Shown here: piece by piece, positions 1-64,000 of the stretch
How positions within the stretch are numbered: the stretch's first letter is position 1
How the letters are laid out: each line of letters opens with the position of its first letter
Assembly: GCA_964476065.1 (NCBI GenBank)
Contig: CAYYYX010000003.1
Location: 1,906 to 65,905, forward strand
From: an uncultured Verrucomicrobiota bacterium
GTDB taxonomy: Bacteria > Verrucomicrobiota > Kiritimatiellia > Kiritimatiellales > Tichowtungiaceae
Reading direction: 5' to 3'
DNA: 64,000 nt
Translations under genes and position numbers: made by a program
The notes under the pieces: model-generated
Database searches by the model: none
The model's input: the letters and a program-made list of their open reading frames with translations, nothing else
Told to the model about the DNA's origin: nothing

Positions 1-51
1 AAAAATCATCAAAGTTCGTCCCGGCCTTCCGGCTTGAATCCTCGCAGCCTT

Positions 52-79
52 CTAATAAACCCCTAATGCTCTCCTAACA
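52..79 (+). promoter_or_regulatory. Candidate Pho box upstream of pstS: direct hexamers CTAATA (52), CTAATG (63), CTAACA (74) with exact 11-bp phasing
   Basis: Read directly from the sequence. Hexamer direct repeats phased at 11 bp are the PhoB/PhoP box architecture. phoB-phoR lie in the same cluster. The 10-mer tcctaacacg recurs at 1616. Confidence 0.4.
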
Positions 80-195
80 CGTCGTCTTCATATTCTGAAC
101 CGTACAAAGCGGATGACGGAAGTTGGAGGCGAAAGGAAAGACCTCCCGCCGGAGTCCGCACTAACGAACTCAGTTGAAAACTAGGAGACTCTAAA

Positions 196-1014
196 ATGAA
201 AAAAGTACTATTCAGTAGCATCCTCATCGCCGCCGTCGCACTCAGCGCCGTCGCCGAAGATAAAATCGTCCTCGATGGGTCCACCACCGTTGGCCCCATC
301 GCCAAAGCCTTCGCCGAATATTTCATGTCGGCTCATCCCGACGTGAACATCACCGTCAGCGAGTCCGGTAGCGGCAACGGTGCCAAAAGCCTCGTCAACG
401 GCGTGTGCGATGTCGCCAACATGTCCCGCCCAATGAAAGACAACGAATTCACTGCCGCCGCAGGGAAGGGCATCCAGCCCGTTGCTCATGTGGTTGCGCT
501 CGACGGACTACCGATCCTCGTCAACCCGCAGAACCCCGTCAAAGGGCTCACCCTCGAACAGGTGCGCGACATCTACCTCGGAAAAATCTCCAACTGGAAA
601 CAGGTTGGCGGCCCGGATCTGAACATTGTTGTCATCAGCCGTGACACCAACTCCGGCACCTACGAAACCTTCGAAAAAATGGTCATGGCCAAACAGAAAA
701 TAACTGGAAAGGCTGAATACGTCGGCAGCAACGGCGCCATTCGCCAGCGCGTACAAAGCACCCCGGCCGCCATCGGCTATGCCGGACTCGGCTTCGTCGA
801 CAAAACCGTCAAAGCCCTCGAAGTCAACGGCGTCTACCCGAGCGGAGCCACTGTCCAGACCGGCGAATACCCGATTGCCCGCCCGCTCTTCATGTACACC
901 AGCGGCTATCCGAAACTCGGATCCTCCGTCTACCAGTTCGTCACCATCCACCTGACCGAAGACGGACAGGAAATCGTCGAAGAAATCGGATTCGTCCCGG
1001 TAACGGCTTACTAA
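196..1014 (+). CDS. pstS: Phosphate ABC transporter substrate-binding protein PstS
   Basis: 272-aa ORF with signal peptide MKKVLFSSILIAAVALSAVA. PstS-like motifs DGSTTVGP, SGSGNG, YPIARPLF. AGGAG ribosome-binding site upstream. Followed by pstC/A/B. Confidence 0.92.
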   Translation: MKKVLFSSILIAAVALSAVAEDKIVLDGSTTVGPIAKAFAEYFMSAHPDVNITVSESGSGNGAKSLVNGVCDVANMSRPMKDNEFTAAAGKGIQPVAHVVALDGLPILVNPQNPVKGLTLEQVRDIYLGKISNWKQVGGPDLNIVVISRDTNSGTYETFEKMVMAKQKITGKAEYVGSNGAIRQRVQSTPAAIGYAGLGFVDKTVKALEVNGVYPSGATVQTGEYPIARPLFMYTSGYPKLGSSVYQFVTIHLTEDGQEIVEEIGFVPVTAY

Positions 1015-1037
1015 GCCTCAGCAACACAACCGAAAGA

Positions 1038-1077
1038 GCGGGTTTTCCAAACCTTGGAAAACCCGCGTTTTTGTTTT
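1038..1077 (+). terminator. Rho-independent terminator after pstS, built on a TTCCAA-N3-TTGGAA core
   Basis: Perfect 29-nt palindrome gcgggttttccaaaccttggaaaacccgc followed by gtttttgtttt. Confidence 0.7.
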
Positions 1078-1184
1078 CCCTTCCGCTCCCGTTGAAATCC
1101 CGTATGCTGATTGGCCGATGTTTCAGGGAGCGGAAAAGATGGAACCTTCTACAACACCGTCAAAACATCCGACTGAAGGGGTGA

Positions 1185-1610
1185 GATTACACCTCGCCGG
1201 GCGGCTATTTCGTAACCATCAACACGCACGAAAGCCAGGCGCTGTTCGGCGCGATCATCAACGGGGAAATGGTGCTTAATGAGGCGGGGAAGATTGCCGA
1301 AGAGAAATGGCGTAAAAGTGCGGCCATCCGCAATTATATCCGATTTAATCCGCAGAATTATGATGTCGTGATGAATGTTGGAGAACCGCAGTTCCTTGGA
1401 GACCGCGCGCTCCTCGAACGGCCGAAAGTCGGGTTCCTTTCTTCGAGGGGTGCGGATGCCCCGCATGGCCGCTTGCCGGTCAAATTCGGCAAGGCCATTA
1501 TCAGTGGATTTCTTTCTCCCATGGAGCGCGCGGTTTTCAACGCCGGGCTGGAGTATAAAAAGCCGCTTGCTCATCATCTCGCCCTTTGCCGTTCATTCGC
1601 GGTTAAATAA
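1185..1610 (+). pseudogene. Decayed mosaic ORF: N-terminal fragment of a Y1 (IS200/RAYT, COG1943-like) transposase without the HUH motif, followed by a possible DprA/Smf-like fragment
   Basis: In-frame translation GGYFVTINTHESQALFGAIINGEMVLNEAGKIAEEKWRKSAAIR...YDVVMN resembles the N-terminus of RAYT-type proteins but stops where MPNH-H-G (HUH) should be. There is no ATG at the frame start. The tail LLERPKVGFLSSRG...AIISGFLSPMERAV looks DprA-like, recognised from memory only. Confidence 0.4.
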
Positions 1611-1617
1611 CTCCTTC

Positions 1618-1645
1618 CTAACACGGGGCTAATCGTTTTCTAACA
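1618..1645 (+). promoter_or_regulatory. Second candidate Pho box, upstream of pstC: CTAACA (1618), CTAATC (1629), CTAACA (1640) at 11-bp phasing
   Basis: Same hexamer family and phasing as at 52-79. Lies 22 nt upstream of the pstC start. Confidence 0.4.
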
Positions 1646-1667
1646 TTGGGCGGGCATTCTCTGTCCC

Positions 1668-2825
1668 ATGTTAGAAAACAGTTCAACAACTCCAGCGTCC
1701 AGACGAAGCCTGGTGATGAGCGCGAGTAGCAGCCGCTGGCGGCGCTTGGGTGCCATGTTGGGGCAAGGGTCTCTTTTTCTGATCACCTCTCTTTCCACTT
1801 TCGCGGTGTTCTTCATTTTCTATTTCATCGCCAAAGACGCGATCCCGTTTTTTCAACTGGAGGGCTTTAAGGAATTCTTCACGTCGACGAGCTGGTATCC
1901 GTCCGGTCATCCGGCCGAGTTCGGTGCGATGTCGATTTTCTTTGGAACGGCGATTGTGACGTTCGGCGCGGTGGTGGTTGCGGTTCCGCTCGGTGTTTCC
2001 GCCGCGGTTTGTCTGAGCGATGTGCTTCCATTTTCAGCGCGGCAGGTGGTGAAGCCGGTCATCGAAATTCTGGCGGCGATTCCGTCGGTGGCGTACGGAT
2101 TTTTTGCACTGGTTGTTTTGGCTCCTCTTTTACAGGAGAAGGGCGGCGCGGTTCTTTCATTGGCTTCGTGGCTGGTCATCGGCCCCGTGTTGGTTTTAGC
2201 GATCTTTGTCTTGGGCGATCTGATTGCAGGTCGTGCACCGGAGCGATTCCAACGAATGACTCGTTGGGTGAGTATTCTATTTCTCGGTGCGGTGGGCTTT
2301 GTGTTGATGAAGAACCTAAGCGCGACGCTGTCGGCCATTGAGATTGCCAGCGGAACCAATGCGCTCAACGTTTCCCTCATTCTCGGGATCATGGCGCTCC
2401 CTACGGTGGTCAGCGTTTCGGAGGATGCCCTGCAAGCGACCGGTCGTGATCTGCGCGAAGGTAGTTATGCCCTCGGCGCAACCCGCGCCGAAACGATTGT
2501 CCGAACCGTCATCCCCGCCTCGCTCAGTGGAATTCTTGCAGCGGTCATTTTGGGCGTGATGCGGGCGGTCGGCGAAACGATGGTGGTCTGGATGGCCTCC
2601 GGAAACTCCGCGCGGTTGCCGTCGCCGTGGTACAACGTGTTGCAACCCGTTCGTACACTCACCGCCACCATCGCGGGCGATATGGGCGAGGCCGACCACG
2701 TCACCGGGTCGTCCCGCTTTCACGTCCTCTTTGCGATGGCGCTCTGCCTGCTCGCCTTTTCATTCATCATGAACCTCGTCAGTGAGGCCATTGTCCGCCG
2801 TTCGCGGAAGAAAATGGGTAAGTAA
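1668..2825 (+). CDS. pstC: Phosphate ABC transporter permease PstC
   Basis: 385 aa, multi-TM. Permease EAA-type loop SEDALQATGRDLREGSYALGATRAETI. Positioned between pstS and pstA. Confidence 0.9.
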   Translation: MLENSSTTPASRRSLVMSASSSRWRRLGAMLGQGSLFLITSLSTFAVFFIFYFIAKDAIPFFQLEGFKEFFTSTSWYPSGHPAEFGAMSIFFGTAIVTFGAVVVAVPLGVSAAVCLSDVLPFSARQVVKPVIEILAAIPSVAYGFFALVVLAPLLQEKGGAVLSLASWLVIGPVLVLAIFVLGDLIAGRAPERFQRMTRWVSILFLGAVGFVLMKNLSATLSAIEIASGTNALNVSLILGIMALPTVVSVSEDALQATGRDLREGSYALGATRAETIVRTVIPASLSGILAAVILGVMRAVGETMVVWMASGNSARLPSPWYNVLQPVRTLTATIAGDMGEADHVTGSSRFHVLFAMALCLLAFSFIMNLVSEAIVRRSRKKMGK

Positions 2826-2988
2826 GGGATTGGAATAGTGGAATGAAGGATTGTTGGAATAATGGAATAGAGATGAGCAGGAGCTCTGGAGGAGTTATGT
2901 CTTTCCAGTCTCTAATTTTTCCCGTGTTTCAATATTCCCATATTCCAGTATTCCAATTTTCTGCATTTGAATTCCGGAGGAATGCATA
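2826..2988 (+). repeat. GGAAT/ATTCC intercistronic inverted-repeat element, copy 1 (pstC|pstA)
   Basis: Left arm attggaatagtggaatgaaggattgttggaataatggaatagag (2829-2872). Right arm tttcaatattcccatattccagtattccaatttt (2927-2960). Right arm ends 28 nt before the pstA ATG. Confidence 0.75.
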
Positions 2989-4335
2989 ATGCGTCTTGCG
3001 ACCCGTAAACTTTTAGATCGATCTTTCTCCGGCATGGGGCTGGTTGCCATTGCTGTGATGGCGATGGCGCTGGTTGTCATTTTGGCTCCGATCATCGGGA
3101 AGGGCGCTGGCGCTTTCGTTTTCCGGGGAACGATTGAACATCGCAAAGTGATGTCCAATGTTTGGAACCGTGGCAACCCCGAACAGATGGCGGAGGCCAT
3201 CGCGCAAACGGATGCCGCACGTCAGCCGATTTACGACCTGATTTCTACGTTCGAGGCCGACCTGAAAGAACTGCCGCGTGCGGATCGCAAACCCTATAAG
3301 CAACCGCTTCGCGATTTGAAAAAATCGATTGCCAGCTTGTTGGGGCCTGAGCCCGGCGCACGAACTCCCGTGTTGATGCGCCAGCAGTACGGCGCAACCC
3401 GGATGGACCGCGCAGACATCAAGCTTCAAGAAATCCTGATGACCGAAGAGTGGGACTATTCGAATCCCGATGTGATGGGTGTGTTGGTGAAAACCCCGCG
3501 ACTCGAACAGTTCGCTGGAACCTCGCTGGAGCCGCTTTTCCAAACCTTGGAAGAAAACGTCGGTGCCCTGCTTCAGCCGCAGTTGACTTTCTATTGGCAG
3601 TTCCTCATCGACACCTCCAAAGACTCACACATTTTCGGCGGGATCGGCCCCGAGGTTCTCGGAACTCTTTATTTGACTCTCGGCGCGATGCTCTTCGCCA
3701 TTCCGATGGGGGTGATCGCCGCGATTTACCTGTGCGAATACGCCAAAGAAGGGCGCGGCATTAGTTTTATCCGCACCTGCATCAGCACGCTCGCCGGCGT
3801 TCCGAGTATCGTATTCGGGCTCTTTGGATTGGCCTTCTTTTTGAACACCATTCACATTTCAGATTCGAAAAGCGTTCTCGCCGGATCGCTCACGCTCGCG
3901 CTACTGGTTTTGCCGACCATCATCCGATCCTCGGAAGAAGCGATCCTCGCTGTGCCGCGCGCCTATAAAGAAGCAGCCATGAGCCTCGGCGCGGGCAAGT
4001 GGCACACGGTGCTCACCGTCATTCTGCCTGCCGCGCTGCCGGGGATTTTGACCGGAGTGGTTATCAGCATGGGACGCGCCGCCGGTGAAACCGCGCCGAT
4101 CATTTTCACTGCCGCCGTCAGCGTAGGCCGTCCGCTTCTTCCGTTGCAAACGCTCTCGCAACCGACGCCCGCGCTACCGTGGAATATTTATAATCTCTGT
4201 ACCGAGCACGAAGCCGTTGACGAAATCCGCCACGTCCAATTTGGAATGGTCTTTACGTTGATCGCTATTGTTCTGTTGCTCAATACCGTCGCCATCATCA
4301 TGCGCGCTCGCATCTCCAAAAAACTGAGAGGATAG
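2989..4335 (+). CDS. pstA: Phosphate ABC transporter permease PstA (long form)
   Basis: 448 aa. EAA loop SEEAILAVPRAYKEAAMSLGAGKWHT. Large extracytoplasmic insert after TM1. Positioned between pstC and pstB. Confidence 0.9.
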   Translation: MRLATRKLLDRSFSGMGLVAIAVMAMALVVILAPIIGKGAGAFVFRGTIEHRKVMSNVWNRGNPEQMAEAIAQTDAARQPIYDLISTFEADLKELPRADRKPYKQPLRDLKKSIASLLGPEPGARTPVLMRQQYGATRMDRADIKLQEILMTEEWDYSNPDVMGVLVKTPRLEQFAGTSLEPLFQTLEENVGALLQPQLTFYWQFLIDTSKDSHIFGGIGPEVLGTLYLTLGAMLFAIPMGVIAAIYLCEYAKEGRGISFIRTCISTLAGVPSIVFGLFGLAFFLNTIHISDSKSVLAGSLTLALLVLPTIIRSSEEAILAVPRAYKEAAMSLGAGKWHTVLTVILPAALPGILTGVVISMGRAAGETAPIIFTAAVSVGRPLLPLQTLSQPTPALPWNIYNLCTEHEAVDEIRHVQFGMVFTLIAIVLLLNTVAIIMRARISKKLRG

Positions 4336-4509
4336 GGAAAGTGGAATGATGGAATAAAGGAATGTTGGGGGGAGGGAGAGCGGAATGTTGGAATATTGGG
4401 ATAAAGGAATGTTGGGATATTGGATGAATAGAGTCGTGGAATATGGGTCGGGAATTTTCCGATTCCATTGTTCCATCATTCCAGTATTCCATTTCCCCAT
4501 GGAGGTTTT
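4336..4509 (+). repeat. GGAAT/ATTCC intercistronic inverted-repeat element, copy 2 (pstA|pstB)
   Basis: GGAAT-rich arm gtggaatgatggaataaaggaatgttgg...cggaatgttggaatattgggataaaggaatgttgggatattgg. ATTCC arm gattccattgttccatcattccagtattccatttcc ends at the GGAGG ribosome-binding site of pstB. Confidence 0.75.
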
Positions 4510-5334
4510 ATGAGTGAAGAAATAAAAATGAAAAAGGCCGCGCATTTTGCGGAGTACGAAAAGGGTACGCCCGGCAAAAAGTCCGATCATATTAAAACGG
4601 AAGATTTTTCCGTATTCTATGGCGATTTCGAAGCCGTGAAAAAGGTGACCTGCGGATTTCCGAAAGGGCTCGTCACTGCCATGATCGGGCCGAGTGGATG
4701 CGGGAAAAGCACGATGCTCCGCTCGATCAACCGTATGAACGACCTCATCCCGCGGTGCCGGGCCAAAGGCAAAATGGTTTTTGCCGACGAAAATATTTAT
4801 AGCCGGGATGTCGATGTGGTTTCGCTTCGGATGCGTGTCGGCATGGTATTTCAAAAACCCAATGTCTTTCCAAAATCCATTTACGACAACATCGCTTATG
4901 GCCCGCGATTGCAAGGCATCCGCAATCGAGCGCAACTCGATGAGCTCGTCGAGAACAGCCTTCGCCAAGCCGCTATTTGGGACGAAGTGAAAGATCGCCT
5001 CACCTCCAATGCGCTTGGCATGTCCGGGGGGCAGCAACAGCGCCTTTGCTTGGCTCGCGCTCTAGCTGTGAAACCCGAAATCCTGCTGATGGACGAGCCG
5101 ACCTCCGCGCTCGACCCCAAAGCCACGGCAAAAATCGAAGACCTGATTGCCCAGCTGCGTGGGCAATACACCTTGATCATCGTTACGCACAATATGCAAC
5201 AGGCCGCCCGCGTTTCAGATCTGACCGCCTTTATGTACGAAGGAACGCTGGTGGAATTTGGAGAAACGAAAGAAATATTCACTCGCCCCGCAAAGCAACA
5301 AACCGAAGACTACATCACTGGACGATTTGGGTAG
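4510..5334 (+). CDS. pstB: Phosphate import ATP-binding protein PstB
   Basis: Walker [10 protein letters not shown], signature SGGQQQR, Walker [12 protein letters not shown]. Start placed at ATG 4510 behind GGAGG. The ORF-track start at 4468 reads through the repeat element. Confidence 0.93.
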
Positions 5335-5386
5335 GAAAAGAAGGTCAAATAGCGAATATAGAATAAGGAACCGCAGAAGGGACGAT

Positions 5387-5423
5387 CCCCTCCATTGGAG
5401 GGGTGCCCGAAGGGCGGGGTGGG
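5387..5423 (+). repeat. CCCCTCC-N3-GGAGGGG hairpin repeat with GC-rich tail (family also at 51050-51130)
   Basis: cccctccattggaggggtgcccgaagggcggggtggg. Compare 51072-51088 cccctccagaggagggg and 51098-51130. Confidence 0.6.
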
Positions 5424-5474
5424 TTTTCTGCTTCCAGTTTCAAATTTCAAAATTCACTCCAAAGGAGATTCAAT

Positions 5475-6143
5475 ATGTCACAAGTATTCATGAACGAAGT
5501 GGAACGGCTGAAGCGCCAGATTCTCAGTTTGAGCGCGATGGTCGAAGAGCATGTCATGCTCACGGTTAATGCGCTGCGGGAACGCGACGAAGCAAAAGCC
5601 AAGCAGGTGGTTAACAATGACAACCAAATTGATGCCGCCGAAGTCGAAGTGGAGGAGGAGGGGCTTAAAATCCTTGCGCTTCATCAACCCGTTGCGATCG
5701 ACCTCCGGTTTGTGACCGCCGTGCTCAAAATTAATAATGATTTGGAGCGGATCGGCGATATTGCGTCCAACGTCGCCAGGCGTACGCGGCGTCTTTGCCA
5801 AAATCCCGAAGTGGATGTTCCTTCTGAACTGATTGAGCTGGGCCGGCATGTTCGCGATATGCTCCACGACTCCCTAGATGCGTTTGTGATTCTTGATCCT
5901 GAAAAAGCGCTGGCCATTTGCGCCCGCGATGACCGTGCCGACGAGTTGACCCGAAGGGTTCGAACGCTGGCTCAAGAAGCAGCGGTGAATGATTCAGAAC
6001 GCTTGCCTCTTTATGTGGATATCATCCTCGCCGCCCGTAATTTTGAACGTATCGGCGATCTGGCCACGAACATCTGTGAAGACGTCATCTATATGGTGCG
6101 TGGTGAAATTGTCCGGCACAAAGACCTTGCAGAGTGCGATTGA
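5475..6143 (+). CDS. phoU: Phosphate signalling regulator PhoU
   Basis: 222 aa. Two PhoU repeats with ...NNDLERIGDIASN... and ...ARNFERIGDLATN.... AAGGAG ribosome-binding site before ATG 5475. Follows pstB. Confidence 0.9.
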   Translation: MSQVFMNEVERLKRQILSLSAMVEEHVMLTVNALRERDEAKAKQVVNNDNQIDAAEVEVEEEGLKILALHQPVAIDLRFVTAVLKINNDLERIGDIASNVARRTRRLCQNPEVDVPSELIELGRHVRDMLHDSLDAFVILDPEKALAICARDDRADELTRRVRTLAQEAAVNDSERLPLYVDIILAARNFERIGDLATNICEDVIYMVRGEIVRHKDLAECD

Positions 6144-6200
6144 TTTGTGCTGGCTCCGACCTATTGCCTCCATTACTCTGACGCGCAAGAAAGCTCTCTT

Positions 6201-6890
6201 ATGAAAAACCATATTTTGATTGTTGAAGACGAAGAGGATATTCGCGAACTCGTTCGTTATAACCTCGAGCGCGAAGGGTTCAGTGTTTCTGAGGCGGAGT
6301 CTGGGGAAGAGGGGCTGAAAAAAGTTTTGAAAAAGAGACCCGACCTGATCCTGCTTGATTTGATGCTCCCGGGAAAAGACGGGATGCAGGTTTGCCGGGA
6401 ACTCAAACAAAATGAAGAGGCCCGCAGCATTCCGATCCTCATGATGACAGCGCGCGGCGAAGAGAGCGATATTGTCGCGGGGCTCGAGCTGGGGGCCGAA
6501 GATTACATTGTTAAACCCTTTAGCCCTAAGGTGCTGATGGCGCGCGTTAAAGCGGTTTTGCGGCGTAACACCTCGCCCGAGCCTGCCGATGAAGCGGTTC
6601 TCAGTATCGGAGATCTCGTAATTCATCCCGGACGCCATCAAGTCACCGTGGGCGGAAAACCGGTGGATCTAACCGCCACCGAGTTCGGAGTTTTGCATCT
6701 GTTGGCCCGCCGTCCCGGTTGGGTGTTTACGCGCTATCAAATTGTCGATGCAGTACACGGCGAAGATTATCCAGTCACCGAACGTTCCGTGGATGTGCAG
6801 ATCGTCGGGTTGCGTAAAAAGATGAAGAAGGCAGGCACGCTGATCGAAACCGTGCGAGGGATCGGCTATCGGTTCGGAGACGGGGCTTGA
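6201..6890 (+). CDS. phoB: OmpR-family response regulator, PhoB-like
   Basis: Receiver domain MKNHILIVEDEEDI...DLILLDLMLPGKDG, then a winged-helix C-terminus (VDVQIVGLRKK...TVRGIGYRF). Stop overlaps the phoR start. Confidence 0.85.
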   Translation: MKNHILIVEDEEDIRELVRYNLEREGFSVSEAESGEEGLKKVLKKRPDLILLDLMLPGKDGMQVCRELKQNEEARSIPILMMTARGEESDIVAGLELGAEDYIVKPFSPKVLMARVKAVLRRNTSPEPADEAVLSIGDLVIHPGRHQVTVGGKPVDLTATEFGVLHLLARRPGWVFTRYQIVDAVHGEDYPVTERSVDVQIVGLRKKMKKAGTLIETVRGIGYRFGDGA

Positions 6891-8656
6891 TGAAAGCCAA
6901 ACGAATTTTTTGGAAGCTGTATCCGAGTTATCTCCTCGTCACATTGCTTTCGCTGGCGGCCGTCTTTTTTCTCTCTTCATCGGCGCTGCGCCAGTTCTAT
7001 GAAGGGCAAACTTCGGACAGTCTCAAGGTGCAAGCCTCTTTTGCGGGCGAGCAGATGCGGGGGCAATTCGGGTCAGACCAGCTTGCTCAGACGACAGATC
7101 GTTTGGGGAGTCAGACCTCGGCGCGGATCACGGTCATTCTTCCCGACGGGTTGGTCGTGGGCGAGTCTGAAAAAGCCCCGTCCAAAATGGGTAATCATCG
7201 CGTCCGTCCTGAAATACAGGAAGCGTTGAGCGGACGGATCGGAGAATCGGTCCGTTTCAGTAATACACTGAAGAAAAATATGATGTATGTCGCGGTGCCC
7301 GTTTTACGTGACGACGAGGTGATTGGGGTTGTTCGCGCGGCTCTTCCGCTCTCGGAAATGGAACAACTGTTCGACCCAATGCAACAGCGTATCATCTGGG
7401 GCGGTCTCGCCATTCTTTTGTTGGCGGCAATTTTTAGCTTGGTGATCTCTCGTCGCATTTCTCAGCCTCTCGAAAAAATTAAGCAGGGGGCGGAGCGCTT
7501 TGCCGACGGGGATTTTTCTCATCGGCTTCATCCCGGTGGGTCCGCCGAAATTGGTTCTCTGGCGGAAAGCATGAACAGCATGGCTGCTCAGTTTGAAGAA
7601 CGTTTGAGCTCGGTGGTTCAGGAGCGCAATCAGCGCGAAGCCATCCTTTCCAGTATGGTCGAGGGCGTGTTGGCGGTCGATACCGAGGGCCACATCATCA
7701 GCCTCAACAAAGCTGCCGCGCATTTTTTCCAAGTGTTGGACCCTGCCACAGCCACCGGACGCAGTATCGAAGAGGTCTTCCGGAACGTGAAGCTACAGAA
7801 GTTTATCAGTGAAGTTCTCGAAGCGCAGGAAACCTGCGAGTGCGAATTTCAGGTGCAGAACAACGAACGGTTTGATCTGCAGGCGCGCGGCACCAACTTG
7901 CTCGGCGTGCAGGGCGAGCGGGTCGGCGCCGTCGTGGTCTTTAACGATGTCTCCCGCCTGCGGCGTCTCGAAAATCTGCGGCGCGACTTCGTGGCCAATG
8001 TCTCCCACGAATTGAAGACTCCGATTACCTCGATTAAAGGATTTGTCGAAACGCTGCTCGATGGCGCGATGAACGATCCTGCCGAAGGCGAGCGCTTCCT
8101 CACGATCGTTGCGAAACACGCCGACCGCCTCAACGCCATCATTGACGATTTGCTCACACTCTCTCGCCTCGAACAGGGAAGCATTGAAGAGCTAGATGTG
8201 TATCCGGCAAATTTGGCTGGGTTGATTCGTTCGTCGGTTGAGGTCTGTTCGCGCCGCGCCACGAAGAAAGGGATCAGCGTTCGGGTGGAGTGCCCGGAAG
8301 AACTCAGCGTCCGAGTCAGTCAGCCTCTCATTGAGCAGGCACTCATCAACCTCATCGGCAATGCGGTTAAATACAGCGCCGACGATAAAACCGTTAGGAT
8401 TTATGTGCGGGCTGAAGCGGGCGAAACCATTCTCTCTGTAGAGGATCAGGGCTACGGGGTCGAATCCGAGCATCTTGACCGGCTTTTCGAGCGGTTCTAC
8501 CGCGTCGACAAAGGCCGTAGCCGCCAAGAGGGTGGAACCGGGCTGGGTCTCGCCATCGTCAAGCATATCGCGCAGGTCCACGGCGGGCGTGTCGAAGTTC
8601 AAAGCACCTTCGGGCAAGGCTCCGTCTTTGCCATCTTTCTTCCCGCCACATCCTAG
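6887..8656 (+). CDS. phoR: Sensor histidine kinase, PhoR-like (TM-HAMP-PAS-HisKA-HATPase)
   Basis: 589 aa. H-box LRRDFVANVSHELKTPITSIKGF. ATPase motifs GNAVKYS and GGTGLGLAIVKH. Translationally coupled to phoB. Confidence 0.85.
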   Translation: MMKAKRIFWKLYPSYLLVTLLSLAAVFFLSSSALRQFYEGQTSDSLKVQASFAGEQMRGQFGSDQLAQTTDRLGSQTSARITVILPDGLVVGESEKAPSKMGNHRVRPEIQEALSGRIGESVRFSNTLKKNMMYVAVPVLRDDEVIGVVRAALPLSEMEQLFDPMQQRIIWGGLAILLLAAIFSLVISRRISQPLEKIKQGAERFADGDFSHRLHPGGSAEIGSLAESMNSMAAQFEERLSSVVQERNQREAILSSMVEGVLAVDTEGHIISLNKAAAHFFQVLDPATATGRSIEEVFRNVKLQKFISEVLEAQETCECEFQVQNNERFDLQARGTNLLGVQGERVGAVVVFNDVSRLRRLENLRRDFVANVSHELKTPITSIKGFVETLLDGAMNDPAEGERFLTIVAKHADRLNAIIDDLLTLSRLEQGSIEELDVYPANLAGLIRSSVEVCSRRATKKGISVRVECPEELSVRVSQPLIEQALINLIGNAVKYSADDKTVRIYVRAEAGETILSVEDQGYGVESEHLDRLFERFYRVDKGRSRQEGGTGLGLAIVKHIAQVHGGRVEVQSTFGQGSVFAIFLPATS

Positions 8657-8657
8657 T

Positions 8658-8751
8658 TTCCAAGGCTGGGAAAAACTGACGTTTATTTTTCCAATGGTTG
8701 GAGAAAATCGGTAGAACCTTTCCAATCATTGGAAAGCAACTGCGTTGCGGA
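8658..8751. repeat. Cluster of three TTCCAA-N3-TTGGAA motif copies (8658 and 8689 each with 1 mismatch, 8719 perfect) plus abutting palindrome GCAACTGCGTTGC
   Basis: tttccaaggctgggaaaa / ttttccaatggttggagaaaa / tttccaatcattggaaagcaactgcgttgc, directly after the phoR stop. Confidence 0.8.
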
Positions 8752-8774
8752 TTTAGATTTGTGAAAACAACCAG

Positions 8775-9608
8775 ATGAAGACAATTGCTATCATGGGACT
8801 GGGGCTGATGGGCTCCTCGCTGGGGCTCGCGCTGAAGAAGCGCGGAGTCGATGTGGAGGTCCGCGCCTATGCACGCCGCGCCGAAACTCGCGATGCGGCG
8901 CTGGAGGTCGGTGCGGCAGACGCCGTTTTCAGCGATCCGGTTGAAGCGGTCCAGGGTGCGGACATGGTTGTTTTCTGTGTTCCAATTTTAAAGATCCCCG
9001 AGCTGGCGAAGGCCTGTTTGTCTGGATTGAGCCCCGAAGCGGTTCTGACCGATGTTGGAAGCACCAAGGCTGAACTCGCTATCTTAATGGACGGCCTTCT
9101 CGCTGGAACCGATGTCGTATTTGTCGGCTCGCATCCGATCTGTGGTTCCGAGCAACAGGGGATTGAAGCGGGGAAATCCAATTTGTATAAGGGCGCGGTG
9201 ACGGTGGTGACTCCGCAGGCGGATGCGGTTGAAGGAACGGTCTCTGAAGTTTCCAACCTTTGGAAAAGTGTCGGGGCCAGCGTCCGCGTGATGAGCCCAG
9301 AAACACACGACGAAATTTTGGCCACGACCAGTCATTTGCCGCACATGGTCGCGGCGACATTGGTACGTTCTGTGAACGATGGTCTTTTTTGCGGAACCGG
9401 TTTTCTCGACACCACTCGTGTCGCGGCGGGATCGCCGGAGGTCTGGAGCGATATTGTCCAAACCAACGCGCCCGCGCTGAAGTCCGCGCTGAAAGTTTTT
9501 CAGGAACATCTCGATGAACTCAATTCACTGATCGATGCGGCTGACGGCGAAAAGCTGTCTGCATGGTTTGCCACTGCGCGCGATAAACGCAAGGAGCTTC
9601 TGGGTTAG
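8775..9608 (+). CDS. tyrA: Prephenate (or arogenate) dehydrogenase
   Basis: 277 aa. Rossmann N-terminus MKTIAIMGLGLMGSSLG, plus GSHPICG and TSHLPH motifs. Upstream of aroA. Confidence 0.8.
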   Translation: MKTIAIMGLGLMGSSLGLALKKRGVDVEVRAYARRAETRDAALEVGAADAVFSDPVEAVQGADMVVFCVPILKIPELAKACLSGLSPEAVLTDVGSTKAELAILMDGLLAGTDVVFVGSHPICGSEQQGIEAGKSNLYKGAVTVVTPQADAVEGTVSEVSNLWKSVGASVRVMSPETHDEILATTSHLPHMVAATLVRSVNDGLFCGTGFLDTTRVAAGSPEVWSDIVQTNAPALKSALKVFQEHLDELNSLIDAADGEKLSAWFATARDKRKELLG

Positions 9609-9652
9609 CGCCCGCAGGATGTCTGGTGCCTAAAGAGGATTTACAAAATCAT

Positions 9653-10960
9653 ATGCATTTAAAAACGATCCATCCTGTTACAGCTTTTGGCGGAGAACTC
9701 CGCGTTCCCGGCGATAAAAGCGTTTCGCAGCGTATCGCCATGCTGGCGGCGCTGGCGAAAGGCACCTCTGTGATTCAAGGCTTCCTGACCGGTGAAGATG
9801 CGATGAGTACGCTCCATGCGGTTTGCGCGCTCGGGGCGTCGTCGAAATTCGAAGGCGATGTGCTGAAGATCACCGGCACCGGCGGAAAATTTAAAGAACC
9901 GGCTAATCCGCTCGACATGGGAAATTCCGGAACCGGGACGCGCTTGCTGGCGGGGTTGCTCGCTGGGCAGAAGATGACGGTGACGATGACGGGCGATGAA
10001 TCGCTTTCGCGCCGTCCGATGGGTCGGATTAAAGATCCGCTCGAAGAAATGGGCGCGGCCATTGAGCTGACAGGCGAGGAGGGAACACTCCCCATGACGA
10101 TTTCTGGAACGCCGTTGCACGGAATCCGCTACGAGCTTCCCATGGCTTCGGCGCAGGTGAAGTCGGCCGTTCTTCTGGCCGGCCTGTTTGCGGAAGGCAA
10201 GACGACGGTGGTTGAGCCGCGCCCGACCCGCGACCATACCGAAAAACTTTTCCAAGCCTTGGAAATTCCGCTGACGGTGGACGGGCTGGAGATCAGCCTG
10301 CAGGGCTTCGGCCCCAACGGCCCGGAGATTGAGGCCTGTAATTTGACCGTGCCGGGCGATTTTTCGTCGGCCGCGTTCTGGATTGCCGCCACCGCTGCGC
10401 GCCCCGGCGCAGAGCTGATTGTTCGCGATGTTGGCCTGAATCCGCGGCGCACTGCATTACTCGATGTGCTGAGCCGGATGGGTGCGCTGATTGAAACGGA
10501 GATGAGCGAGGAAGAGGGCGACCCGATCGGGACTGTCTTTGTCCGCGGGACTCCGCTTCGCGGAACGGAAATTTCCGGTGATGAAATTCCAAATTTAATT
10601 GATGAGCTTCCGATGATCGCGGCGCTCGGCGCACTGGCCGAGGGTGAAACGGTGATTCGCGATGCGGCAGAACTGCGCGTGAAGGAGTCGGACCGTATTG
10701 CGGTGACAGCGGCTCATCTGCGCGCGCTTGGCGTGGAGGTGGAAGAACATCCCGATGGAATGACGGTGCGCGGCCCGGCGGAGCTGACCGCGCCGGACGA
10801 AGCGCTGGCATCGCACGGGGATCACCGAATTGCGATGTCAATGGCGATCCTGGCAACGTTTGCCAATGCGCCGGTACGGATCGACAATGTGGATTGCGTG
10901 GCAACCTCGTATCCCGAGTTTTGGAGCCATTTAGAACAGTTGGGTGGCGAGGTTTCATAA
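9653..10960 (+). CDS. aroA: 3-phosphoshikimate 1-carboxyvinyltransferase (EPSP synthase)
   Basis: LRVPGDKSVSQR, LDMGNSGTGTRLL, ELRVKESDRI motifs. Start chosen at ATG 9653; the ORF track allows GTG 9626. Confidence 0.9.
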   Translation: MHLKTIHPVTAFGGELRVPGDKSVSQRIAMLAALAKGTSVIQGFLTGEDAMSTLHAVCALGASSKFEGDVLKITGTGGKFKEPANPLDMGNSGTGTRLLAGLLAGQKMTVTMTGDESLSRRPMGRIKDPLEEMGAAIELTGEEGTLPMTISGTPLHGIRYELPMASAQVKSAVLLAGLFAEGKTTVVEPRPTRDHTEKLFQALEIPLTVDGLEISLQGFGPNGPEIEACNLTVPGDFSSAAFWIAATAARPGAELIVRDVGLNPRRTALLDVLSRMGALIETEMSEEEGDPIGTVFVRGTPLRGTEISGDEIPNLIDELPMIAALGALAEGETVIRDAAELRVKESDRIAVTAAHLRALGVEVEEHPDGMTVRGPAELTAPDEALASHGDHRIAMSMAILATFANAPVRIDNVDCVATSYPEFWSHLEQLGGEVS

Positions 10961-10998
10961 GAAGCGGCTTATGATGTTTTGTTGTTTACATCGGATGT

Positions 10999-11021
10999 AT
11001 GGCAACTATCATAGTTGGCAT
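10999..11021 (+). promoter_or_regulatory. Imperfect palindrome ATGGCAACTA-TCA-TAGTTGGCAT upstream of the Phd-type antitoxin (candidate autoregulatory operator)
   Basis: Read directly. Lies 16 nt upstream of the antitoxin ATG. Type II antitoxins typically bind palindromes in their own promoter. Confidence 0.3.
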
Positions 11022-11036
11022 GTTTTGGAGGCAGTT

Positions 11037-11294
11037 ATGACTACGGTAACAACATTAGATGTTCGCAGGCACTTGGGTGATATTCTGAACCGGGTGTCCA
11101 TTCGACATGATGAGTATATTATTGAACGTAAAGGTAAGCCGTTGGCAGCAATGGTTCCGGTGAGCAGGTTGGAGGCGATGCGCCGCGCGGCCAAGGCTCA
11201 TTTGCTGGATGTTCTTGGCGGAGAGAATTTGATGAGTGACGAAGAGGCGATGGCGCTGGCCAACGAAGCGAAACACGCCTCACGGAGAGCATAG
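11037..11294 (+). CDS. Type II antitoxin, Phd/YefM family
   Basis: 85 aa. MTTVTTLDVRRHLGDILNRVSIRHDEYIIERKGKPLAAMVPVSRLE is typical Phd/YefM. GGAGG ribosome-binding site. Stop is 4 nt before the toxin ATG. Confidence 0.8.
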   Translation: MTTVTTLDVRRHLGDILNRVSIRHDEYIIERKGKPLAAMVPVSRLEAMRRAAKAHLLDVLGGENLMSDEEAMALANEAKHASRRA

Positions 11295-11298
11295 TCCT

Positions 11299-11727
11299 AT
11301 GCGGGTTGTTGTGGATTCCAATGTGTTTGTCAGTGCTCTGATGACTCCGAAGGGAACATCCGGTACGCTGCTGCGAAAGTTGGTGGAGGATGACCGGACG
11401 GTTTTCCTCGTTTCCCGCGAGACAATGGGCGAGTTAAAGCGGGTTTTGATGTATCCCAAAATCGTTAAATTACTGAAGTATTCTCCCAACGATGTGGCAA
11501 GTTTCTTAAGTTCAGTTGAAATGCTTGCGGAAGAGGTGGATGAGGTGCAGCCGGTTTTGCATGTCGAATGTCGCGATCCGGATGATGTGAAATTTATGTC
11601 GCTTGCGGTTTCTGGACGGGCGGATTTTTTGATTACGGGGGATGAAGATTTACTGGTTTTGGGGAAGATAGAGGAAATACCTGTGGTTACCCCAGCACAG
11701 TACCTTTCTCAGCTTGAAGGAGTGTAA
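11299..11727 (+). CDS. PIN-domain toxin (COG1569/TIGR00305-like)
   Basis: 142 aa. MRVVVDSNVFVSALMTPKGTSG...DPDDVKFMSLAV...ADFLITGDEDLL carries the acidic PIN residues. Confidence 0.75.
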   Translation: MRVVVDSNVFVSALMTPKGTSGTLLRKLVEDDRTVFLVSRETMGELKRVLMYPKIVKLLKYSPNDVASFLSSVEMLAEEVDEVQPVLHVECRDPDDVKFMSLAVSGRADFLITGDEDLLVLGKIEEIPVVTPAQYLSQLEGV

Positions 11728-13058
11728 TGAGTAAAAAGAGAATTATAGCAATTGACGGGCCGGCGGCCTCTGGAAAATCCACGGTGGCACGCGCGGTGGC
11801 CAAGGAGTTGGATTGTACCTTCGTGGATTCGGGCGCGTTTTATCGTGGCGTAACGTGGGCGGCTCTTCGCATCGGCGCATCGGCGAAGAATTCGACAGAG
11901 GTTTTGTCGGCATTGAAAAAGTCGAAGTGGAATGTTTTTGTGCGCGATGGTGCAGTGGTGTTTTCCATTGACGGGTTGGAGCCGGATGATGAGTTGCGCG
12001 GGAAAGAGGTTCGCGAGGCGGTGGCCGATGTAGCCGTCATTCCCGCCGTGCGTACCTTTGTGGTGAAGAAATTGAGATCCCTGAAAAAATTTGGTTCCAT
12101 CTCTATTGAGGGCCGTGATATCGGCTCAGTCGTTTTCCAAAAGACTCCATTTAAATTTTATCTGGACGCCACCCCCGAGGAGCGGGCGAAACGCCGCCAT
12201 GCGGAGCTGGTCGCGAAGGGGGAAACCGAAAAGGCGCAGGAAGTGATGGATTCCTTGCAGCGGCGGGACGAAAAAGATTCTTCGCGCAAAACGGCACCTC
12301 TGATGGTGGCGGAAGGCGCGTATGTGATCGACACCTCCGGGCAGAGCATCGAAGAGGTTACGCAGACGGTTTCGAACCGCATTGCTGAATTAGAAACGCC
12401 GCATACGGAAGTGCTCGGAAGTCCGCGCTTCTATCGAGTGGCCTGTGATTTCTTAGAGCTTTTTCTGAAAACTTCAAATCGGTTAAAGGTGATCGGTGAA
12501 GGAAATATTCCTAAAGCTGGCGGATTGATTGTGGCTTCGAACCATTCTAGCTATCTCGATCCACCGGCAGTCGGCGCGGCGACCCGCCTTGTGCGCACCA
12601 CCCATTTTATGGCGAGGGACACACTTTTCAAAAAACCTCTGATGGGGTGGTTTCTGCGAAATGTGGGGGTGATTGCGCTGGATAGAGAAAAAGGCGATGT
12701 GCGGGCCATGCGAAAGGCGATTCAGCTTTTGAAGGGGGGCGCATCCGTTGCGTTGTTTCCGGAAGGGACGCGTTCGGAGGATGGGACGTTGCAACCGCCG
12801 AAGCCGGGCATCGGATTTCTCGTCGCCAAAGGGCAAACACCGGTGCTTCCGGTTTATGTTCACGGATCGTATGCCGCGTGGTCAAAAAGTAGCGGGGGCT
12901 TGAAGCATCTGCCCATTACCGTGATCATTGGACGATTGATCACACGCGAAGAAATTCAGCGCCTCGGGAAAGGCCGCGAGGCCTACACAAAAATCGGCGA
13001 GTTGATTATGGAGCGTATTGCGGAACAAAAAGAAAACTTTGAAAAAGGACAAAATTGA
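11727..13058 (+). CDS. cmk: Bifunctional fusion: cytidylate kinase (N-terminal) and 1-acyl-sn-glycerol-3-phosphate acyltransferase (C-terminal)
   Basis: N-terminus IAIDGPAASGKSTVARAVA...EGRDIGSVVF...RRHAEL is Cmk-like. C-terminus has the PlsC motifs ASNHSSYLDP (HX4D block) and FPEGTRSEDG. One uninterrupted 443-aa ORF. Confidence 0.8.
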   Translation: MSKKRIIAIDGPAASGKSTVARAVAKELDCTFVDSGAFYRGVTWAALRIGASAKNSTEVLSALKKSKWNVFVRDGAVVFSIDGLEPDDELRGKEVREAVADVAVIPAVRTFVVKKLRSLKKFGSISIEGRDIGSVVFQKTPFKFYLDATPEERAKRRHAELVAKGETEKAQEVMDSLQRRDEKDSSRKTAPLMVAEGAYVIDTSGQSIEEVTQTVSNRIAELETPHTEVLGSPRFYRVACDFLELFLKTSNRLKVIGEGNIPKAGGLIVASNHSSYLDPPAVGAATRLVRTTHFMARDTLFKKPLMGWFLRNVGVIALDREKGDVRAMRKAIQLLKGGASVALFPEGTRSEDGTLQPPKPGIGFLVAKGQTPVLPVYVHGSYAAWSKSSGGLKHLPITVIIGRLITREEIQRLGKGREAYTKIGELIMERIAEQKENFEKGQN

Positions 13059-14563
13059 TGAGTAAGCAGACAAAAACAGCAATTTCCCCGACCCGTGAAG
13101 AGAATTATCCAGAGTGGTATCAGCAGGTGGTTCGCCACGCCGAATTGGCGGAAAACAGCGACGTGCGCGGGTGCATGGTGATTAAGCCGTGGGGCTACGC
13201 TCTTTGGGAAAATATCCGCACCGGACTGGATCGGTTTTTCAAGGAAACGGGCCATTCGAACGCATATTTTCCTTTGTTTATCCCTGTGAGTTATTTGGAG
13301 AAAGAGGCCGAGCATGTCGATGGCTTTGCCAAAGAGTGCGCGGTGGTGACCCATCATCGGTTAGAGCAGAACGCAGACGGCAAGTTGATTCCGGCCGGCA
13401 AATTGGATGAGCCGCTGGTGGTGCGCCCCACATCCGAAACCATCATTGGTGCGACCTATGCCAAGTGGGTGCAGAGCTACCGTGATTTGCCGATTCTCAT
13501 TAACCAGTGGGCCAATGTCGTTCGCTGGGAGATGCGCACGCGTCTGTTTTTACGGACCGCTGAGTTCCTTTGGCAGGAGGGTCACACCGTCCACGAAACC
13601 AAAGACGAGGCGTGGGAAGAAACGGTCAAAATGTTGAATGTCTATAAACAGTTCGCCGAGGAGTACATGGCGATGCCCGTGCTGACGGGTGAGAAAACGG
13701 CCGGCGAGCGTTTTCCCGGTGCGGTCAACACGCTGTGCATCGAAGCGATGATGCAGGACTGCAAAGCGCTGCAGGCAGGAACCAGCCACTTCCTCGGTCA
13801 GAATTTTGCCAAAGCCTCGGGAATTAAGTTCCAGTCGCGCGAAGGCCGCGAGGAAGTTGCGTGGACGACTTCCTGGGGTGTTTCAACGCGTTTGATCGGC
13901 GGAATGATTATGACGCACGGCGACGATGACGGAATGATCATGCCGCCGCGCCTCGCGCCGAGCCATGTTGTGATTCTTCCGATTCTCCGGAAAGGTGCCG
14001 ATGAAGACGCCATTTTGAAGTACTGCCATGAGACTGCCGCGATGCTTCGTGAGCAGACCTATGCCGGTCGACCGGTGGAGGTTGTGGTGGACAGTCGCGA
14101 TGTGAATGCCGGCGAAAAAGGCTGGGGCTGGGTCAAAAAAGGTATTCCGGTTCGTGTTGAAATCGGTCCGCGCGATATGGAAAGCAATTCGGTTTTTGTG
14201 GCGCGCCGCGATAAGGGGCCGAAGGAAAAGTACGGTCAGGATCGTGTAGAGTTTGCCGCCTCCATTCCTTCGGTGCTCGAAGAAATGCAACAGGGACTCT
14301 TCGAGCGGGCCTGTGCCTTTCGCACAGAGCATACTCGTGAGATTAATGGCTGGGAAGATTTCGTCGATTTCTTTAAGACGGGGGCTGGCGGGTTTGCCTT
14401 GGCGCATTGGGATGGAACGGAAGAGACAGAGAAAAAGATTAACGATGAATTGTCTGTAACGATTCGTTGTATTCCGTTTGATTACGAGGATTCAGGTTCG
14501 GGCGAATGTATCGTGAGCGGTAAGCCGAGTAAGGGCCGCGTTGTGTTTTCAAAAAGCTATTAG
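13055..14563 (+). CDS. proS: Proline--tRNA ligase (archaeal/eukaryote-like type with C-terminal Tyr)
   Basis: 502 aa. ...NYPEWYQQVVRHAELAE...RGCMVIKPWGYALWE.... Class II motifs present. Ends ...SKSY. Confidence 0.88.
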   Translation: MMSKQTKTAISPTREENYPEWYQQVVRHAELAENSDVRGCMVIKPWGYALWENIRTGLDRFFKETGHSNAYFPLFIPVSYLEKEAEHVDGFAKECAVVTHHRLEQNADGKLIPAGKLDEPLVVRPTSETIIGATYAKWVQSYRDLPILINQWANVVRWEMRTRLFLRTAEFLWQEGHTVHETKDEAWEETVKMLNVYKQFAEEYMAMPVLTGEKTAGERFPGAVNTLCIEAMMQDCKALQAGTSHFLGQNFAKASGIKFQSREGREEVAWTTSWGVSTRLIGGMIMTHGDDDGMIMPPRLAPSHVVILPILRKGADEDAILKYCHETAAMLREQTYAGRPVEVVVDSRDVNAGEKGWGWVKKGIPVRVEIGPRDMESNSVFVARRDKGPKEKYGQDRVEFAASIPSVLEEMQQGLFERACAFRTEHTREINGWEDFVDFFKTGAGGFALAHWDGTEETEKKINDELSVTIRCIPFDYEDSGSGECIVSGKPSKGRVVFSKSY

Positions 14564-14581
14564 TTGAAAGAGGAGCGTACG

Positions 14582-15169
14582 ATGGCAAAAGGACGATTTA
14601 ATATTAAGGGAACCAAGGACTTTTTGGTCATGGCTGTGTTTTGTGCATTCCTCTGTCTCTGGTCGGTTCGGGATGCTTGGTTCCCCTCCAAAAAGGTTTT
14701 GGAAAAACATCCGCAGACCGTCGAAGTCGCTATGGAAGTCTCAGGGGTGATTAAATCGCTTCCGCTGCATCCAGGTGAAGAGTTTGCTGGAGCCGTCGTT
14801 CTAGCCACGATTTATGATGACTCGTATCGAGAGGCCCTCGCATTAGCGGAAGCTGAATTTACGGAGGCCAAAGAAACGCGGGTGGGAGTCGAGGTGGCAC
14901 TTGAAAAAGTGCTGGCTGCGCGTGAGGCGTTGAAATCCTGCTCGTTAAGAAATACAGATATTATAATGGAAACCTCTCACGGCGAAGATGCGTTGGCTGG
15001 GAAAGTTTTGAAGCATCTGGTGAAACGCGCAACACACGTAGATGCAGGGGATCCGGTTCTCTTGGTTCAGCCGAAGGACACCTTTTATGCGTTCAACAAG
15101 TCACTCGCACTGTTCTCTTTCATGGGCCTTGTCGTGGCGCTGGTCTTCCACCGGATCGCCTCTCATTAG
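14582..15169 (+). CDS. Hypothetical membrane protein (N- and C-terminal TM segments, coiled middle)
   Basis: ORF with a GAGGAG ribosome-binding site before ATG 14582. No family recognised. Confidence 0.5.
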   Translation: MAKGRFNIKGTKDFLVMAVFCAFLCLWSVRDAWFPSKKVLEKHPQTVEVAMEVSGVIKSLPLHPGEEFAGAVVLATIYDDSYREALALAEAEFTEAKETRVGVEVALEKVLAAREALKSCSLRNTDIIMETSHGEDALAGKVLKHLVKRATHVDAGDPVLLVQPKDTFYAFNKSLALFSFMGLVVALVFHRIASH

Positions 15170-15190
15170 TAAAGGTTTCCGATATAGGAC

Positions 15191-15218
15191 TTGACCGAAT
15201 TCTGATCATCACTAAGAT
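15191..15218 (+). promoter_or_regulatory. Sigma70-like promoter for the HU gene (TTGACC-16 nt-TAAGAT)
   Basis: Read directly. About 70 nt upstream of the ATG. Confidence 0.35.
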
Positions 15219-15286
15219 AACTCACTTGTCTAGGTGCTGTAACCTGTTACAGCCAAGACGATTCTAAATGGAATGGGAGAGGGAAA

Positions 15287-15568
15287 ATGACAAAGAGAGA
15301 GTTAGTGGTTCGCATCGCAGAAGAAACGGGTCTAATCCAGCAGGATGTTATGGCCGTTCTTCAAAAGTCGCTTGATCATATTACTGAAGCGTTGGAAAAA
15401 GGTGAAACCGTTGAGTTTCGGAATTTCGGTGTTTTTGAAATCGCCGTTCGAAAGTCACGGATCGGCCGCAACCCCAACAAACCCGAAGACGTCGTCACCA
15501 TTCCTGAACGCCGAGTGGTTAAATTCAAGCCCGGCAAAATCATGAAGCAACGCATCACCGGCATTTAA
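15287..15568 (+). CDS. HU/IHF-family DNA-binding protein
   Basis: 93 aa. MTKRELVVRIAEETGL...VEFRNFGVFEIAVRKSRIGRNPNKPEDVVTIPERRVVKFKPGK. Confidence 0.88.
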   Translation: MTKRELVVRIAEETGLIQQDVMAVLQKSLDHITEALEKGETVEFRNFGVFEIAVRKSRIGRNPNKPEDVVTIPERRVVKFKPGKIMKQRITGI

Positions 15569-15581
15569 GAGACCTTTTACC

Positions 15582-16826
15582 ATGTCCTCAAGTTCCTTTC
15601 AGCCCCTTCAGGGCATGTCCGACATTGCCTCGCCGGATATTTATTTCTGGCAGATGATCGAAGAACGTGCGCGCGAAATTTTCGCGCGTTACCGCTTTCA
15701 GGAGATCCGTACGCCCATCCTCGAAAAGACCGCTCTGTTCACCCATTCGCTGGGCGACACCACCGATGTGGTGACCAAAGAGATGTACAGTTTGGAAGAC
15801 CGTGGCGGCCGCAGGCTTTCTTTGCGCCCCGAGGGAACCGCCGGAGCGGTTCGAACGTTGGCTGCTGGGAGTGAAGAGACTGCGAATGCTCGGGTCTACT
15901 ACATGGGCCCTATGTTCCGGTGCGAACGTCCGCAAGCCGGTCGTAAACGTCAGTTTCATCAAATCGGAGTCGAAGCCATTGGTGCACCCAATCCGCGGGC
16001 CGATGCCGAAGTGATCGCGTTGCAACTTCACCTCCTTTCCGCATGGGGACTCGACGGTGCAAAAATCCGATTGAACACCATTGGTCTTCCTGAAGATCGC
16101 GCCGCCGTGCTCGAGGGGCTACGCGAAGCGATTCGTCCGCGATTAAGCGAACTGCCCGAAGAGGCACAGCTACGATTTGAAACCAATGTTCTCCGCTTAC
16201 TCGATTCCAAAGACGAAGCGGTGCAGAAGGTGATTGCCGATGTGCCGCCCGTCATAGAATTTATGAGCGCCGAGTCGCGCGCTTATCTCGACACCGTTAT
16301 CGAGACGCTTCGGAGTCTCAAAATTGATGTGGAAGTTGACCCAAGCCTCGTGCGCGGGCTCGACTATTACGTTCACACCGTTTGGGAAGTCGTTCACGGC
16401 GGCCTTGGCGCACAGAACGCGATTTCCGGCGGTGGTCGCTACCGCATTCAAATCGGCAACAAAACGATCGACGGCGTGGGCTTTGCGATGGGGGTCGAAC
16501 GAATGATCTCCGCGCTTCAATCCAATGGAATCGGCGCGGATCAATTTGCACCCAAACCCGCCGTATTTATTGTTTCGCTCGGCGAAGAAGCCTTGAAGGA
16601 AAATATGCTCTTGGCCCAGATGCTTCGTCAGCGCGGCATCGCTTGCGAAATGGAACTGACCAACCGCAAAGTCAAAGCGCAGATGAAACGCGCCAATAAA
16701 AATGGTGCGAAGCTCGTCATCATTCGTGGCGACATTGAACTGGAAAAAGGAATTTTTGTCCTTAAGGACATGAACGAAGGCACGCAACGCGAGGTGGAGC
16801 TGCCAGATCTAATGGAACTTCTGTAA
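15582..16826 (+). CDS. hisS: Histidine--tRNA ligase
   Basis: 414 aa. LRPEGTA, FRCERPQAGRKRQFHQ, GGGRY motifs. Confidence 0.9.
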   Translation: MSSSSFQPLQGMSDIASPDIYFWQMIEERAREIFARYRFQEIRTPILEKTALFTHSLGDTTDVVTKEMYSLEDRGGRRLSLRPEGTAGAVRTLAAGSEETANARVYYMGPMFRCERPQAGRKRQFHQIGVEAIGAPNPRADAEVIALQLHLLSAWGLDGAKIRLNTIGLPEDRAAVLEGLREAIRPRLSELPEEAQLRFETNVLRLLDSKDEAVQKVIADVPPVIEFMSAESRAYLDTVIETLRSLKIDVEVDPSLVRGLDYYVHTVWEVVHGGLGAQNAISGGGRYRIQIGNKTIDGVGFAMGVERMISALQSNGIGADQFAPKPAVFIVSLGEEALKENMLLAQMLRQRGIACEMELTNRKVKAQMKRANKNGAKLVIIRGDIELEKGIFVLKDMNEGTQREVELPDLMELL

Positions 16827-16859
16827 GGGCGAGATGCATCTCGCCCCTGCAAATAAAAA

Positions 16860-18665
16860 ATGGAACTGAATATCATGCATCAATATAGAACACACACTTG
16901 CGGAGAACTTCGCAAAGAACACGTTGGACAGACCGTACGCATCTCCGGATGGGTCAACACCATTCGCGACCACGGCGGCGTCCTCTTCATTGACTTACGC
17001 GACCACTACGGTCTCACCCAGATTGTCATCAATCCCGACACGCCGTTCTACAAAGACATTGAGCACTGGCGTGTAGAGACTGTGATCTGCTTTACCGGCG
17101 AAATCGTCGCCCGCGATGACTCCGCTGTGAATCCAAAACTCGCCACCGGGGAAATCGAGCTGGTTGCCCAAACGATGGAAATCCTCGGCGAATCACAGGT
17201 GATTCCGTTCCAGGTCAATAAAGAAGAGGAGTGCTCCGAAGCGCTTCGTTTGAAATACCGTTTCCTCGACCTGCGCCGCAAAAGCCTGCACAACAACATC
17301 ATCCTTCGATCCCAGGTGATCGCCCGCATGCGCGAACTGATGACCGCGGAAGGCTTCATGGAAATGCAGACGCCGATTCTCACCAGCTCTTCGCCCGAAG
17401 GCGCGCGCGATTACCTCGTGCCGAGCCGTGTGCACCCCGGCAAGTTCTATGCGCTTCCGCAGGCTCCCCAGCAGTTTAAACAGCTGCTCATGACCTCCGG
17501 TTTTGACCGCTACTTCCAGATTGCTCCCTGCTTCCGCGACGAAGATGCCCGGGCCGACCGCTCGCCCGGCGAGTTCTATCAGCTCGACATGGAAATGGCC
17601 TTCGCCACGCAAGATGATGTCTTTGAAGTGAACGAAAAACTTCTCGCCGCCATCTTCTCTGAATTCAGCGACAAGACCATCGACAGCACCCCGTTCGTTC
17701 GCATCCCGTTCCTCGAAGCCATGGATAAATACGGTACGGACAAACCCGACCTGCGCAATCCGCTCGTCATTCAGGATGCGACGGAAATCTTCCGCACCTG
17801 CGGCTTCAAAGCCTTCGCGGGCGTCGTCGAAAAGGGCGGGGTGGTCAAAACCATCGCCGTCAAAGGGTGCGCTGACAGATCCCGTAAATTCTTTGATGGC
17901 ATGATCGCATTCGCGCAGTCCGTCGGGGCCAAGGGCCTTGGCTACATCAGCTGGATCAACGGCGAAGTGAAAAGCCCCATTGCTAAATTCCTTTCCGACG
18001 ACGAAATCGCCGCGCTTAAAGAACTCGGCGGCGTTGAAGACGGCGACACCATGTTCTTTATCGCCGACAAACTCAAAGGTGCTTGGAACATCGGGGGTCA
18101 CGTTCGCACCGAACTCGGACACCAACTCGACCTGCTCGAAAAAGATGTCTTCCGCTTCTGCTGGATTGTCGACTTCCCGATGTACGAGCTCGACGACGAC
18201 GGCAAAGTGGAATTCTCCCACAACCCGTTCTCCATCCCGCAGGGCGGAATGGACGACCTGCTCAACAAAGATCCGCTCGATATTTTGGCCTACCAGTACG
18301 ACATCGTCTGCAACGGCACGGAGCTCTCTTCGGGCGCGGTTCGAAACCACAGTCCTGAGCTGATGATCAAAGCCTTCGAAATAGCCGGTTACGATAAATC
18401 CGTTGTGGAATCTAAATTCCCAGCGCTTTACCGTGCGTTCCAATTTGGGCCGCCGCCGCACGCCGGAATCGCTCCCGGGGTCGACCGCATCGTCATGCTT
18501 CTGGCAGACGAGCCAAACATTCGCGAAGTCATTGCCTTCCCGATGAATCAGAGGGCCGAAGATTTGCTGATGAACGCGCCGGGCGAAGTCGACTTCACCC
18601 AGCTGCGCGAACTGCACCTCAAAGTCAATCTGCCCAAGAAACAGGAAGAAAAAGCAGCTGAATAG
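16860..18665 (+). CDS. aspS: Aspartate--tRNA ligase
   Basis: 601 aa. YRTHTCGELR..., FYALPQAPQQFKQLLM, CFRDEDARADR, GIAPGVDR motifs. Alternative start at 16875. Confidence 0.92.
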   Translation: MELNIMHQYRTHTCGELRKEHVGQTVRISGWVNTIRDHGGVLFIDLRDHYGLTQIVINPDTPFYKDIEHWRVETVICFTGEIVARDDSAVNPKLATGEIELVAQTMEILGESQVIPFQVNKEEECSEALRLKYRFLDLRRKSLHNNIILRSQVIARMRELMTAEGFMEMQTPILTSSSPEGARDYLVPSRVHPGKFYALPQAPQQFKQLLMTSGFDRYFQIAPCFRDEDARADRSPGEFYQLDMEMAFATQDDVFEVNEKLLAAIFSEFSDKTIDSTPFVRIPFLEAMDKYGTDKPDLRNPLVIQDATEIFRTCGFKAFAGVVEKGGVVKTIAVKGCADRSRKFFDGMIAFAQSVGAKGLGYISWINGEVKSPIAKFLSDDEIAALKELGGVEDGDTMFFIADKLKGAWNIGGHVRTELGHQLDLLEKDVFRFCWIVDFPMYELDDDGKVEFSHNPFSIPQGGMDDLLNKDPLDILAYQYDIVCNGTELSSGAVRNHSPELMIKAFEIAGYDKSVVESKFPALYRAFQFGPPPHAGIAPGVDRIVMLLADEPNIREVIAFPMNQRAEDLLMNAPGEVDFTQLRELHLKVNLPKKQEEKAAE

Positions 18666-18667
18666 AA

Positions 18668-18740
18668 CGGCTCCGCCGGAGGCGTCGCCCTACCTATATT
18701 TTCCAGTTGTCTAGGTAGGGCGAACTCTCCGAGTGAGCCG
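18668..18740. repeat. REP-like inverted doublet with GTAGGGCGA cores
   Basis: cggctccgccggaggcgtcgccctacct ... aggtagggcgaactctccgagtgagccg. The two units are inverted, with ...CCCTAC / GTAGGG... facing each other. Confidence 0.6.
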
Positions 18741-18770
18741 CTTCAGAGGTTCCAATGGTTGGAACTTTTG

Positions 18771-18822
18771 GGCTCCGTTTTTCCAAACCTTGGAAAACGG
18801 AGCCTTTTTTTTCCAGGTATTG
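18771..18822 (+). terminator. Rho-independent terminator after aspS, built on a TTCCAA-N3-TTGGAA core
   Basis: ggctccgtttttccaaaccttggaaaacggagcc followed by tttttttt. Confidence 0.75.
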
Positions 18823-18835
18823 GAAAAACGCACCG

Positions 18836-18863
18836 TTGACATCCGAAACGGATGCGTTATGGT
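18836..18863 (+). promoter_or_regulatory. vapBC promoter (TTGACA-16 nt-TATGGT) with operator palindrome CATCCG-AAA-CGGATG in the spacer
   Basis: Read directly. Ends 7 nt before the antitoxin ATG region. Confidence 0.4.
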
Positions 18864-18869
18864 TCCTTT

Positions 18870-19103
18870 ATGAGCACAATTACACTAAAGAACGTTCCAA
18901 AGGGTCTGCATACGGCGTTGAAATCTCAGGCAAAAACGCACGGGCGGAGTTTGAATAAAGAGATTATTTGCACATTGGAGAGCCTTTTTTCTCCGGGAAC
19001 CCCGGATCAAATACTCCATGAGGCACAGACGGTTCGTGAAAGCATGGGCGTGTATTTGACACAGCGCGAACTCACCGAGGCAAAGGAAGAGGGCCGCGCG
19101 TGA
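18870..19103 (+). CDS. Type II antitoxin, ribbon-helix-helix (Arc/FitA/VapB-like)
   Basis: 77 aa. MSTITLKNVPKGLHTALKSQAKTHGRSLNKEII. Stop overlaps the toxin start (GTGA). Confidence 0.7.
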   Translation: MSTITLKNVPKGLHTALKSQAKTHGRSLNKEIICTLESLFSPGTPDQILHEAQTVRESMGVYLTQRELTEAKEEGRA

Positions 19104-19495
19104 TCGTTGTAGATGTCAACATCATCGCGTATTTTTGGATTCCTGGCGAGTTGACCGAACTGGCAGAAAAAGCGTTGCAGAAAGATCCGGACTGGGTGGC
19201 ACCCCAACTTTGGCGTTCTGAATTTAGAAATATCCTCGCCCGATATCTCCGTCGTGACTTGATTAGTGCAGAAAAAATACTTCGTTGTCTCAATGGAGCA
19301 GAATCTCAGATCAAAACCTATTCAATCCCATCCGTGCGCGTCATGAATGTGGTCGAAGGTTCTACCTGCTCGGCCTACGACTGCGAATACGTGGCGTTGG
19401 CTGAAAGTCTTGGCGTGAAGCTGGTTACCGCTGACAAACAGATCTGCAGGCAGTTTCCAAAAATCGCGATCAACCTCAAAGAGTTTGTTCAGTAA
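19100..19495 (+). CDS. vapC: PIN-domain toxin VapC
   Basis: 131 aa. MIVVDVNIIAYF...YDCEYVALAESLGVKLVTADKQ. Confidence 0.75.
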   Translation: MIVVDVNIIAYFWIPGELTELAEKALQKDPDWVAPQLWRSEFRNILARYLRRDLISAEKILRCLNGAESQIKTYSIPSVRVMNVVEGSTCSAYDCEYVALAESLGVKLVTADKQICRQFPKIAINLKEFVQ

Positions 19496-21173
19496 CTTCG
19501 ATTATTTCCTGCCGCTGACGCAGGATCGCTTTGGATGTTGCGCAGAGATGCTCATCCCGATAGGGGATAGAACGACGCTTATCAAAAGTTCCAAAGGTTG
19601 GAAAAATGGATGGTAGTTCTGATGGCGAAGCAATCGTGCCGTTGCCCATTTGATGGCCCGGCTCGGTTTCTGCTATGAAGAACCCCGCTTCGCGCATTGC
19701 ACCGCGCACGGGCATTGACGATGAATAGGTCAGCAATACGCCGTTCGGCTTCATCACTCGATGCAGTTGTTTGAAAAACTCCACGGTCCAGAGTTCCGGA
19801 CAGTGCTGGCTCGAAAACGGATCGTGAAAGACAACGTCAAAGACGTTGTCTTCAAGATTTTGGATTAAATATCTGGCATCCCCAAAACGGAGGTCAGTTT
19901 TTCCAAGGGTTGGAAAATCTACTGGGCCGTTAAGGAGCAGAGAGAGCGTTTGGTTCCAGTCGACCGGATCTTTTTCCAATGTTTGGAAACTTTTGGCCGC
20001 GGCGCGGACAATTCGTTTGTCCATCTCCAGCGCGGTGATGTCGATGTTGTGTTTGGCACCGTTTGCCGCGCAGAGGGAGGCGAGCGAGTTATTGCCGAGT
20101 CCAAAGCAGACGTCGAGGAGTTTGAGGTTTGAGGTTTGGAGTTTGGAGGCCAGTTCGGACGGTTCGACAAACTTCTTGTCCGCCTCCAGCCGTGCGCCCG
20201 TCTTGGTGTGGTAATGCTCTTTCCAATCCTCGGAAAAGAAGGTGATCGATCCATCATCTGTGATAACCGGAGTTGGCTCTGCTTCTGTTTTCAAGTGTCC
20301 AGCTTCAAGCGGGTCGCCCTGTGTGATCTCTCTCATTCTCATTTGCTGGATTACGTAGTCAAGGAATTGACCTTTTTCGAGGTGCCAGTGCGGGGCGATG
20401 AGCTGGTCGTCCGGCGTATCGGTGGATATGCGCATGACGGGGATGTCGGCAGGGATGCGGCGGAGGAAATCGATCAGCCCTTCGGCGTATTCCCAATGAT
20501 TCAGCACGGTCGGCGGGTTTTCGGCCAGTTCGGTTCCCTTCATAATGTGCAGGTTGTGAATCTTGATTCCAGAGATTGGAAGTTTTGCCAATTCCCCTGC
20601 GGTTCGACTCCAGTCATTAGGGGTTTCTCCGGGCAGGCCGAGAATAATATGCGGGGCGACATGAATGCCGCGTTCGGCAAGGGCGAGAATTGCCTGTTTG
20701 CTGCATTCCCAGTCGTGACCCCTATTGATCATTTTTAGCGTTTCGTCATGTGCCGTCTGCACACCGAGCTCTAACCACACCTCATGAGGTGTGGTTAGAT
20801 TCTGGAGGAAGTTGAGGGCGGTATCTGGCAGGCAGTCGGGGCGCGTCCCAATGCTGATGGCCTCGAAGTCGAATGCGGAAAGCAGGTCAATGATTGCCTG
20901 TTGTTGGTTGGGATCGGTTAGGTCGGCGGTGAAGGCCTGAATGTAGAGCATGAACTTTTTGGCTTTGTAGCGGCGTTTGGAGAATTTAATTGCTTCTTCC
21001 GCTTGTTCGAGCGGGCTTTCCTGCCGTTGGGTCTGTTGCGCTCGTGCTCCGTTTTCGGAGCAGAAGGCGCAGCGTCCATGGGGGCAGGAAGAGGAAATTT
21101 CAACGGGAATGCGGAACAGCGGCTCGCCGTACCGTTTGATCATCCACGGCTTATATTGAACAAACGGGGTCAT
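19476..21173 (-). CDS. Fusion protein: TIGR01212-like radical SAM domain (N-terminal) and MnmC-type (DUF752) SAM-dependent tRNA methyltransferase domain (C-terminal)
   Basis: N-terminus KRYGEPLFRIPVEISSSCPHGRCAFCSENG... is YhcC/TIGR01212-like. Middle PVITDDGSITFFSEDWKEHYHTKTGARLEADKKF. C-terminus DVVFHDPFSSQHCPELWTVEFFKQLHRVMKPNGVLLTYSSSMPVRGAMREAGF parallels E. coli MnmC DAWFLDGFAPAKNPDMWT...[22 protein letters not shown]. Single 565-aa ORF. Confidence 0.65.
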   Translation of the reverse strand: MTPFVQYKPWMIKRYGEPLFRIPVEISSSCPHGRCAFCSENGARAQQTQRQESPLEQAEEAIKFSKRRYKAKKFMLYIQAFTADLTDPNQQQAIIDLLSAFDFEAISIGTRPDCLPDTALNFLQNLTTPHEVWLELGVQTAHDETLKMINRGHDWECSKQAILALAERGIHVAPHIILGLPGETPNDWSRTAGELAKLPISGIKIHNLHIMKGTELAENPPTVLNHWEYAEGLIDFLRRIPADIPVMRISTDTPDDQLIAPHWHLEKGQFLDYVIQQMRMREITQGDPLEAGHLKTEAEPTPVITDDGSITFFSEDWKEHYHTKTGARLEADKKFVEPSELASKLQTSNLKLLDVCFGLGNNSLASLCAANGAKHNIDITALEMDKRIVRAAAKSFQTLEKDPVDWNQTLSLLLNGPVDFPTLGKTDLRFGDARYLIQNLEDNVFDVVFHDPFSSQHCPELWTVEFFKQLHRVMKPNGVLLTYSSSMPVRGAMREAGFFIAETEPGHQMGNGTIASPSELPSIFPTFGTFDKRRSIPYRDEHLCATSKAILRQRQEIIEVTEQTL

Positions 21174-22075
21174 TGTACGCTAATTTGTGATGCGAGGGTT
21201 GCGACAGATTCGGGGTCGATGACTCCCGGCAGGGTGGTTTGGGCATTAGCGGATCCGCAGGCTAGGCCGAAGATAAACGCCTCGGTTAGTGAACTTCCTT
21301 TTTGAAGCGCGAAGGCGATCCCGGCGTTGACGGAGTCACCGCATCCGAGCGTGCTTTTCACCTCAACGGATGGAATGGAAAGCTGAACGGTTTCGTTGGG
21401 TGTGACGAGCAGGGCAGAGTCCGCGCCTTGTGTGATCCCGACCGCGCCTGCACCTTGAGCAATCAACTCCTGAGCGGCTTCTTCGATGTCTGAAATCCCG
21501 GTGGTTTTTAAAAGCTCGGCCGCATTGATTTTTGCGAGGGTCGGACGGCTTTCAAGTGCGGCGAGCAGCGGCTTGCCGGGCGTGTCGATGAGTACCGTTT
21601 GGTTTTCAGTTCCTTGCAGGAGTTCGCGGTAGATTTCTTGCGGCACATGGGCGGGAAGGGTGCCGGAGAGAATGATCACATCACTCTGTTTTTCCAATGT
21701 TTGGAAACTTTGGAGCAGATTTTTCCAATGTTTGGAAACCAGCGGTTCGGAGTCTTCGATGATTTCGGTGAAATCGTGCGCGTCGTCGGCCAATAGGGTT
21801 TGAGCGGTTCGGGTCGGAACATCGGTTTCGACAAAGGCGTGTTCAATGCCTTCTTCGTCGAGCAGGTGTTTAATCGTTTCGCCGGTTTCGCCGCCGGCGA
21901 AGCCGAAGAGCAGAGAATCAGCTCCTAGGGTTTTGAGTGCGCGCGCGGTATTGGTCGCTTTGCCGCCGACGGATTGCGTTACGGAGCGGACGCGGTTGAC
22001 CGCGCCGGTTTTTAGGGTTTTTAGTTCCAGCGTCCGTTGCAGGGCCGGAAATATTCCGCAACATAAAATTTTCAT
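21170..22075 (-). CDS. PfkB-family hexose-phosphate kinase (1-phosphofructokinase/tagatose-6-P kinase family)
   Basis: 301 aa. GGKATNTARAL near the N-terminus, GCGDSVNAG near the C-terminus. Confidence 0.75.
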   Translation of the reverse strand: MKILCCGIFPALQRTLELKTLKTGAVNRVRSVTQSVGGKATNTARALKTLGADSLLFGFAGGETGETIKHLLDEEGIEHAFVETDVPTRTAQTLLADDAHDFTEIIEDSEPLVSKHWKNLLQSFQTLEKQSDVIILSGTLPAHVPQEIYRELLQGTENQTVLIDTPGKPLLAALESRPTLAKINAAELLKTTGISDIEEAAQELIAQGAGAVGITQGADSALLVTPNETVQLSIPSVEVKSTLGCGDSVNAGIAFALQKGSSLTEAFIFGLACGSANAQTTLPGVIDPESVATLASQISVQ

Positions 22076-22100
22076 GAGGGAACTCTACTCGTTGTTGTTT

Positions 22101-22937
22101 TTATTCGAAGCTGCGCAGAAGTTTGATTTCGTCGGCCCAGATTGCGGGGTTGGGTGTTTCGAGAATGAGGGGCATGTCGTTGAAGCGATCGTCGGCCATG
22201 ATGAAGCGGAAGCAGTCGAGTCCGATAAACCCTTCGCCGAGGCTGTGGTGCCGGTCGACCCGCGTGCTGAGATCCTTTTTGGAGTCGTTGAGGTGCATTC
22301 CCTTCAGGTAGTGGAACCCGACGATCTGTTCGAATTGATCGAAGGTGTCTTTGCAGGCCTCGAGGGTGCGTAGGTCGTAGCCGGAGGTGAAGCTGTGGCA
22401 GGTGTCGATGCAGACCCCCACGCGGCTTTTGTCGTCCACTTGATCGATCATTCCCGCAATCTGTTCAAAGCGGTAGCCCATGTTGGAGCCTTGTCCCGCT
22501 GTGTTTTCGATGACAGCGATCACACCACTGGTTTGGGCGAGCGCGAGATTGATCGATTCGGCGATGGTGGCGATGCATTCGTCTTCGGTGCATTTTCTAA
22601 GGTGACTGCCGGGGTGAAAGTTGAGGCGGTCGAGCCCGAGCTGTTCGCAGCGTTGCAGTTCGTCGAGGAAGGCTACACGCGATTTTTCAAGCCCCTCGGC
22701 TTCGGGGTGGCCAAGGTTAATCAGATAGGAGTCGTGCGGGAGAATTTGGTTCGGCGAAAAGGTGCCGTTGCAGTTTTCGTTAAAGGCGGCAATGCCATCG
22801 TCGGTCAGCGGGGCAGAGTTCCACTGCCGCTGATTTTTGGTGAAGAGCGCAAAGGCATCTGCTCCGATGGCTTTGGCGTTCTGTGGGGCATTTTGAATGC
22901 CGCCGCTTGCGCTGACGTGGGCTCCGATGAATTTCAT
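22101..22937 (-). CDS. nfo: Deoxyribonuclease IV (endonuclease IV)
   Basis: 278 aa. [14 protein letters not shown]...[10 protein letters not shown]...NFHPGSH...CIDTCH...HLNDSK. Confidence 0.9.
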
Positions 22938-23115
22938 ATCTTTCCTAACGGTTCCTAAGATATTTCAGATGTTGAATGGGACAATTTCGCGTAGACGGAT
23001 CGGTCTTTTACCTGTTTTTCCAAACCGTGGAACCAGCTGCGCTGGATTTCAGGGCTTCGCCTTGCTCGTTGGACATCTTTTCCAAAGGCTGGAAAAGTAG
23101 CAAGCCGTAATGCGG

Positions 23116-23610
23116 TTACTCATCGTCGACACGGAGGATGCGGCGTTCCCCCTGATAGTCGACAAGGACTTCGGTTCTCCCAATTTGAATGATGCGGGTG
23201 CCATCGATTTCTCGTCCTTCGGTAAGCATTTTTCCGTTAATGAAGACCATTCGCTGGCCGCCGCCGGATGCGAAGCCGGTCAATTTCAGTTTCGGCCACC
23301 GAGCCTCAGGGGTTTTTTCAATTTCCTTTTTCGCCGGAGCCGGTTCCTTGACTACGACGGTTGGTTTTGTGTTTTCGACCTGTGCGGGAGGTGCGGTGCG
23401 AAGAAGTTTGACGGCGCCAAAGGCGATCAGGATCAGCAAGACAATCGCGATCAGGATGAGCGGGAGTTTTGTGGGAGTCTGTTCCGGTTTGTTTTTTTTG
23501 GCCAGCGGTTCCGGGATGGCGGAAGGCGGGGCGGGGGGCGGTGCTTCCGGCGGCGGAATTACGGCGGCCTCTTCCCGTTTTCGTTTCAGTGCATCTTGAA
23601 TCAAACTCAT
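23116..23610 (-). CDS. GspB/ExeB-like protein
   Basis: N-terminal MSLIQDALKRKREE (GspB-type S-x-I-x-DAL-K motif), Pro-rich linker, TM, C-terminal RMVFINGKMLTEGREIDG...LVDYQGERRIL. Downstream of an ExeA-like ATPase gene. Confidence 0.55.
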   Translation of the reverse strand: MSLIQDALKRKREEAAVIPPPEAPPPAPPSAIPEPLAKKNKPEQTPTKLPLILIAIVLLILIAFGAVKLLRTAPPAQVENTKPTVVVKEPAPAKKEIEKTPEARWPKLKLTGFASGGGQRMVFINGKMLTEGREIDGTRIIQIGRTEVLVDYQGERRILRVDDE

Positions 23611-23755
23611 AGAACGTCCTTGGGGCATTGGAATGATCGAGGGGTGGAATAATGGAAGAATGGATCGCTGGAAAAAGAGAATGCTGACGGGGAAATCAGC
23701 TGAGATGTTTTCCTCTTTTCAATACTCCAATATTCCATCACTCCAATACTCCTCT
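23611..23755 (-). repeat. GGAAT/ATTCC intercistronic inverted-repeat element, copy 3 (exeA|gspB-like, minus strand)
   Basis: On the minus strand: gaggagtattggagtgatggaatattggagtattgaaaag ... cattcttccattattccacccctcgatcattccaatgcc, then AAGGA ribosome-binding site and ATG. Confidence 0.7.
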
Positions 23756-24565
23756 TTAAATTACACTGGCCAGTTCGTGGATTGCATTTTGGATATCGGC
23801 GGTGGTCACCTGGTGATCGCGTCGGACATAGGCGGCGAGCAGCGCACGGTCGCAAAGGGTGTTGATCTGGCGCGGAATGCCTTGTGCCCGTTCGTGAACT
23901 TGTTGAACGGCATCGTTGTCGAAGGTGATGCGGTTGTTTGCACCCGCCACATTGAGCCGGTGCTGGATGTAGAGAGCGGTTTCCAGAGCGGAAAGGGGTT
24001 CCAGGTCGCAGTGAACCATGACGCGCTGGCGCAGTTGGCGCAGGTCGGGCTGCTGGAGACGTTCTTTCAGCTCCGGTTGTCCGGCCAGGATGATCTGCAT
24101 TAGTTTGTGCTGATCGGTCTCCAGGTTGGAAAGCATACGTACCTGCTCCATGAGTTCGGGCTCGAGATTTTGAGACTCGTCAATGATGACGGTGACATTT
24201 TCACTTTTCTCCAGACATGCGAGTAGAAAGCGATTGAGCTGGGCAACATGGACGAGCTTGTCGCGCCCTTTTGGTTCCAAGCCGAGGTCGAGCAGGATGG
24301 AGCGCACAAGCTGTGCGGTGGTCAGCGAGGGGTTGAGGATCAAGGCCGAATGGGTGGTGCTCGGCAGATGGTTGAGAACGGAGCGGCAGATGATGGTTTT
24401 TCCACAGCCGACTTCGCCCGTCAGCACGATAAACCCTTTTCGATGTTCAATGCCGTAGAGCAGGGATTCGTAAGCGTCCCGGTGGCGCTCCGAAAAGAAA
24501 AGGAAGCGCGGGTCGGGCGTCACGTTAAATGGAAACTCATTGAGCTGGAAAAAATCGAGATACAT
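23756..24565 (-). CDS. ExeA/GspA/MshM-family AAA ATPase
   Basis: 269 aa. FFQLNEFPFNVTPDPRFLFFSERHRDAYESL...VLTGEVGCGKT. Confidence 0.8.
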   Translation of the reverse strand: MYLDFFQLNEFPFNVTPDPRFLFFSERHRDAYESLLYGIEHRKGFIVLTGEVGCGKTIICRSVLNHLPSTTHSALILNPSLTTAQLVRSILLDLGLEPKGRDKLVHVAQLNRFLLACLEKSENVTVIIDESQNLEPELMEQVRMLSNLETDQHKLMQIILAGQPELKERLQQPDLRQLRQRVMVHCDLEPLSALETALYIQHRLNVAGANNRITFDNDAVQQVHERAQGIPRQINTLCDRALLAAYVRRDHQVTTADIQNAIHELASVI

Positions 24566-24603
24566 AAGGGGGCTTTATACCCGAATGGGCGGGGTCGATC
24601 AAC

Positions 24604-24882
24604 TCAGGAGGGCGTATGGTTTTTATGTTTGGGTTTGGGAAGGTGCTCTTTGATGTGCTTAAACCAGTGTTTCTGTTCTGCCCAATCGTGGAGGTGCGTA
24701 AACCAGTGTTGGTGGCTCAGCCATACGTTGAAGCGCGGCGAACAGCGCATAAAACAGAACACGGCGATAAGAAAAAACGGTAACTGCGGAATCACCGGCA
24801 AGAGAAGGCCGACAATCGCTAATAGCAGGAAGAGGGTGCCTGTTGAAATCCAGAGTCCCTTTTTGACGGTTTTTTTGAACAT
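24604..24882 (-). CDS. ybaN: DUF454 (YbaN-family) inner-membrane protein
   Basis: 92 aa. LLLLAIVGLLLPVIPQLPFFLIAVFCFMRCSPRF. Confidence 0.7.
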   Translation of the reverse strand: MFKKTVKKGLWISTGTLFLLLAIVGLLLPVIPQLPFFLIAVFCFMRCSPRFNVWLSHQHWFTHLHDWAEQKHWFKHIKEHLPKPKHKNHTPS

Positions 24883-24973
24883 CTTCTTTCCAACCCCTAG
24901 AAGAAGTATACCTCATTTGCCGCCTGCGATGGGATAAATTTCCAAGCATTGGAAAACCCAATAGTCCATTCTT

Positions 24974-26026
24974 TTAGGGGCATTTGCCGGCAAAATTGAG
25001 GCCGGTCATTGGGTCGAGTCCGAACATGAGGTTCATGTTCTGAAGTGCGTTGCCCGCTTGGCCCTTCATCAGGTTGTCGATATGCGAGATCACCCGCAAC
25101 CGGTTGTTCCGCTCGTCGACGTCGACAATCAGGTTGCAGAAGTTGGTTCCGCTGACCTGCGCGGTACCGATGGCGGCGGTGTTGTCGAATACCCGCACGA
25201 ACGGTTTGTCGGCGTAGAAGGCTTTGTAGGCTTCTAGAAGTTGGGCCGCGCTCGTGGTTTCGGTCAGGTCGGCGTAGAGGCAGGAGATGATTCCCCGGCA
25301 GATCGGAACGACCTGAGTCGTCATCGTGATCTGTATGGTTTCACCCGCCAGTTCACTCAGTTCCTGCTCGATTTCAACCATGTGCTGATGTCCGCCGAGT
25401 TTGTAGGCGTTCACCTGTTCGTACCGTGCGGGGTAGTGGAAAGCGGTGTTGGGTTTTTTTCCTGCACCGGACACGCCGGTCTTACAATCGCAAATGATGC
25501 TCTTCGGGCTGATCAAGTTTCCGGCGGCGGCTGGTGCGAGACCGAGGATACAGCTGACGGCAAAGCATCCGGGGTTTCCAACGAGTTTCTGTTCCGCCCC
25601 GAAGGGGTGAAGTTCGGGGAGCCCGTAGACGGTTTCGGGCAGCAGGTCTGCTGCGGCGTGGGTGGTGTCCCGACCGATAAAGGTGGCGTAGGCACTGTAT
25701 TTTTCCGGGGTGGTAAACCGGAAGTCGCCGCTGTAGTCGACCACGTGTGCGCCGTTTTTGAGCTCGGCTTGAACTGCATTCATGCCCACGCCGTCGGGCG
25801 TGGCAAAAAAGACAGCGTCAAAGCTTCTTTGCGTGGCCGGATCGTCCGGCGTCCGGATAATCTCGTCGCAAAATCCCGTCAGGTGGGGATAGAGGTCGCT
25901 CATTTTCATGCCGGTTTCGGTCGCCGCTACCAGACAATCGACTTTGAATTCAGGGTGTTGCAGCAACAGTTCGACAATTCCGACGCCGCCATAACCGCCC
26001 GCACCAACTACTTTTATACTCTTCAT
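24974..26026 (-). CDS. argC: N-acetyl-gamma-glutamyl-phosphate reductase
   Basis: MKSIKVVGAGGYGGVGIVELL...GNPGCFAVS...ISHIDNLMKGQAGNALQNMN. Start moved to ATG 26026 behind GGAGAG. Confidence 0.88.
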   Translation of the reverse strand: MKSIKVVGAGGYGGVGIVELLLQHPEFKVDCLVAATETGMKMSDLYPHLTGFCDEIIRTPDDPATQRSFDAVFFATPDGVGMNAVQAELKNGAHVVDYSGDFRFTTPEKYSAYATFIGRDTTHAAADLLPETVYGLPELHPFGAEQKLVGNPGCFAVSCILGLAPAAAGNLISPKSIICDCKTGVSGAGKKPNTAFHYPARYEQVNAYKLGGHQHMVEIEQELSELAGETIQITMTTQVVPICRGIISCLYADLTETTSAAQLLEAYKAFYADKPFVRVFDNTAAIGTAQVSGTNFCNLIVDVDERNNRLRVISHIDNLMKGQAGNALQNMNLMFGLDPMTGLNFAGKCP

Positions 26027-26093
26027 TGTCAACTCTCCGCTAGTAATAGCCTCAAAGAGGAGTACTATAACTTGTTTGCTTAGAGAGCCAATC

Positions 26094-26603
26094 ATGAAAA
26101 TCGGAATCATATCAGATACACACGGCCAAGTTGATTTGGCCCTCAGTGCGGCCCGCGAATTCGTTTTTCGGGGGACAGAGGCCGTTCTTCACTGCGGTGA
26201 TATCGGTTGCGACATGGTGCTCACGGAAATGGCCGCTCTGTTCCAAACCCTGGAAATCCGACTTTATGTGGTGCTGGGCAACTGCGATGTGGTGGAACGG
26301 TGGGACTTTTATCCCGAAGATATCGGCGTGGAGGTTCTCGGGCGTTTCGGGGAAATCGAATTGGCCGGTAAAAAAATCGCGATCGTGCACAGCGATGACG
26401 CGCGCGCCTTTGAGCAGGCGGCAGATGCGGATCAATACGATTATCTTTTTTCCGGGCACACACATGTCCGGCACGATAAACGGGAAAAACGGACCCGCTT
26501 GATCAACCCCGGTGCGGCCGGACGCGGAATGCACCCTTCTTGTGCCGTGCTCGATCTCGTCGAAGACGAACTCGAATTCTTCACGATTCACAGAAGCGAA
26601 TAA
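26094..26603 (+). CDS. YfcE/MJ0936-family metallophosphoesterase
   Basis: MKIGIISDTHGQ...HCGDI...GNCD...SGHTH. Confidence 0.8.
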   Translation: MKIGIISDTHGQVDLALSAAREFVFRGTEAVLHCGDIGCDMVLTEMAALFQTLEIRLYVVLGNCDVVERWDFYPEDIGVEVLGRFGEIELAGKKIAIVHSDDARAFEQAADADQYDYLFSGHTHVRHDKREKRTRLINPGAAGRGMHPSCAVLDLVEDELEFFTIHRSE

Positions 26604-27693
26604 GTTCTTCGGCAATCATCTCTGCACCCCCGGATTCGAGGGTTTGTGTCGGCTCAGGGGCGGTTTTGATTTTTTCCAAACAGCGAAAAAAATCTCCGGC
26701 GTAAAGTTGCGCCGAGGGGAGGTGAACATTTTTGAGGTATTTCTCGATCCCTTCGACCAGATACGGGTATTCGGCGAAGTCGCCGCGGTCCGAATAAATG
26801 AGCGGCTTATGGTTCACAATGCACTCCGAGACCAGCCCGAACCCCGGCTTGCTGATGATGATGTCGCACGATGCCAGAATGTCGGCAAACGAGACAGCAT
26901 CTCGATCAATCGAGTGAATGCAAGACCCCTCGTAGTGGAGCGGCTCGACACAGAAGAACTCGTAGTCATCGCTAAGTGTACGAATATTTTCCAAGTCCTG
27001 GCTATTTAAGTCTAGCGAGGCGAACGAGAGAAGCACCCAGGGTTTATCCGCCTGTGGTGGAGCGCTGGTTCCAGTTTCAAGTTTCAAGTTTCGAATTTCC
27101 GTTCGGCGAGCCCGTCCAGGGCTAGCCAGCAGGGGAATATCTTTTCGGTTGGGGAAAACCTCCATGGGCGGTGCAAAGGGTAGGCGGAGGAGTAAGTCGG
27201 TCTTCTCGTAAACGGCACGGAATTTTTCGACAAAAAACTCCCAGTGAAAATCTTCTTTTGCGTAGGCCTCATAAATCCAGTCCCACGAAAAATTTCCAAT
27301 GGCAACATTTGGGATGCGGGCGCGCTGTGCGGAAAGCAGAGGGATGGCGGGAATATCGGCGACAACCAGCGCGACCTCCTCGGCCTTGAAAAACCGTCGT
27401 TCCTCGGCGCTCAGCACCTCGTCTTTCGCGTAGAGGGTTTCGAGTTTTTCCAAGGTTTGGAAAAGGTCGCTATGAATCGAATCTTTTTGGACGAGACCCA
27501 CATCGAATGCGCCCTGACGAAATGTGAGGTTGTCGCATCCGACGAGACGGCTGTTGAGAAAGTCGCGCGGCAGATCCGTGGTGACGATTACGGGCTGGTC
27601 GGGTGCGAGACGGTGTAACGCGCGAAGCACATCGCAGGAGCGCGTGCCGTGTCCGTAGCCGTGAGCGGTAATGTAGTAGGCAATCGGTTTCAT
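26581..27693 (-). CDS. GT-B-fold glycosyltransferase-like protein (family unresolved)
   Basis: 370 aa. N-terminus YYITAHGYGHGTRSCDVLRAL resembles GT1/GT28-like and arabinokinase N-domain proteins. C-terminus IISKPGFGLVSE. Confidence 0.5.
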   Translation of the reverse strand: MKPIAYYITAHGYGHGTRSCDVLRALHRLAPDQPVIVTTDLPRDFLNSRLVGCDNLTFRQGAFDVGLVQKDSIHSDLFQTLEKLETLYAKDEVLSAEERRFFKAEEVALVVADIPAIPLLSAQRARIPNVAIGNFSWDWIYEAYAKEDFHWEFFVEKFRAVYEKTDLLLRLPFAPPMEVFPNRKDIPLLASPGRARRTEIRNLKLETGTSAPPQADKPWVLLSFASLDLNSQDLENIRTLSDDYEFFCVEPLHYEGSCIHSIDRDAVSFADILASCDIIISKPGFGLVSECIVNHKPLIYSDRGDFAEYPYLVEGIEKYLKNVHLPSAQLYAGDFFRCLEKIKTAPEPTQTLESGGAEMIAEELIRFCES

Positions 27694-27767
27694 AGAGAAA
27701 TATTTCTACAGAATACCAACTGCGAATGAACGCCAATTCATGCAGATATTCAGGATGGGAACAGTTA

Positions 27768-27849
27768 ACAAAATCATTAACAGCAAAATTATAATTCAAT
27801 CTTCTCAGGTGGTTTCTCGAAAAAATGATTTTGCTGTTAATGATTTTGT
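27768..27849. repeat. Perfect 22-bp AT-rich inverted repeat (acaaaatcattaacagcaaaat / attttgctgttaatgattttgt) with a 38-nt spacer in a divergent promoter region
   Basis: Arms at 27768-27789 and 27828-27849, read directly. Confidence 0.8.
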
Positions 27850-27885
27850 GAAAATTCTTTAGAGTTCCGACAAGGAGACCGAAAA

Positions 27886-28626
27886 ATGAAAAATCCGTTA
27901 CTGGCCTATGAAAATGTTGATTTTTTAAAAACCGAACCGTGTCGAGAAGTGCGGTTGCAATTGGAGCATTTGCACCCTGAGGTCATGATGAGCCAGCAGA
28001 AGATTAACTCGACGATCGTGCTGTTCGGGAGCGCGCGGATTCCCTCGCCCGAAGAGGCTGAAAAAAATCCAGAATCCAAAGGGGCAAAACTCACTCCGTT
28101 CTATGAAGAGGCGCGTAAGCTGGCACGAATCGTCAGCAGCACCTGCCAAACGAACCATGAGTGCGAGTATGTCATCGTCACCGGTGGCGGTGGCGGGATC
28201 ATGGAGGCCGGAAATCGCGGTGCGGATGATGTGGGCTGCAAATCGGTCGCGCTCAATGTGGAACTCCCATTTGAACAACATCCCAATGACTATGTCACCC
28301 AAGACCTCTGCTTCAATTTCCACTATTTTCACATGCGTAAAATGCATTTCATGCAGCGCGCCAAAGCGTTTTGTATTTTCCCAGGTGGGTTTGGCACCTT
28401 CGACGAACTCTTCGAAGCCCTCACCCTGATTCAGACAAAAAAAATTGAACCCATGCCCGTGATTCTTTTTGGTTCCGAACATTGGAAACGGCTCATCGAC
28501 TGGGAGTATCTGGCCGAGTGCGAGCTGATCGGCCCGAACGATATGGATCTGATTACCTTCTGCAACACCGCCGAGGATGCCTGGAAAACGATTGCCGAGT
28601 TTTATGCAGAAGAACCTCTAGTCTGA
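27886..28626 (+). CDS. LOG-family/TIGR00730 Rossmann-fold nucleotide-binding protein (nucleotide 5'-monophosphate nucleosidase-like)
   Basis: VTGGGGGIMEAGNRGA and PGGFGTFDELFEALTLIQT motifs. Confidence 0.8.
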   Translation: MKNPLLAYENVDFLKTEPCREVRLQLEHLHPEVMMSQQKINSTIVLFGSARIPSPEEAEKNPESKGAKLTPFYEEARKLARIVSSTCQTNHECEYVIVTGGGGGIMEAGNRGADDVGCKSVALNVELPFEQHPNDYVTQDLCFNFHYFHMRKMHFMQRAKAFCIFPGGFGTFDELFEALTLIQTKKIEPMPVILFGSEHWKRLIDWEYLAECELIGPNDMDLITFCNTAEDAWKTIAEFYAEEPLV

Positions 28627-29460
28627 TTCGCGGAGATAGCTGGAAAAACTCCGCTTACCCCGTGTTTCGGTCGGGAGGTCAAGGGTCGACATAAAGACGA
28701 TCAGTTTTCCCATGGCATGAGAGCTTTTTGCAAACGGTCGGAGCACCTTTAAAAAGAATTCACAGAGCCCTTGTGGAAACTTCAGGATCAGCGGTTTTTT
28801 GCCGTAGTGCTCAAAGCACGTTTGGCAGATTTCGTTCCAGGTCATGTCTTCTGGTCCGCCGATATCAATGACTCGGTTGGCCTGCGTGTCGAGGTCTTCA
28901 ACCATGACCTCAGCCAAGTCCCTTGCATCAATCGGTGTGAAATGGTTATGACCGTTTCCAATCACAAACATCGACCCTTTTTGGGCCATTTCTCCCATCG
29001 CTTTGAGATCGGAGAAAAATCCGCCGGAGCGGAAGATAAGCCACTCGATGGGGCTTCGCTTGAGTTCGCTTTCAAATAGGTGTTTTGCCTTGAGCAATGG
29101 GACGCTGCCTTTTCCTTCGTCCACACCGGCCGGAGAAATGAAACCGAACTTTTTTACGCCGGCTTTTTCCGCTTCGCGCAGCAGGTTCACATTCCCCAAA
29201 TAGTCCACATCGATGTGTGCGAGGTTCCCTTTGAGTCGGGTGATGCCAATGCAGGAAATGATCAGCTCCATTCCTTCGCAGAGCCCGGCAAGGGTTTCGG
29301 GACGGGTGACATCTCCGGTCACCATTTGAAGATGGGGGTGTTCCATTCCTTCGAACTCGCTCGCCGAGAAGGCCAGAGCGCGTACGTGATCGCCGCGCTC
29401 TAGATAGAGGGTGCATAGGTTGCGTCCGAGAATTCCAACGCCGGCAATGAGTACGTTCAT
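28618..29460 (-). CDS. NAD(P)-binding NmrA/atypical-SDR-like protein
   Basis: 280 aa. MNVLIAGVGILGRNL Rossmann N-terminus. Confidence 0.6.
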   Translation of the reverse strand: MNVLIAGVGILGRNLCTLYLERGDHVRALAFSASEFEGMEHPHLQMVTGDVTRPETLAGLCEGMELIISCIGITRLKGNLAHIDVDYLGNVNLLREAEKAGVKKFGFISPAGVDEGKGSVPLLKAKHLFESELKRSPIEWLIFRSGGFFSDLKAMGEMAQKGSMFVIGNGHNHFTPIDARDLAEVMVEDLDTQANRVIDIGGPEDMTWNEICQTCFEHYGKKPLILKFPQGLCEFFLKVLRPFAKSSHAMGKLIVFMSTLDLPTETRGKRSFSSYLRESD

Positions 29461-29516
29461 GGGGTTCCTTTCGATACCTTGTTTTTAAATCCGATCATAT
29501 TTACACCGCTTTTTTT

Positions 29517-29598
29517 GATCGCGAATCTCACGAATTTACGCGAATCACATCCAGATTATATTTTTATTCATTCGCGTCAATTCGCGCAATTCGCGATC
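29517..29598. repeat. Imperfect long palindrome made of CGCGAAT / ATTCGCG units
   Basis: gatcgcgaatctcacgaatttacgcgaat ... attcgcgtcaattcgcgcaattcgcgatc, in the 182-nt gap between two same-strand genes. Confidence 0.7.
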
Positions 29599-29642
29599 CC
29601 AAACTTTTTATATTTTTTGGGTTCCAGCTTGTCCGGGTGGGT

Positions 29643-30293
29643 CTATAAGTCGTATTGAATCACCCACTCCGTAGAGGGGAGAGTCAGTTTCACTTCGCGG
29701 TAGTGGTCGGAGAGTTTTCCTTTGTCTTCGGCCAATTCGCCCAGACAGATGATTTTATAGGCCCTGCATTCTTTGAGGCCGGAGGCCTTAAGAAACTCCT
29801 TGGTTTTAACCAGCATCGAAACCACGCCTTCGAGCTTCCCGTCTATGATAATCGGGTAGCGCATCGCAATCAGATGGATCGGCTGAGTGAGACTATGTCC
29901 CGGCTCGCTGAGCTGCGGTGCGGGGGCTTCGTCCATCTGTTTCCAGAAGGCTTTCAACTGTTTGACTTTTTTAAGATCGAACCCCCGGGCGCCGAGTAGG
30001 GCGTTGATCTTGAAGTAGGTCTGGCGAATCACGTAGTCGGTGTCGATGAGCGTGCCACCAAAAAATCCGGGTGTGGCTTCCTTGCACGGTTTCATGATTT
30101 TGCGGAAGGTTTTGACCGTGGGCTTTTGGGCCGCGATGTTTCCGAGTCGCGCGAAGGACTCTGTAAAATATTTTTCGGCGGCGATGCCAATGGAATCCTC
30201 GGTTTGAGCGGCCTGAACGGCGAGGGCACTGATCAGCAGGGTGAACCCAATGAAAGAGGATTTCAGGGGTCGGGGTGGGATGAGACGCTTCAT
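29643..30293 (-). CDS. Hypothetical exported protein
   Basis: 216 aa with signal peptide (FIGFTLLISALAVQAAQ). No family recognised. Start overlaps the upstream methyltransferase stop. Confidence 0.5.
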   Translation of the reverse strand: MKRLIPPRPLKSSFIGFTLLISALAVQAAQTEDSIGIAAEKYFTESFARLGNIAAQKPTVKTFRKIMKPCKEATPGFFGGTLIDTDYVIRQTYFKINALLGARGFDLKKVKQLKAFWKQMDEAPAPQLSEPGHSLTQPIHLIAMRYPIIIDGKLEGVVSMLVKTKEFLKASGLKECRAYKIICLGELAEDKGKLSDHYREVKLTLPSTEWVIQYDL

Positions 30294-30973
30294 GATGTTT
30301 CCTCCTTGGTGAGTTCAAAAACGGTGATGTATCCCGAGTGGTGAGAACATTCGGTCCAGCTAAACGGGCTCTCATCGAATGCTTCGCGCAGTTTGCCGTC
30401 GATATTTTCGGCAATTTCATTCTGCTGGAAAAGCCAGTGACCGGAGCGCGCGCAGAGCGAGCCGAACCAGGTGGTGGGGACGTCGACATCGACGATCAGG
30501 AAGCGCCCGCCGGGTTTCAGCACGCGGGCCACTTCAGCCAGTACTTTCTTTTTCAGCTCAAAGTGAATGTGGTGGAAAAAGAAGGTGGAGACCGCCGCAT
30601 CGAATTTGCCAGACGGATAGGGAAGCTCTTCGGCGATCGCGGCAGTAAATCGAATATTGGGGATTTTAGATGATTTGATCCGGGCGATTTTGACCATCTC
30701 CTCGGCGGCATCTAGGCCGATGCAAAGCGAGCGGGTTTTGTTGGAGAGCGCGTTGGCAATGTCGCGCGTTAGCGTACCGGTGCCGCAGCCGATATCGAGA
30801 ACCTGTTCCTCGCCGCGTAGCGCGAGGTGGTCGATGACGATGCGGTGGTAGCGCCGCTCGAGGCCAAGGGTCATGATGGGTGCGAGGAGATCGTAGACCG
30901 CGGCGGCGTGGTCGAGGGTGACCCCTTCGGTGCGCTGAGCCACTTCGGATTGGGCATGTTGCTTTTTATGCAT
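30290..30973 (-). CDS. Class I SAM-dependent methyltransferase (UbiE/COQ5-like)
   Basis: VLDIGCGTGTLTRDI motif I. ...LKPGGRFLIVD. Confidence 0.75.
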   Translation of the reverse strand: MHKKQHAQSEVAQRTEGVTLDHAAAVYDLLAPIMTLGLERRYHRIVIDHLALRGEEQVLDIGCGTGTLTRDIANALSNKTRSLCIGLDAAEEMVKIARIKSSKIPNIRFTAAIAEELPYPSGKFDAAVSTFFFHHIHFELKKKVLAEVARVLKPGGRFLIVDVDVPTTWFGSLCARSGHWLFQQNEIAENIDGKLREAFDESPFSWTECSHHSGYITVFELTKEETS

Positions 30974-32024
30974 ACTTCAAGTCCTGCAGGTCGAGTACGG
31001 TGAACATGGATGCGGCTAAATTTTCTGCCAGTTTCGGACGAATCCCAAGGCCCATTTCGCCAAGCGTTGTCAGCCCGTCACGCATCATGCCGAACCCGAG
31101 TTGGGCAGCGGGAATGGCAACCTGCGGAACTTCCAAATAAAGCCGATCGCCGACGGATAGCTCGCGGTTTTCCAAGGTTTGGAAACCGACTGAGTCGGAG
31201 CATTTTGTTTTTTCCAAGGGTTGGAAAAAACCGGGCTGGGCTTTCCAGAGCGTGGAAAGCAGGTAGTTATGGCGCTGTTCGATGTGGTCGCGGGCGAGGT
31301 CGCGGATGTCATCGAGCACTTGGCATCCAATGCCAAACTGAAGCATCGCCTCTTTCAGTGCGGTGGCGCGCTTGCGGTCAAGATGCGGTTCGATCACTTC
31401 CGGCCCGAGAAACGCGACGTTAAAGAGAATGCCGGTTTTATAGCGGTGGATGACATTAAGCACGTGTTCTGGATCGGGGCGTTCGGTGACGCCTTCTTCT
31501 TCGCTGGCTTCCTGCGCGGCGCTGGGGAGAAGAATTTGAAGGGAGCGGTCGGAAAGTTCCTGTGCCTGCGCGGCGGTCAGGGCGCCGGTCTCGCGACCTT
31601 CGGCGAGCAGTTGTTGAAAGATGCGGTCGGCCGTCATAATGGAAACCACTTGCCGCATCACACGCGAGGATCCGGGCATCTGAATGGGGATCACCACTTT
31701 GTCTTCATCGTCGAGCAGGTTGTCGGCACTTGTCACCCAGATGCGAAAGAGGTGAATCAGCTTTCCATAAAAGAGGCGGTGCTGTGGGTCGCAGTCCATT
31801 AGGTGATACACCGACTGAAAGAGGGTGGAGAAAATATTTTTGCGCAGGGCGTAGAACGAATCGGGAATGGAATCCATCGAAACGGTGTACTCGGCGGGGG
31901 TGCCCGCTGGGACACTTAGAACGCGATCCGCCGTGCCATAAACCGATTTAATAGCCGTCCGTTGTTCGTCGAACGCCGCTTTAAAGAGTCGGCCCGCATT
32001 CCAAAGTTCTGTCCAGTTTTGCAT
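30966..32024 (-). CDS. Divergent class-I isoprenoid synthase-fold protein (polyprenyl-synthase-like)
   Basis: 352 aa. Two Asp-rich blocks in polyprenyl-synthase-like contexts: TSADNLLDDEDKV and FGIGCQVLDDIRDLARD. Confidence 0.35.
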   Translation of the reverse strand: MQNWTELWNAGRLFKAAFDEQRTAIKSVYGTADRVLSVPAGTPAEYTVSMDSIPDSFYALRKNIFSTLFQSVYHLMDCDPQHRLFYGKLIHLFRIWVTSADNLLDDEDKVVIPIQMPGSSRVMRQVVSIMTADRIFQQLLAEGRETGALTAAQAQELSDRSLQILLPSAAQEASEEEGVTERPDPEHVLNVIHRYKTGILFNVAFLGPEVIEPHLDRKRATALKEAMLQFGIGCQVLDDIRDLARDHIEQRHNYLLSTLWKAQPGFFQPLEKTKCSDSVGFQTLENRELSVGDRLYLEVPQVAIPAAQLGFGMMRDGLTTLGEMGLGIRPKLAENLAASMFTVLDLQDLKYA

Positions 32025-32083
32025 ATACCGACCATTTTAGTCTGATATTCGGTTTGATCGACTAAAATAGTGTTAGAGTTTCG

Positions 32084-32632
32084 TTAGGAATGGAGGAGGG
32101 CGCCCATCAGCCAAAGGCTCATGCCGAGGGTTAGAGCCGTCTTTAGAAAAAGAATGGAGAGCCGGGCCCAGACGGCTCCGCGGGCGATATGTGCCGCTTC
32201 AGCATGTTTTTTTGCCAACAGGGCTTCCGCCACATAGGCCAGCGCGAACGAGCCAAGCAGCATGCCAATCACTGTTCCAAGGATTGGAAAAATGGCGGAT
32301 CCAACCATTGCGCCGAGCAGTCCTCCGAGTAGAGCCGCCCATCCCGCCCGTTTGGAGCCGCCGCGTTTCTGAACCCCCCATAAGCCTGCCAGTGCCTCCA
32401 ATGCTTCCGTGGCGATACAGAGTAGGGCGAAGACGATTAGGGTTCCAAGGGTTGGAACCCCAATGGAAAGTTTTGTGATGAGTGCGGCGAGCAAAACCAT
32501 CCAGGTTCCCGAAAAAGCGAGCGAGGAGAGGATCAGGCCGATGCTACAAAGGACAAGGGTCAGGATGAAAAGAAGAACAGTGATCATAATGATTTGAGCA
32601 TTGAGGGTTTCGGTCCTCACGAATTTACTCAC
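32084..32632 (-). CDS. DUF456-family membrane protein
   Basis: 182 aa, Gly-rich TM segments ...GGSKRAGWAALLGGLLGAMVGSAIFPILGTVIG. Confidence 0.65.
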   Translation of the reverse strand: MSKFVRTETLNAQIIMITVLLFILTLVLCSIGLILSSLAFSGTWMVLLAALITKLSIGVPTLGTLIVFALLCIATEALEALAGLWGVQKRGGSKRAGWAALLGGLLGAMVGSAIFPILGTVIGMLLGSFALAYVAEALLAKKHAEAAHIARGAVWARLSILFLKTALTLGMSLWLMGALLHS

Positions 32633-32659
32633 GATCGTGAGTAGATTCGTGAGGTTCTG

Positions 32660-32956
32660 TCATGTTGATATTCCGATTTTTCGGATCAATTCTTGTTGGG
32701 TGAGTCCGGTAATTCGCAGTGTTTTGTGGCGGCTGGTTTCGCCCTGCTTCAATTGAATTTGTGATTTAGAGATGTGTAGCTCCTTGCTCAGAAAGCGGAT
32801 CAGGGCCTGATTGGCTTTGCCATCGACGGGTGCAGTCGTCAGCCGGATTTTCAGAGCCTGGTCATAAATACCCTGTATTTCATTTTTCGAGGCGCGCGGA
32901 ACCGCCCGGATTTTTATGTCGAGGCCCTCGGATGTCTCATTCAGCCATTCCAACAT
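32660..32956 (-). CDS. yggU: DUF167/YggU-family protein
   Basis: 98 aa. IKIRAVPRASKNEI...KIRLTTAPVDGKANQALIRFLSKEL. Confidence 0.8.
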   Translation of the reverse strand: MLEWLNETSEGLDIKIRAVPRASKNEIQGIYDQALKIRLTTAPVDGKANQALIRFLSKELHISKSQIQLKQGETSRHKTLRITGLTQQELIRKIGIST

Positions 32957-33027
32957 TGAACCCTCTTCTGCATTAGGTTAGAAACCAGAGTCTTTTGAAC
33001 CGAAAAACGATATCTGGAGAGAGCATC

Positions 33028-33912
33028 ATGGCAAAGATTTTGGATGGCAAAGCAATTTCAGCGGAAATCCGCGCAGAACTTAAAACCCGCGTGAGCGAAC
33101 TGGCGAAAGAGGGTGTCGTGCCCGGTCTGGCGGTTCTGCTCGTGGGCGACGACCCCGCATCGCGCTCGTATGTAACCGCCAAGGAGCGCGCCTGCGAAGA
33201 GGCCGGCATCTATTCTCGCGAGGTAAAACTTCCCTCGACGGCCTCGCAGGATGAAATTATGGACGTGGTCCGCGGATTTAATACCGACGATCAGATCAAT
33301 GGCATCCTCGTTCAGTTGCCGCTCCCGGACTCCGCGATGGAAGAGGCTGTGATTGAAGCGATTGACCCCGATAAAGACGTGGACGGATTCCACCCGATGA
33401 ATGTGGGTCGCATGATGATGGGACTGCCCGCATTTGTTCCCTGCACGCCGAATGGAATTTTGCACATTCTCAAACGCTCTGGCATCGAAACCTCCGGTGC
33501 GCACGTGGTCGTGATTGGCCGCAGCAATATTGTCGGACGCCCCATGGTCAATTTGCTCAGCCAGAAAACGGAGCTGGGGAACGCAACCGTCACAATGTGC
33601 CACACGCGCACCAAAAACATGGCGGACTTCACACGTCAGGCCGATATCGTGATTTCGGCCGTCGGCTGGCCCAACACCCTGACTGCGGATATGATTAAAG
33701 AGGGCGCAGTCGTCATTGATGTCGGCGTCAATCGCGTGGAAGACGACACGAAAAAACGTGGATACCGCCTGTGCGGAGATGTTGATTTTGAATCCGTCGC
33801 TGAAAAGGCTTCAGCCATTACGCCCGTGCCGGGCGGCGTTGGCCCCATGACCATCACGATGCTTCTGTCCAACACGGTGGAGTCTGCCGTGCGTCGCCAC
33901 GGAGCGGAGTAA
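33028..33912 (+). CDS. folD: Bifunctional 5,10-methylene-THF dehydrogenase/cyclohydrolase
   Basis: MAKILDGKAISAEIR...LVGDDPASRSYV...GILVQLPLP...VIGRSNIVGRP...PVPGGVGPMT. Confidence 0.92.
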   Translation: MAKILDGKAISAEIRAELKTRVSELAKEGVVPGLAVLLVGDDPASRSYVTAKERACEEAGIYSREVKLPSTASQDEIMDVVRGFNTDDQINGILVQLPLPDSAMEEAVIEAIDPDKDVDGFHPMNVGRMMMGLPAFVPCTPNGILHILKRSGIETSGAHVVVIGRSNIVGRPMVNLLSQKTELGNATVTMCHTRTKNMADFTRQADIVISAVGWPNTLTADMIKEGAVVIDVGVNRVEDDTKKRGYRLCGDVDFESVAEKASAITPVPGGVGPMTITMLLSNTVESAVRRHGAE

Positions 33913-33917
33913 ACCGT

Positions 33918-35042
33918 ATGCGCATACTGAACCGCTATATCGTTTTGGATTATCTGATCATCTTTTTGGGCGCGCTCGGGTTGATCACCTTCGTGATGAC
34001 CGTCGGCGCGCTTGTCAAAGCGGTGGACTTGATGTCGCGCGGAATTTCTCCGCTGTTGATCGCTAAATTCTTCTTCCAGAATGTGCCCTATATTCTTTCG
34101 TTCTCCATGCCCATCAGCACGCTCTTCGCGGCGCTGCTTCTTTTCGGGCGGTTATCGATGGATAATGAGATCAGCGCTATGAAGGCGTGCGGAATCAGTT
34201 TATGGCGCCTCGTGGCTCCGTTGGTTGTCCTCTCCATTTTGTTCAGCGGCATCTGCATGTATATCAACTGTGAAGTGGCGCCGGAGGCCAAATACGCCAA
34301 CAAAAAGCTGCTCCGAAGCGCCGGAGTGGAAGAACCGATCAACCTGCTCGAAGAAGGACGTTTCATCGACGATTTTCCGGGGCTGATGATTTATATCGGA
34401 CGCAAAAATGGAAACACCGTCAAAGATGTGGTGGCCTATGAGCTGGATAAAAAAGGCGGCATCAAACGCAGTGTGCGGGCCCGCGAAGGGGATTTGGTTC
34501 CGAACAACGAAGAGCGGACGCTGACGGTCAATCTTCGCGATGTGCGCATGGAAATGCCCGACGCAGACGACCCGCGCGATGTCTCTAAAACCACCTACGT
34601 CAACGCAGAGAGCTATCCGATCAAGCTAGATTTCAACAAGATGCTCAAAAGCGATTCGGTGAGGCGGAAGCGAAGCCATATGAAAATGGGGATGCTCATC
34701 GATCACATTCGAAATATCGACCGTGAGTTTCCGCTTCTGCCACCGGATCAACAGCGCGTCCAGAAAACTCGATTGGTCATCGAGGCCAACCGTCGAGTTT
34801 CCACTGCGATCGGGTGTTTCACCTTCATGCTCATTGGAATTCCGCTCGGTGTAAAATCGCACCGCAAAGAAACTTCTATCGGCATGGTCATGAGTTTGGG
34901 AATCGTCTTCGCGTACTACATCTTCATCGTCGTCGCCAAAGCGCTTGCCGACTATCCGGATTTGCATCCCAACCTGATTCTCTGGCTTCCCATGCTCGGG
35001 CTTCAGCTTCTCGGAATCCACCTCATACGCCGCTCCAGCTAA
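33918..35042 (+). CDS. LptF/LptG-family LPS export permease
   Basis: 374 aa. MRILNRYIVLDYLIIFLGALGLITFVM. YjgP/YjgQ topology. Confidence 0.8.
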   Translation: MRILNRYIVLDYLIIFLGALGLITFVMTVGALVKAVDLMSRGISPLLIAKFFFQNVPYILSFSMPISTLFAALLLFGRLSMDNEISAMKACGISLWRLVAPLVVLSILFSGICMYINCEVAPEAKYANKKLLRSAGVEEPINLLEEGRFIDDFPGLMIYIGRKNGNTVKDVVAYELDKKGGIKRSVRAREGDLVPNNEERTLTVNLRDVRMEMPDADDPRDVSKTTYVNAESYPIKLDFNKMLKSDSVRRKRSHMKMGMLIDHIRNIDREFPLLPPDQQRVQKTRLVIEANRRVSTAIGCFTFMLIGIPLGVKSHRKETSIGMVMSLGIVFAYYIFIVVAKALADYPDLHPNLILWLPMLGLQLLGIHLIRRSS

Positions 35043-35069
35043 CCGGAAGAAAAAGTTCCACCGCCATTC

Positions 35070-35136
35070 AGGTAGGGCATTTTCGCCGGAAGCACCGCGG
35101 ACAGCTCGGCGAGCTGTCCCTACCCATGTGTAGGAC
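35070..35136. repeat. REP-like inverted doublet (GTAGGGC... / ...GTCCCTAC)
   Basis: aggtagggcattttcgccggaagcaccgcgg acagctcggcgagctgtccctacc, then tgtgtaggac. Confidence 0.55.
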
Positions 35137-35326
35137 TTATACGAAATAAAGTTGATTGAGATTGTTCCACGCAAAGGCGCAAAGAGCGCAGAGCAATTTC
35201 TTGTTTCTCTTTGCGTGCTCTGCGTCTTGAGTGAGCAGGGCGAACGGGCGTGGGATAAATACTGTTCAAGTTAATTGGGTATTAATTCGTGAAATGTTCT
35301 GGGCCAAAGGGGGCCTTTTTTGGTTC

Positions 35327-36121
35327 TCATCCTTTTTTGAATGGGAAGAGAATCATCTGGGGCAGGGAGACGTCCCACGCGGGATCGTGGCTGGTTTGAC
35401 CGCCGATGGTCATGCTGAGGTGACCCTTGCGGGGTTGCGCGCGATAGGTGCCGAACAGGCGATCCCACCACGGCAAATTGAAGCCGAAGTTGCTGTTGGT
35501 TTCATCTTTTTCAATTGAATGGTGCACGCGGTGCATGTCGGGCGTGACCAGTAGCCATCGCAAGACGCGGTCGATGTGCAGGGGAAGAAATGCATTGGCG
35601 TGGTTAAAGGTTGCCGTGGCATTGAGTAAAACTTCAAAAATCAGCACACCCACAGGCGGGGCGCCGAGTGCAACGATCACAGAAAACTTGATGAGCATGG
35701 AGATGAGAATTTCGATGGGATGAAAACGGTTCCCCGTAGTGAAATCGAACTCAGGGTCGGTGTGATGCATCCGGTGGAAGCGCCAGAACAGCGGAACGAA
35801 ATGGAACAGGACGTGTTGCAGATAGATCACAAAATCCATCACCAAAATCGTCAGCGGAACAGCGATCCAGAGAGGGACGTCCCAGAGGCTGAACAACCCG
35901 AGTCCGTGATCTTGTGCAAGAACGGCCAGCCCGATGCCGGTAGTCGGAAGAAGTATCCGCACGAGAACGGTATTAAGAAAAACGATTCCTAGATTCGCGG
36001 GCCAGCGTTTCTTGCGGGGAATGATCTGATCTCGTCTCGGGGACTTCGTTTCCCACACCGCCATCGCGGTCACCATCCCCAGAAAAATGACCAGTCGAAT
36101 GAGAGCTTCGGAATTCATCAT
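35327..36121 (-). CDS. Fatty acid hydroxylase/sterol desaturase-family membrane protein
   Basis: 264 aa. His boxes HVLFH, HRMHH, HRVHH. Start ATGATGA overlaps the cusA stop. The ORF-track 5' extension to 36316 overlaps cusA and is rejected. Confidence 0.75.
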   Translation of the reverse strand: MMNSEALIRLVIFLGMVTAMAVWETKSPRRDQIIPRKKRWPANLGIVFLNTVLVRILLPTTGIGLAVLAQDHGLGLFSLWDVPLWIAVPLTILVMDFVIYLQHVLFHFVPLFWRFHRMHHTDPEFDFTTGNRFHPIEILISMLIKFSVIVALGAPPVGVLIFEVLLNATATFNHANAFLPLHIDRVLRWLLVTPDMHRVHHSIEKDETNSNFGFNLPWWDRLFGTYRAQPRKGHLSMTIGGQTSHDPAWDVSLPQMILFPFKKG

Positions 36122-39100
36122 AAGTCCTTCCGAGTTTTTAGTTTCCGTTCTTTGATGGCGGAGTAGAGGACGGGGACGACGAAGATGCTGATGAGGACAA
36201 CGAGCATGCCGCCGAAGCTGGGAATGGCCATCGGCACCATGACATCGCTTCCGCGCCCGGTGGAGGTGAGCACGGGCAGCAGGGCGAGGATGGTGGTGGC
36301 CGAGGTCATCAGGCAAGGGCGTACACGGCGCTCAGCGGCCTCGATGGTGGCCTCGCGGATGGTCTTCATGGTCTCCGGTTTGCGTTCACGGAATATCTGA
36401 TCGAGATAGGTGGACTGGATGACGCCGTTGTCGGAGGCGATGCCGAAGAGGGCGAGGAATCCGACCCAGACCGCGACGCTGAGGTTGATGGTGTGCACCT
36501 GGAAGAGGGTGCGCATCTCCGTCCCGAAGAGGCTGAAGTCGAGGAACCACGGCTGGCCGTAGAGCCAGATCAGGATAAAGCCGCCGCACCATGCCACGAA
36601 GATTCCGGAGAAGATGAGCAGGGTGGTGGAGACAGATTTGAACTGGAAGTAGATGACCATGAAGATGGCGAAGAGCGCCAGCGGAAGAATGAGCGAGAGG
36701 GTTTTAGCCGCCCGGATTTGGTTTTCGTAGCTGCCGGCGAAGGTGTAGCTGACGCCTTTGGGGAGCATCAATTCCCCCTGATCGATCTTTTCCTGCAAAT
36801 AGGCCTGTGCCTGTTCAACCACATCGACTTCGGCGACGCCCGGCTTTTTGTCGAAGACGACGTAGCCGATCAGAGAGGTGTCTTCGCTTTTGATCACCTG
36901 CGGGCCGCGTACGTAGCGGATGGTGGAGAGTTCGGTGATGGGAATTTGCTGTCCGCCGGCTCCGGGCACGAGGATGCGGTTGATGGTTTCGACGCTGTCA
37001 CGCAGTTCGCGGGCGTAGCGGACACGAACCGGATAGCGCTCGCGCCCTTCTACGGTGGTCATGATCTGCCGTCCGCCGATGGCGATTTCAACCACATCCT
37101 GGAATTTGCGGATCGGAATGCCGTAGCGGGCGAGGGCGTTGCGGTCGGGCACGATTTCCAGATAGGGTTTGCCGACAATGCGGTCGGCAATGACGGCGGC
37201 GGGTTCAATGGCGGGAACCTCTTTGAGGAAGCGTTCAATCTGAAGGCCGACCTGTTCGATGGTGTCGAGGTCGGGGCCTTTGATCTTCACACCCATGGGC
37301 GCGCGCATGCCGCTCTGGAGCATGACGATGCGGGCGGCGATGGGCTGGAGCTTGGGCGCGGAGGTGGTGCCGGGCAGCTTGGCGACCTTCACAATTTCCG
37401 CCCAGATATCATCCGGATTTCGGATATGGTCGCGCCACTGGCGGAAGGGGCGTCCGCGCGAGTCGGGAATGAGTTCTCCATTGTCATCCCGTGCGAATTC
37501 CTTTTTGCGCCGGCTGTAGCGGTAGTTGATGCGCCGGCCATTTTTATCGGTTTTGTATTCGGATTTATAATTGACGACGGTCTCGAACATGGAGATCGGG
37601 GCGGGGTCGAGCGGGGTGTCAGCACGTCCGAGTTTTCCGACCGCCGATTCGATTTCGGGGACGGATTCAATGAGCTGATCCTGTGTGGAAAGAATATCAA
37701 CGGCTTCGCCGATGGAGGCATGGGTCATGGTGGTCGGCATCCAGAGGAAGGAGCCTTCGTCGAGGGGCGGCATAAACTCTTTACCGAGCTGCCCCCACGC
37801 GGCAAACCCGAGAACGATCAATGTGAGCGGAAGGGTCAGGAAGAGCCGTTTGTGGTTCAGGCAGGATCGAAGCATCCGGGTGTAGAAATGCTGGAAAACT
37901 TTAAAGAACCCCAGTAGTCCGCCGACCAGCAGGGTGACGAACAGTCCGTTGAGGAAAAGGCCCTTTTCGGGGCCGAGGGGTTCCCATGCGGTGGTCAGAA
38001 ACAGACCGACCAGCAGCACGACCGACCAGCTGGCAAAAAGAGGTTTTATTCGGGGAACCCGGTTGGATTTTAACCATTTCCAGCCTTTGGAAAACTTGGC
38101 TTTTCCGCAGAAGAGCAGATGGGCGGCGGGCGGCAGGACGGAGAGTGCAATCAGGATGGAGGCGACCAGCGCGAAGGTTTTGGTGAAGGCCAGCGGTTTG
38201 AAGAGCTTGCCTTCCGCGCCGATCATGGTGAAGACGGGCAGGAAGCTGATGATGGTGGTCAGCACGGCGGTAAAGACCGCGCTCCCGACTTCGCTCACGG
38301 CGCGATGCACAACGTTGAGGCGCGATTCCTCCTCCGGTGCCTTATCGAGGTGCCGCAGAATATTTTCGCAGACGACGATTCCCATATCCACAATCGTGCC
38401 GATGGCAATGACAATCCCGGACAGCGCCACGATGTTGGCTTGCACGTTGAAGATCTTCATGCCGATGAAGCATAAGAGCACGGCGAGCGGAAGCATGCCG
38501 CTGATGAGAATACTACTGCGCAGGTGCATCACCATAATCAGCACGACGATGATGGTGATGAGAATTTCCTGCATGATGGAGTCGCTGAGCGTCCCGAGGG
38601 TTTCGTAGATGAGGCCGGTGCGATCGTAGAATGGAACAATGGTGACCTGACTGACGGTTCCGTCAGCGAGTGTTTTACGCGGCAGGGACGGTGCAATTTC
38701 GGCGATCTTTTCTTTGACGTGGTTGATGGCTTCGAGCGGGTTGTCGCCATAGCGGGCGACGACTACGCCGCCAGCGGCGGGCGCTCCGCCCTTGTCGAGC
38801 GCGCCGCGCCGGGTCGCGGGGCCCAAGGTGACCTGCGCCACTTGTTTGACAAGGATTGGCACGTTGTCATTCACCTTTATGACGCTGTTTTCGATGTCTT
38901 CAATCCGTTTGATGAAGCCGATGGCGCGGACAAAATATTCGGTGCGGTTGAGTTCAAGCGTTTTGGCGCCGACATCAATATTGGCGGCTTTAACCGCGCG
39001 GAAGACTTCGTCGAGCGATACGCCGTAGGCGCGCATCGCGTCGGGATCGACATCGATCTGATACTCTTTCACATAGCCGCCAATGGAGCCGACCTCGGCG

Positions 39101-39735
39101 ACGCCGTCGGCGGAGAGCAGGCTGTAGCGCACCTGCCAATCCTGCACGGTGCGCAATTCTTCGGGATCCCAGCCGCCGGTCGGGTTGCCGTCGGGGTCGC
39201 GCCCTTCGAGCGTGTACCAGTAGATTTGACCGAGTGCGGTGGCATCCGGGCCGAGCGCGGGCTGTACGCCGGCGGGCAGGGTGTTCGCCGGCAGGCTGTT
39301 GAGTTTTTCAAGGACGCGGGTGCGTGACCAGTAGAACTCCACATCGTCCTTAAAAATGATGTAGATCGAAGAAAATCCAAACAAGGAATAGCTACGAATG
39401 GTTTTGACCCCCGGCACGCCGAGGAGCGAAACCGTCAACGGATAGGTGACCTGATCTTCCACATCCTGCGGCGAGCGCCCCATCCACTGCGTGAAAACAA
39501 TCTGCTGATTTTCGCCAATGTCGGGAATGGCATCGACCGGCACCGGATAGCGCTGAAGCCCGCCAATATTCCACTCGAACGGGGCGACCAGCAGTCCTGC
39601 GAGGATAATGAAGAGCGTAAAGAGACCCACCACCAGCCGGTTCGTCAGGCAGAAACGCATGTAGCGGCCGATCAGCGACCGCTGTTCGGGGGTTTGTATC
39701 TCTTCGATTTCCACGGGGTCTTTTTCGGTGTTCAT
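36118..39735 (-). CDS. cusA: Heavy-metal efflux RND pump, CusA/CzcA family
   Basis: 1205 aa with 12-TM RND architecture. Preceded by adaptor and outer-membrane-factor genes, with a CsoR repressor upstream. Confidence 0.85.
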   Translation of the reverse strand: MNTEKDPVEIEEIQTPEQRSLIGRYMRFCLTNRLVVGLFTLFIILAGLLVAPFEWNIGGLQRYPVPVDAIPDIGENQQIVFTQWMGRSPQDVEDQVTYPLTVSLLGVPGVKTIRSYSLFGFSSIYIIFKDDVEFYWSRTRVLEKLNSLPANTLPAGVQPALGPDATALGQIYWYTLEGRDPDGNPTGGWDPEELRTVQDWQVRYSLLSADGVAEVGSIGGYVKEYQIDVDPDAMRAYGVSLDEVFRAVKAANIDVGAKTLELNRTEYFVRAIGFIKRIEDIENSVIKVNDNVPILVKQVAQVTLGPATRRGALDKGGAPAAGGVVVARYGDNPLEAINHVKEKIAEIAPSLPRKTLADGTVSQVTIVPFYDRTGLIYETLGTLSDSIMQEILITIIVVLIMVMHLRSSILISGMLPLAVLLCFIGMKIFNVQANIVALSGIVIAIGTIVDMGIVVCENILRHLDKAPEEESRLNVVHRAVSEVGSAVFTAVLTTIISFLPVFTMIGAEGKLFKPLAFTKTFALVASILIALSVLPPAAHLLFCGKAKFSKGWKWLKSNRVPRIKPLFASWSVVLLVGLFLTTAWEPLGPEKGLFLNGLFVTLLVGGLLGFFKVFQHFYTRMLRSCLNHKRLFLTLPLTLIVLGFAAWGQLGKEFMPPLDEGSFLWMPTTMTHASIGEAVDILSTQDQLIESVPEIESAVGKLGRADTPLDPAPISMFETVVNYKSEYKTDKNGRRINYRYSRRKKEFARDDNGELIPDSRGRPFRQWRDHIRNPDDIWAEIVKVAKLPGTTSAPKLQPIAARIVMLQSGMRAPMGVKIKGPDLDTIEQVGLQIERFLKEVPAIEPAAVIADRIVGKPYLEIVPDRNALARYGIPIRKFQDVVEIAIGGRQIMTTVEGRERYPVRVRYARELRDSVETINRILVPGAGGQQIPITELSTIRYVRGPQVIKSEDTSLIGYVVFDKKPGVAEVDVVEQAQAYLQEKIDQGELMLPKGVSYTFAGSYENQIRAAKTLSLILPLALFAIFMVIYFQFKSVSTTLLIFSGIFVAWCGGFILIWLYGQPWFLDFSLFGTEMRTLFQVHTINLSVAVWVGFLALFGIASDNGVIQSTYLDQIFRERKPETMKTIREATIEAAERRVRPCLMTSATTILALLPVLTSTGRGSDVMVPMAIPSFGGMLVVLISIFVVPVLYSAIKERKLKTRKDL

Positions 39736-42053
39736 TTTGTTTTTCCCATTTTCTGGATCATTTTGCCGCAGGTGGGCATGGATGCTCCGAGATAGGGATT
39801 GGCGGTCTGGTCGCTGGACTGCAACCAGCCGGCGCTTTCGGAGCCGAAGGCCATCGGGCAGCTGAACTCATAGAGCGTTTCCAAGGGCTGGAAGACTTTT
39901 CCGGTTTGGCTCAGGGCAGAGGAGAGCGCGGAAAAGGCTCTGCGGGCATCGGCGATATCCGCCGCCGTTTCCATCTGTTCCAGTGCCGTGCGGATCGCTT
40001 TTTCCTGCGGCATCCATTGCATGTGTTCGGCCCCTTCCAGAAGGCTCATATCCACGGAGTCCAGAGCGCGGAGCGCACTCGACGGGTCGGGGAGCTGGTC
40101 GTCCGCCAGGGCCTTCTGAATGGAAAGGTATTCAGAGAAGAGCGGTTGAAGCGATTGGCTGAAGGCGGGGTTCGCGGTTTCCATTTTCATGGGTTCAGCA
40201 CGGAGTCCCATTTTTTTCACGAAGGATTCCAGATGAGTGCGGAGCTGCGCGGCGAGCGTTTTTACGGCGATCTCCGAGGCGAGCGTTTTTCCTTCGGCGG
40301 CATCGTTGCCCAGCAGCATGGCGGCTTCGTTCCAGAACGGTTGCGCGGCGGCGGGGAGGGTGGCGGCGTTCACATCCTCAATCGCTTTTTCCAAGGTTTG
40401 GAAAAGTGGGTTTGCTTTCGCGAAGTCGCCGTTGTTCAGTGCCTCAAGCGCGGCCTGTGCGGCGGTTTGCACCGCCTGAAACTGCATCGTTGCCGTCATC
40501 GGGAGGGCGGCCGCCGGGGTGCCCATTTTTTCCATCTCTTCGGGTGTCATCTTTTTCTCGCCGTGATCCATTCCGGCCATGCCTCCGCCTCCGCCGCCCT
40601 CGGGCGTCATCATGCTGGGTTTGGCCTGAATCTGAAGTTCGGCATCCAGCTTAAAGGCTCCTTTGCTGACGACCCGGTCGCCTTCGCTTAATCCGCGCCG
40701 GACGATGTAGTCGTTGCCCGCTTTCGGGCCGAGGATAATTTCGCGGCCTTCATAGGTCGGCTTTTCTTTGCCGGAGAGTTCGACATAGACGATGGCGCGG
40801 GTACCGGTCAGCAAGACCGCCGAGGCAGGGATGACCAGTGGGGCATTCGCGCGTTCTTCCGTGACATAGCCGAGCTCTTCCGCCGGAACGAGCGGCATGC
40901 CGCAGACATCGCACGACCCCGGGCCGTCCTTCACAATTTCCGGATGCATCGGGCTGATCCACTTCCCGGCAAGGTTTGGATTCATTACCTTGCCGCCTTT
41001 GGCGATTTGCGGATGCGCGATGGCGCGAACGAACATCCCCGGTTTGAGTTTCAGTCCCGGGTTTTCCACGTTGACCCGGACGCTGACGGTACGGGTTTTC
41101 GCGTTGAGGATCGGATCGATAAAGGTAATGGTTCCGGAAAAATATTCGCCGGGCCACGCCTCGCTGCTGAAGGTGACTTCGCTACCGTAGCGCAACCAGG
41201 GGAGGTCGGATTCGTAAGCATCAAGTTCGATCCAGACGCGGGAGAGGTCGGCGACGGTATAGATGCGGTCGCCGGTTTTAACGTACATTCCCTCCTGCGC
41301 GTTTTTATGGATCACAATTCCGCCGACCGGTGAATAAAGCGTGACGTGGTCGGTCAGGCTTCCCCGTGTTTCGATGGTTTGAATCTGATCGGACTTCAGT
41401 CCCCATAAACGCAGTTTTTCGCGGGAGGCTTCGACATTGGCGTTGGAGGCCTCGCGGACAATCGACAGGTCGCTGTTTTTGAGTTTTTTGACCGAGTCAA
41501 TGGCTTGCAGCAGTTCCTGTTGGGCACTGAGCAGTTCGGGGCTGTAGATGGAGACCATATGGTCGCCTTTTTTGACCTGTACGCCCGTGTAGTCCACGAA
41601 GAGGTTGTCGAGCCGTCCGGGCATTCTCGCGGTGATATAGGAGACGCGGGTTTCGTCATAATTCACTTTCCCGGTCATGCGGACTTCGGCCTGCACGAAG
41701 CGGCGCTCGGCGGGAGAGGTTTCCAGTTGCATCAGTTTGGCGGAGGTCTCGCTGACGGAGAGTTCTCGCAGGCCGGCCCCTTCTTCGGAATCGTCTATGA
41801 GCGGGATCAGGTTCATGCCGCACAGCGGGCATTTTCCTGGCTTTGGAAGTTTGATTTGCGGGTGCATCGAACAGGTCCAGACTTCCGCCTGCGCTGGCTC
41901 GGCGGCATGTTCCGCATGGGGTTCCGCCGTGCGGTGGCTGACGGTGCAACGGCCCAAAATAAAGAACGCAAGCAGAGCCAATAGAAAATAAATTACCGTC
42001 TTTTTGCGGGTTTTCCAAACATTGGAAATTTTTTCAGTGATGGTGTTGTTCAT
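39732..42053 (-). CDS. cusB: Oversized RND periplasmic adaptor (CusB-like) with two CxMHP...CP-x-CGM metal-binding modules and a DUF3347-like C-terminal domain
   Basis: WTCSMHPQIKLPKPGKCPLCGMNL, WISPMHPEIVKDGPGSCDVCGMPL, HlyD-like barrel/lipoyl core, C-terminal ~270-aa helical region ending FSCPMAFG...CGKM. Start chosen at ATG 42053 (AAAGGA ribosome-binding site); the ORF track allows TTG 42077. Confidence 0.75.
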   Translation of the reverse strand: MNNTITEKISNVWKTRKKTVIYFLLALLAFFILGRCTVSHRTAEPHAEHAAEPAQAEVWTCSMHPQIKLPKPGKCPLCGMNLIPLIDDSEEGAGLRELSVSETSAKLMQLETSPAERRFVQAEVRMTGKVNYDETRVSYITARMPGRLDNLFVDYTGVQVKKGDHMVSIYSPELLSAQQELLQAIDSVKKLKNSDLSIVREASNANVEASREKLRLWGLKSDQIQTIETRGSLTDHVTLYSPVGGIVIHKNAQEGMYVKTGDRIYTVADLSRVWIELDAYESDLPWLRYGSEVTFSSEAWPGEYFSGTITFIDPILNAKTRTVSVRVNVENPGLKLKPGMFVRAIAHPQIAKGGKVMNPNLAGKWISPMHPEIVKDGPGSCDVCGMPLVPAEELGYVTEERANAPLVIPASAVLLTGTRAIVYVELSGKEKPTYEGREIILGPKAGNDYIVRRGLSEGDRVVSKGAFKLDAELQIQAKPSMMTPEGGGGGGMAGMDHGEKKMTPEEMEKMGTPAAALPMTATMQFQAVQTAAQAALEALNNGDFAKANPLFQTLEKAIEDVNAATLPAAAQPFWNEAAMLLGNDAAEGKTLASEIAVKTLAAQLRTHLESFVKKMGLRAEPMKMETANPAFSQSLQPLFSEYLSIQKALADDQLPDPSSALRALDSVDMSLLEGAEHMQWMPQEKAIRTALEQMETAADIADARRAFSALSSALSQTGKVFQPLETLYEFSCPMAFGSESAGWLQSSDQTANPYLGASMPTCGKMIQKMGKTK

Positions 42054-42066
42054 GGTTTTGTCCTTT

Positions 42067-42546
42067 TTAGTGCCCAAGCCATACGGTTAAAGCATGGAGC
42101 GATGCTGAAGTGACGGTTGCGGTCGCCAGTATTGTGTGAATCCTCAGGAAGCGCCGTTTCAGTTTGCGGCGGAAAAGGCCTGCGCCTGCGGTCAGTATAA
42201 TCAGTGAAAATGTAGTGATGCCCAGCGGTTTGGTGAGTCGGTAGAGTTGCAGTCCGCTGCTCTCGTTGTCGTGTGCGTGCTCATCGGTTGCCGCAAACTG
42301 CGGTAGTTTGGCCAGGTACTTCTTCGGTTTTTTTTGGAATGCGGTTTTGCAGAACTCACAGCAAAAGTAGACGCGTTCCCCTTCGTAGTCGGTGTAGAGG
42401 TCCGGGTCAATCGGGTTGCCCTCCATCACCGGACAGAGCGTTTGCTGCGTACTTGCCGCTTCCGCCGCGTGGGGCTCGTGTTCCCCGGCGGCCACGGCCA
42501 TGCCTGCGGTCAACATCCAGAATGCGATGACGATCTGTTTTTTCAT
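42067..42546 (-). CDS. YHS/TRASH-domain protein with C-terminal TM segments
   Basis: Signal peptide, then CPVMEGNPIDPDLYTDYEGERVYFCCEFCKTAFQKKPKKY. Confidence 0.7.
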   Translation of the reverse strand: MKKQIVIAFWMLTAGMAVAAGEHEPHAAEAASTQQTLCPVMEGNPIDPDLYTDYEGERVYFCCEFCKTAFQKKPKKYLAKLPQFAATDEHAHDNESSGLQLYRLTKPLGITTFSLIILTAGAGLFRRKLKRRFLRIHTILATATVTSASLHALTVWLGH

Positions 42547-43787
42547 TGGATTTCTCCGGTCAGTATTTCGATTTCGGCGATTCGTACTTCGCGGTCGCCC
42601 AGTGCCTGATCGGCGGCGAGTTGGAATTCAAGCAGGAGGCGTTCGGCATCGACGAGGGAGATGAAGCTGACGCGTCCGTCCTCGAAGCCCTGTTGAGCCA
42701 CTTTCATGGACTGCTCGGCTTTCGGGACGAGCGTATCGCGGTAGAGGTTGATTTTTCGTTCGGCATCGTGGAAGCGGTAGAGTGTCATTTGCAGGGCGGC
42801 TCCGAGGGTATTTCCGCGGTCAAGCCGTTCGCCTTCCGCCGCCGCGCGCCGGTAGGCCGCTTCCTGTTCCGCCGCTTTTAGTTTTCCGAACCAGATGGGA
42901 AGGTTAACCGAAACCATCGCCATGACAGGGTCTTTCCCGTCGTCGGGAGTCGGCATAAGCGCATCACCGGTTTGGATGGTTTCCAAGCCAAACGTGACAT
43001 CAGGATAGCGGTTTTTGCGGGCCAGTTTCGCGCCAGCGTCTTCTTTGCGGATGAGAGCATCCAGTCGTTTGAGAGCCGGGCTGTCGGCTTGGAGTTTTTG
43101 GGTGATCTCTTCATCGGTAAAGGAGACGGGGCGGGGGGTAAACTCGATGGGGAGTGGCAGAGCGGTTCCGGCAGGACGGTTGAGCGCGGCGTTGAGTTTG
43201 GCGGCGACGGGTTTGCGCAGGGCTTCCAATGTTTGGAAACGGTCTTCAAGTTTACCGAGTTCGACCTGCGCCTGAATCAGTGCACTTTGGGGAGCCGAGC
43301 CCGCCTGATAGCGGGTGCGGGCGACCCGCTCGATATTTTGCATTAAAAGTAGATGCTGGCGGGTCAACTCAATGGAGCGTCCCAGCACATAGGCTTCAAA
43401 GTAAGCGGCCTTGACGCGGTAGAAAAGTTCCAGCTGGGCCTGCTCATAATTTTGCCGGGCGGCCTCTGCCGCTTCGGCGGCGGCATCGCCTTTCAGTTTG
43501 AGTTTTCCAAACCATGGAAACGTCTGGGCAATTCCGAATTTCTGCTGCTGCGGGCCGACGCGGGTTTCGACCTCTTGAATAAAATAGGTATAGCTGAAGC
43601 GCGGATCAGGCAGGGCTTTTACCTGAGGAATCTTTTCCAGTGCCGCTTTCCAGCGGTTGAAAGAGGCCTCCAACCCCGGATTATTCAGCGCCGCCTCCGC
43701 GAGATAGTCGTGCAGTTCATCTGCCAGCAGTGCGCAGGGGATTGCTGCGAAAAGAAAAGCGGAGAGCAAGAGGCTAGTCACTTTCAT
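42543..43787 (-). CDS. cusC: TolC-family outer-membrane efflux factor (CusC-like)
   Basis: 414 aa with signal peptide and two OEP repeats. Overlaps the downstream gene start. Confidence 0.8.
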   Translation of the reverse strand: MKVTSLLLSAFLFAAIPCALLADELHDYLAEAALNNPGLEASFNRWKAALEKIPQVKALPDPRFSYTYFIQEVETRVGPQQQKFGIAQTFPWFGKLKLKGDAAAEAAEAARQNYEQAQLELFYRVKAAYFEAYVLGRSIELTRQHLLLMQNIERVARTRYQAGSAPQSALIQAQVELGKLEDRFQTLEALRKPVAAKLNAALNRPAGTALPLPIEFTPRPVSFTDEEITQKLQADSPALKRLDALIRKEDAGAKLARKNRYPDVTFGLETIQTGDALMPTPDDGKDPVMAMVSVNLPIWFGKLKAAEQEAAYRRAAAEGERLDRGNTLGAALQMTLYRFHDAERKINLYRDTLVPKAEQSMKVAQQGFEDGRVSFISLVDAERLLLEFQLAADQALGDREVRIAEIEILTGEIQ

Positions 43788-43856
43788 AAATGTGCTCCAT
43801 ATTGGGGGTGGTCGGCCCGGGCGATGTGCGCCCGAGCTCTGGTGTAATTCTATGGA

Positions 43857-44147
43857 TCAGTGGTTATGATGTCCATGGTCGGCATCGGATTTTTTACCCT
43901 TGGTTGCGGGCACTTTTTCAAGCTCCACGCCCTCGGCCTTTAGTTTCTTGATGTATTTCTGCGGGTCGGCTTTCACCGCTCCGATGCACCCTGCGCAGCA
44001 AACATAAATGCGAACCCCTTCCGCATCCACATGCAGCTTCGAGTTTACCTTGCCGCCCATCACCGGGCAGGTCGTCTGGGCTTTGCCTTCCGCGAAGGCA
44101 AGGCTGGCTGCAAGGAGCAGCAGGATTGTGATGATACTCTTCTTCAT
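43857..44147 (-). CDS. Small exported YHS/TRASH-domain metal-binding protein with His-rich tail
   Basis: Signal peptide, CPVMGGKVNSKLHVDAEGVRIYVCCAGCIGAVKADPQKY, C-terminus DADHGHHNH. Confidence 0.7.
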   Translation of the reverse strand: MKKSIITILLLLAASLAFAEGKAQTTCPVMGGKVNSKLHVDAEGVRIYVCCAGCIGAVKADPQKYIKKLKAEGVELEKVPATKGKKSDADHGHHNH

Positions 44148-44203
44148 GGTCTTCCTCCTTGGTTATTCCTTTGTCCGGGCGACCCCAAGGGTGCGCCCTC
44201 ATA

Positions 44204-44488
44204 TCAATACTGTTTTTTCATGACGCGCAGAAGTTCGGTCATTTTTTCGTCGGCATCCTTTTTCTTTCCAGACTCGAAGGCATCGCTGACGCAGTGCTGC
44301 ATATGCTTTTCCAGGATCTTCATCTCGACGGAGCGCAGGGCGGAGCGCGCGGCCTGAATCTGAGTGACGATATCGATGCAGTACTTTTCCTCTTCGACCA
44401 TCCGCTTGACGCCTTCCACCTGTCCGGCAATCCGCGACAGACGGTTGAGCGTTTCCTTGTGAGTGGTGGTCTGTTTGTTTTCTTTCAT
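44204..44488 (-). CDS. csoR: CsoR-family copper-sensing transcriptional repressor
   Basis: 94 aa. LNRLSRIAGQVEGVKRMVEEEKYCIDIVTQIQAARSAL...EKHMQHC carries the C-H-C Cu(I) ligand pattern. Start moved to ATG 44488. Confidence 0.85.
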   Translation of the reverse strand: MKENKQTTTHKETLNRLSRIAGQVEGVKRMVEEEKYCIDIVTQIQAARSALRSVEMKILEKHMQHCVSDAFESGKKKDADEKMTELLRVMKKQY

Positions 44489-44499
44489 ATCCGCTTTAT

Positions 44500-44516
44500 A
44501 TACCCATGGGGGGTAT
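44500..44516. promoter_or_regulatory. CsoR-type operator ATACCC-ATGGG-GGGTAT immediately upstream of csoR
   Basis: Read directly. Matches the GC-tract palindrome style of the B. subtilis copZA CsoR operator (TACCC-N5-GGGTA), recalled from memory. Confidence 0.55.
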
Positions 44517-44742
44517 GTTGCAATAGAAAAAGAAACCAAATCAGTCGGGTTTTTCCAAGCATTGGAAAAGAGGTCGGTCTTGCGCCGCGAAGCGCTGAAA
44601 AGCAACACTGTTGCTTCCAAACCTTAGAAAAATCTCATTCTGTTTTTCTAATGGTTGGACTCGAAGCGTAGCAGAGAGGGGCTTTTGTATTTCCAAAAGC
44701 AATGACTGGAAGGAATGGCAACATGAGGCTATATTCCGCGGC

Positions 44743-45645
44743 ATGAAAACGATTGAAGAACAAATTCAGGAGCTGAAAGTGAAGCGCGGGGCCGTGATTA
44801 TCGCGCACAACTATCAGATTGATGAGGTGCAGGCGATTGCGGACTTTACGGGCGATTCGTTGGAGCTGAGCCGCAAGGCCGCGCAACTCTCCGAAGAGGT
44901 GGTGGTGTTCTGCGGCGTCCATTTTATGGCGGAGACCGCCGCGATTCTTTCGCCGGAAAAAACCATTTTGATTCCCGACCCGGATGCGGGCTGCCCGATG
45001 GCCGACATGGTCAATGCGGAACAGCTTCGTGAATTGAAAGCAAAGCACCCGGGCGCAAAGGTGGTTTGCTATGTGAACAGTTCAGCCGATGTGAAGGCGG
45101 AGAGCGATATCTGCTGTACGTCATCGAATGCCGTCAAGGTGTGCGAGTCGCTCGGCGATGTAGAAATCATTTTTGTGCCGGACCGTAATCTCGGCGCGTT
45201 TGTAGCCAAAAAACTGGGGAAAGAATTCATTCTCTATAACGGCTTTTGCCCGACCCATGAGCGCATCCGCGATATGGATGTGATGGCGATGAAGGAGGCG
45301 CACCCTAATGCATTGGTGTTGGCGCATCCAGAATGTAATCAACCGGTGCGCGATCTGGCGGATGAACTGCTTTCGACTGGGCAGATGTGTCACTATGCGA
45401 CGGCCTCGGCGGCGAAGGAGTTTATTATCGCAACCGAGGTGGGGATTAATTACCGCTTGCGGACAGAGAACCCCGATAAACTATTCTATTCGGTTAGCGA
45501 AGATCGTGCGGTCTGTCCGAATATGAAGAAGATCACGATGGAGAAGATTCTCTGGTCGCTTCAGGATATGAAGGAGCGCGTAATCGTTCCGGCCGATGTC
45601 GCGGCCCGTGCCGTCGGTTGTATTGAGCGAATGCTTGAATTATAG
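44743..45645 (+). CDS. nadA: Quinolinate synthase
   Basis: 300 aa. ...IIAHNYQIDEVQAIADFTGDSLELSR...FCGVHFMAETA...CYVNSSADVKA.... Confidence 0.88.
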   Translation: MKTIEEQIQELKVKRGAVIIAHNYQIDEVQAIADFTGDSLELSRKAAQLSEEVVVFCGVHFMAETAAILSPEKTILIPDPDAGCPMADMVNAEQLRELKAKHPGAKVVCYVNSSADVKAESDICCTSSNAVKVCESLGDVEIIFVPDRNLGAFVAKKLGKEFILYNGFCPTHERIRDMDVMAMKEAHPNALVLAHPECNQPVRDLADELLSTGQMCHYATASAAKEFIIATEVGINYRLRTENPDKLFYSVSEDRAVCPNMKKITMEKILWSLQDMKERVIVPADVAARAVGCIERMLEL

Positions 45646-45780
45646 AAAATGGAATAATGGAATATCGGAGTGAGGGAGTATTGGAAAACAGAAAACATGA
45701 GTTATTGACTCGGCTATGTTAATTCTTCAGCATTCCCGTTTTCCAAAATTCCAGTATTCCATTTCTTCAGAGGAGTTTTT
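45646..45780 (+). repeat. GGAAT/ATTCC intercistronic inverted-repeat element, copy 4 (nadA|nifU)
   Basis: aaaatggaataatggaatatcggagtgagggagtattggaaaac ... cattcccgttttccaaaattccagtattccatttc, then AGAGGAG ribosome-binding site and ATG 45781. Confidence 0.75.
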
Positions 45781-46617
45781 ATGTGGGACTATACAGATAA
45801 GGTAAATGAACATTTTCGCAACCCGCACAATGTCGGGAAGGTTGAAGAACCCTCCGGCGTCGGAGAAGTCGGATCGCTGGCCTGTGGCGATGCGCTCAAA
45901 CTGACGTTTAAGCTTGATGACGAGGGGCGGATTTCCGAAGCCAAATTCCAGACGTTCGGCTGTGCCAGCGCCATTGCATCGTCCTCCGCGCTGACCGATA
46001 TGATTCTCGGGAAAACAATCGAAGAGGCCGAGAAGATCACCAATAAGGATATCGCGGACTATCTCGGCGGTCTTCCGAAGCAGAAGGTTCACTGTTCTGT
46101 CATGGGGCGTGAAGCCCTAGAAGCCGCGATCTACAACTACCGCACCGGTAAAAAGTGGGATAAGGAACTTGAGGGCGAAGTGATCTGTCACTGCTTCGGA
46201 GTGACCGACAAGGAAATTGAGCAGGTGGTCCGCGAACACGATGTGACCACGGTGGAAGAGCTGACCAATGCCTGTAAAGCGGGCGGCGGGTGCGGAAACT
46301 GTATTCCAGAGTTGGAGACGATGGTGGCCCGTTTGGTTGCGGAAAACGAATCCGGCGAAGAGCCCACGGATCGCCCGATGACCAATTTGCAGAAAATTCA
46401 TTTGATCGAAGATGTGATCGACCGCGAAATCCGCCCGGCTCTTCGTCAGGACGGCGGCGATCTGGAGCTGGTCGATGTCGACGGCGACACCGTGAAGGTT
46501 CGTTTTCGCGGTGCTTGTTCCGGTTGCGTGGTTTCGGCCATTACGCTGAAGGATGTCGTGGAAGCGCGCCTGAAGGACAATGTTTCTGAGCAGATCATCG
46601 TGGAAGAGGTTAAGTAA
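45781..46617 (+). CDS. nifU: NifU-type Fe-S cluster assembly scaffold (IscU-like, BFD-like [2Fe-2S] and NifU C-terminal domains)
   Basis: GSLACGDALKL...FQTFGCASAIASS...HCSVMG...CHCFGVT...CGNC...FRGACSGC. Confidence 0.88.
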   Translation: MWDYTDKVNEHFRNPHNVGKVEEPSGVGEVGSLACGDALKLTFKLDDEGRISEAKFQTFGCASAIASSSALTDMILGKTIEEAEKITNKDIADYLGGLPKQKVHCSVMGREALEAAIYNYRTGKKWDKELEGEVICHCFGVTDKEIEQVVREHDVTTVEELTNACKAGGGCGNCIPELETMVARLVAENESGEEPTDRPMTNLQKIHLIEDVIDREIRPALRQDGGDLELVDVDGDTVKVRFRGACSGCVVSAITLKDVVEARLKDNVSEQIIVEEVK

Positions 46618-47774
46618 TGAAAACCGTTTATCTTGATAACAACGCAACGACACAGATTGCCGAAGAAGTCCGCGAGGCGATGCTTCCGTTCCTGACGGAT
46701 CTATGGGGGAACCCATCGAGCATGCATACCTTTGGTGGACAAGTGAAAAAGCATGTTGAAACCGCTCGCGAACAGGTCGCTTCACTGATCGGCGCGGCCG
46801 ACCCGCAGGAGATCACCTTTACGAGCTGCGGCTCAGAGAGCAACAACCTTGCGATTCGCGGCGGAGCCGAAGCGATGGATAAGCCGCCGCATGTGGTGAC
46901 CTCGAAAGTCGAGCACGCCGCTATTTCCGGTCCGTGTCACTATTTGGAGGATCGCGGATTCCGACTGACCAAACTTGATGTGGACGAGAAGGGCCGCCTG
47001 GATATGGACACTCTTCAGCGCGAGGTGAAATCCGGCACGAGCCTGACCTCAATCATGTGGGCGAATAATGAAACGGGCGTGATCTTCCCGGTGGGGTTGA
47101 TCGGTGAAATGGTTCATGAGTTTGGCGGAATTTTTCATACGGATGGCGTGCAGGCCGTCGGCAAAATTCCGATGAAGATCAGTGAGCTGCCCATCGATAT
47201 GCTTTCACTTTCTGGACATAAGATCCACGCGCCCAAAGGCATTGGTGCATTGTACATTCGGCGCGGAACCAAGGTGAAACCCTTGGTGCTCGGGGGCCAT
47301 CAGGAGCGCGGCCGGCGTGCCGGAACCGAGAATGTTCCGTATATCGTGGGTCTGGGTATGGCCTGCGAACTGGCGGCCAAAAAGCTTGAAGAGGGAAACA
47401 CGCGGGTGAAAGCCATGCGGGATCGTCTGGAGGCCGGAATTTTGGCGACCTGTGCAGATTCCCGGATCAATGGCGACCCCGCGGCTCGCCTGTCGAATAC
47501 GACGAACATCAGTTTTGAATATATCGAGGGCGAAGCCATTTTGCTGATGCTCGACGATCGTGGAATCTGTGCCTCCACCGGCTCGGCCTGCGCCTCCGGC
47601 TCGCTCGAGCCTTCGCATGTGCTGCGTGCCATGAACGTGCCCGGAACCGCCGTGCATGGTTCGATTCGCTTTAGCTTGAGTACGTACAACACCGAAGAAG
47701 ATGTTGACGCGGTATTGACCGAGTTGCCAAAAATTGTGCAACGTCTACGCGAGCTTTCACCGTTTGTATCTTAA
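46617..47774 (+). CDS. nifS: Cysteine desulfurase NifS
   Basis: 385 aa. LDNNATT...SLSGHKIHAPKGIGALY...STGSACASG. Confidence 0.9.
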   Translation: MKTVYLDNNATTQIAEEVREAMLPFLTDLWGNPSSMHTFGGQVKKHVETAREQVASLIGAADPQEITFTSCGSESNNLAIRGGAEAMDKPPHVVTSKVEHAAISGPCHYLEDRGFRLTKLDVDEKGRLDMDTLQREVKSGTSLTSIMWANNETGVIFPVGLIGEMVHEFGGIFHTDGVQAVGKIPMKISELPIDMLSLSGHKIHAPKGIGALYIRRGTKVKPLVLGGHQERGRRAGTENVPYIVGLGMACELAAKKLEEGNTRVKAMRDRLEAGILATCADSRINGDPAARLSNTTNISFEYIEGEAILLMLDDRGICASTGSACASGSLEPSHVLRAMNVPGTAVHGSIRFSLSTYNTEEDVDAVLTELPKIVQRLRELSPFVS

Positions 47775-47792
47775 CCCTATAGAGGAGTGATT

Positions 47793-48680
47793 ATGAGTCA
47801 GGCTTTAACGAAAATTGAAATCCCCGGCGTCTCTTCGCGCAGCGGAAAAGTGCGTGAAATTTTTGATGCAGGGGACAAGCTGTTGTTTGTAGCCAGCGAC
47901 CGAATCTCCGCCTTCGACTGTGTGATGCCCAACGGAATTCCTCAGAAGGGTGAAGTGCTTACGCAGATTTCTAAATTCTGGTTTGAGCGCACGGGTGACA
48001 TTGTGAAAAACCACATGCTCTCTGTGGATGTTGCCGATTTCCCAGCACCGTTTAACCAATATGCCGACCAGCTCGAAGGTCGCTCCATGCTCGTAACAAA
48101 AACCGAGGTCGTCATGGTCGAGTGCATTGTGCGCGGCTATCTGATTGGCTCTGGCTGGAAAGAATATCAGAAGAGCGGAACCATCGGCGGCATGCCGCTT
48201 CGCCCCGGCTATCAGCAGGCTGACAAACTCGATGAGCCGATTTTCACACCGTCCACCAAGGCGGAGCAGGGCTTGCACGACGAAAACATCTCCTTCGATC
48301 AAATGAAGGAAATCATCGGCGAAGAGAAATCGGAGAAGCTCAAAGCCATTAGCCTCGCGCTCTATAAGCAGGCCGCGGAATATGCGTTGACCAAAGGCAT
48401 CATCATCGCGGACACCAAATTTGAGTTCGGCGAACTCAATGGCGAAATTATTTTGATCGACGAGGCGCTCACACCGGACAGCTCCCGCTTCTGGCCCGCC
48501 GACACCTATAAAGTCGGCTGTTCCCCGATGTCCTACGACAAACAGTTCGTGCGCGACTATCTCGAAACGCTCGACTGGGACAAAACTCCGCCCGCGCCCG
48601 TGCTGCCGGATGAAATTCTCGAAAAGTCGCAGGCCAAATACCTGGAAGCCTATGAACTGCTGACTGGCGCTACGCTTTAA
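47793..48680 (+). CDS. purC: SAICAR synthetase
   Basis: SGKVREIF...LLFVASDRISAFD...IIADTKFEFG...LIDEALTPDSSRFW. AGAGGAG ribosome-binding site. Confidence 0.9.
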   Translation: MSQALTKIEIPGVSSRSGKVREIFDAGDKLLFVASDRISAFDCVMPNGIPQKGEVLTQISKFWFERTGDIVKNHMLSVDVADFPAPFNQYADQLEGRSMLVTKTEVVMVECIVRGYLIGSGWKEYQKSGTIGGMPLRPGYQQADKLDEPIFTPSTKAEQGLHDENISFDQMKEIIGEEKSEKLKAISLALYKQAAEYALTKGIIIADTKFEFGELNGEIILIDEALTPDSSRFWPADTYKVGCSPMSYDKQFVRDYLETLDWDKTPPAPVLPDEILEKSQAKYLEAYELLTGATL

Positions 48681-48689
48681 TTCGATAAT

Positions 48690-48766
48690 TGTAGGACACG
48701 CTTCCCTGTATTCAGGGAGCGTGTGGAGCACACAGGCTCTTTGAGTACAAAGAAGCCTGTCCTACA
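48690..48766. repeat. REP/REPIN-like inverted doublet (TGTAGGACA...hairpin / hairpin...TGTCCTACA)
   Basis: tgtaggacacgcttccctgtattcagggagcgtgt ... cacaggctctttgagtacaaagaagcctgtcctaca. Confidence 0.65.
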
Positions 48767-48845
48767 AAAATAGGTTCGAAAAATTTAAACGTCCAAGTTC
48801 GGATTTGTTTCGTGCTTCGTGCTTAGGATTTCGTATTTTTCTTCT

Positions 48846-49733
48846 ATGCGCGCATTATTGGAACAGTTCCTCGATTACGTCAGTCTCGAAAGGGGTCTGA
48901 GTAAAAACACGCGCGCGGCCTACGCCGATGACGTGGGGCGTTTCCTCGATGATCTGGCGAAAAAGGGAGTGACATCGCTCAACGATGTCACCCGCAAACA
49001 GATCCTCGACCATTTGCTTTCTGAAAAGGCGAGGGGGCTGGCCGCCAACTCTCTTTCGCGTCACCTCGTTTCATTGAAGGTGTTCTTCCGCTACCTCACA
49101 CAAGAGGGGTTGCTTGCGGTCAACGTGGCCGAGACGATGGAGTCGCCCCGAGTCTGGAAAATGCTTCCGAGCGTTTTGACACCCAAGGAAATTGACCGAC
49201 TCTTTTCCGTGCCTGATATCGAGAAACCCCTCGGCCTCCGCAACCGCGCTATCCTAGAGCTTTTCTATGCGACCGGCCTGCGGGTATCCGAAATGACGGG
49301 CCTGCAACTGACCGATCTTCACTTTGACGAAAAATTTCTTCGCTGTATCGGAAAGGGGCGTAAGGAGCGCGTGGTTCCGGTTGCCGGAGCGGCCATCAAA
49401 TGGGTGGAGAACTATCTCAAAGAAGTTCGCCCGCAGCTCACACCCGGGGATTATGAGCAGACTGTTTTTCTGAGCAATCGGCATCAACCGATGTCGCGCA
49501 AAACCATTTGGGTTTTTATCAAAAAATATGCGACCGATGCCGGAATCAGCAAGACCATCTACCCGCACTCATTGCGACACTCCTTTGCCAGCCACCTGCT
49601 GGCCAACGGCGCGCCGTTGCGAATCATTCAGGAAATGCTCGGTCATGCCGATATCGCCACCACCCAGATTTACACCCATGTCGATCCCGACCGCCTCAAA
49701 GGCGTTCATCGGCAGTTTCATCCAAGGGCATAG
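48846..49733 (+). CDS. xerD: XerC/XerD-family tyrosine recombinase
   Basis: LLEQFLDYVSLERGLSKNTRAAYADDV...ELFYATGLRVSE...HSLRHSFASHLL...LGHADIATTQIYTHV. Confidence 0.8.
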   Translation: MRALLEQFLDYVSLERGLSKNTRAAYADDVGRFLDDLAKKGVTSLNDVTRKQILDHLLSEKARGLAANSLSRHLVSLKVFFRYLTQEGLLAVNVAETMESPRVWKMLPSVLTPKEIDRLFSVPDIEKPLGLRNRAILELFYATGLRVSEMTGLQLTDLHFDEKFLRCIGKGRKERVVPVAGAAIKWVENYLKEVRPQLTPGDYEQTVFLSNRHQPMSRKTIWVFIKKYATDAGISKTIYPHSLRHSFASHLLANGAPLRIIQEMLGHADIATTQIYTHVDPDRLKGVHRQFHPRA

Positions 49734-50057
49734 AGTTTGACGGAGCCTCGTGAAGCGTGCTTCATCTGGGCGATGGGCGTCATTACGTAGGCTCACTTGA
49801 CTGGGATTGTCCCATGACAATAGGTATGCGCGAACTGCTATGCCGGAAAGATCACCTAACTCAGGTGAGTTCGCCATGCGGGCTGTCCACACAGAAAATA
49901 CTTCAGCTATCTCTGACTCTGTGGCGACTTTTTTATCTGACCCCAACGTTTAATGAGTGGCGCGCCACAATAGCACGCATAACAGGTGCAGAGTAATCTC
50001 TGTAAATTTGTGCACCAATCATAAATTCTTGGTAATTCTGCGTCGCAGGGTTGGTTT

Positions 50058-50112
50058 TGTAGGGCGGGCTCCTTGATCCCGCCTCCGCCCCGAAGGTTCG
50101 GGGCGGCTACAG
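50058..50112 (+). repeat. REPIN-like element: GTAG + two GC hairpins + CTAC
   Basis: tgtagggcgggctccttgatcccgcctccgccccgaaggttcggggcggctacag. A near-identical inverted copy lies at 55061-55116. Confidence 0.8.
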
Positions 50113-50113
50113 T

Positions 50114-50319
50114 TTCCAAACCTCGGAAACCATACCTTGCAAGGTATGGTTTATATCGACTTCAATTTCCAAGGGTTGGAAAAAAATCGCAAGCTGCAAC
50201 GCAGTTGCTTCCAAACATCGGAAAAATTTGGTTCTATTCTTCCAATGTTTGGAAAAAGTCAGCACGCCGCAACGCAGTTCAAAGACCCCGAGCCTTCGGG
50301 GTGCTTCCAATGATTGGAA
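50114..50319. repeat. Array of five TTCCAA-N3-TTGGAA motif copies (50114, 50167, 50209, 50240, 50305) interleaved with GCAACGCAGTT(GC) units, upstream of rnc
   Basis: Read directly. Copies at 50167, 50240 and 50305 are perfect; those at 50114 and 50209 have tCggaa. Confidence 0.85.
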
Positions 50320-50320
50320 A

Positions 50321-51025
50321 ATGGATATGAAAAAGTTCCCCTTCGATAAAACTCAGGGCAGGCGAACCTTGGAAAAACAGATTGGCTACCGCTTCAAAAA
50401 GAAAGCGTTGCTGGAGGCTGCATTGACCCATCCGTCGTATCGCTACGAAAACTCGGCGGAGAGTGGGGATAATCAGCGGCTCGAGTTTCTGGGCGACTCG
50501 GTATTGGGTCTATTGGCGGCAGATCGTTTGACAGCAAAATATGCCGAGGCCGATGAGGGCGAGTTGACGCAGCGGAAAAGTTCGATTGCATCGGGCCGGG
50601 CGCTGGCGACGGCGGCCCGCGGGCTGGGGTTGGGCGAGCATCTGCTTTTGGGACGCGGCGAGGCGGCCAATGGCGGAGCCGATCGTGAATCGAATTTGGA
50701 AGATCTTCTCGAAGCCTTGCTCGGAGCCATTTGGTTGGATGGAGGGTTGAAGGCCGCCCGCCGCTTTTTTGAAACACATATTTTCCAACCCTTGGAAACC
50801 GGGGAGACTGCATCGCTCAATCCCAAAGGAACGCTTCAGGAATTTGCCCAGAAAAACGGGTTTCCTATTCCAGAGTATCAGGTGGTCGAGGAGAGCGGTC
50901 CGAATCATGCGCGTCAGTTCACTGTGGAGGTGACGGTGAATCACTTCGCCTATCGCGGGGAGGGCACTGGCCGTCGGATCGCCGAAAAAAATGCCGCCGC
51001 AAAGGCGCTGCGGAGTCTGCTCTAA
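50321..51025 (+). CDS. rnc: Ribonuclease III
   Basis: LEKQIGYRFKKKALLEAALTHPSY...NQRLEFLGDSVL... plus a C-terminal dsRBD (PKGTLQEFAQKNG...AEKNAAAKAL). Start at 50321 or 50327. Confidence 0.9.
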   Translation: MDMKKFPFDKTQGRRTLEKQIGYRFKKKALLEAALTHPSYRYENSAESGDNQRLEFLGDSVLGLLAADRLTAKYAEADEGELTQRKSSIASGRALATAARGLGLGEHLLLGRGEAANGGADRESNLEDLLEALLGAIWLDGGLKAARRFFETHIFQPLETGETASLNPKGTLQEFAQKNGFPIPEYQVVEESGPNHARQFTVEVTVNHFAYRGEGTGRRIAEKNAAAKALRSLL

Positions 51026-51049
51026 AACATATCAAGGTTAAAAACTTAA

Positions 51050-51130
51050 CCCACCCCGGCCTGTGGCCACCCCTCCAGAGGAGGGGAATTCTCTAAATCC
51101 CCTCCTGCCGGAACGGCGGGGCGGGTTTCC
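51050..51130. repeat. CCCCTCC-N3-GGAGGGG hairpin repeat family, inverted pair
   Basis: cccaccccggcctgtggccacccctccagaggagggg ... atcccctcctgccggaacggcggggcgggtttcc. Compare 5387-5423. Confidence 0.6.
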
Positions 51131-51200
51131 GTATCGCCGCTTTGTGTTTTCAAGAAAAGCGGTGATACGCCCAATGGCTTTATCACCGCATTCCAAAGGG

Positions 51201-51965
51201 TTATTTCCCCCCAGCTTGTTTCAGCAGGGCGCGCTCAATGCGGGTGAGGCTGTGCAGCCCATCGGCATTTGCCTTGTCGAGAATCCGGTTGATTTCATTT
51301 TGATCCACGGGCTGTTTTTCTTTCGATTTAAACTTTTGGCGGAGTTGACGCATGAGATCTGGACGACCGATGGTGAGGGCGTAGAAGTAGCCGGCAATGC
51401 CGCCGCCTAAATGCGCGGAGTTGGCCACGGCGCCACCGGGGCCACCGAGCGTATGCAACAGTTCATACGCACCTAAAATCAGCACGAAAACCCATGCCTT
51501 GATCGGCATGAAGGGGAAGAAGATGAGAATGAGTTCGCGTTTGGGGTAGAGCGCCGCGTACGCGCCGAGAATACCGAAAACAGCACCGGAGGCTCCGACG
51601 CAGGTGTGATAGCCGGGGGAAAGAATCGACCAGCCGAGCCCGCCGAGGACGCCGCTGAACAGGTAGAGTTTTAAAAAGCGGTTGGTGCCGAGTGCGCGTT
51701 CCGTTTCCGGGCCGAGGAAGAAAAGGCCTAGCATGTTGGAGAATAGGTGCCCCATGCCTTGGTGGACGAACTGATAGGTGATGAGCTCCCAAAACGCGCC
51801 GTGGCTCAGCCAGTCTGCGCGCAGGGCGCAGAAGCCGCTCAGGCGGATGCCGAGCAAATATTCCAGAACAAAGGCACCGATGTTGAGGATGAGCAACAAT
51901 TGCACCCCGAAGGTCATTCCGGTCGGGTTTCCATATAAATTTTGGGTTCGCATGCGGGGGATCAT
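51201..51965 (-). CDS. Rhomboid-family intramembrane serine protease
   Basis: FVHQGMGHLFSNM, GASGAVFGILGAY, AHLGG motifs. Alternative start at 51953. Confidence 0.85.
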   Translation of the reverse strand: MIPRMRTQNLYGNPTGMTFGVQLLLILNIGAFVLEYLLGIRLSGFCALRADWLSHGAFWELITYQFVHQGMGHLFSNMLGLFFLGPETERALGTNRFLKLYLFSGVLGGLGWSILSPGYHTCVGASGAVFGILGAYAALYPKRELILIFFPFMPIKAWVFVLILGAYELLHTLGGPGGAVANSAHLGGGIAGYFYALTIGRPDLMRQLRQKFKSKEKQPVDQNEINRILDKANADGLHSLTRIERALLKQAGGK

Positions 51966-52045
51966 AGCCCATTTTTAATGGATTGCAAAAGGCTGGGCTT
52001 TCGATTACTTTTCCTCCTTTAAACCAAACGTTTTAGGAACCAAAA

Positions 52046-52987
52046 ATGTCAGATATTTATGTAAGGCCATATGATAGCGGGACGAAGACGCCAGGGAAGG
52101 GCGTTTTGCCGACTATTTTGATTTTGGCGGTTCTGGGTGGAATCGGTTGGTGGATGAGCCATCGTTCGGAAAAGAAGACGGATGAGCCCGTTGTTGCAAC
52201 CGTTGCGCAATCGGTCGAGGCTCTCTCTGCTACTCCTCAATCGTCCGTCGTTGCGAAGCCCTCTGCTTCGGCTGAAAAACTTTTCACCCGCGCCCGGTCA
52301 CTCATGAGTTCCGGTAAACAGAGCGAAGCCAGTCAGTTGTTAGGTGAAGTGATTGCGACGACGACGGATGCGAGTTTGAAAAACAATGCGCTCCGCATGC
52401 AGGGTCGGGTGAATGTGGAACTCTTTCTTTCGGAGGTTCCGACTGCCGATAAAAAAACCTATATCATTCAGCCCGGTGACTCGTTGGATCGCATCGCCCG
52501 AAACAACAACACGACCGTGGATCTTCTTCGCCGGATAAACGGCATTGAGGGCAATTTGATCTTTCCCGGTGCACGCTTGCTGGTTCCGGCCGCGCCTTTT
52601 GTGCTCGAAGTGGATAAGTCGGACCGAACGATGACCGTAGTGATCGATGGCAACCGTCTCAAACGCTATAGCGTCGGACTGGGCCGCTACGGAAAAACAC
52701 CGCTCGGCACGTTCAAAACGGTTGTGCATCAGACCAATCCGGACTGGAGCCCGCCGAGCGGAGGCATTGTCGCCTTTGGCGACCCGCTCAACGTTCTGGG
52801 GACACGCTGGATTTCGATTGTAGACGAAAGCCGCCCCGAACTTAAAGGCTTTGGAATTCACGGAACCACAGACCGCGAAAGTATCGGCGGCGAAACGAGT
52901 AATGGTTGCATTCGCATGCTCAACGAAGATGTGGAAGAGGTATTCCTTTTGATTCCGCGCGGAACCCACGTTGTTATTTCTGAATAG
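52046..52987 (+). CDS. LysM-domain L,D-transpeptidase (YkuD family)
   Basis: LysM YIIQPGDSLDRIARNNNTTVDLLRRINGI. Catalytic GIHGT...SNGCIRM. Confidence 0.85.
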   Translation: MSDIYVRPYDSGTKTPGKGVLPTILILAVLGGIGWWMSHRSEKKTDEPVVATVAQSVEALSATPQSSVVAKPSASAEKLFTRARSLMSSGKQSEASQLLGEVIATTTDASLKNNALRMQGRVNVELFLSEVPTADKKTYIIQPGDSLDRIARNNNTTVDLLRRINGIEGNLIFPGARLLVPAAPFVLEVDKSDRTMTVVIDGNRLKRYSVGLGRYGKTPLGTFKTVVHQTNPDWSPPSGGIVAFGDPLNVLGTRWISIVDESRPELKGFGIHGTTDRESIGGETSNGCIRMLNEDVEEVFLLIPRGTHVVISE

Positions 52988-53155
52988 AAGAAGCCATCCT
53001 GCCGGATGGCGGAAGGTTGGAATCAAGGAATTCTGGAATTATGGTTGTTGTTAAAAAAGTAAGAAAACCGAGACAGTCTGAGGGGATCAAGTTATTTTCT
53101 TTTTCACTGCTCAATATTCCAATGTTCCACTAATCCATTAATCCAAGGAATTATT
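52988..53155 (+). repeat. GGAAT/ATTCC intercistronic inverted-repeat element, copy 5 (ldt|accA)
   Basis: aaggttggaatcaaggaattctggaattatgg ... tcaatattccaatgttccactaatccattaatcc, then AAGGA ribosome-binding site and ATG 53156. Confidence 0.7.
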
Positions 53156-54112
53156 ATGCCCTCTTTTACACTCCCTTTTGAAAAACCGGTTCAGGATCTG
53201 GAAACTAAACTGCACGAGCTGGAAGCGTTCAGTAAAGATCAAGATATCGATGTGGCGCACGAAATTGAGCGCATGAAAGAAAAGATCGCCGCCACCCGCG
53301 CACAGATCTACGAGAACCTGACATCTTGGCAGAAAGTTCAGGTTGCTCGCCATCCTGAACGTCCGTACACCATGGACTACATCAACAACATGACCACCGA
53401 CTTTGTCGAACTTCATGGCGACCGCATCCATAAAGATGACCGCGCGTTGATCGGCGGCTTTGCCAAGATCGATGGACAGAAAGTCATGATCATCGGTTCG
53501 CAAAAGGGCCGCGACACCAAAAGCAACCTCGAGTGCAACTTCGGCTGTGCCTATCCCGAGGGCTATCGCAAAGCGCTGCGCCTCATGAAAATGGCCGACA
53601 AATTTAATGTGCCGATCGTGACACTCATCGACACCCCCGGCGCCTATCCTGGTCTCGAGTCCGAAGAACGACACATCGCAGAAGCCATCGCGGTCAATTT
53701 GCGTGAAATGTTCAACCTCAAGGTTCCAATCGTCGTGGCCATCATTGGTGAGGGTGGATCTGGCGGTGCGCTCGGTATTGGCATTGGCGATCGAATCCTC
53801 ATTTTGCAACATTCCTACTATTCCGTGATTTCCCCCGAAGGGTGTGCCGCGATTCTGTTTAAAGATCGTGCCTATGCCGACAAATCAGCCGATGCACTCA
53901 AAATTACGGCGCAGCATTTGATTGAAAACAAACTGGCCGATGAGATTGTTCCCGAGCCTGAAGGCGGGGCACATACCGATCATGATGCGATGGCCACAGC
54001 ACTCAAAGAAGCCTTGCTCCGCAATCTGGCAGAACTCAAAAAGTTGCCGGCCGAAGAGCTCGTGAACGGGCGCTACGACAAATTCCGCGCCATGGGTGTC
54101 TTCGAAGAATAA
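53156..54112 (+). CDS. accA: Acetyl-CoA carboxylase carboxyltransferase alpha subunit
   Basis: 318 aa. ...ARHPERPYT...FIDTPGAYPG-type block LIDTPGAYPGLESEERHIAEAIA...IGEGGSGGALG. Confidence 0.92.
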   Translation: MPSFTLPFEKPVQDLETKLHELEAFSKDQDIDVAHEIERMKEKIAATRAQIYENLTSWQKVQVARHPERPYTMDYINNMTTDFVELHGDRIHKDDRALIGGFAKIDGQKVMIIGSQKGRDTKSNLECNFGCAYPEGYRKALRLMKMADKFNVPIVTLIDTPGAYPGLESEERHIAEAIAVNLREMFNLKVPIVVAIIGEGGSGGALGIGIGDRILILQHSYYSVISPEGCAAILFKDRAYADKSADALKITAQHLIENKLADEIVPEPEGGAHTDHDAMATALKEALLRNLAELKKLPAEELVNGRYDKFRAMGVFEE

Positions 54113-54643
54113 CCGGCATTGCCGGTCCCAGACAATTGATAAAGCCTCTTGTTTAAAAAGGCACTTTTCACCCGATCGAATCTTCCATGAAAATTTAGGC
54201 AGAATGAGTTGGTGGCAGAATGATTACTGACTCATCTGTAGCGGGTTATAAAAAATATTTCCGCTGCGCTTCTTTTGTGAATACCAAAAGCACTTTCGGT
54301 ATACCTCAGGTCTGCCTATAAATCATTCTGCTCATATAAACACCTGAACTGTTTTCTTTGTCTTCGAGGAATGTAGATAGTTTTTCAACAAGCTGTAACC
54401 GGCAATGCCGGTCGATCTTCTTTTCCAACCCTTGGAAAAATCTGCGTTGATCTGCGTAATCTGCGGATTAAAAAGTTCCACCCGAGACGAGCCAACCGGA
54501 GGAAGACAGGCAGTGCGAATGCAAAGCAATGACACGAAGTGGAATGGCAACTCGAGAGAGGCTGGCGCTATTGCGACGGCAACGGAACGAAGTGGAGATG
54601 CAATGCTTGGAAAATTATTTGGGCGAAGGCGGATGCCCCTTCT

Positions 54644-54991
54644 TCAAGGCCGAGTGATTTCAACGGCGACGCTTTTGCAGAAGCGAAGCGCGCCCGGCTT
54701 GTCGATGGTCACGATGGCACGCTCAACCCCGTCGGCGCTTAGACAAATTTCCGCAATTCGATCTGCCAGCGATTCAATGAGGTTGAATTCACTTTTTTCG
54801 ACGAGGTCCAAAACGGCTAGCTTCACGGATTTGTAGTCGACCGTGTCGTTGAGGTCATCGCTTTGACCCGCTTTGCGCAGGTCCGTTTCCATGGTGATGT
54901 TGATGATGACATCCTGCTTATTTATCCGCTCTTCGGGATAGAGCCCGATGATGCAGCGAAGGGCTAAATCTCTAATGTAAATTTTGTCCAT
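54644..54991 (-). CDS. folB: Dihydroneopterin aldolase
   Basis: 115 aa. MDKIYIRDLALRCIIGLYPEERINKQDVIINI...TVDYKSV. Confidence 0.85.
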   Translation of the reverse strand: MDKIYIRDLALRCIIGLYPEERINKQDVIINITMETDLRKAGQSDDLNDTVDYKSVKLAVLDLVEKSEFNLIESLADRIAEICLSADGVERAIVTIDKPGALRFCKSVAVEITRP

Positions 54992-55040
54992 AATAACTTC
55001 CTTGGAATATTGGAATGTAGGAATACTGGATTGGTGGTGA
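54992..55040 (-). repeat. ATTCC arm of the GGAAT/ATTCC element family directly upstream of folB (copy 6, single arm)
   Basis: Minus strand: ccaccaatccagtattcctacattccaatattccaaggaagttatt-ATG. Confidence 0.6.
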
Positions 55041-55060
55041 CTAAAGCAAATTCAAAAACA

Positions 55061-55116
55061 CTGTAGCCGCCCCGAACCTTCGGGGCGCAGGCGGGCTCGG
55101 GGAACCCGCCCTACAA
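55061..55116 (-). repeat. REPIN-like element, inverted copy of 50058-50112
   Basis: ctgtagccgccccgaaccttcggggcgcaggcgggctcggggaacccgccctaca. Confidence 0.8.
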
Positions 55117-55137
55117 GTTGAGTTCCATTTTCACAGT

Positions 55138-55845
55138 TCATCTTTCATCATTCAGTAGTCCTTGTCCGCCGTCGACGAAGAGGGTTTGGCCGGTGATCGA
55201 ATCGCTTTTGAGAAGGTAGAGAATGGCATCGGCCACATCGGCGGGGGTGGGGCGTTTTTCTAGCGGAATGGTTCCGGCCGCTTCCCATGCAATGTCGCTT
55301 TCCTTGTCTGGGGGCGGGAGGATTGCGCCGGGCGCAACCGCATTGACGGTGATGGCAGGAGCCAAATCAATCGCCGCTAGCTTCGTCAGCTCTTCAAGCC
55401 CCTTTTTGCTGAGCATGTACGGCACACAAGCGGTGTCATGCGAAGTGACGCGTCGGTCGAGCAAGTTAACGATTTTTCCAGCGATTCCCTGTTTGGCGAA
55501 ACCGCGGATCAGCGCGAGCGGTGCGAGTAGGTTGGGTTGCAGTTCAGCCATCATCGTTTCGTAGGTGGCATCCATCAGGCGGGTCTGATGAAAAACAGCG
55601 GCGTTGTTGACGAGAATGTCGATGGGGCCGAATTCTTCGGCGGCGCGTTCAATGAGCGTTTCGCACTGTGCAGGATCATTCAGATCGGCTTGGATGACAT
55701 TCGGCCAGAAGGCTTGAGCCTCATGTTCCGAGGTTCGGAAATGAACGATCACTTCCGCTCCTTCGGCGGCAAGGGCGTCGGCAATCGCGCGTCCAATTCT
55801 AACAGCGCCACCAGTTACGAGAGCTCTTTTTCCATTCAAATTCAT
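55138..55845 (-). CDS. Short-chain dehydrogenase/reductase, pteridine-reductase/FolM-like
   Basis: MNLNGKRALVTGGAVRIGRAIADAL...NNAA...YMLSKKG. Sits upstream of folB on the same strand. Confidence 0.7.
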   Translation of the reverse strand: MNLNGKRALVTGGAVRIGRAIADALAAEGAEVIVHFRTSEHEAQAFWPNVIQADLNDPAQCETLIERAAEEFGPIDILVNNAAVFHQTRLMDATYETMMAELQPNLLAPLALIRGFAKQGIAGKIVNLLDRRVTSHDTACVPYMLSKKGLEELTKLAAIDLAPAITVNAVAPGAILPPPDKESDIAWEAAGTIPLEKRPTPADVADAILYLLKSDSITGQTLFVDGGQGLLNDER

Positions 55846-55874
55846 ATTTTATAACGTTTCGCGTCACTTTGAGC
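55778..55874. repeat. Direct repeat copy A (5' end and leader of the SDR gene), about 97 bp, near-identical to 56514-56611
   Basis: tcggcaatcgcgcgtccaattctaacagcgccaccagttacgagagctctttttccattcaaattcatattttataacgtttcgcgtcactttgagc. Confidence 0.85.
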
Positions 55875-55930
55875 CTCGCACGTGCAGGGCGATAGGGTGA
55901 ATGAGTTTAAATTCGCTGGTTCGAATGGTT

Positions 55931-56158
55931 TTATGCATGTGCATGTTCAAGGCGATCCGCAATCCAGACCTTAATCACAGATTGCCTAGGAACGCCGAGA
56001 CGTTGGGCCTCTCTGTCAAGCGACTGGATCATCCAGATGGGAAAATCTACATTGACTCGTTTCTGCTCACGACCAGGGCGAGTAGCCATGGAGAAATCCA
56101 AGTGTTCAGAGACGTCCTCGCCTTCATCAAACTTCTTATCGAACTCTTTACTTTTCAT
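55931..56158 (-). CDS. brnA: BrnA-type antitoxin (RHH/CopG-like)
   Basis: 75 aa. MKSKEFDKKFDEGEDVSEHLDFS...VNVDFPIWMIQSLDREAQRLGVPRQSVIKVWIADRL. Confidence 0.7.
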   Translation of the reverse strand: MKSKEFDKKFDEGEDVSEHLDFSMATRPGREQKRVNVDFPIWMIQSLDREAQRLGVPRQSVIKVWIADRLEHAHA

Positions 56159-56412
56159 AGTGCTCAACCTCCTTTGTCCGAGACCGTCGAACCGAGATGA
56201 TCCGGATTTTGTCATCGCGGATCGTAAAGATCGCCGACCAGTGTTTGTCACCGATTCGTCCGATCAGCATTAAACGTGGTTCTCCTTGTGTGCGCGCGAG
56301 TACGTACTTGTAGGCGATCTGGGTCTTCCCATAGCACCTGAGCATCTACAAAGTCGAGTCCGTGCTTCTGCTGGTTTGCATTGCTCTTCTCTTGATCAAA
56401 TTCAAACTCCAT
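56148..56412 (-). pseudogene. brnT: BrnT-type (DUF497) toxin gene disrupted by a +1 frameshift
   Basis: N-terminal part MEFEFDQEKSNANQQKHGLDFVDAQVLWEDPDRLQV (56412 downwards) and C-terminal part ...LARTQGEPRLMLIGRIGDKHWSAIFTIRDDKIRIISVRRSRTKEVEHYEK are in different frames. The junction coincides with a tandem GTACGTAC at 56300-56307. Confidence 0.65.
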
Positions 56413-56420
56413 GATGCTTA

Positions 56421-56448
56421 TATATACCTTACGTATACCTTGCGTCAA
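56421..56448 (-). promoter_or_regulatory. brnTA promoter (TTGACG-18 nt-TATATA, minus strand) with AAGGTATA direct repeat in the spacer
   Basis: Minus strand: ttgacgcaaggtatacgtaaggtatatataagcatcATG. Confidence 0.4.
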
Positions 56449-56513
56449 CCTTTTGAGCCATCGCTTGTGAATCGAACGTCGTGATGACTGGTGAGCCGAT
56501 CACCACACCGCCT

Positions 56514-56611
56514 TCGGCAATCGCGCGTCCAATTCTAACAGCGCCACCAGTTACGAGAGCTCTTTTTCCATTTAAATTCATATTTTTATAACGTCTCGCG
56601 TCACTCTGAGC
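56514..56611. repeat. Direct repeat copy B: orphan duplicate of the SDR gene 5' end and leader (encodes MNLNGKRALVTGGAVRIGRAIA... then decays)
   Basis: About 97/98 nt with roughly 4 differences from copy A. Weaker homology extends to about 56494 and 56645. Confidence 0.85.
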
Positions 56612-56657
56612 GGGCGGAGCCAGCGATAGAGTGAAGGCGGTGGTTGAGTATTTTTTA

Positions 56658-57197
56658 TTAAAGGATGTAATTCCCGTCTCTATCTTTTTTAGGCTGCATG
56701 AAAAACGTAGAATTTGGAAACAGGCGGCGACGTAAAAATTCAGCAAGAATCGCTGTGGCCAGAGCCAAGAAGTAGATGACTCCCTTTGTTATACCAAGGT
56801 CACCCTCAAATAGATCAATTATGCTTTTTCCAAAAAATAAAACAGTAAGTGGATATCCAAGCCCATAGCCTTTTACTACCAAGTAAATTACGAGGTAGTT
56901 TAAAATAGGAAAAGCGGCCAACGGGGTTAGCCATGGAGTTTTGTCCCAGAAGGAAATGCCCGCGAAAATTATCTTAATAATAGTAAGAACAATGAGTGAG
57001 CTCAGAAGGGCTTGGTTCAACTTTCTATATTTATCTTTGTCGGCTTGGGTTGGCCATTGGGCTAACAGGTGAGCGGAAATGGTGTTGGGTTCAAATTCGG
57101 CTTTCAGGAACTGGTCAATATCATGCTTTTGTTCCCCAGCGCTTAGGCGCTCGCAAATGATGGCGTTCATTTCCTTTTTTTGCTCTTTGGTAATCAT
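56658..57197 (-). CDS. Hypothetical multi-pass membrane protein
   Basis: 179-aa ORF with about 4 TM segments. No family recognised. Confidence 0.5.
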   Translation of the reverse strand: MITKEQKKEMNAIICERLSAGEQKHDIDQFLKAEFEPNTISAHLLAQWPTQADKDKYRKLNQALLSSLIVLTIIKIIFAGISFWDKTPWLTPLAAFPILNYLVIYLVVKGYGLGYPLTVLFFGKSIIDLFEGDLGITKGVIYFLALATAILAEFLRRRLFPNSTFFMQPKKDRDGNYIL

Positions 57198-57250
57198 ATT
57201 TTATCTGTACTCAACATATGATTGTCAGGCGATTTTACCTGTTTTCAATA

Positions 57251-58735
57251 TCAATTATCCATCCCCTTAATCCACTCGATGAGAGTACGTGCTCCAAAGA
57301 GGGTGACGCCGGGAGCCATCCAGGCTTTGGGCGTTTCTTCCCAAGCCGTTCCGGCAATGTCGATGTGCGCCCATGGGATATCATCCGGGACAAATTCGCT
57401 CAGGAACGCGCCGGCAGTGATGGTTCCTGCGGTACTGGATTTGCTGATGTTCTGTAGGTCGGCAAAGGTGCCCTTCATGTCGTCTTTATGTTCCTGCCAG
57501 AGCGGAAGTTCCCATAGACGTTCGCCGCCATGTTCCGCGGCCTGAATCAGTTTCTGATTCAGTTTGTGGTTATTTCCGACTACGGCGGCGGCGGTGTGGC
57601 CGAGCGCCATGATGACGGCACCGGTGAGGGTGGCGAGGTCGACGATCGCGGCGGGTTTATGCGTCAGGGCCAGATCGAGCGCATCGCAGAGCGCGAGGCG
57701 GCCTTCGGCATCGGTGTTGAGAATTTCGATGGTTTTTCCGGAGCGCGATTTGACAATGTCGCCGGGGCGGGTTGCGCCGCCGCTTGGCATATTTTCGGCG
57801 ACGGTGAGCATGCCGATGACCGATGTTTTCGGTTTGAGCAGGGCGACCATTTTCATGGCGGCGAGTACGGCCATGCCCCCGCATTTATCAAATTGCATCC
57901 ATTCCATGCCTTTGCCGGGTTTGAGCGAGATGCCGCCGGAATCGAAGGTGATGGTTTTTCCGACGAGGACAATCGGTTTGCTTTTTGGGTCGGTCCCTTT
58001 GTATTTGAGGGTAATGATTTTTGCATCGGTGTCGCTACCCGCTGCGACGGAGAGCAGGGCGTTACAATTTTGCTTTTTCAACTCAGTTTTGTTGAGAATG
58101 GAGCAAGTAAGACCCGAGTCTTTGGCCATTTTTGTGGCCCATGTGGCAATCTTTTGCGGTGGGGCGAGGTTGCCGGGCAGGTTGGCAAGGTCGGCCGTGG
58201 AGAGAAGGGCTTCGCTTTCAATTTTCGCTTCGGCGAGTGCGCGGCGGCAGGCGGCGGCATTTTTGCAGGGGCCAGCAAAAACCAGAGAGGGTTCGGCCGT
58301 CCGTTTCTTCTTTTTCGTTTTGAAGGTGTCGAAGTTGTAGCTTCCCCAGACCGCGCCACGGGCGACGGTGTGGATGAAGGCCGTTTCGGAAACATCCTTG
58401 AGGGCTCCGGTGCTTTCGGTGGCAAAGTGGGTGATGCCTGCTTTTTGTCCGGCGCGCACGGCGGCCGCGGCGGCGCGTTCAAGTGTTTCCATTTGAAAGG
58501 CGGTTCCTTTGCCGAGGCCGACCAAGATGAGTTGAGCGGCTTTGGTTTTTCCGAAGCTTGGAAAAACCGCGGTCTGCGCGAAGCCGCCTTCAAAATTACT
58601 TTTTTTAATCTGCTCTGTGAGCAATTGGGGCAGAGCCCCTTTTCCGGTAAGAAGCGGTTTTTTGTTCTGAACAAAAACGATCCAGCCATCTTTGGCTTGT
58701 GTGTCGAGCGGGCGGGGGGTGAGTGTCAGTTTCAT
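57251..58735 (-). CDS. pepA: Leucyl aminopeptidase (M17)
   Basis: 494 aa. VGKTITFDSGGISLKP, NTDAEGRLALCDAL signature. Confidence 0.9.
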   Translation of the reverse strand: MKLTLTPRPLDTQAKDGWIVFVQNKKPLLTGKGALPQLLTEQIKKSNFEGGFAQTAVFPSFGKTKAAQLILVGLGKGTAFQMETLERAAAAAVRAGQKAGITHFATESTGALKDVSETAFIHTVARGAVWGSYNFDTFKTKKKKRTAEPSLVFAGPCKNAAACRRALAEAKIESEALLSTADLANLPGNLAPPQKIATWATKMAKDSGLTCSILNKTELKKQNCNALLSVAAGSDTDAKIITLKYKGTDPKSKPIVLVGKTITFDSGGISLKPGKGMEWMQFDKCGGMAVLAAMKMVALLKPKTSVIGMLTVAENMPSGGATRPGDIVKSRSGKTIEILNTDAEGRLALCDALDLALTHKPAAIVDLATLTGAVIMALGHTAAAVVGNNHKLNQKLIQAAEHGGERLWELPLWQEHKDDMKGTFADLQNISKSSTAGTITAGAFLSEFVPDDIPWAHIDIAGTAWEETPKAWMAPGVTLFGARTLIEWIKGMDN

Positions 58736-59064
58736 TATCGGAGTTCCTCGGGGAGTTTGGCTTTGTCAGCGGCTTCGGCAGGCCAGTTCGGCAGGTCAAA
58801 GCCACGTTTGACGATGGCGTATTCAATATTCTTCAGGTAGAGCTCGCGCCCGTTAAAAATAATGGTCAGCGTTTTGTTTTCGAGGTCGGGCCGGAATTCT
58901 TGAACTCCTTTCAGGCCTCGCAGAGTGTTCGCGAGAATCTGAGCGCCTTGCGGACTGCGGAGTTGATCCACCTCGAAGGTTACGGTGCGGATGTCATTGC
59001 GGAAGCAGCCTGCGAGCAGGAGCACCCCGATGAGAAGAAGACTATTTTTTTGAAGTGTTTTCAT
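58735..59064 (-). CDS. Small lipoprotein with HMA-like fold but no CxxC
   Basis: MKTLQKNSLLLIGVLLLAGC lipobox, then an HMA-like beta-alpha-beta-beta-alpha-beta pattern (VTFEVDQLRSPQGAQILANTLRGLKGVQEF...). Start moved to ATG 59064. Confidence 0.5.
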   Translation of the reverse strand: MKTLQKNSLLLIGVLLLAGCFRNDIRTVTFEVDQLRSPQGAQILANTLRGLKGVQEFRPDLENKTLTIIFNGRELYLKNIEYAIVKRGFDLPNWPAEAADKAKLPEELR

Positions 59065-59476
59065 GGGTTGAAAATATAGAGGGTTTGAATGTCGAATGTC
59101 GAATAAGGAACAGAAGAATATCGAAGGAAGCGCTGCCTGTTCTAAAAGGGATTTCGAACAGCGATGCGAGTTTCGGAATGCATGATAAATTTCCAAGCAT
59201 TGGAAAAAAGACACGTCAATCTTCCAACGGTTGGGGAGGCAGGAATATTTTCATCCGCAGATTTCGCAGATGTACACAGAGTAGGAGTCCACGCGGTAGA
59301 AATGAAACAAGTTCCTGGCATTTTGCCATAAGGATCATCCTGCCTAATCCTCTTCATCTGCGACTCGAAACGAAGTGGAGAGGGGCTGGCGCGCAGCGAC
59401 GGCAACAAAGTGGCAAATCGAGCGCAGCGGGTGGATGGATTTGACCCTGAGTAGGATTGAGGTTTGTGCGCAGACT

Positions 59477-61795
59477 CTACAATCCGAGGTCGTTCATGAT
59501 CGCGTGGGTATAAACCCGTTTCCAGCGCGGGGGCTTGCTGAATTCTGCCTCAGCTAGTCTTAAAAATTCGTAGGCCAAATCAACGAGGTCTTCCTGACCA
59601 TTTTTGCTGAGCTGTCCTTCGTAGATATCGATAAAGTCGTTGTAGCGCCGGACGGCTTTTTCATATTTTCCGTTCATCTGCAGTGCCAATGCATATCCAA
59701 ACAGGGCGGAGGGGCTTCCCGTTTCCTGCCTTAAAGCCAAATGATATAGCTCTTCGGCCTGGAGAGGATTGCCCGTGATCATCAGCAAGTTGGCCCGTAG
59801 AAAACGGGAAAGAGGGGGGTCTGGAATGCTGCGGCAGATTTCCATGGCTTCGGTAAGCTGACCCTGCTGGTAGCTTGCCGCCGCTTCGGCGATGCGGGCG
59901 TCGGTGTCTTGAATATTCTTCGGGTTGTAGAGCAGATGCACAATCAGGATGGCGAGGCCGAAGACGATTATGATGCGCAGGTCGGTGCGCGTGAATCGCA
60001 ATCGGTGAACCCCGCGGAGGAGCTGTTTGATCACGGGGGCATTTCTTCCGGCGTCGCGCTGGAATTCATCCTGAGTGGTGAGAATGAGCGCCGCCGTCAT
60101 CGGCCCCAGTTCAAAGGCTGGAGTGGGACGTTGTGAACGGTGGGATCCATCCTTCGCCAAAGGCTTCGGAGGACAAGTTGTGGGATGTTGGATGTGGGAT
60201 GGGTCGGAGGGCTCTCCGATCTCCGACCCCTGATCTCTGACCTCTGATCTCTGATCTCTGTTTCCTGCCATTCGGGCGGCCTCGATGCGTTCGCGTTCGA
60301 ACCAGGCAGCGAAGCCTTCGCGTGCGCGTCGTACAAAGAGCATGAGCAGGGCGCGGCTGGTATCGGCACAGCGAAGGGCTTCAAATGCCATGAACTGATG
60401 AATGGCGGGAAGGTGGGCCGTGTCGTCGATTTGTTCCTGTTTCCATGAGGCTGGCTCTGCGTGGCCGGGAAACCCGTGGGTCTCTTCGAAGTTTTCCAGA
60501 AGCGGAGTCTGATACTCGCGATCTAAATTCTCTACGAGAAGTGGCAGAAAGGAGCCAAAGGAGGGTTCGTCGATAAAGTGCCCGTTTTTCCAAACATTGG
60601 AAAATGACTTTTTCTCCGGGTTCCAGAAGATGGTTGTGAGGGTGTGCGTGAGCTGATTGCGCTGTTCGCTGAGCGATTCGATCGCCGTTTCGGAATCGTG
60701 GTTTTTTTCGCAGAGGCGCAGAAGGGCTTCGATTTCTCCGAGGAGCATGACGGTGAGTTCCGGCGTCGCTTTGTCGCGTTCGAAGCTCTCAGGAATAAAT
60801 ATTTCTTGGTTGCTTTGCCAGGCAGGAATCCCATCGCGATGCGGGTCGAAACGGCGCAGGGCCCATTGGATATATTTACGAAGAGCAGGAAGGGTCTGTT
60901 TGAGGATCAGCAGATCGGGTTCGCTGCTTTCCCATGCCCGCTCAAAGGTCTGAATGATCAGGGGCCACGGGGCGGCGGTGGATACAACACCCGGCCGGTT
61001 GATCCATGCCGGGAACCCTCCATTGTTCTGCTGAAGTGAGAGCGCGGTACGGGTTAGTTCCATTGCGGTGGATGGGTCAATCAGTGTCCATGCGCGTACC
61101 AACGCGTAGAGCTCGTTGAGCGAAACGGTTTCCTCCTCGAATCCCTCGGCCGCACTCCAGAGTCCGTGAATGGAGGGGGTGCGCTCCCGAAGGCGGTGAG
61201 CCAGTGATTCGGCGGCGAGTGCCACGGGCGGATTGTGGCGCGGGTTAATGCTGAACAGTTCTCCGACCGGAGTCCGGCGTTTCGTTTCCTTTTGCATGAG
61301 GGTTTCAAATTCCTCCTCCAGCGCGTCTTCGGCTTTCCGGAGGGCCTGTTCTTTGGAATATTCGCCGCTGATCAGGGCGAAACGCTCTTCTTTGCAGAGG
61401 AGTAGGGTGGTGTGGTGCTCGGCAACCCTCCATGTGAGACCTGACTCGTCGCGTAGCGCATTGGGTGCGTGGAGGGTGGGCGGTGGAAGATTCAGAAGGC
61501 GGCCGACCCAAACGCCGGATTCGAGCAGGAGGGCGTCCAATCGTATTTTTTCAGGGCTTTTGCGTGTGCAGACCGAAAAGCCGTTGCTGAAAAGTCGTGC
61601 CGAACAGGATTCGGACGTGGGAAGAAGTTGAAGGGTCCAGGTGGCTCCGGGGAGGGTGAGCACGCCGGGAGTCGCTCCCGTGATGAATCGAAGCGAATCG
61701 TTGGGGCCGGCCGAAAAGGCCCAGCCCTGTTTCCATGGAACGGCGGGGTAATCTGTAAAAAGATTTTGCATGAGTCGGGGTGCATCTTGTCGCAT
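59477..61795 (-). CDS. 772-aa composite protein: six-hairpin glycosidase-like domain (GH63/GDE-like), low-complexity linker, TM segment, TPR repeats
   Basis: LSLQQNNGGFPAWINRPG and DGIPAWQSNQE are typical (alpha/alpha)6 glycosidase-like motifs. Linker NRDQRSEVRDQGSEIGEPSDPSHIQHPTT. TM IIIVFGLAILIVHLLY. TPR-like C-terminus. Confidence 0.5.
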   Translation of the reverse strand: MRQDAPRLMQNLFTDYPAVPWKQGWAFSAGPNDSLRFITGATPGVLTLPGATWTLQLLPTSESCSARLFSNGFSVCTRKSPEKIRLDALLLESGVWVGRLLNLPPPTLHAPNALRDESGLTWRVAEHHTTLLLCKEERFALISGEYSKEQALRKAEDALEEEFETLMQKETKRRTPVGELFSINPRHNPPVALAAESLAHRLRERTPSIHGLWSAAEGFEEETVSLNELYALVRAWTLIDPSTAMELTRTALSLQQNNGGFPAWINRPGVVSTAAPWPLIIQTFERAWESSEPDLLILKQTLPALRKYIQWALRRFDPHRDGIPAWQSNQEIFIPESFERDKATPELTVMLLGEIEALLRLCEKNHDSETAIESLSEQRNQLTHTLTTIFWNPEKKSFSNVWKNGHFIDEPSFGSFLPLLVENLDREYQTPLLENFEETHGFPGHAEPASWKQEQIDDTAHLPAIHQFMAFEALRCADTSRALLMLFVRRAREGFAAWFERERIEAARMAGNRDQRSEVRDQGSEIGEPSDPSHIQHPTTCPPKPLAKDGSHRSQRPTPAFELGPMTAALILTTQDEFQRDAGRNAPVIKQLLRGVHRLRFTRTDLRIIIVFGLAILIVHLLYNPKNIQDTDARIAEAAASYQQGQLTEAMEICRSIPDPPLSRFLRANLLMITGNPLQAEELYHLALRQETGSPSALFGYALALQMNGKYEKAVRRYNDFIDIYEGQLSKNGQEDLVDLAYEFLRLAEAEFSKPPRWKRVYTHAIMNDLGL

Positions 61796-61902
61796 CCCGA
61801 AGTCTTCTTCAACCCTTCGCTTTTATTTTCCCTGTCGGGCGAAGCACTTGAAAAAAACATTAAAAAGGGATACCTTCCCCTTTTGTTTGGTCGGAAATAA
61901 AT

Positions 61903-62277
61903 TTGAGAGGTTCGATGACAACACTTGTGCGCGTAATGGAAATGGTTCGTGAATGGGTTCCCGGATTGGACGAGCGAGTCGGCCAGTTTGAGGTTGAGCC
62001 TTTTGATCTGGATGATGAAATTATCGATGCTTTCCGCGAAGAGCTTGAGCGTTTGAGTGGCGATTTGCAGGCGGGTCTGGATGCCTTGGACGAAGAAAAG
62101 ATACGAATGGCGGTCCACTCCATTAAAGGGATGAGCGGCACAATGGGCCTTCCGGAAATCTCCGTGTTGGCGCAGGAAATCGAAATCACCCTGCGCGCCG
62201 GTGAACATGAACGCTGTGCCCAGCTTTCCAATGCACTGATCGCGTGGGCGCGCGACTTTCTCTCGACCGGCGAATAA
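61903..62277 (+). CDS. Stand-alone Hpt (histidine phosphotransfer) domain protein
   Basis: 124 aa. AVHSIKGMSGTMGLPEIS matches the H-x-x-KG Hpt motif. Confidence 0.65.
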   Translation: MRGSMTTLVRVMEMVREWVPGLDERVGQFEVEPFDLDDEIIDAFREELERLSGDLQAGLDALDEEKIRMAVHSIKGMSGTMGLPEISVLAQEIEITLRAGEHERCAQLSNALIAWARDFLSTGE

Positions 62278-62417
62278 CTTTTCCCAAGGGTTCATCCTGA
62301 AGGTTCACCCTGAAGGGTTGGAACCGGCGATGCCGGGTTTCCGGGCTTCCTCCTTCGCCAAGGCTACGGCGGACAGGTCGCGACGCATGGGCTACACTTT
62401 TTCCAAACTTTGAAAAC

Positions 62418-62500
62418 CTGTAGCCGCGATCCGTGATCGCGGGATCTAGGCGAGGTCACCCTCCGACGTCGCTCAGGACAGGCGGCCCCGCCCTACACTG
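62418..62500. repeat. REPIN-like element (cTGTAG + ccgcgatc/gatcgcgg hairpin ... ggcggccccgccCTACA)
   Basis: ctgtagccgcgatccgtgatcgcgggatctaggcgaggtcaccctccgacgtcgctcaggacaggcggccccgccctacac. Confidence 0.65.
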
Positions 62501-62590
62501 AAAAAAACAAGTCACACCGGTTCGCCGTAGCGATGCGAAGGCGAATGGAAACCCAATACTCCATGAATCCGATATTCCATCATTCCATTC

Positions 62591-64000
62591 TCACCTCAGT
62601 TTATAGAGGGTGCTTTCGTCGATCATGGGGCGGGCGAGGCCTTCTTCGCGGGCGACACGTTCGACTTCATCCGCCACGGCTTCGGCAACACCTTCGTCGA
62701 AAACGGACGGAATAATGTAGTCCTCGCAGAGTTTGTCGGCAGGGATCAGGTTGGCGATGGCGTGTGCCGCAGCCACCTTCATGCCTTCGCTGATGCCGCT
62801 TGCGCGACAGCGTAGCGCGCCCTTAAAGATGCCGGGGAAGCAGAGGACGTTGTTGATCTGGTTGGGGTAGTCGGAGCGGCCGGTTGCCATAATACGGGCG
62901 TGGGGCAGGGCCTCCTCGGGCATGATTTCCGGGATGGGGTTGGCCATTGCAAAGATGATCGGGTCCTTTGCCATGTTTTTGACATCTTCGGCGGTGATGC
63001 ACCCAGGGGCCGAGACGCCGAGGAATAGGTCGGCTCCGCACATACTTTCGCTGAGCGTCCCTTTTTCGCCGTTCGGATTGGTGTTTTCCGAGAACCACGT
63101 TTTTGCAAAATTCATCTTCTCGGTGCGGCCTTTGTAGATCGCACCCGTGCGGTCGAAGCCGACAATGTTTTGAACGCCCGCCTCCATGAAAATCTTGGAG
63201 CAGGCCATGCCAGCCGCGCCGACGCCGTTGACGATCACCTTGAGGTCTTCCATTTTTTTGCCGGTGATTTTCAGTGCGTTGAACAATGCCGCGAGTGAGA
63301 CGACGGCGGTTCCGTGCTGGTCGTCGTGGAACACCGGAATATCGAGCTCCGCTTTGAGGCGCTCTTCAATTTCGAAACAGCGCGGGGCCGAGATGTCTTC
63401 GAGGTTAATGCCGCCGAAGGTCGGGGCGAGCAGTTTGACTGTTTTGATGATCTCTTCGGGGTCTTTGGTATCCAGACAGATTGGGAAGGCATCGACATCG
63501 CCGAATCCTTTAAAGAGCATCGCTTTGCCTTCCATCACTGGCATGGCCGCTTCGGGGCCGATGTCGCCGAGACCCAGCACCGCCGTGCCGTCGGAGACAA
63601 TAGCGACCATGTTTTTTTTGATGGTCAGTACGTCTGCGCGGGCGACATCTTCGTTGATCGACATGCAAACACGACCCACGCCCGGGGTGTAGGCAATCGA
63701 CATTGCACCCGGCGCGGCCAGATCCATCCGGTTGAGTGTTTCAATTTTCCCACCGAGGTGTGAGCGATAGGTAATTTCATCCGCGGAGAGCACCTGAGTT
63801 CCGTCGGCCTTTTCCAAGGCCTGGATAATTTCTTCCTGATGCGCGTCGTCGCGTGCATAGGCGACAAGGCGGAAGGGGCTCTGGGTGCCTTCGGCGAGGG
63901 CGCAGACCCCTTCGGTGGAGGTGATGATTGCCTCGAGCGCGGGGCGGTCGAGGGTCGATGCGATGGTCAGATCAATGCTAAAGCTGGGGGATGGATTAAT
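62591..64000 (-). CDS. NAD(P)-dependent malic enzyme with an N-terminal ACT-like domain (5' end outside the window)
   Basis: GGKIE...AYTPGVGRVC...VSDGTAVLGLGDIGP...NGVGAAG. The frame stays open from 63817 to 64000 and encodes ...FSIDLTIASTLDRPALEAIITSTEGVCALAEG...FRLVAYARDDAHQEEIIQALEKADG, which looks ACT-like. Confidence 0.8.
   Translation of the reverse strand: MNPSPSFSIDLTIASTLDRPALEAIITSTEGVCALAEGTQSPFRLVAYARDDAHQEEIIQALEKADGTQVLSADEITYRSHLGGKIETLNRMDLAAPGAMSIAYTPGVGRVCMSINEDVARADVLTIKKNMVAIVSDGTAVLGLGDIGPEAAMPVMEGKAMLFKGFGDVDAFPICLDTKDPEEIIKTVKLLAPTFGGINLEDISAPRCFEIEERLKAELDIPVFHDDQHGTAVVSLAALFNALKITGKKMEDLKVIVNGVGAAGMACSKIFMEAGVQNIVGFDRTGAIYKGRTEKMNFAKTWFSENTNPNGEKGTLSESMCGADLFLGVSAPGCITAEDVKNMAKDPIIFAMANPIPEIMPEEALPHARIMATGRSDYPNQINNVLCFPGIFKGALRCRASGISEGMKVAAAHAIANLIPADKLCEDYIIPSVFDEGVAEAVADEVERVAREEGLARPMIDESTLYKLR

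What the first reader, a model, noticed from the sequence alone, without database searches (positions are those of the whole stretch)
1045..60602. Hyper-abundant 15-bp palindrome TTCCAA-N3-TTGGAA: 29 perfect copies in 64 kb, inside genes in all frames and between genes
By eye I find perfect copies starting at 1045, 3538, 8719, 9251, 10250, 18750, 18781, 19589, 19901, 19974, 21692, 21723, 24950, 27458, 31170, 31212, 32275, 32443, 40389, 42013, 43224, 44553, 50167, 50240, 50305, 50783, 54423, 59191 and 60588.

There are 17 one-mismatch copies: 3153, 8658, 8689, 18821, 20221, 23018, 23080, 26241, 28473, 38078, 39879, 43505, 44615, 50114, 50209, 58549 and 62401.

Twelve fixed bases predict about 64000/4^12 = 0.004 copies under equal base use, so the excess is several thousand-fold.

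The N3 spacer is free (acc, ggt, tgt, aca, ggg, ccc, gca, tca, ...). The flanks are often T-run/A-run (TTTTCCAA...TTGGAAAA).

Eighteen perfect copies lie in unrelated CDSs and are read in all three frames:
- FQxLE in pstA, aroA, the PfkB kinase, the GT-like gene, cusB, cusC and rnc
- SNxWK in tyrA, cusB and the 772-aa gene
- FPxxG in the DUF456 gene and the rSAM fusion

Selection therefore acts on DNA or RNA, not protein. Intergenic copies form the stems of the terminators after pstS and aspS, and they cluster (8658-8751, 18750-18835, 44553-44660, 50114-50319).

The density of about 1 per 2 kb, the in-gene tolerance and the terminator use resemble DNA uptake sequences (Neisseria DUS, Pasteurellaceae USS). 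Unlike those, this motif is a spaced palindrome, which looks more like a dimeric DNA-binding-protein site (nucleoid or segregation factor) or a very compact mobile palindrome. Every copy also contains CCA-N5-TGG. I know of no described element with this sequence.
Basis: seen in the sequence. Interest (0 to 1): 0.85.

Follow-up and report, generated by a model that had tools for sequence, protein, structure and literature searches.

The report
Hyper-abundant phased palindrome in Kiritimatiellia
A 15-19 bp DNA palindrome (TTTTCCAA-N-C/G-N-TTGGAAAA) occurs about once per 1-2 kb in this uncultured Kiritimatiellales bacterium and its relatives. It is written into genes by point mutation and spaced in whole turns of the DNA helix, so it is probably the docking site of an unidentified DNA-binding protein and not an ordinary repeat or mobile element.

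Summary
There are 29 perfect and 19 one-mismatch copies of TTCCAA-N3-TTGGAA in 64 kb, against 0.01 and 0.36 expected. A few coordinates were off by 1-10 bp and two one-mismatch copies were missed.

The spacer is not free: its centre base is C or G in 29/29 copies here and 418/425 elsewhere. Spacing is strictly N3, and lone half-sites are not enriched.

Flanks beyond about 2 bp are unrelated, and ortholog alignments show no indels. Copies therefore arise by substitution, not insertion. With the proteins held fixed, codon resampling gives 0.37 perfect copies in CDS against 20 observed.

In one orthologous gene, sites keep their position across 4-8 genomes. They sit at poorly conserved residues yet hold their codons.

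Neighbouring copies are helically phased (22, 31, 42, 52, 63, 73 ... bp; best period 10.35 bp). GC-rich Kiritimatiellia carry almost only intergenic arrays of 3-7 copies.

Best reading: the binding site of a dimeric, cooperatively assembling dsDNA-binding protein, with geometry like Lrp/FFRP site arrays, that has spread genome-wide in one subclade. The protein is not identified.

A DNA-uptake signal remains the main rival. HIP1-like methylation or repair drive and REP/NTS-like hairpin elements are weaker rivals.

The parts
1045..1059 (.). Perfect copy (spacer ACC), intergenic. Apex of the terminator hairpin 1038-1066 plus T-run, after the pstS-like gene (196-1014).
   Evidence: (-26.4 kcal/mol, z -4.9)
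3538..3552 (.). Perfect copy in the pstA-like permease CDS (2989-4335, +), frame 0, FQTLE.
8658..8734 (.). Intergenic array of three copies at 8658 (1 mismatch), 8689 (1 mismatch) and 8720 (perfect, spacer TCA). Spacing 31 and 31 bp. Lies between the histidine kinase gene and tyrA.
9251..9265 (.). Perfect copy in tyrA (8775-9608, +), frame 2, SNLWK. The same site is perfect in relative L004, with a different spacer.
10250..10264 (.). Perfect copy in aroA (9626-10960, +), frame 0, FQALE. The L004 ortholog has TTCCAGGCATTGGGA at the same codons, with no indel.
18750..18825 (.). Intergenic array after aspS: copies at 18750 (perfect), 18781 (perfect, apex of the terminator hairpin 18770-18805 plus T8) and 18811 (1 mismatch). 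Spacing 31 and 30 bp.
19589..19603 (.). Perfect copy in the radical-SAM/MnmC-like fusion gene (19476-21173, -), frame 1, FPTFG. The position is shared with L207, L204 and L209.
19901..19915 (.). Perfect copy in the same gene, frame 1, FPTLG. The position is shared with L204 and L209 (perfect) and L208 (1 mismatch). Genomes without the motif have unrelated residues of the same length at this position.
19974..19988 (.). Perfect copy in the same gene, frame 0, FQTLE. All 8 compared genomes have a copy here (6 perfect, 2 with one mismatch). Spacers are ACA, CCC, GGG and TGT, including reverse-complement flips.
21692..21737 (.). Two perfect copies 31 bp apart (21692, 21723) inside the PfkB kinase CDS (21170-22075, -), read in frames 0 and 2. 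Both are also perfect in L207. L004 and L005 have different residues of the same length.
24940..24954 (.). Perfect copy, intergenic, about 20 bp downstream of the asd stop codon (asd 24974-26110, -).
27448..27462 (.). Perfect copy in the glycosyltransferase-like CDS (26581-27693, -), frame 0, FQTLE.
31170..31257 (.). Copies at 31170 and 31212 (both perfect, 42 bp apart) and 31243 (2 mismatches, 31 bp further on), all inside CDS 30966-32024 (-).
32275..32289 (.). Perfect copy in the DUF456 gene (32084-32632, -), frame 1, FPILG.
32443..32457 (.). Perfect copy in the DUF456 gene, frame 1, VPTLG.
40389..40403 (.). Perfect copy in the CusB/HlyD-like gene (39732-42077, -), frame 0, FQTLE.
42013..42027 (.). 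Perfect copy at the extreme 5' end of the CusB-like ORF. The start codon is uncertain, so the copy may be intergenic.
43224..43238 (.). Perfect copy in the outer-membrane efflux (OEP) gene (42543-43787, -), frame 0, FQTLE.
44553..44660 (.). Cluster upstream of nadA: copies at 44553 (perfect), 44615 (1 mismatch) and 44646 (2 mismatches). Spacing 62 and 31 bp. The NadA Pfam match starts at residue 50 of the long ORF, so the cluster is probably non-coding.
50114..50319 (.). Intergenic cluster of five copies between the xerC-like integrase gene and rnc: 50114 (1 mismatch), 50167 (perfect), 50209 (1 mismatch), 50240 (perfect) and 50305 (perfect). Spacing 53, 42, 31 and 65 bp. The last copy ends 3 bp before the rnc ATG (50322).
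50783..50797 (.). Perfect copy in rnc (RNase III), frame 0, FQPLE.
54423..54437 (.). Perfect copy at the 5' end of a hypothetical ORF (54405-54836) with no Pfam match. Coding status uncertain.
59191..59236 (.). Perfect copy at 59191 plus a 2-mismatch copy at 59222 (31 bp apart), at the 5' end of or upstream of a hypothetical ORF (58735-59214, -).
60588..60602 (.). Perfect copy in the 772-aa GH-like/TPR gene (59477-61795, -), frame 2, SNVWK.
3153..3167 (.). One-mismatch copy (GTCCAATGTTTGGAA) in the pstA-like CDS.
7727..7741 (.). One-mismatch copy in the histidine kinase CDS.
20221..20235 (.). One-mismatch copy in the radical-SAM fusion gene. The same site is perfect in L004, L204, L207 and L209. 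L005 uses AGT for the Ser codon where the motif-bearing genomes use TCC.
20567..20581 (.). One-mismatch copy in the radical-SAM fusion gene.
23018..23094 (.). Two one-mismatch copies (23018, 23080) 62 bp apart, in a probably non-coding stretch between 22937 and 23110.
26241..26255 (.). One-mismatch copy. Coding status unclear.
28473..28487 (.). One-mismatch copy in the LOG/lysine-decarboxylase-like CDS (27886-28626).
38078..38092 (.). One-mismatch copy in the AcrB-like CDS (36118-39735).
39879..39893 (.). One-mismatch copy in the CusB-like CDS.
43505..43519 (.). One-mismatch copy in the OEP CDS.
58549..58563 (.). One-mismatch copy in the leucyl aminopeptidase (M17) CDS.
62401..62415 (.). One-mismatch copy, intergenic.

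Best explanation
The motif, in full tTTTCCAA(t)-C/G-(a)TTGGAAAa, is most likely the recognition site of an abundant dimeric double-stranded-DNA-binding protein whose dimers assemble side by side on one face of the helix. The protein is unidentified.

Shown:
- The unit is the whole palindrome with a fixed 3-bp centre.
- Neighbouring copies sit 2, 3, 4, 5 ... helical turns apart.
- GC-rich Kiritimatiellia carry it almost only as intergenic arrays of 3-7 copies.
- In the subclade of this window, single copies have spread to about 0.3-1 per kb, including into ORFs.
- New copies arise by point substitution at poorly conserved residues, and their codons are then held.

Inferred:
- Array binding by the protein is the ancestral, local role (architectural or regulatory).
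- The genome-wide spread reflects selection, or a protein-dependent drive, for many sites per chromosome. That would make it a nucleoid-structuring or self-recognition signal, not a set of sites with individual functions.

The geometry (6-3-6 palindrome, arrays spaced at two or three turns) is that of Lrp/FFRP site clusters that wrap DNA around an oligomer. Membership in that family is not established.
For: - Hyper-abundance: 29 perfect copies against 0.01 expected, 48 at one mismatch or fewer against 0.36.
- Fixed spacing: 29 pairs at N3 and none at N0-N32; lone half-sites number about 55, against about 50 expected.
- Centre base is C or G in 29/29 and 418/425 copies. The commonest spacer in the array-rich metagenome loci is TCA/TGA, which suggests TTCCAAT-S-ATTGGAA.
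- Phasing: in-window gaps are 31 (x8), 42, 52/53, 62 and 73 bp, with the same ladder in relatives. In 120 metagenome contigs, leaving out the 31-bp gaps used to find them, 45 gaps of 35-150 bp give a best period of 10.35 bp with R = 0.84. The null maximum was 0.48 in 2000 simulations.
- Array-only lineages: GC >= 0.60 contigs hold 56 arrays with 170 copies but only 9 isolated sites in 211 kb. Contigs with GC < 0.55 have 0.35 isolated sites per kb. One array-bearing GC-rich contig is Kiritimatiellia, by a 100% EF-G match.
- DNA-level constraint: 0.37 perfect copies expected against 20 observed with proteins held fixed. In the arms, codon identity is 74% against 52% elsewhere, while amino-acid identity is 63% against 76%.
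- Origin by substitution: no indels at motif sites in orthologs.
- No net orientation relative to transcription: 13 C to 11 G at the centre in intergenic sites, and the bias in coding sites depends on reading frame.
- Published Lrp/FFRP sites have the form abcde-N3-e'd'c'b'a', for example TTGCAA[AAT]TTGCAA. They cluster with centre-to-centre spacing of two or three helical turns (PMC2715240, PMC2995911).
Against: - No binding protein was identified. No gene family recurs next to the arrays, and no Lrp/AsnC gene was seen beside them.
- The centre is C or G, whereas Lrp/FFRP sites have a W-rich centre.
- I know of no transcription factor or nucleoid protein with thousands of near-perfect sites inside ORFs that change protein sequence (from my own knowledge).
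- Placement at tolerant positions, and the absence from aaRS and HU genes, is equally what a neutral molecular drive would give.
- Part of the 10.4-bp ladder could come from sums of 22- and 31-bp array steps with decayed copies in between, and some array linkers look tandemly duplicated.
- All inference is from sequence. Binding, methylation and uptake are untested.
Confidence: 0.45

Rival explanations
1. DNA uptake or transformation signal, as with Neisseria DUS and Pasteurellaceae USS. A surface or periplasmic receptor, here a dimer, prefers motif-bearing DNA. Biased uptake plus recombination then drives the motif to high density wherever proteins tolerate it.
For: - Density of 0.3-1 per kb is like USS/DUS (1471-1892 per roughly 2-Mb genome; PMC2817400).
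- 69% of copies lie in ORFs, against 34.5-65% for USS/DUS.
- Copies are made by substitution, at poorly conserved residues and in less conserved genes, exactly as reported for USS/DUS (PMC2817400).
- Copies form terminator stems.
- The ratio of perfect to one-mismatch copies is high (29:19).
- Patchy, labile phylogenetic distribution.
- SNPs between two strains are clustered, as after recombination.
Against: - The unit is a strict palindrome and lone half-sites are not enriched.
- Helically phased arrays are not expected from uptake bias.
- GC-rich Kiritimatiellia keep arrays but have almost no dispersed copies (0.04 per kb), too few to work as a genome tag.
- A (pro)phage fragment carries 3 copies in capsid and portal genes.
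- No competence genes were examined, and I know of no report of transformation in this phylum.
Confidence: 0.2
2. HIP1-like palindrome tied to DNA methylation or biased repair. An orphan methyltransferase or a site-specific mismatch-repair or nicking enzyme recognises the motif. Repair or conversion toward the consensus, or selection on methylated sites, inflates its number in any DNA that replicates in the cell.
For: - Like HIP1, it is a hyper-abundant palindrome present in ORFs and intergenic DNA, and its sites are conserved between genomes (PMC5861425).
- An invariant central C:G pair would suit a cytosine methyltransferase.
- Copies occur in (pro)phage structural genes.
- Abundance varies sharply between close lineages, as if one gene were gained or lost.
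Against: - Neither a methyltransferase nor a nuclease has been linked to the motif. The only methyltransferase in the window is a generic class I SAM enzyme.
- 12-16 specified bases is long for a Type II specificity.
- Phased arrays are not explained.
- The HIP1 authors themselves argued for selection over biased repair (PMC5861425).
Confidence: 0.15
3. Hairpin-type repeat of the REP/BIME or dRS3/NTS kind. Its single-stranded stem-loop is recognised by a RAYT transposase or an Ssn-like ssDNA nuclease, and it multiplies in arrays.
For: - Regularly spaced intergenic arrays occur in tandem, convergent and divergent gene contexts, as BIMEs do (PMC2817692, abstract).
- dRS3 is also a spaced palindrome, ATTCCC-N8-GGGAAT (PMC11893778).
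- Spacer flips (ACA to TGT, CCC to GGG) at one orthologous site suggest hairpin or template-switch events.
- Some array linkers look tandemly duplicated.
Against: - 69% of copies in the window lie in ORFs and arose without insertion.
- There is no asymmetric flank or GTAG-like tag.
- The bare hairpin is weak, at -5.1 kcal/mol, no better than shuffles.
- No RAYT, IS200/IS605 or GIY-YIG gene was found near arrays.
- Phasing at 10.35 bp points to double-stranded B-DNA.
Confidence: 0.1
4. RNA-level element. The transcribed hairpin UUUUCCAA-NSN-UUGGAAAA serves as a terminator, stabiliser or protein or RNase III target.
For: - Two copies top strong intrinsic terminators.
- A five-copy cluster sits in the rnc leader.
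- A palindrome gives the same hairpin whichever strand is transcribed.
Against: - The hairpin alone is weak, and it is followed by A's, not U's.
- One-mismatch variants show no preference for G·U over A·C on the transcribed strand (read directly).
- Loop orientation has no net bias relative to transcription.
- Helical phasing is a property of duplex DNA.
- Arrays also occur between convergent genes.
Confidence: 0.05

Closest known systems
HIP1 (Highly Iterated Palindrome 1, GCGATCGC) of cyanobacteria
   Same: A short palindrome, hyper-abundant up to about one per gene, found in ORFs in all frames and between genes. Its sites are conserved between genomes beyond what coding explains, its function is unresolved, and a nucleoid-structure role has been proposed (PMC5861425).
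   Different: HIP1 is a contiguous 8-mer, 15-300-fold over-represented. This motif has 12 fixed plus about 5 preferred bases split by a 3-bp centre, and its excess is above 1000-fold. HIP1 periodicity is at the 10-90 kb scale; here it is the 10.4-bp helical repeat, with local arrays. HIP1 contains known methyltransferase sites; none is known here. The phylum also differs.
DNA uptake sequences (Neisseria DUS, Pasteurellaceae USS)
   Same: About one copy per kb. Most or many copies lie in ORFs, arise by point mutation, sit at poorly conserved residues and genes, are used in terminator stems, and are lineage-specific (PMC2817400).
   Different: DUS and USS are asymmetric 9-12-mers found in both orientations. 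This motif is a strict palindrome whose half-sites are not enriched on their own, it forms helically phased arrays, and some lineages keep it only as arrays. Uptake bias has not been shown.
Lrp/AsnC (FFRP) binding-site clusters
   Same: 15-bp 6-3-6 palindromes such as TTGCAA[AAT]TTGCAA for Ss-LrpB. Sites occur in clusters on one face of the helix with centre-to-centre spacing of two or three turns, wrapping DNA around an oligomer (PMC2715240, PMC2995911).
   Different: The centre of FFRP sites is A/T-rich; here it is N-C/G-N. Natural Lrp sites are degenerate and lie in promoter regions, not as thousands of near-perfect copies inside ORFs. No Lrp-family gene has been linked to this motif.
Neisseria dRS3/NTS repeats with the Ssn nuclease, and REP/BIME elements
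   Same: Spaced or imperfect palindromes present in hundreds of copies, clustered in regularly spaced intergenic arrays, and able to form hairpins (PMC11893778, PMC2817692).
   Different: Those elements are extragenic, carry asymmetric conserved flanks, and are tied to a cognate nuclease or transposase gene that they flank. Here most copies in the window are intragenic and made by substitution, flanks are unrelated, and no such gene was found.

Membership tests
DNA uptake sequence (DUS/USS) | Motif-bearing DNA is taken up preferentially by competent cells | not testable with these tools
   Needs uptake or transformation assays. The organism is an uncultured MAG.
DNA uptake sequence (DUS/USS) | Genome-wide density near 1 per kb, including ORFs, with copies at poorly conserved residues and made by substitution | tested here: met
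   0.45 perfect copies per kb in the window and up to 0.96 per kb in L205. Amino-acid identity is 63% at motif codons against 76% elsewhere, with no indels.
DNA uptake sequence (DUS/USS) | Competence machinery and a sequence-specific receptor (such as ComP) are present | not tested
   Only 64 kb plus loci of about 20 kb were available. None of the window genes scanned is a competence gene, which says nothing about the rest of the genome.
HIP1-type highly iterated palindrome | Short palindrome over-represented by one or more orders of magnitude in ORFs and intergenic DNA, conserved between genomes | tested here: met
HIP1-type highly iterated palindrome | The motif contains the target of orphan DNA methyltransferases | not testable with these tools
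   No methylome data. No DNA methyltransferase was found in the window (one search shows only a generic SAM methyltransferase).
Lrp/FFRP site cluster | 13-15-bp palindrome of the form abcde-N3-e'd'c'b'a' | tested here: met
   6-3-6 architecture with strict N3. Form as given in PMC2715240.
Lrp/FFRP site cluster | A/T-rich (WWW) centre facing the dimer | tested here: not met
   The centre base is C or G in 29/29 and 418/425 copies.
Lrp/FFRP site cluster | Clustered sites spaced two or three helical turns apart on one face of the helix | tested here: met
   Gaps of 22 and 30-32 bp dominate. The longer ladder has a period of 10.35 bp with R = 0.84. Feature as described in PMC2995911.
Lrp/FFRP site cluster | A cognate Lrp/AsnC-family protein binds the sites | not tested
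   No Lrp/AsnC gene was found beside arrays. Whole genomes were not searched.
REP/BIME | Extragenic location | tested here: not met
   About 16-20 of 29 perfect copies are inside Pfam-supported CDS.
REP/BIME | Associated RAYT (Y1 transposase), and an imperfect palindrome with a conserved 5' tetranucleotide | tested here: not met
   Flanks are unrelated beyond about 2 bp. No transposase recurs near arrays. Whole genomes were not searched.
dRS3/NTS-Ssn | Repeats flank a GIY-YIG ssDNA nuclease gene and have an oriented conserved flank | tested here: not met
   No oriented flank. No GIY-YIG family appears among array neighbours.
IS / MITE / inserted palindromic element (for example Rickettsia RPE) | Copies arise by insertion, adding sequence relative to empty sites, and share a longer consensus | tested here: not met
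   Ortholog codon alignments have the same length with and without the motif. The consensus ends about 2 bp outside the 15-mer.

The most novel reading that the evidence does not exclude
Kiritimatiellia possess a previously undescribed genome-wide DNA recognition system. An oligomerising dimeric protein reads a 19-bp palindrome, first used in phased intergenic arrays. In one subclade, selection or a protein-dependent drive has written that site into the chromosome every 1-2 kb, re-coding hundreds of proteins (FQxLE, FPxxG and SNxWK peptides). The result is a palindromic 'self' or nucleoid code. It could prove to be the first palindromic uptake or recombination tag outside Proteobacteria, or a new kind of nucleoid-structuring signal.
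Probability: 0.35. Interest if true: 0.85.

Novelty: new variant of a known kind. Interest (0 to 1): 0.7.

Why it matters
Hyper-abundant short motifs (USS/DUS, HIP1, Chi, KOPS) are rare windows onto the forces that shape whole bacterial genomes, and after 30 years HIP1 still has no settled function.

This motif is longer and cleaner than any of them, and it visibly re-codes proteins. It comes with a built-in structural clue in its helical phasing and arrays, and with a natural comparative series: array-only lineages, weak lineages and hyper-abundant lineages. One cultured relative with a complete genome (Tichowtungia aerotolerans) carries a weak version.

That makes the question 'what protein reads it, and is the spread selected or driven?' directly testable. 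It also gives a diagnostic sequence tag for binning Kiritimatiellales DNA and their phages in metagenomes.

Tried and rejected
- Longer IS/MITE consensus: rejected. The logo is flat beyond about 2 bp and orthologs show no indels.
- Half-site as the real unit, as in DUS inverted pairs: rejected. There are no other spacings, and lone half-sites are at expectation.
- Orientation of the asymmetric spacer relative to transcription: frames 0 and 1 of the window looked 14/14 in favour of a centre C on the coding strand. Six genomes showed the bias depends on reading frame and is absent in intergenic sites. It is therefore a coding constraint, not an RNA or transcription signal.
- Cognate gene next to arrays (the logic used to find Ssn): clustering the neighbours of 125 array loci gave one large cluster, but it was an artefact of translating the arrays themselves. 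Pfam scans of 46 large and 60 small neighbouring ORFs showed no recurrent family.
- Rfam and tRNA scans of the window: nothing.
- Literature: no paper in the held library contains the motif string or links Kiritimatiellota to such a repeat.
- Strain-level SNPs (window against L001, 99.5% identity): none in 17 sites, but only about 2 were expected, so uninformative.
Only a few contigs have several copies.
- Gene orientation around arrays in GC-rich contigs: my gene calls were crude, and stop-to-stop ORFs inflate the 'inside ORF' class. Only the presence of convergent contexts is usable.

Full report
**Observation.** The pattern TTCCAANNNTTGGAA occurs 29 times in the 64-kb window. 100 dinucleotide-preserving shuffles gave a mean of 0.01 and a maximum of 1. 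Allowing one mismatch there are 48 matches against 0.36 expected, so 19 copies have one mismatch. Third-order Markov simulations never produced a perfect copy in 30 runs.

**Anatomy.** Aligning the 29 copies gives tTTTCCAA-N-S-N-TTGGAAAa. T is preferred at -1, -2 and -3 (22, 19 and 12 of 29), and A at +1 and +2 (26 and 18 of 29). Nothing is conserved further out, so this is not the core of a longer IS or MITE.
- The spacer is not free. Its centre base is C or G in 29/29 copies here, in 73/75 perfect copies from six related genomes, and in 418/425 perfect copies from metagenome loci.
- In the array-rich metagenome loci the commonest spacer is TCA/TGA, which suggests a fuller consensus TTCCAAT-S-ATTGGAA.
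- Spacing is rigid. TTCCAA-Nk-TTGGAA occurs 29 times at k=3 and never at any other k from 0 to 32.
- After removing full and near-full copies, about 55 lone half-sites remain, against about 50 expected. The unit is therefore the whole palindrome, not a half-site that happens to pair.

**Organism and distribution.** The window is from an uncultured Kiritimatiellales bacterium.
- *Source.* Identical or near-identical contigs occur in ENA and JGI metagenomes. The nearest named relatives are Kiritimatiellales/Pontiellaceae MAGs. The nearest cultured one, by the radical-SAM fusion protein, is Tichowtungia aerotolerans at 72% identity.
- *Negative loci.* None of roughly 70 AspRS loci from other phyla or from Victivallales/Lentisphaeria has a perfect copy. 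Four of them have a single one-mismatch hit.
- *Within Kiritimatiellales the distribution is patchy.* Perfect copies per kb are 0.74-0.96 in L204/L205, 0.72 in L207, 0.45 in the window, 0.42 in L209, 0.34 in L208 and 0.28 in L004.
- *Weak and empty lineages.* Copies are mostly imperfect in T. aerotolerans (L206: 1 perfect plus 6 with one mismatch in 21.7 kb), in Pontiellaceae B12219 (L012), and in L005 and L337. L336 has one perfect copy. Pontiella (L007, L335) has none.

**How copies arise.** In codon alignments of orthologs, genomes with and without the motif have the same length at every site, so copies are made by substitution, including non-synonymous changes.
- Examples are QSFQTLEKQ against KTFTELAGD in PfkB, and DFPTLGKT/NFPKLGKI/LFPMVGKI against FHIPQLTI/CHLPLATL in the radical-SAM fusion.
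- Intermediate states are visible. At one site the series runs from AGT GAA GAC TGG AAA, through TCC GAA GAT TGG AAA and TCC GAG GAT TGG AAA, to TCC AAT GAT TGG AAA.
- In that gene, five sites are shared by 4-8 genomes that are only 72-81% identical in protein.
- At motif-arm codons amino-acid identity is lower than elsewhere (63% against 76%), yet among identical residues the codon is the same more often (74% against 52%).
- Resampling synonymous codons from the window's own usage, with every protein held fixed, gives 0.37 perfect copies in 54.8 kb of CDS against 20 observed. The motif relies on minority codons: TTG 15%, CCA 12%, GGA 24%.
- Non-coding DNA is about 2.7-fold richer: 9 perfect copies in about 9.2 kb.
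- Highly conserved genes (proS, hisS, aspS, HU) have no copy in any of the 4-8 genomes in which each could be compared.
- These features match what Findlay and Redfield reported for uptake sequences (PMC2817400), and what Xu et al. reported for HIP1 conservation (PMC5861425).

**Orientation.** The N-S-N centre makes each copy slightly asymmetric. In the window the centre seemed to follow the coding strand. Across six genomes the bias depends on reading frame (frame 0: 15 C to 9 G; frame 1: 9 to 1; frame 2: 4 to 10) and is absent in intergenic copies (13 to 11). It is a coding constraint, and the element is functionally symmetric. At one orthologous site the spacer is ACA, TGT, CCC or GGG in different genomes. 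These reverse-complement flips are what template switching or hairpin-mediated minute inversion at a palindrome would produce; that mechanism is my inference.

**New finding: helical phasing and arrays.** Neighbouring copies are not randomly spaced.
- In the window the gaps under 130 bp are 30-31 (x9), 42 (x2), 52, 53, 62 (x2), 65 and 73. Related loci give the same ladder.
- In those 120 contigs, ignoring the gaps of about 31 bp used to find them, the gaps fall at 22, 42, 52, 63, 73, 84, 94, 105, 115, 125, 136 and 146 bp.
- For the 45 gaps of 35-150 bp the best period is 10.35 bp with R = 0.84. The null maximum over the same period scan was 0.48 in 2000 simulations. This is the helical repeat of B-DNA, so copies lie on one face of the duplex.
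- Pairs 31 bp apart also occur inside ORFs, where they arose without indels (PfkB). The spacing is therefore not only a by-product of tandem duplication, although some array linkers do look duplicated.
- Contigs with GC >= 0.60 carry 56 arrays with 170 copies but only 9 isolated sites in 211 kb. Contigs with GC < 0.55 carry 0.35 isolated sites per kb.
- One GC-rich contig, with an array about 140 bp upstream of fusA, is Kiritimatiellia by a 100% EF-G match to named MAGs.
- With crude gene calls, arrays lie in tandem, convergent and divergent intergenic contexts. They are not flanked by any recurrent gene family.

**Interpretation.** The evidence points to a sequence-specific dimeric protein that binds duplex DNA and assembles cooperatively along one face. 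The supporting features are:
- a rigid 6-3-6 (or 7-1-7) palindrome whose outer arms are one turn apart;
- no enrichment of lone half-sites;
- no orientation;
- phasing in whole helical turns;
- lineages in which only arrays exist.

The closest described geometry is that of Lrp/FFRP proteins. Their sites have the form abcde-N3-e'd'c'b'a', for example TTGCAA[AAT]TTGCAA. They cluster two or three helical turns apart and wrap DNA around an oligomer (PMC2715240, PMC2995911). One defining feature fails: the centre here is C or G, not A/T-rich. No Lrp gene was linked to the motif either. So this is 'works like', not 'is a member'.

I infer that array binding is the older, local role, and that in the window's subclade the site spread genome-wide. 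Whether that spread is selected for site number (a nucleoid-structuring or self-recognition signal, as proposed for HIP1) or pushed by a protein-dependent drive cannot be decided from sequence.

**Rivals.**
- *DNA-uptake signal.* It explains density, origin by substitution, tolerant placement, terminator use and patchy phylogeny. It does not explain the phasing or the array-only lineages. It cannot be tested here.
- *HIP1-like methylation or repair drive.* It would explain copies in any resident DNA, including a (pro)phage fragment with three copies in major-head and portal genes, and the invariant central C:G. No enzyme is linked to the motif.
- *REP/BIME or dRS3/NTS-Ssn hairpin elements.* They share the regular intergenic arrays (PMC2817692, PMC11893778). 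They fail on intragenic origin by substitution, on the lack of an oriented flank, and on the lack of a cognate gene.
- *RNA-level role.* Only the two copies embedded in longer GC-rich stems followed by T-runs look functional as terminators. The bare hairpin is -5.1 kcal/mol, no better than shuffles.

**Novelty and verdict.** No paper in the held library contains the motif or describes such a repeat in Kiritimatiellota. The kind (a hyper-abundant short genomic signal tolerated in ORFs) is known. This instance is a distinct variant: a long spaced palindrome, extreme excess, helical phasing, arrays, and a graded series of lineages. The finding is real and worth experimental follow-up. The binding protein and the biological role remain unidentified.

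Noticed in passing
window 2830-2891/2926-2973, 4325-4449/4462-4509, 23620-23681/23718-23752, 45649-45694/45732-45779, 53009-53046/53108-53155, 55002-55039, 62552-62613: A second repeat family. Arrays of TGGAATnn with an 8-bp period are each followed 40-100 bp later by the inverse array nnATTCCA. All are intergenic, including inside the pst operon. The pair at 2820-2985 folds as RNA into one long hairpin (-61.6 kcal/mol, z -5.3). None was found in about 230 kb of related loci, so the family looks species-specific. It contains TTGGAAT/ATTCCAA, close to the half-site of the main motif; whether that is meaningful is unknown.
   Followed up: partly
L101 (IMG/VR UViG_3300009860_000298) 275, 2534, 3392; also L202, L187, L332, L333: Viral or proviral contigs carry the motif at host-like density. 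L101 (5.3 kb; major head, portal and head-tail joining proteins by PHROGs) has three perfect copies inside structural genes. Four IMG/VR contigs carry pairs or arrays spaced 31 bp apart. The motif could serve as a host tag for Kiritimatiellia phages.
   Followed up: partly
window 12000-19000 versus L001: A second strain (L001, 99.5% identity over 21 kb) differs by 109 SNPs. 81 of them fall between 12 and 19 kb, against 19 in the first 11 kb. The pattern is typical of an imported recombination tract.
   Followed up: no
window 55778-55850 and 56514-56586: A 73-nt stretch covering the 5' end of the short-chain dehydrogenase gene (55138-55845, -) and the few bases just upstream is duplicated at 99% identity 736 bp away. 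It may be a partial gene or promoter duplication.
   Followed up: no
window 49740-50110: A non-coding stretch of about 380 bp lies between a xerC/xerD-like integrase gene (48819-49733) and the motif cluster upstream of rnc. It contains several GC-rich hairpins (for example ccgccccgaaggttcggggcgg) and a repeated gcaacgcagtt box. It has no Rfam match.
   Followed up: no
window 10944-11727 and 18852-19495: Two toxin-antitoxin pairs, PhdYeFM/PIN_3 and FitA-like RHH/PIN. The second sits immediately downstream of the three-copy motif array, and a sigma-70-like promoter hit (18836-18863) starts directly after the array and overlaps the start of the antitoxin ORF.
   Followed up: no
window 19476-21173 (-): A fusion of a TIGR01212-type radical-SAM domain with an MnmC-like methyltransferase domain (PF05430). 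It is conserved across Kiritimatiellales, with over 100 homologs at 48-81% identity, and is the most motif-dense gene in the window (3 perfect copies plus 2 with one mismatch in 1.7 kb).
   Followed up: partly

Follow-up and report, generated by a model that had tools for sequence, protein, structure and literature searches.

Gaps in a Verrucomicrobiota pst operon hold members of a hairpin-forming repeat family that is widespread, apparently undescribed and built from 8-base TGGAATRN units

The pst operon within the 64 kb stretch of DNA that we analyzed, a metagenome contig that we place in the Pontiellaceae (Kiritimatiellales) and refer to as the window herein, raises the question of what fills the spaces between its cistrons. 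An earlier note on this DNA had put these gaps at 160-175 nt, and we measured 163 nt between pstC and pstA and 174 nt between pstA and pstB. We found that both gaps hold copies of a widespread hairpin-forming DNA repeat family composed of 8-base TGGAATRN units, a family that has apparently gone undescribed so far. Such elements are probably, if by no means certainly, repeats dispersed between genes, comparable to REP/BIME, ERIC/Correia or MITE elements, rather than a regulator specific to pst.

A periodic scan with four TGGAATRN units returned exactly 13 arms in the window, making up five two-armed and two one-armed elements (Table 1). The arms scored 21.5-24.5, against a mean of 17.8 and a maximum of 20.5 in shuffled windows, the control being mononucleotide random shuffles of the whole window. 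Similarly, GGAATNNNGGAAT occurs 15 times in the window with 0.30 occurrences expected from shuffles. The layout of the element is a TGGAATRN array at a strict 8-nt period, followed by a variable spacer and an inverted NYATTCCA array. This gives the general formula (TGGAATRN)3-6, variable AT-rich spacer, (NYATTCCA)3-6, with an element size of 120-175 nt and arms of 36-110 nt. In the window, the elements fill the interval that separates a stop codon from the following ribosome-binding site; Pfam confirmed the names of the flanking genes. All seven sites named in the earlier note are present, at or very near the positions it gave; its estimate that the ATTCC arm stops 10-30 nt before the Shine-Dalgarno sequence has to be revised to 0-16 nt. 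Since independent assemblies and a second strain (6 of 2101 bases differ, 99.7% identical, zero indels) carry the same elements, an assembly artefact is excluded. In short-read data, read depth spikes on the arms.

Table 1. Repeat elements of the window and their parts
Feature	Position	Strand	Remarks
E1 5' arm, pstC/pstA	2826..2872	+	Degenerate TGGAATRN units; adjoins pstC stop codon 2823-2825
E1 spacer (loop)	2873..2915	+	Sequence unrelated to spacers of other copies
E1 3' arm	2916..2962	+	NYATTCCA units
Small ATTCC-GGA-GGAAT hairpin	2963..2988	+	Holds pstA Shine-Dalgarno GGAGG; pstA ATG at 2989
E2 5' arm, pstA/pstB	4336..4445	+	Two TGGAATRN arrays in succession (4336-4368, 4382-4444); adjoins pstA stop codon
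E2 3' arm	4462..4498	+	ATTCCA units; GGAGG 4501-4505; pstB ATG 4510
E3, AAA_22 'ExeA-like' gene/T2SSB-domain gene	23627..23755	-	G-arm 23716-23755, C-arm 23627-23671; adjoins stop codon 23756-23758
E4, nadA/nifU	45646..45765	+	G-arm 45646-45690, C-arm 45728-45765
E5, L,D-transpeptidase/accA	53011..53147	+	G-arm 53011-53046, C-arm 53106-53147; small GC hairpin 52993-53010 before G-arm
E6, one-armed	54999..55042	-	ATTCC arm adjoining folB ribosome-binding site, ATG 54991
E7, one-armed	62548..62590	-	GGAAT arm adjoining malic-enzyme stop codon

The five two-armed window elements have mutually unrelated spacers and so give no hint that copying took place recently within the genome, a point against dispersed repeats. 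Hexamer decay is seen in window copies (TGGAGT, AGGATT, TGGGAT). The single arms reported at folB and the malic enzyme gene were both recovered, although the folB copy (E6) keeps one possible GGAAT unit of its partner arm after the upstream stop codon; E7 has no ATTCC partner. True GTAG-type REPs coexist with the elements in the window, at 50058-50112, 55061-55115 and 62418-62497. The second of these lies between the E6 arm and the possible remnant and the third follows E7; in both one-armed copies, GTAG-type REPs occupy the position expected for the partner arm. The suggestion that the elements lengthen open reading frames spuriously was borne out for pstB, whose frame opens at a TTG at 4468 as opposed to the called start at 4510.

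Outside the window, distant bacteria carry the two-arm pattern on at least 120 metagenome contigs, at loci that range from 34 to 62% GC and encode proteins only distantly related to those of the window. Across this wider family, the unit T-GGAAT-R-N is spaced by 8 nt in 533 of 561 spacings. Even where the search pattern made no demand on a unit, its hexamer is conserved to 90% or more, while the two linker positions vary freely and show no covariation. An inner TGGGT/ACCCA pair and the order of G-array then C-array recur in more than 100 contigs, and the ends of the elements are TGGAAT/ATTCCA units that lack a GTAG or CGTC tag. Of 116 spacers compared, 89 are singletons, unrelated to any other. 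Two contigs, L081 and L137, hold two copies each with related spacers, a hint of donor-recipient pairs. We rejected two shared-spacer groups as transposed copies because most of their members also have a conserved motif in the flank and non-coding modules in common; these groups may represent loci equivalent to one another or portions of a larger repeating unit.

Such regularity could in principle result from local, microsatellite-like growth, in which the arms arose in place by replication slippage of the 8-nt unit and nothing was copied between loci. The strict tandem period, the variable arm length, the doubled G-arm of E2 and the unrelated spacers are all in keeping with slippage. However, fresh slippage predicts identical neighbors, whereas in the arrays neighboring units match each other less frequently than expected by chance (0.09 versus 0.16). 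Nor does it sit well with a hexamer, arm order and inner pair that are common to so many contigs of distant organisms, and it is implausible that two inverted arrays would arise independently at each locus. We therefore regard local growth as highly improbable.

When each gap was folded, as the earlier note had proposed, the five two-armed gaps gave stable, long imperfect hairpins (z = -5.7, -2.7, -3.8, -3.3 and -2.0), so its description of a repeated, hairpin-forming element is genuine. Because they sit inside operons, the elements would be carried on polycistronic mRNA, and their position inside apparent transcription units suggests that they are very probably transcribed. This much of the proposed transcribed RNA element stands, while its directional and covarying character does not. 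The GGAAT-arm/loop/ATTCC-arm layout is its own reverse complement, so that the "strict polarity relative to transcription" that had been claimed is automatic; for inverted repeats, an orientation that matches the gene is uninformative. Consistent with this, many metagenome copies match the search pattern on both strands. Among 32 related elements between co-directional genes, the fold energies of sense and antisense strands split 15:17, and arm length (10:12:10) does not follow transcription. Of 12 pst gaps in relatives, 5 have the more stable fold on the sense strand.

The window itself behaves differently from these 32 elements. Here the sense strand folds better in all five two-armed elements, by -17.4, -17.1, -4.6, -1.7 and -7.2 kcal/mol, an observation that counts against dispersed repeats. 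The bias is large for E1 and E2 only, and that of E2 arises from its duplicated G-arm. G:U pairs number 34 in the sense and 9 in the antisense folds of the window elements. For E1, with its sense advantage of 17 kcal/mol, they number 8 versus 1, and its excess of G and T goes beyond what third-codon composition predicts. Upon arm-to-arm alignment, 40 transition mismatches were of the sense type and 24 of the antisense type. These biases, together with arms that begin 0-10 nt past stop codons and finish at the ribosome-binding site, and with retention in the second strain without indels, speak for a directional cis-acting RNA element, whose hairpins would have been co-opted in this lineage as structures of the mRNA between cistrons, to set relative cistron levels or to couple or uncouple translation under selection on the sense fold. 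Nevertheless, the sample is five elements, the bias is missing in the related elements and in the relatives' pst gaps, and adjacency to a stop codon is inevitable for any insertion into a near-zero gap. Sense-strand G:U pairs are also what transcription-linked deamination of the non-transcribed strand would produce.

A directional RNA element is also at odds with the analysis of covariation. At variable arm positions we found none: 81.0% of cells were paired, compared with 82.2% when partners were swapped, and 499 of 500 partner shuffles scored at least as high as the observed pairing. Pairing is slightly weaker between the two arms of one element than between swapped arms (-23.9 versus -25.1 kcal/mol). 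Of the stable, covarying structure envisaged in the earlier note, then, the stability was found and the covariation was not. With the closest relative also devoid of elements, we consider a directional RNA element unlikely.

That relative (L004), whose PstA is 93% identical, has gaps of about 13 nt between pstC and pstA and 54 nt at the second junction; in L005 and L008, the pstC-pstA gap is 0-3 nt. Clear GGAAT arms were present in only one of 77 genome loci (L006), where they include one between phoB and phoR, genes that overlap in the window. Orthologous junctions thus differ by presence and absence, and the position of the element is not conserved in relatives. L004 provides the sole empty site, at a junction too diverged to define the ends of the element or a target-site duplication. 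In short, the elements are without orthologous conservation, covariation or polarity.

In their gene context, the elements resemble REPs. Of 38 elements, we counted 32 between co-directional, 4 between convergent and 2 between divergent gene pairs, the background being 71%, 10.5% and 18.6%, respectively. The elements are thus depleted, not enriched, between divergent genes (2 of 38 versus 18.6%), which counts against a promoter role. A scan of positions 1-9000 for intrinsic terminators (short GC-rich stem plus U-tract) did not flag E1 or E2, and the same scan flagged the pstS terminator at 1038-1066. Terminators, integron attC sites and CRISPR arrays were dropped as candidates on architecture and gene context.

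It may instead be the TGGAAT/ATTCCA word every 8 nt that matters, read by a sequence-specific factor, with the hairpin as a by-product. The factor might be an oligomeric RNA-binding protein of the TRAP or CsrA type bound to the GGAAU arm, a transposase or other DNA-binding protein that recognizes both arms, or the sigma factor of RNA polymerase. The conserved hexamer, its occurrence in distant bacteria, the free linkers and the avoidance of identity between neighboring units all point in this direction. As a lead only, the commonest unit with the T that follows reads TGGAATAAT, i.e. "TGn" plus AATAAT, which, as we read it, matches the textbook extended -10 consensus, TGnTATAAT, save at -12, with the free positions falling at -9 and -8. 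Yet the elements are scarcest between divergent genes, where promoters are needed, and the decaying hexamers of the window speak against a strong current constraint there. We know of no factor that recognizes the hexamer array, and an array of binding sites seems quite improbable to us.

For CsrA in particular, which had been put forward on account of the many GGA triplets, sites are typically single-stranded loops. In the elements, the GGA triplets are paired inside predicted stems and belong to the arm that lies farther from the Shine-Dalgarno sequence, and the predicted folds do not expose GGA in loops or single strands with one such site over the Shine-Dalgarno sequence. Neither the window nor the Kiritimatiellales loci, all of them genome fragments, contained a CsrA-like ORF. 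On one metagenome contig (L196), a CsrA homologue is encoded ~95 nt from the element, which favors a factor of this kind, but one such neighbor among about 640 ORFs is within chance. On the predicted folds, a CsrA platform appears unlikely. Still, the conserved hexamer, random linkers and low neighbor identity hint at recognition by some factor, which a selfish or neutral reading leaves unexplained. More broadly, the arrays might be a platform read every 8 nt by a factor of distant phyla, be it a single-stranded RNA- or DNA-binding protein, a transposase-like enzyme or a sigma factor; we hold this to be doubtful. If true, the elements would be mobile DNA of a new class, with ends made of tandem binding sites, or alternatively a general pausing or polarity device at cistron boundaries.

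Searches for a mobilizing partner also count against dispersed repeats: no mobilizing enzyme and no target-site duplication could be demonstrated. Near 120 related loci no transposase recurred, the protein families that did being just kinases, ABC transporters and redox enzymes, and a partner transposase was rejected since no gene is flanked by distant arms. The strict two-arm pattern had zero matches in 2.9 million viral contigs, and a phage origin was rejected on this count. Rfam 15 returned nothing at gathering score, and a permissive search gave sub-threshold look-alikes of miRNA precursors, far below threshold. None of the RNA runs searched held the window sequence, and three runs from a study found via the pst sequence of Pontiella sulfatireligans yielded no contig covering that operon. 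A literature search using sequence words, the spurious peptides and the taxon plus "repeat" found no description of the family, only analogues (PMC3733652, PMC4679880).

REPs are imperfect palindromes of 20-40 bp that bear a GTAG or CGTC tag and are linked to RAYT transposases (PMC3733652). Like REP/BIME, the present elements are high-copy intergenic palindromes, mostly at gene 3' ends or inside operons, very probably co-transcribed, patchy in relatives and found in mosaics with other repeats (PMC3733652). They differ in being 120-175 nt long and untagged, with arms that are tandem 8-nt arrays. In Escherichia coli, REPs stabilize upstream mRNA (malE-malF) and can lower translation when within about 15 nt of the stop codon. 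Correia/NEMIS of Neisseria and ERIC/IRU of enterobacteria are alike in their long inverted ends, intergenic position and long hairpins and, very probably, in being co-transcribed. Correia and ERIC elements measure 100-150 nt; Correia hairpins are cut by RNase III and ERIC hairpins alter mRNA half-life. Both have conserved internal sequence and ordinary, non-repetitive terminal inverted repeats, with a TA target duplication in Correia, whereas the spacers of the window elements are unrelated and the arms are hexamer arrays.

MITEs and the palindrome-associated elements derived from IS200/IS605 are small and non-coding, with inverted ends and subfamilies that share ends but not interiors. The elements resemble them in carrying terminal inverted repeats, here the inverted arrays, on a small non-coding element and in differing by presence and absence at orthologous sites, but the window copies have no common interior, and no partner transposase was found. 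The STRRs of cyanobacteria are short tandem intergenic heptamers. TAACTGA heptamer repeats occur in Beggiatoaceae, Cyanobacteria and Bacteroidetes, with CsrA, S1 and Csp proposed as binders (PMC4679880). The elements share with both of these the direct tandem repetition of a short fixed unit in intergenic DNA, in arrays of 7-8-nt units near start codons with a patchy cross-phylum distribution. Heptamer repeats, however, are direct, confined to one strand and truly polar, whereas the present arrays come as inverted pairs folding back on each other, and their unit is 8 nt long and degenerate at its final position.

A second repeat in the window has the core TGGAA in common with the GGAAT arms. 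The palindrome TTCCA-N5-TGGAA occurs 38 times in the window versus 0.13 expected. It is dense in Pontiellaceae loci without GGAAT arms and occurs twice in 745 kb of arm-bearing metagenome loci, and on these opposite distributions we rejected a link between the palindrome and the arrays.

With this architecture, copy number, stability and wide distribution, the elements are best explained as dispersed intergenic repeats. Genes of this Pontiellaceae genome normally abut or overlap, and the elements would have been placed at the sole tolerated site, after a stop codon and ahead of the ribosome-binding site that follows it. Through the hexamer common to both, their arrays could pair to give a long, imperfect hairpin in which single mismatches separate 7-bp helices, and its base would bring the stop codon close to the next start site. 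Any effect would be generic, either as a barrier to 3'-to-5' decay or as a site for a double-strand RNase that sets unequal mRNA levels of neighboring cistrons; alternatively, the hairpin may leave translational coupling roughly intact. We infer both that the RNA hairpin forms in vivo and any effect that it may have on decay or translation.

In practice, the elements lengthen ORFs such as pstB, yield false "WNNG/IPSFHHS" peptides and break short-read assemblies, and the rule (TGGAATRN)n then (NYATTCCA)n would mark them in many environmental genomes. The repeat is highly regular, with its strict 8-nt period, fixed hexamer, free linkers and single arm order. Being common to distant bacteria yet patchy in close relatives, it provides a clean case for studying how short-unit intergenic arrays originate and whether a hairpin at a cistron border is a passenger that the operon tolerates or a means of tuning it.

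The earlier note had described long gaps within the pst operon that hold inverted-repeat elements, and these gaps were borne out at 163 nt for pstC|pstA and 174 nt for pstA|pstB. Each element consists of an arm of TGGAATRN units (G-arm), a spacer and an arm of inverted NYATTCCA units (C-arm). When the window was scanned for four consecutive TGGAATRN units, we found exactly 13 arms with scores of 21.5-24.5, where whole-window mononucleotide shuffles gave a top score of 20.5; GGAATNNNGGAAT occurs 15 times vs 0.30 expected. The 13 arms form five two-armed and two one-armed elements, recovering all seven sites proposed from reading the sequence. Gaps with two-armed elements fold as long imperfect hairpins (z -5.7 to -2.0). 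The first arm begins 0-10 nt past the upstream stop codon and the second, as proposed, stops short of the Shine-Dalgarno sequence, at a distance of 0-16 nt rather than 10-30 nt. Pfam confirmed the gene names given to the neighbors (pstC, pstB, AAA_22 "ExeA-like", the T2SSB-domain gene, nadA, nifU, L,D-transpeptidase, accA, folB, and malic enzyme).

The window elements are also found in independent assemblies, and a second strain keeps them free of indels, with just 6 of 2101 bases changed. The exact window PstA protein is present on salt-lake and marine metagenome contigs. Its best relatives in the species-level genome collection come from Pontiellaceae/Kiritimatiellales MAGs and isolates, with PstA identities of 93% for genome locus L004 and 72% for Pontiella sulfatireligans. 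In four metagenome runs, the arms (window 2813-2883 and 4304-4516) have a 3- to 20-fold higher contig depth and many contigs terminate there, which implies that the arms are highly repeated in these communities and break short-read assemblies.

Coordinates of repeat elements and associated motifs (L numbers are related genome loci or metagenome contigs)
Feature	Locus	Position (strand)
GGAAT element E1, pstC|pstA	window	2826-2962 (+)
GGAAT element E2, pstA|pstB	window	4336-4498 (+)
GGAAT element E3, AAA_22 "ExeA-like" gene|T2SSB-domain gene	window	23627-23755 (-)
GGAAT element E4, nadA|nifU	window	45646-45765 (+)
GGAAT element E5, L,D-transpeptidase|accA	window	53011-53147 (+)
One-armed E6, before folB	window	54999-55042 (-)
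One-armed E7, after malic enzyme gene	window	62548-62590 (-)
GGAAT element, phoB|phoR; phoB stop TGA inside first GGAATGA unit	L006	13525-13650
Short-unit element, pst junction	L009	4246-4355
Short-unit element, pst junction	L010	7655-7735
Short-unit element, pst junction	L015	10541-10630
Short-unit element, pst junction	L017	10520-10590
Short-unit element, pst junction	L014	1053-1160
Short-unit element, pst junction	L022	1393-1518
Short-unit element, pst junction	L012	11848-11932
Short-unit elements, pst junctions	L007	10523-10650; 12002-12100
AATTG...TAAGTT module, examples	L085, L095, L108, L113, L137, L142, L174, L194	
CGTCTCGGAAATTCTACAA motif, examples	L108, L113, L142, L187, L196	L108 4679; L113 582; L142 1908; L196 688
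TTCCA-N5-TGGAA sites, examples	window	1045; 3538; 18750/18781/18811; 19589-20567; 21692/21723; 31170-31243; 50167-50783
pstS intrinsic terminator	window	1038-1066
GTAG REP-like copy	window	50058-50112 (+)
GTAG REP-like copy	window	55061-55115 (-)
GTAG REP-like copy	window	62418-62497 (-)
Related to GTAG REP-like family	window	18690-18740; 35070-35125; 48735-48766

The family extends well beyond the window. A strict two-arm pattern (GGAATRATGGAATA, 60-90 nt, ATTCCANTATTCC) matched at least 120 metagenome contigs and 0 viral contigs. Host contigs range from 34 to 62% GC and encode proteins distant from those of the window (the pst operon on contig L190 is 45-52% identical), so the family spans distant bacteria. 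No Rfam family matches the elements, and our literature search found no paper describing GGAAT-array elements. Units read T-GGAAT-R-N and follow one another at a strict 8-nt period (533 of 561 spacings), with a purine at position 7 and an almost free position 8; the hexamer is at least 90% conserved even in units outside the demand of the search pattern. Many copies carry an inner TGGGT/ACCCA pair beside an AT-rich spacer; 89 of 116 elements, and every window copy, have a spacer unrelated to the rest. The G-array always precedes the C-array, with no reverse order within 150 nt in 809 kb scanned, a sample ascertained with G-then-C order except for the seven two-armed copies of the window and L006.

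A strict polarity relative to transcription had been claimed for these elements, and this did not hold. The layout of G-arm, loop and C-arm is its own reverse complement, so a two-armed copy appears oriented with its gene whatever its history; many copies elsewhere match the search pattern on both strands. Polarity can be carried by asymmetric features only. Among 32 elements of the wider family between co-directional genes, the better-folding strand was sense in 15 and antisense in 17, and the arm on the side of the upstream gene was the longer one in 10, the shorter in 12 and matched its partner in length in 10. For short-unit elements in the pst gaps of relatives, the sense strand was more stable in 5 of 12. 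In the window, the sense strand folds better for all five two-armed copies (by 17.4, 17.1, 4.6, 1.7, and 7.2 kcal/mol). E1 has a real G + T excess (G:U pairs, 8 vs 1), which the C-rich third-codon composition of the sense strand fails to predict, and the advantage of E2 arises because its G-arm is duplicated. An alignment-based count gave 40 sense-type vs 24 antisense-type transitions. This sense-strand bias is best read as a weak local signal, not strict polarity. The one-armed copies contribute nothing here: each has GTAG-type REPs where its second arm would be expected, and the arm it retains is simply the one beside its gene.

Compensatory change could show only at the two free positions of the linkers. 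When arm-to-arm pairs were imposed on an alignment of 42 sequences, covariation was absent: 81.0% of cells were paired vs 82.2% after 3' partners were shuffled among sequences, and 499 of 500 shuffles were at least as high. Depending on the unit, position 8 was unpaired in 50-76% of these sequences. Linker identity between arms was 0.63 and 0.33 within elements vs 0.65 and 0.45 between different elements, and folding was slightly less stable for an element's own arms than for arms swapped between elements (-23.9 vs -25.1 kcal/mol, p = 0.014). The hairpin thus follows from setting two arrays of a single hexamer against each other; conservation concerns the hexamer and not the pairing. Fresh slippage as the origin of the arrays was ruled out, since identity of adjacent units lies below chance (0.09 vs 0.16).

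The many GGA triplets had also raised the possibility of a CsrA platform. Such a CsrA sponge is unlikely, because the predicted fold hides these triplets within stems and places them on the arm distal to the Shine-Dalgarno sequence. On one metagenome contig, a CsrA homologue (L196 970-1149, minus strand; a 60-residue match to E. coli CsrA at 52% identity) lies ∼95 nt from a GGAAT hairpin, and this lone neighbor is within chance.

For 38 elements with both neighbors called, the flanking genes were co-directional in 32, convergent in 4 and divergent in 2, against a background of 71%, 10.5%, and 18.6% for gaps of at least 60 nt in the same loci. Like REPs, the elements thus tend mildly to stay out of promoter regions. 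Neither transposases nor any other protein family recur in their vicinity. Most likely, the family belongs with dispersed intergenic repeats such as REP, ERIC, Correia and MITE elements, and is unusual in its build. Viewing the elements as passengers does not account for a hexamer that is kept while linkers drift, for the fixed arm order or for the sharing of one hexamer among distant phyla. The commonest unit plus the next T, TGGAATAAT, has one mismatch to the extended -10 consensus TGnTATAAT, with the free unit positions mapping to -9 and -8. This likeness is a resemblance only, a lead; the elements seldom lie between divergent genes, which speaks against a promoter role. In all G-arms, units read as mini-ORFs, ATG GAA TAA/TGA/TAG (e.g., window 2856-2872 and 45650-45665), and the C-arm has no G, hence no start codon or Shine-Dalgarno-like sequence. 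Such a C-arm, set against mini-ORF- and -10-like G-units, could explain why only G-then-C order is tolerated upstream of genes.

Two modules accompany the hairpins in metagenome loci and are absent from the window. Directly 3' of the C-arm, ∼30 loci carry AATTG-(GGGCGAAGCCCC or TGAGCGAAGCGAAC)-TAAGTT, which includes GCGAAGC, a sequence known to form an exceptionally stable DNA mini-hairpin. The downstream gene is co-directional with this module in 9 of 12 cases, six of them with the start codon 4-53 nt away, and the module also occurs behind unrelated GC-rich hairpins (L176 and L140). The second, CGTCTCGGAAATTCTACAA, is a conserved non-coding motif ∼70 nt upstream of the G-arm in ∼25 loci; it does not form the tail of a long ORF. 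Motif, hairpin and GCGAAGC module make up a ∼230-nt unit upstream of various genes.

Two further repeats were observed in the window. The first is the palindrome TTCCA-N5-TGGAA, with the extended form TTTTCCAA-NNN-TTGGAAA; it has 38 copies vs 0.13 expected, and the reverse arrangement has 0. ORFs contain about 30 of the sites, which fall in all three frames and often read FQTLEK, and some sites are in tandem ∼31 nt apart. In pstA, the change that created the palindrome replaced a Tyr shared by 15 relatives (EPLF-x-Y-(V/I/L/M)-(E/K/P) to EPLFQTLEE), and the pstS terminator, a 13-bp stem with a T-run, is built on one TTCCAA-ACC-TTGGAA copy. Its density reaches 7 per 10 kb in several Pontiellaceae loci (15 in 21.5 kb of L023); other Pontiellaceae loci have few copies or none, and metagenome loci bearing GGAAT hairpins have almost none, a pattern indicating independence from those hairpins. 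As with uptake sequences and cyanobacterial HIP1, the motif appears to be driven at the DNA level, and it merits separate study. The second repeat, TGTAGGGCGGG...GGCGGCTACAG, is a GTAG-tagged REP-like palindrome, of a type described for PVC bacteria (PMC3733652).

Orthologous junctions in relatives differ widely. In L004, the pstC|pstA and pstA|pstB gaps measure ∼13 and ∼54 nt and hold no hairpin, and pstC|pstA is 0-3 nt in L005, L008, and many others. Across 77 genome loci (∼1.1 Mb), clear GGAAT arms were found only in L006 (PstA 79% identical), with one copy in pstA|pstB and the other in phoB|phoR, two genes that have a 4-nt overlap in the window. Pst junctions of relatives hold other short-unit elements, likewise beginning directly after the stop codon: CACGGAATACACAGAATA hairpins, GATTTTAGATTTC with AAAATTCAAAA hairpins, CACAGATT with AATCTGTG, and partnerless (TGAAACC)n arrays common to three Pontiella genomes.

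Where cistrons normally abut, the sole viable site would lie after one stop codon and ahead of the following ribosome-binding site, which would explain why the arms touch both. On the operon transcript, an element would fold back on itself. Intercistronic hairpins such as E. coli REPs and Neisseria Correia elements protect against exonucleases, offer sites for double-strand RNases and hinder ribosomes. By analogy, the hairpin may shield the upstream mRNA segment from 3' exonucleases, may present a double-strand RNase site, or may impede the terminating ribosome while keeping stop and start codons close. With elements present in some relatives and absent from others, and with differing repeats in the same gaps, these junctions are thus places that allow lineage-specific repeats to land or grow, and not the home of a single conserved regulator.
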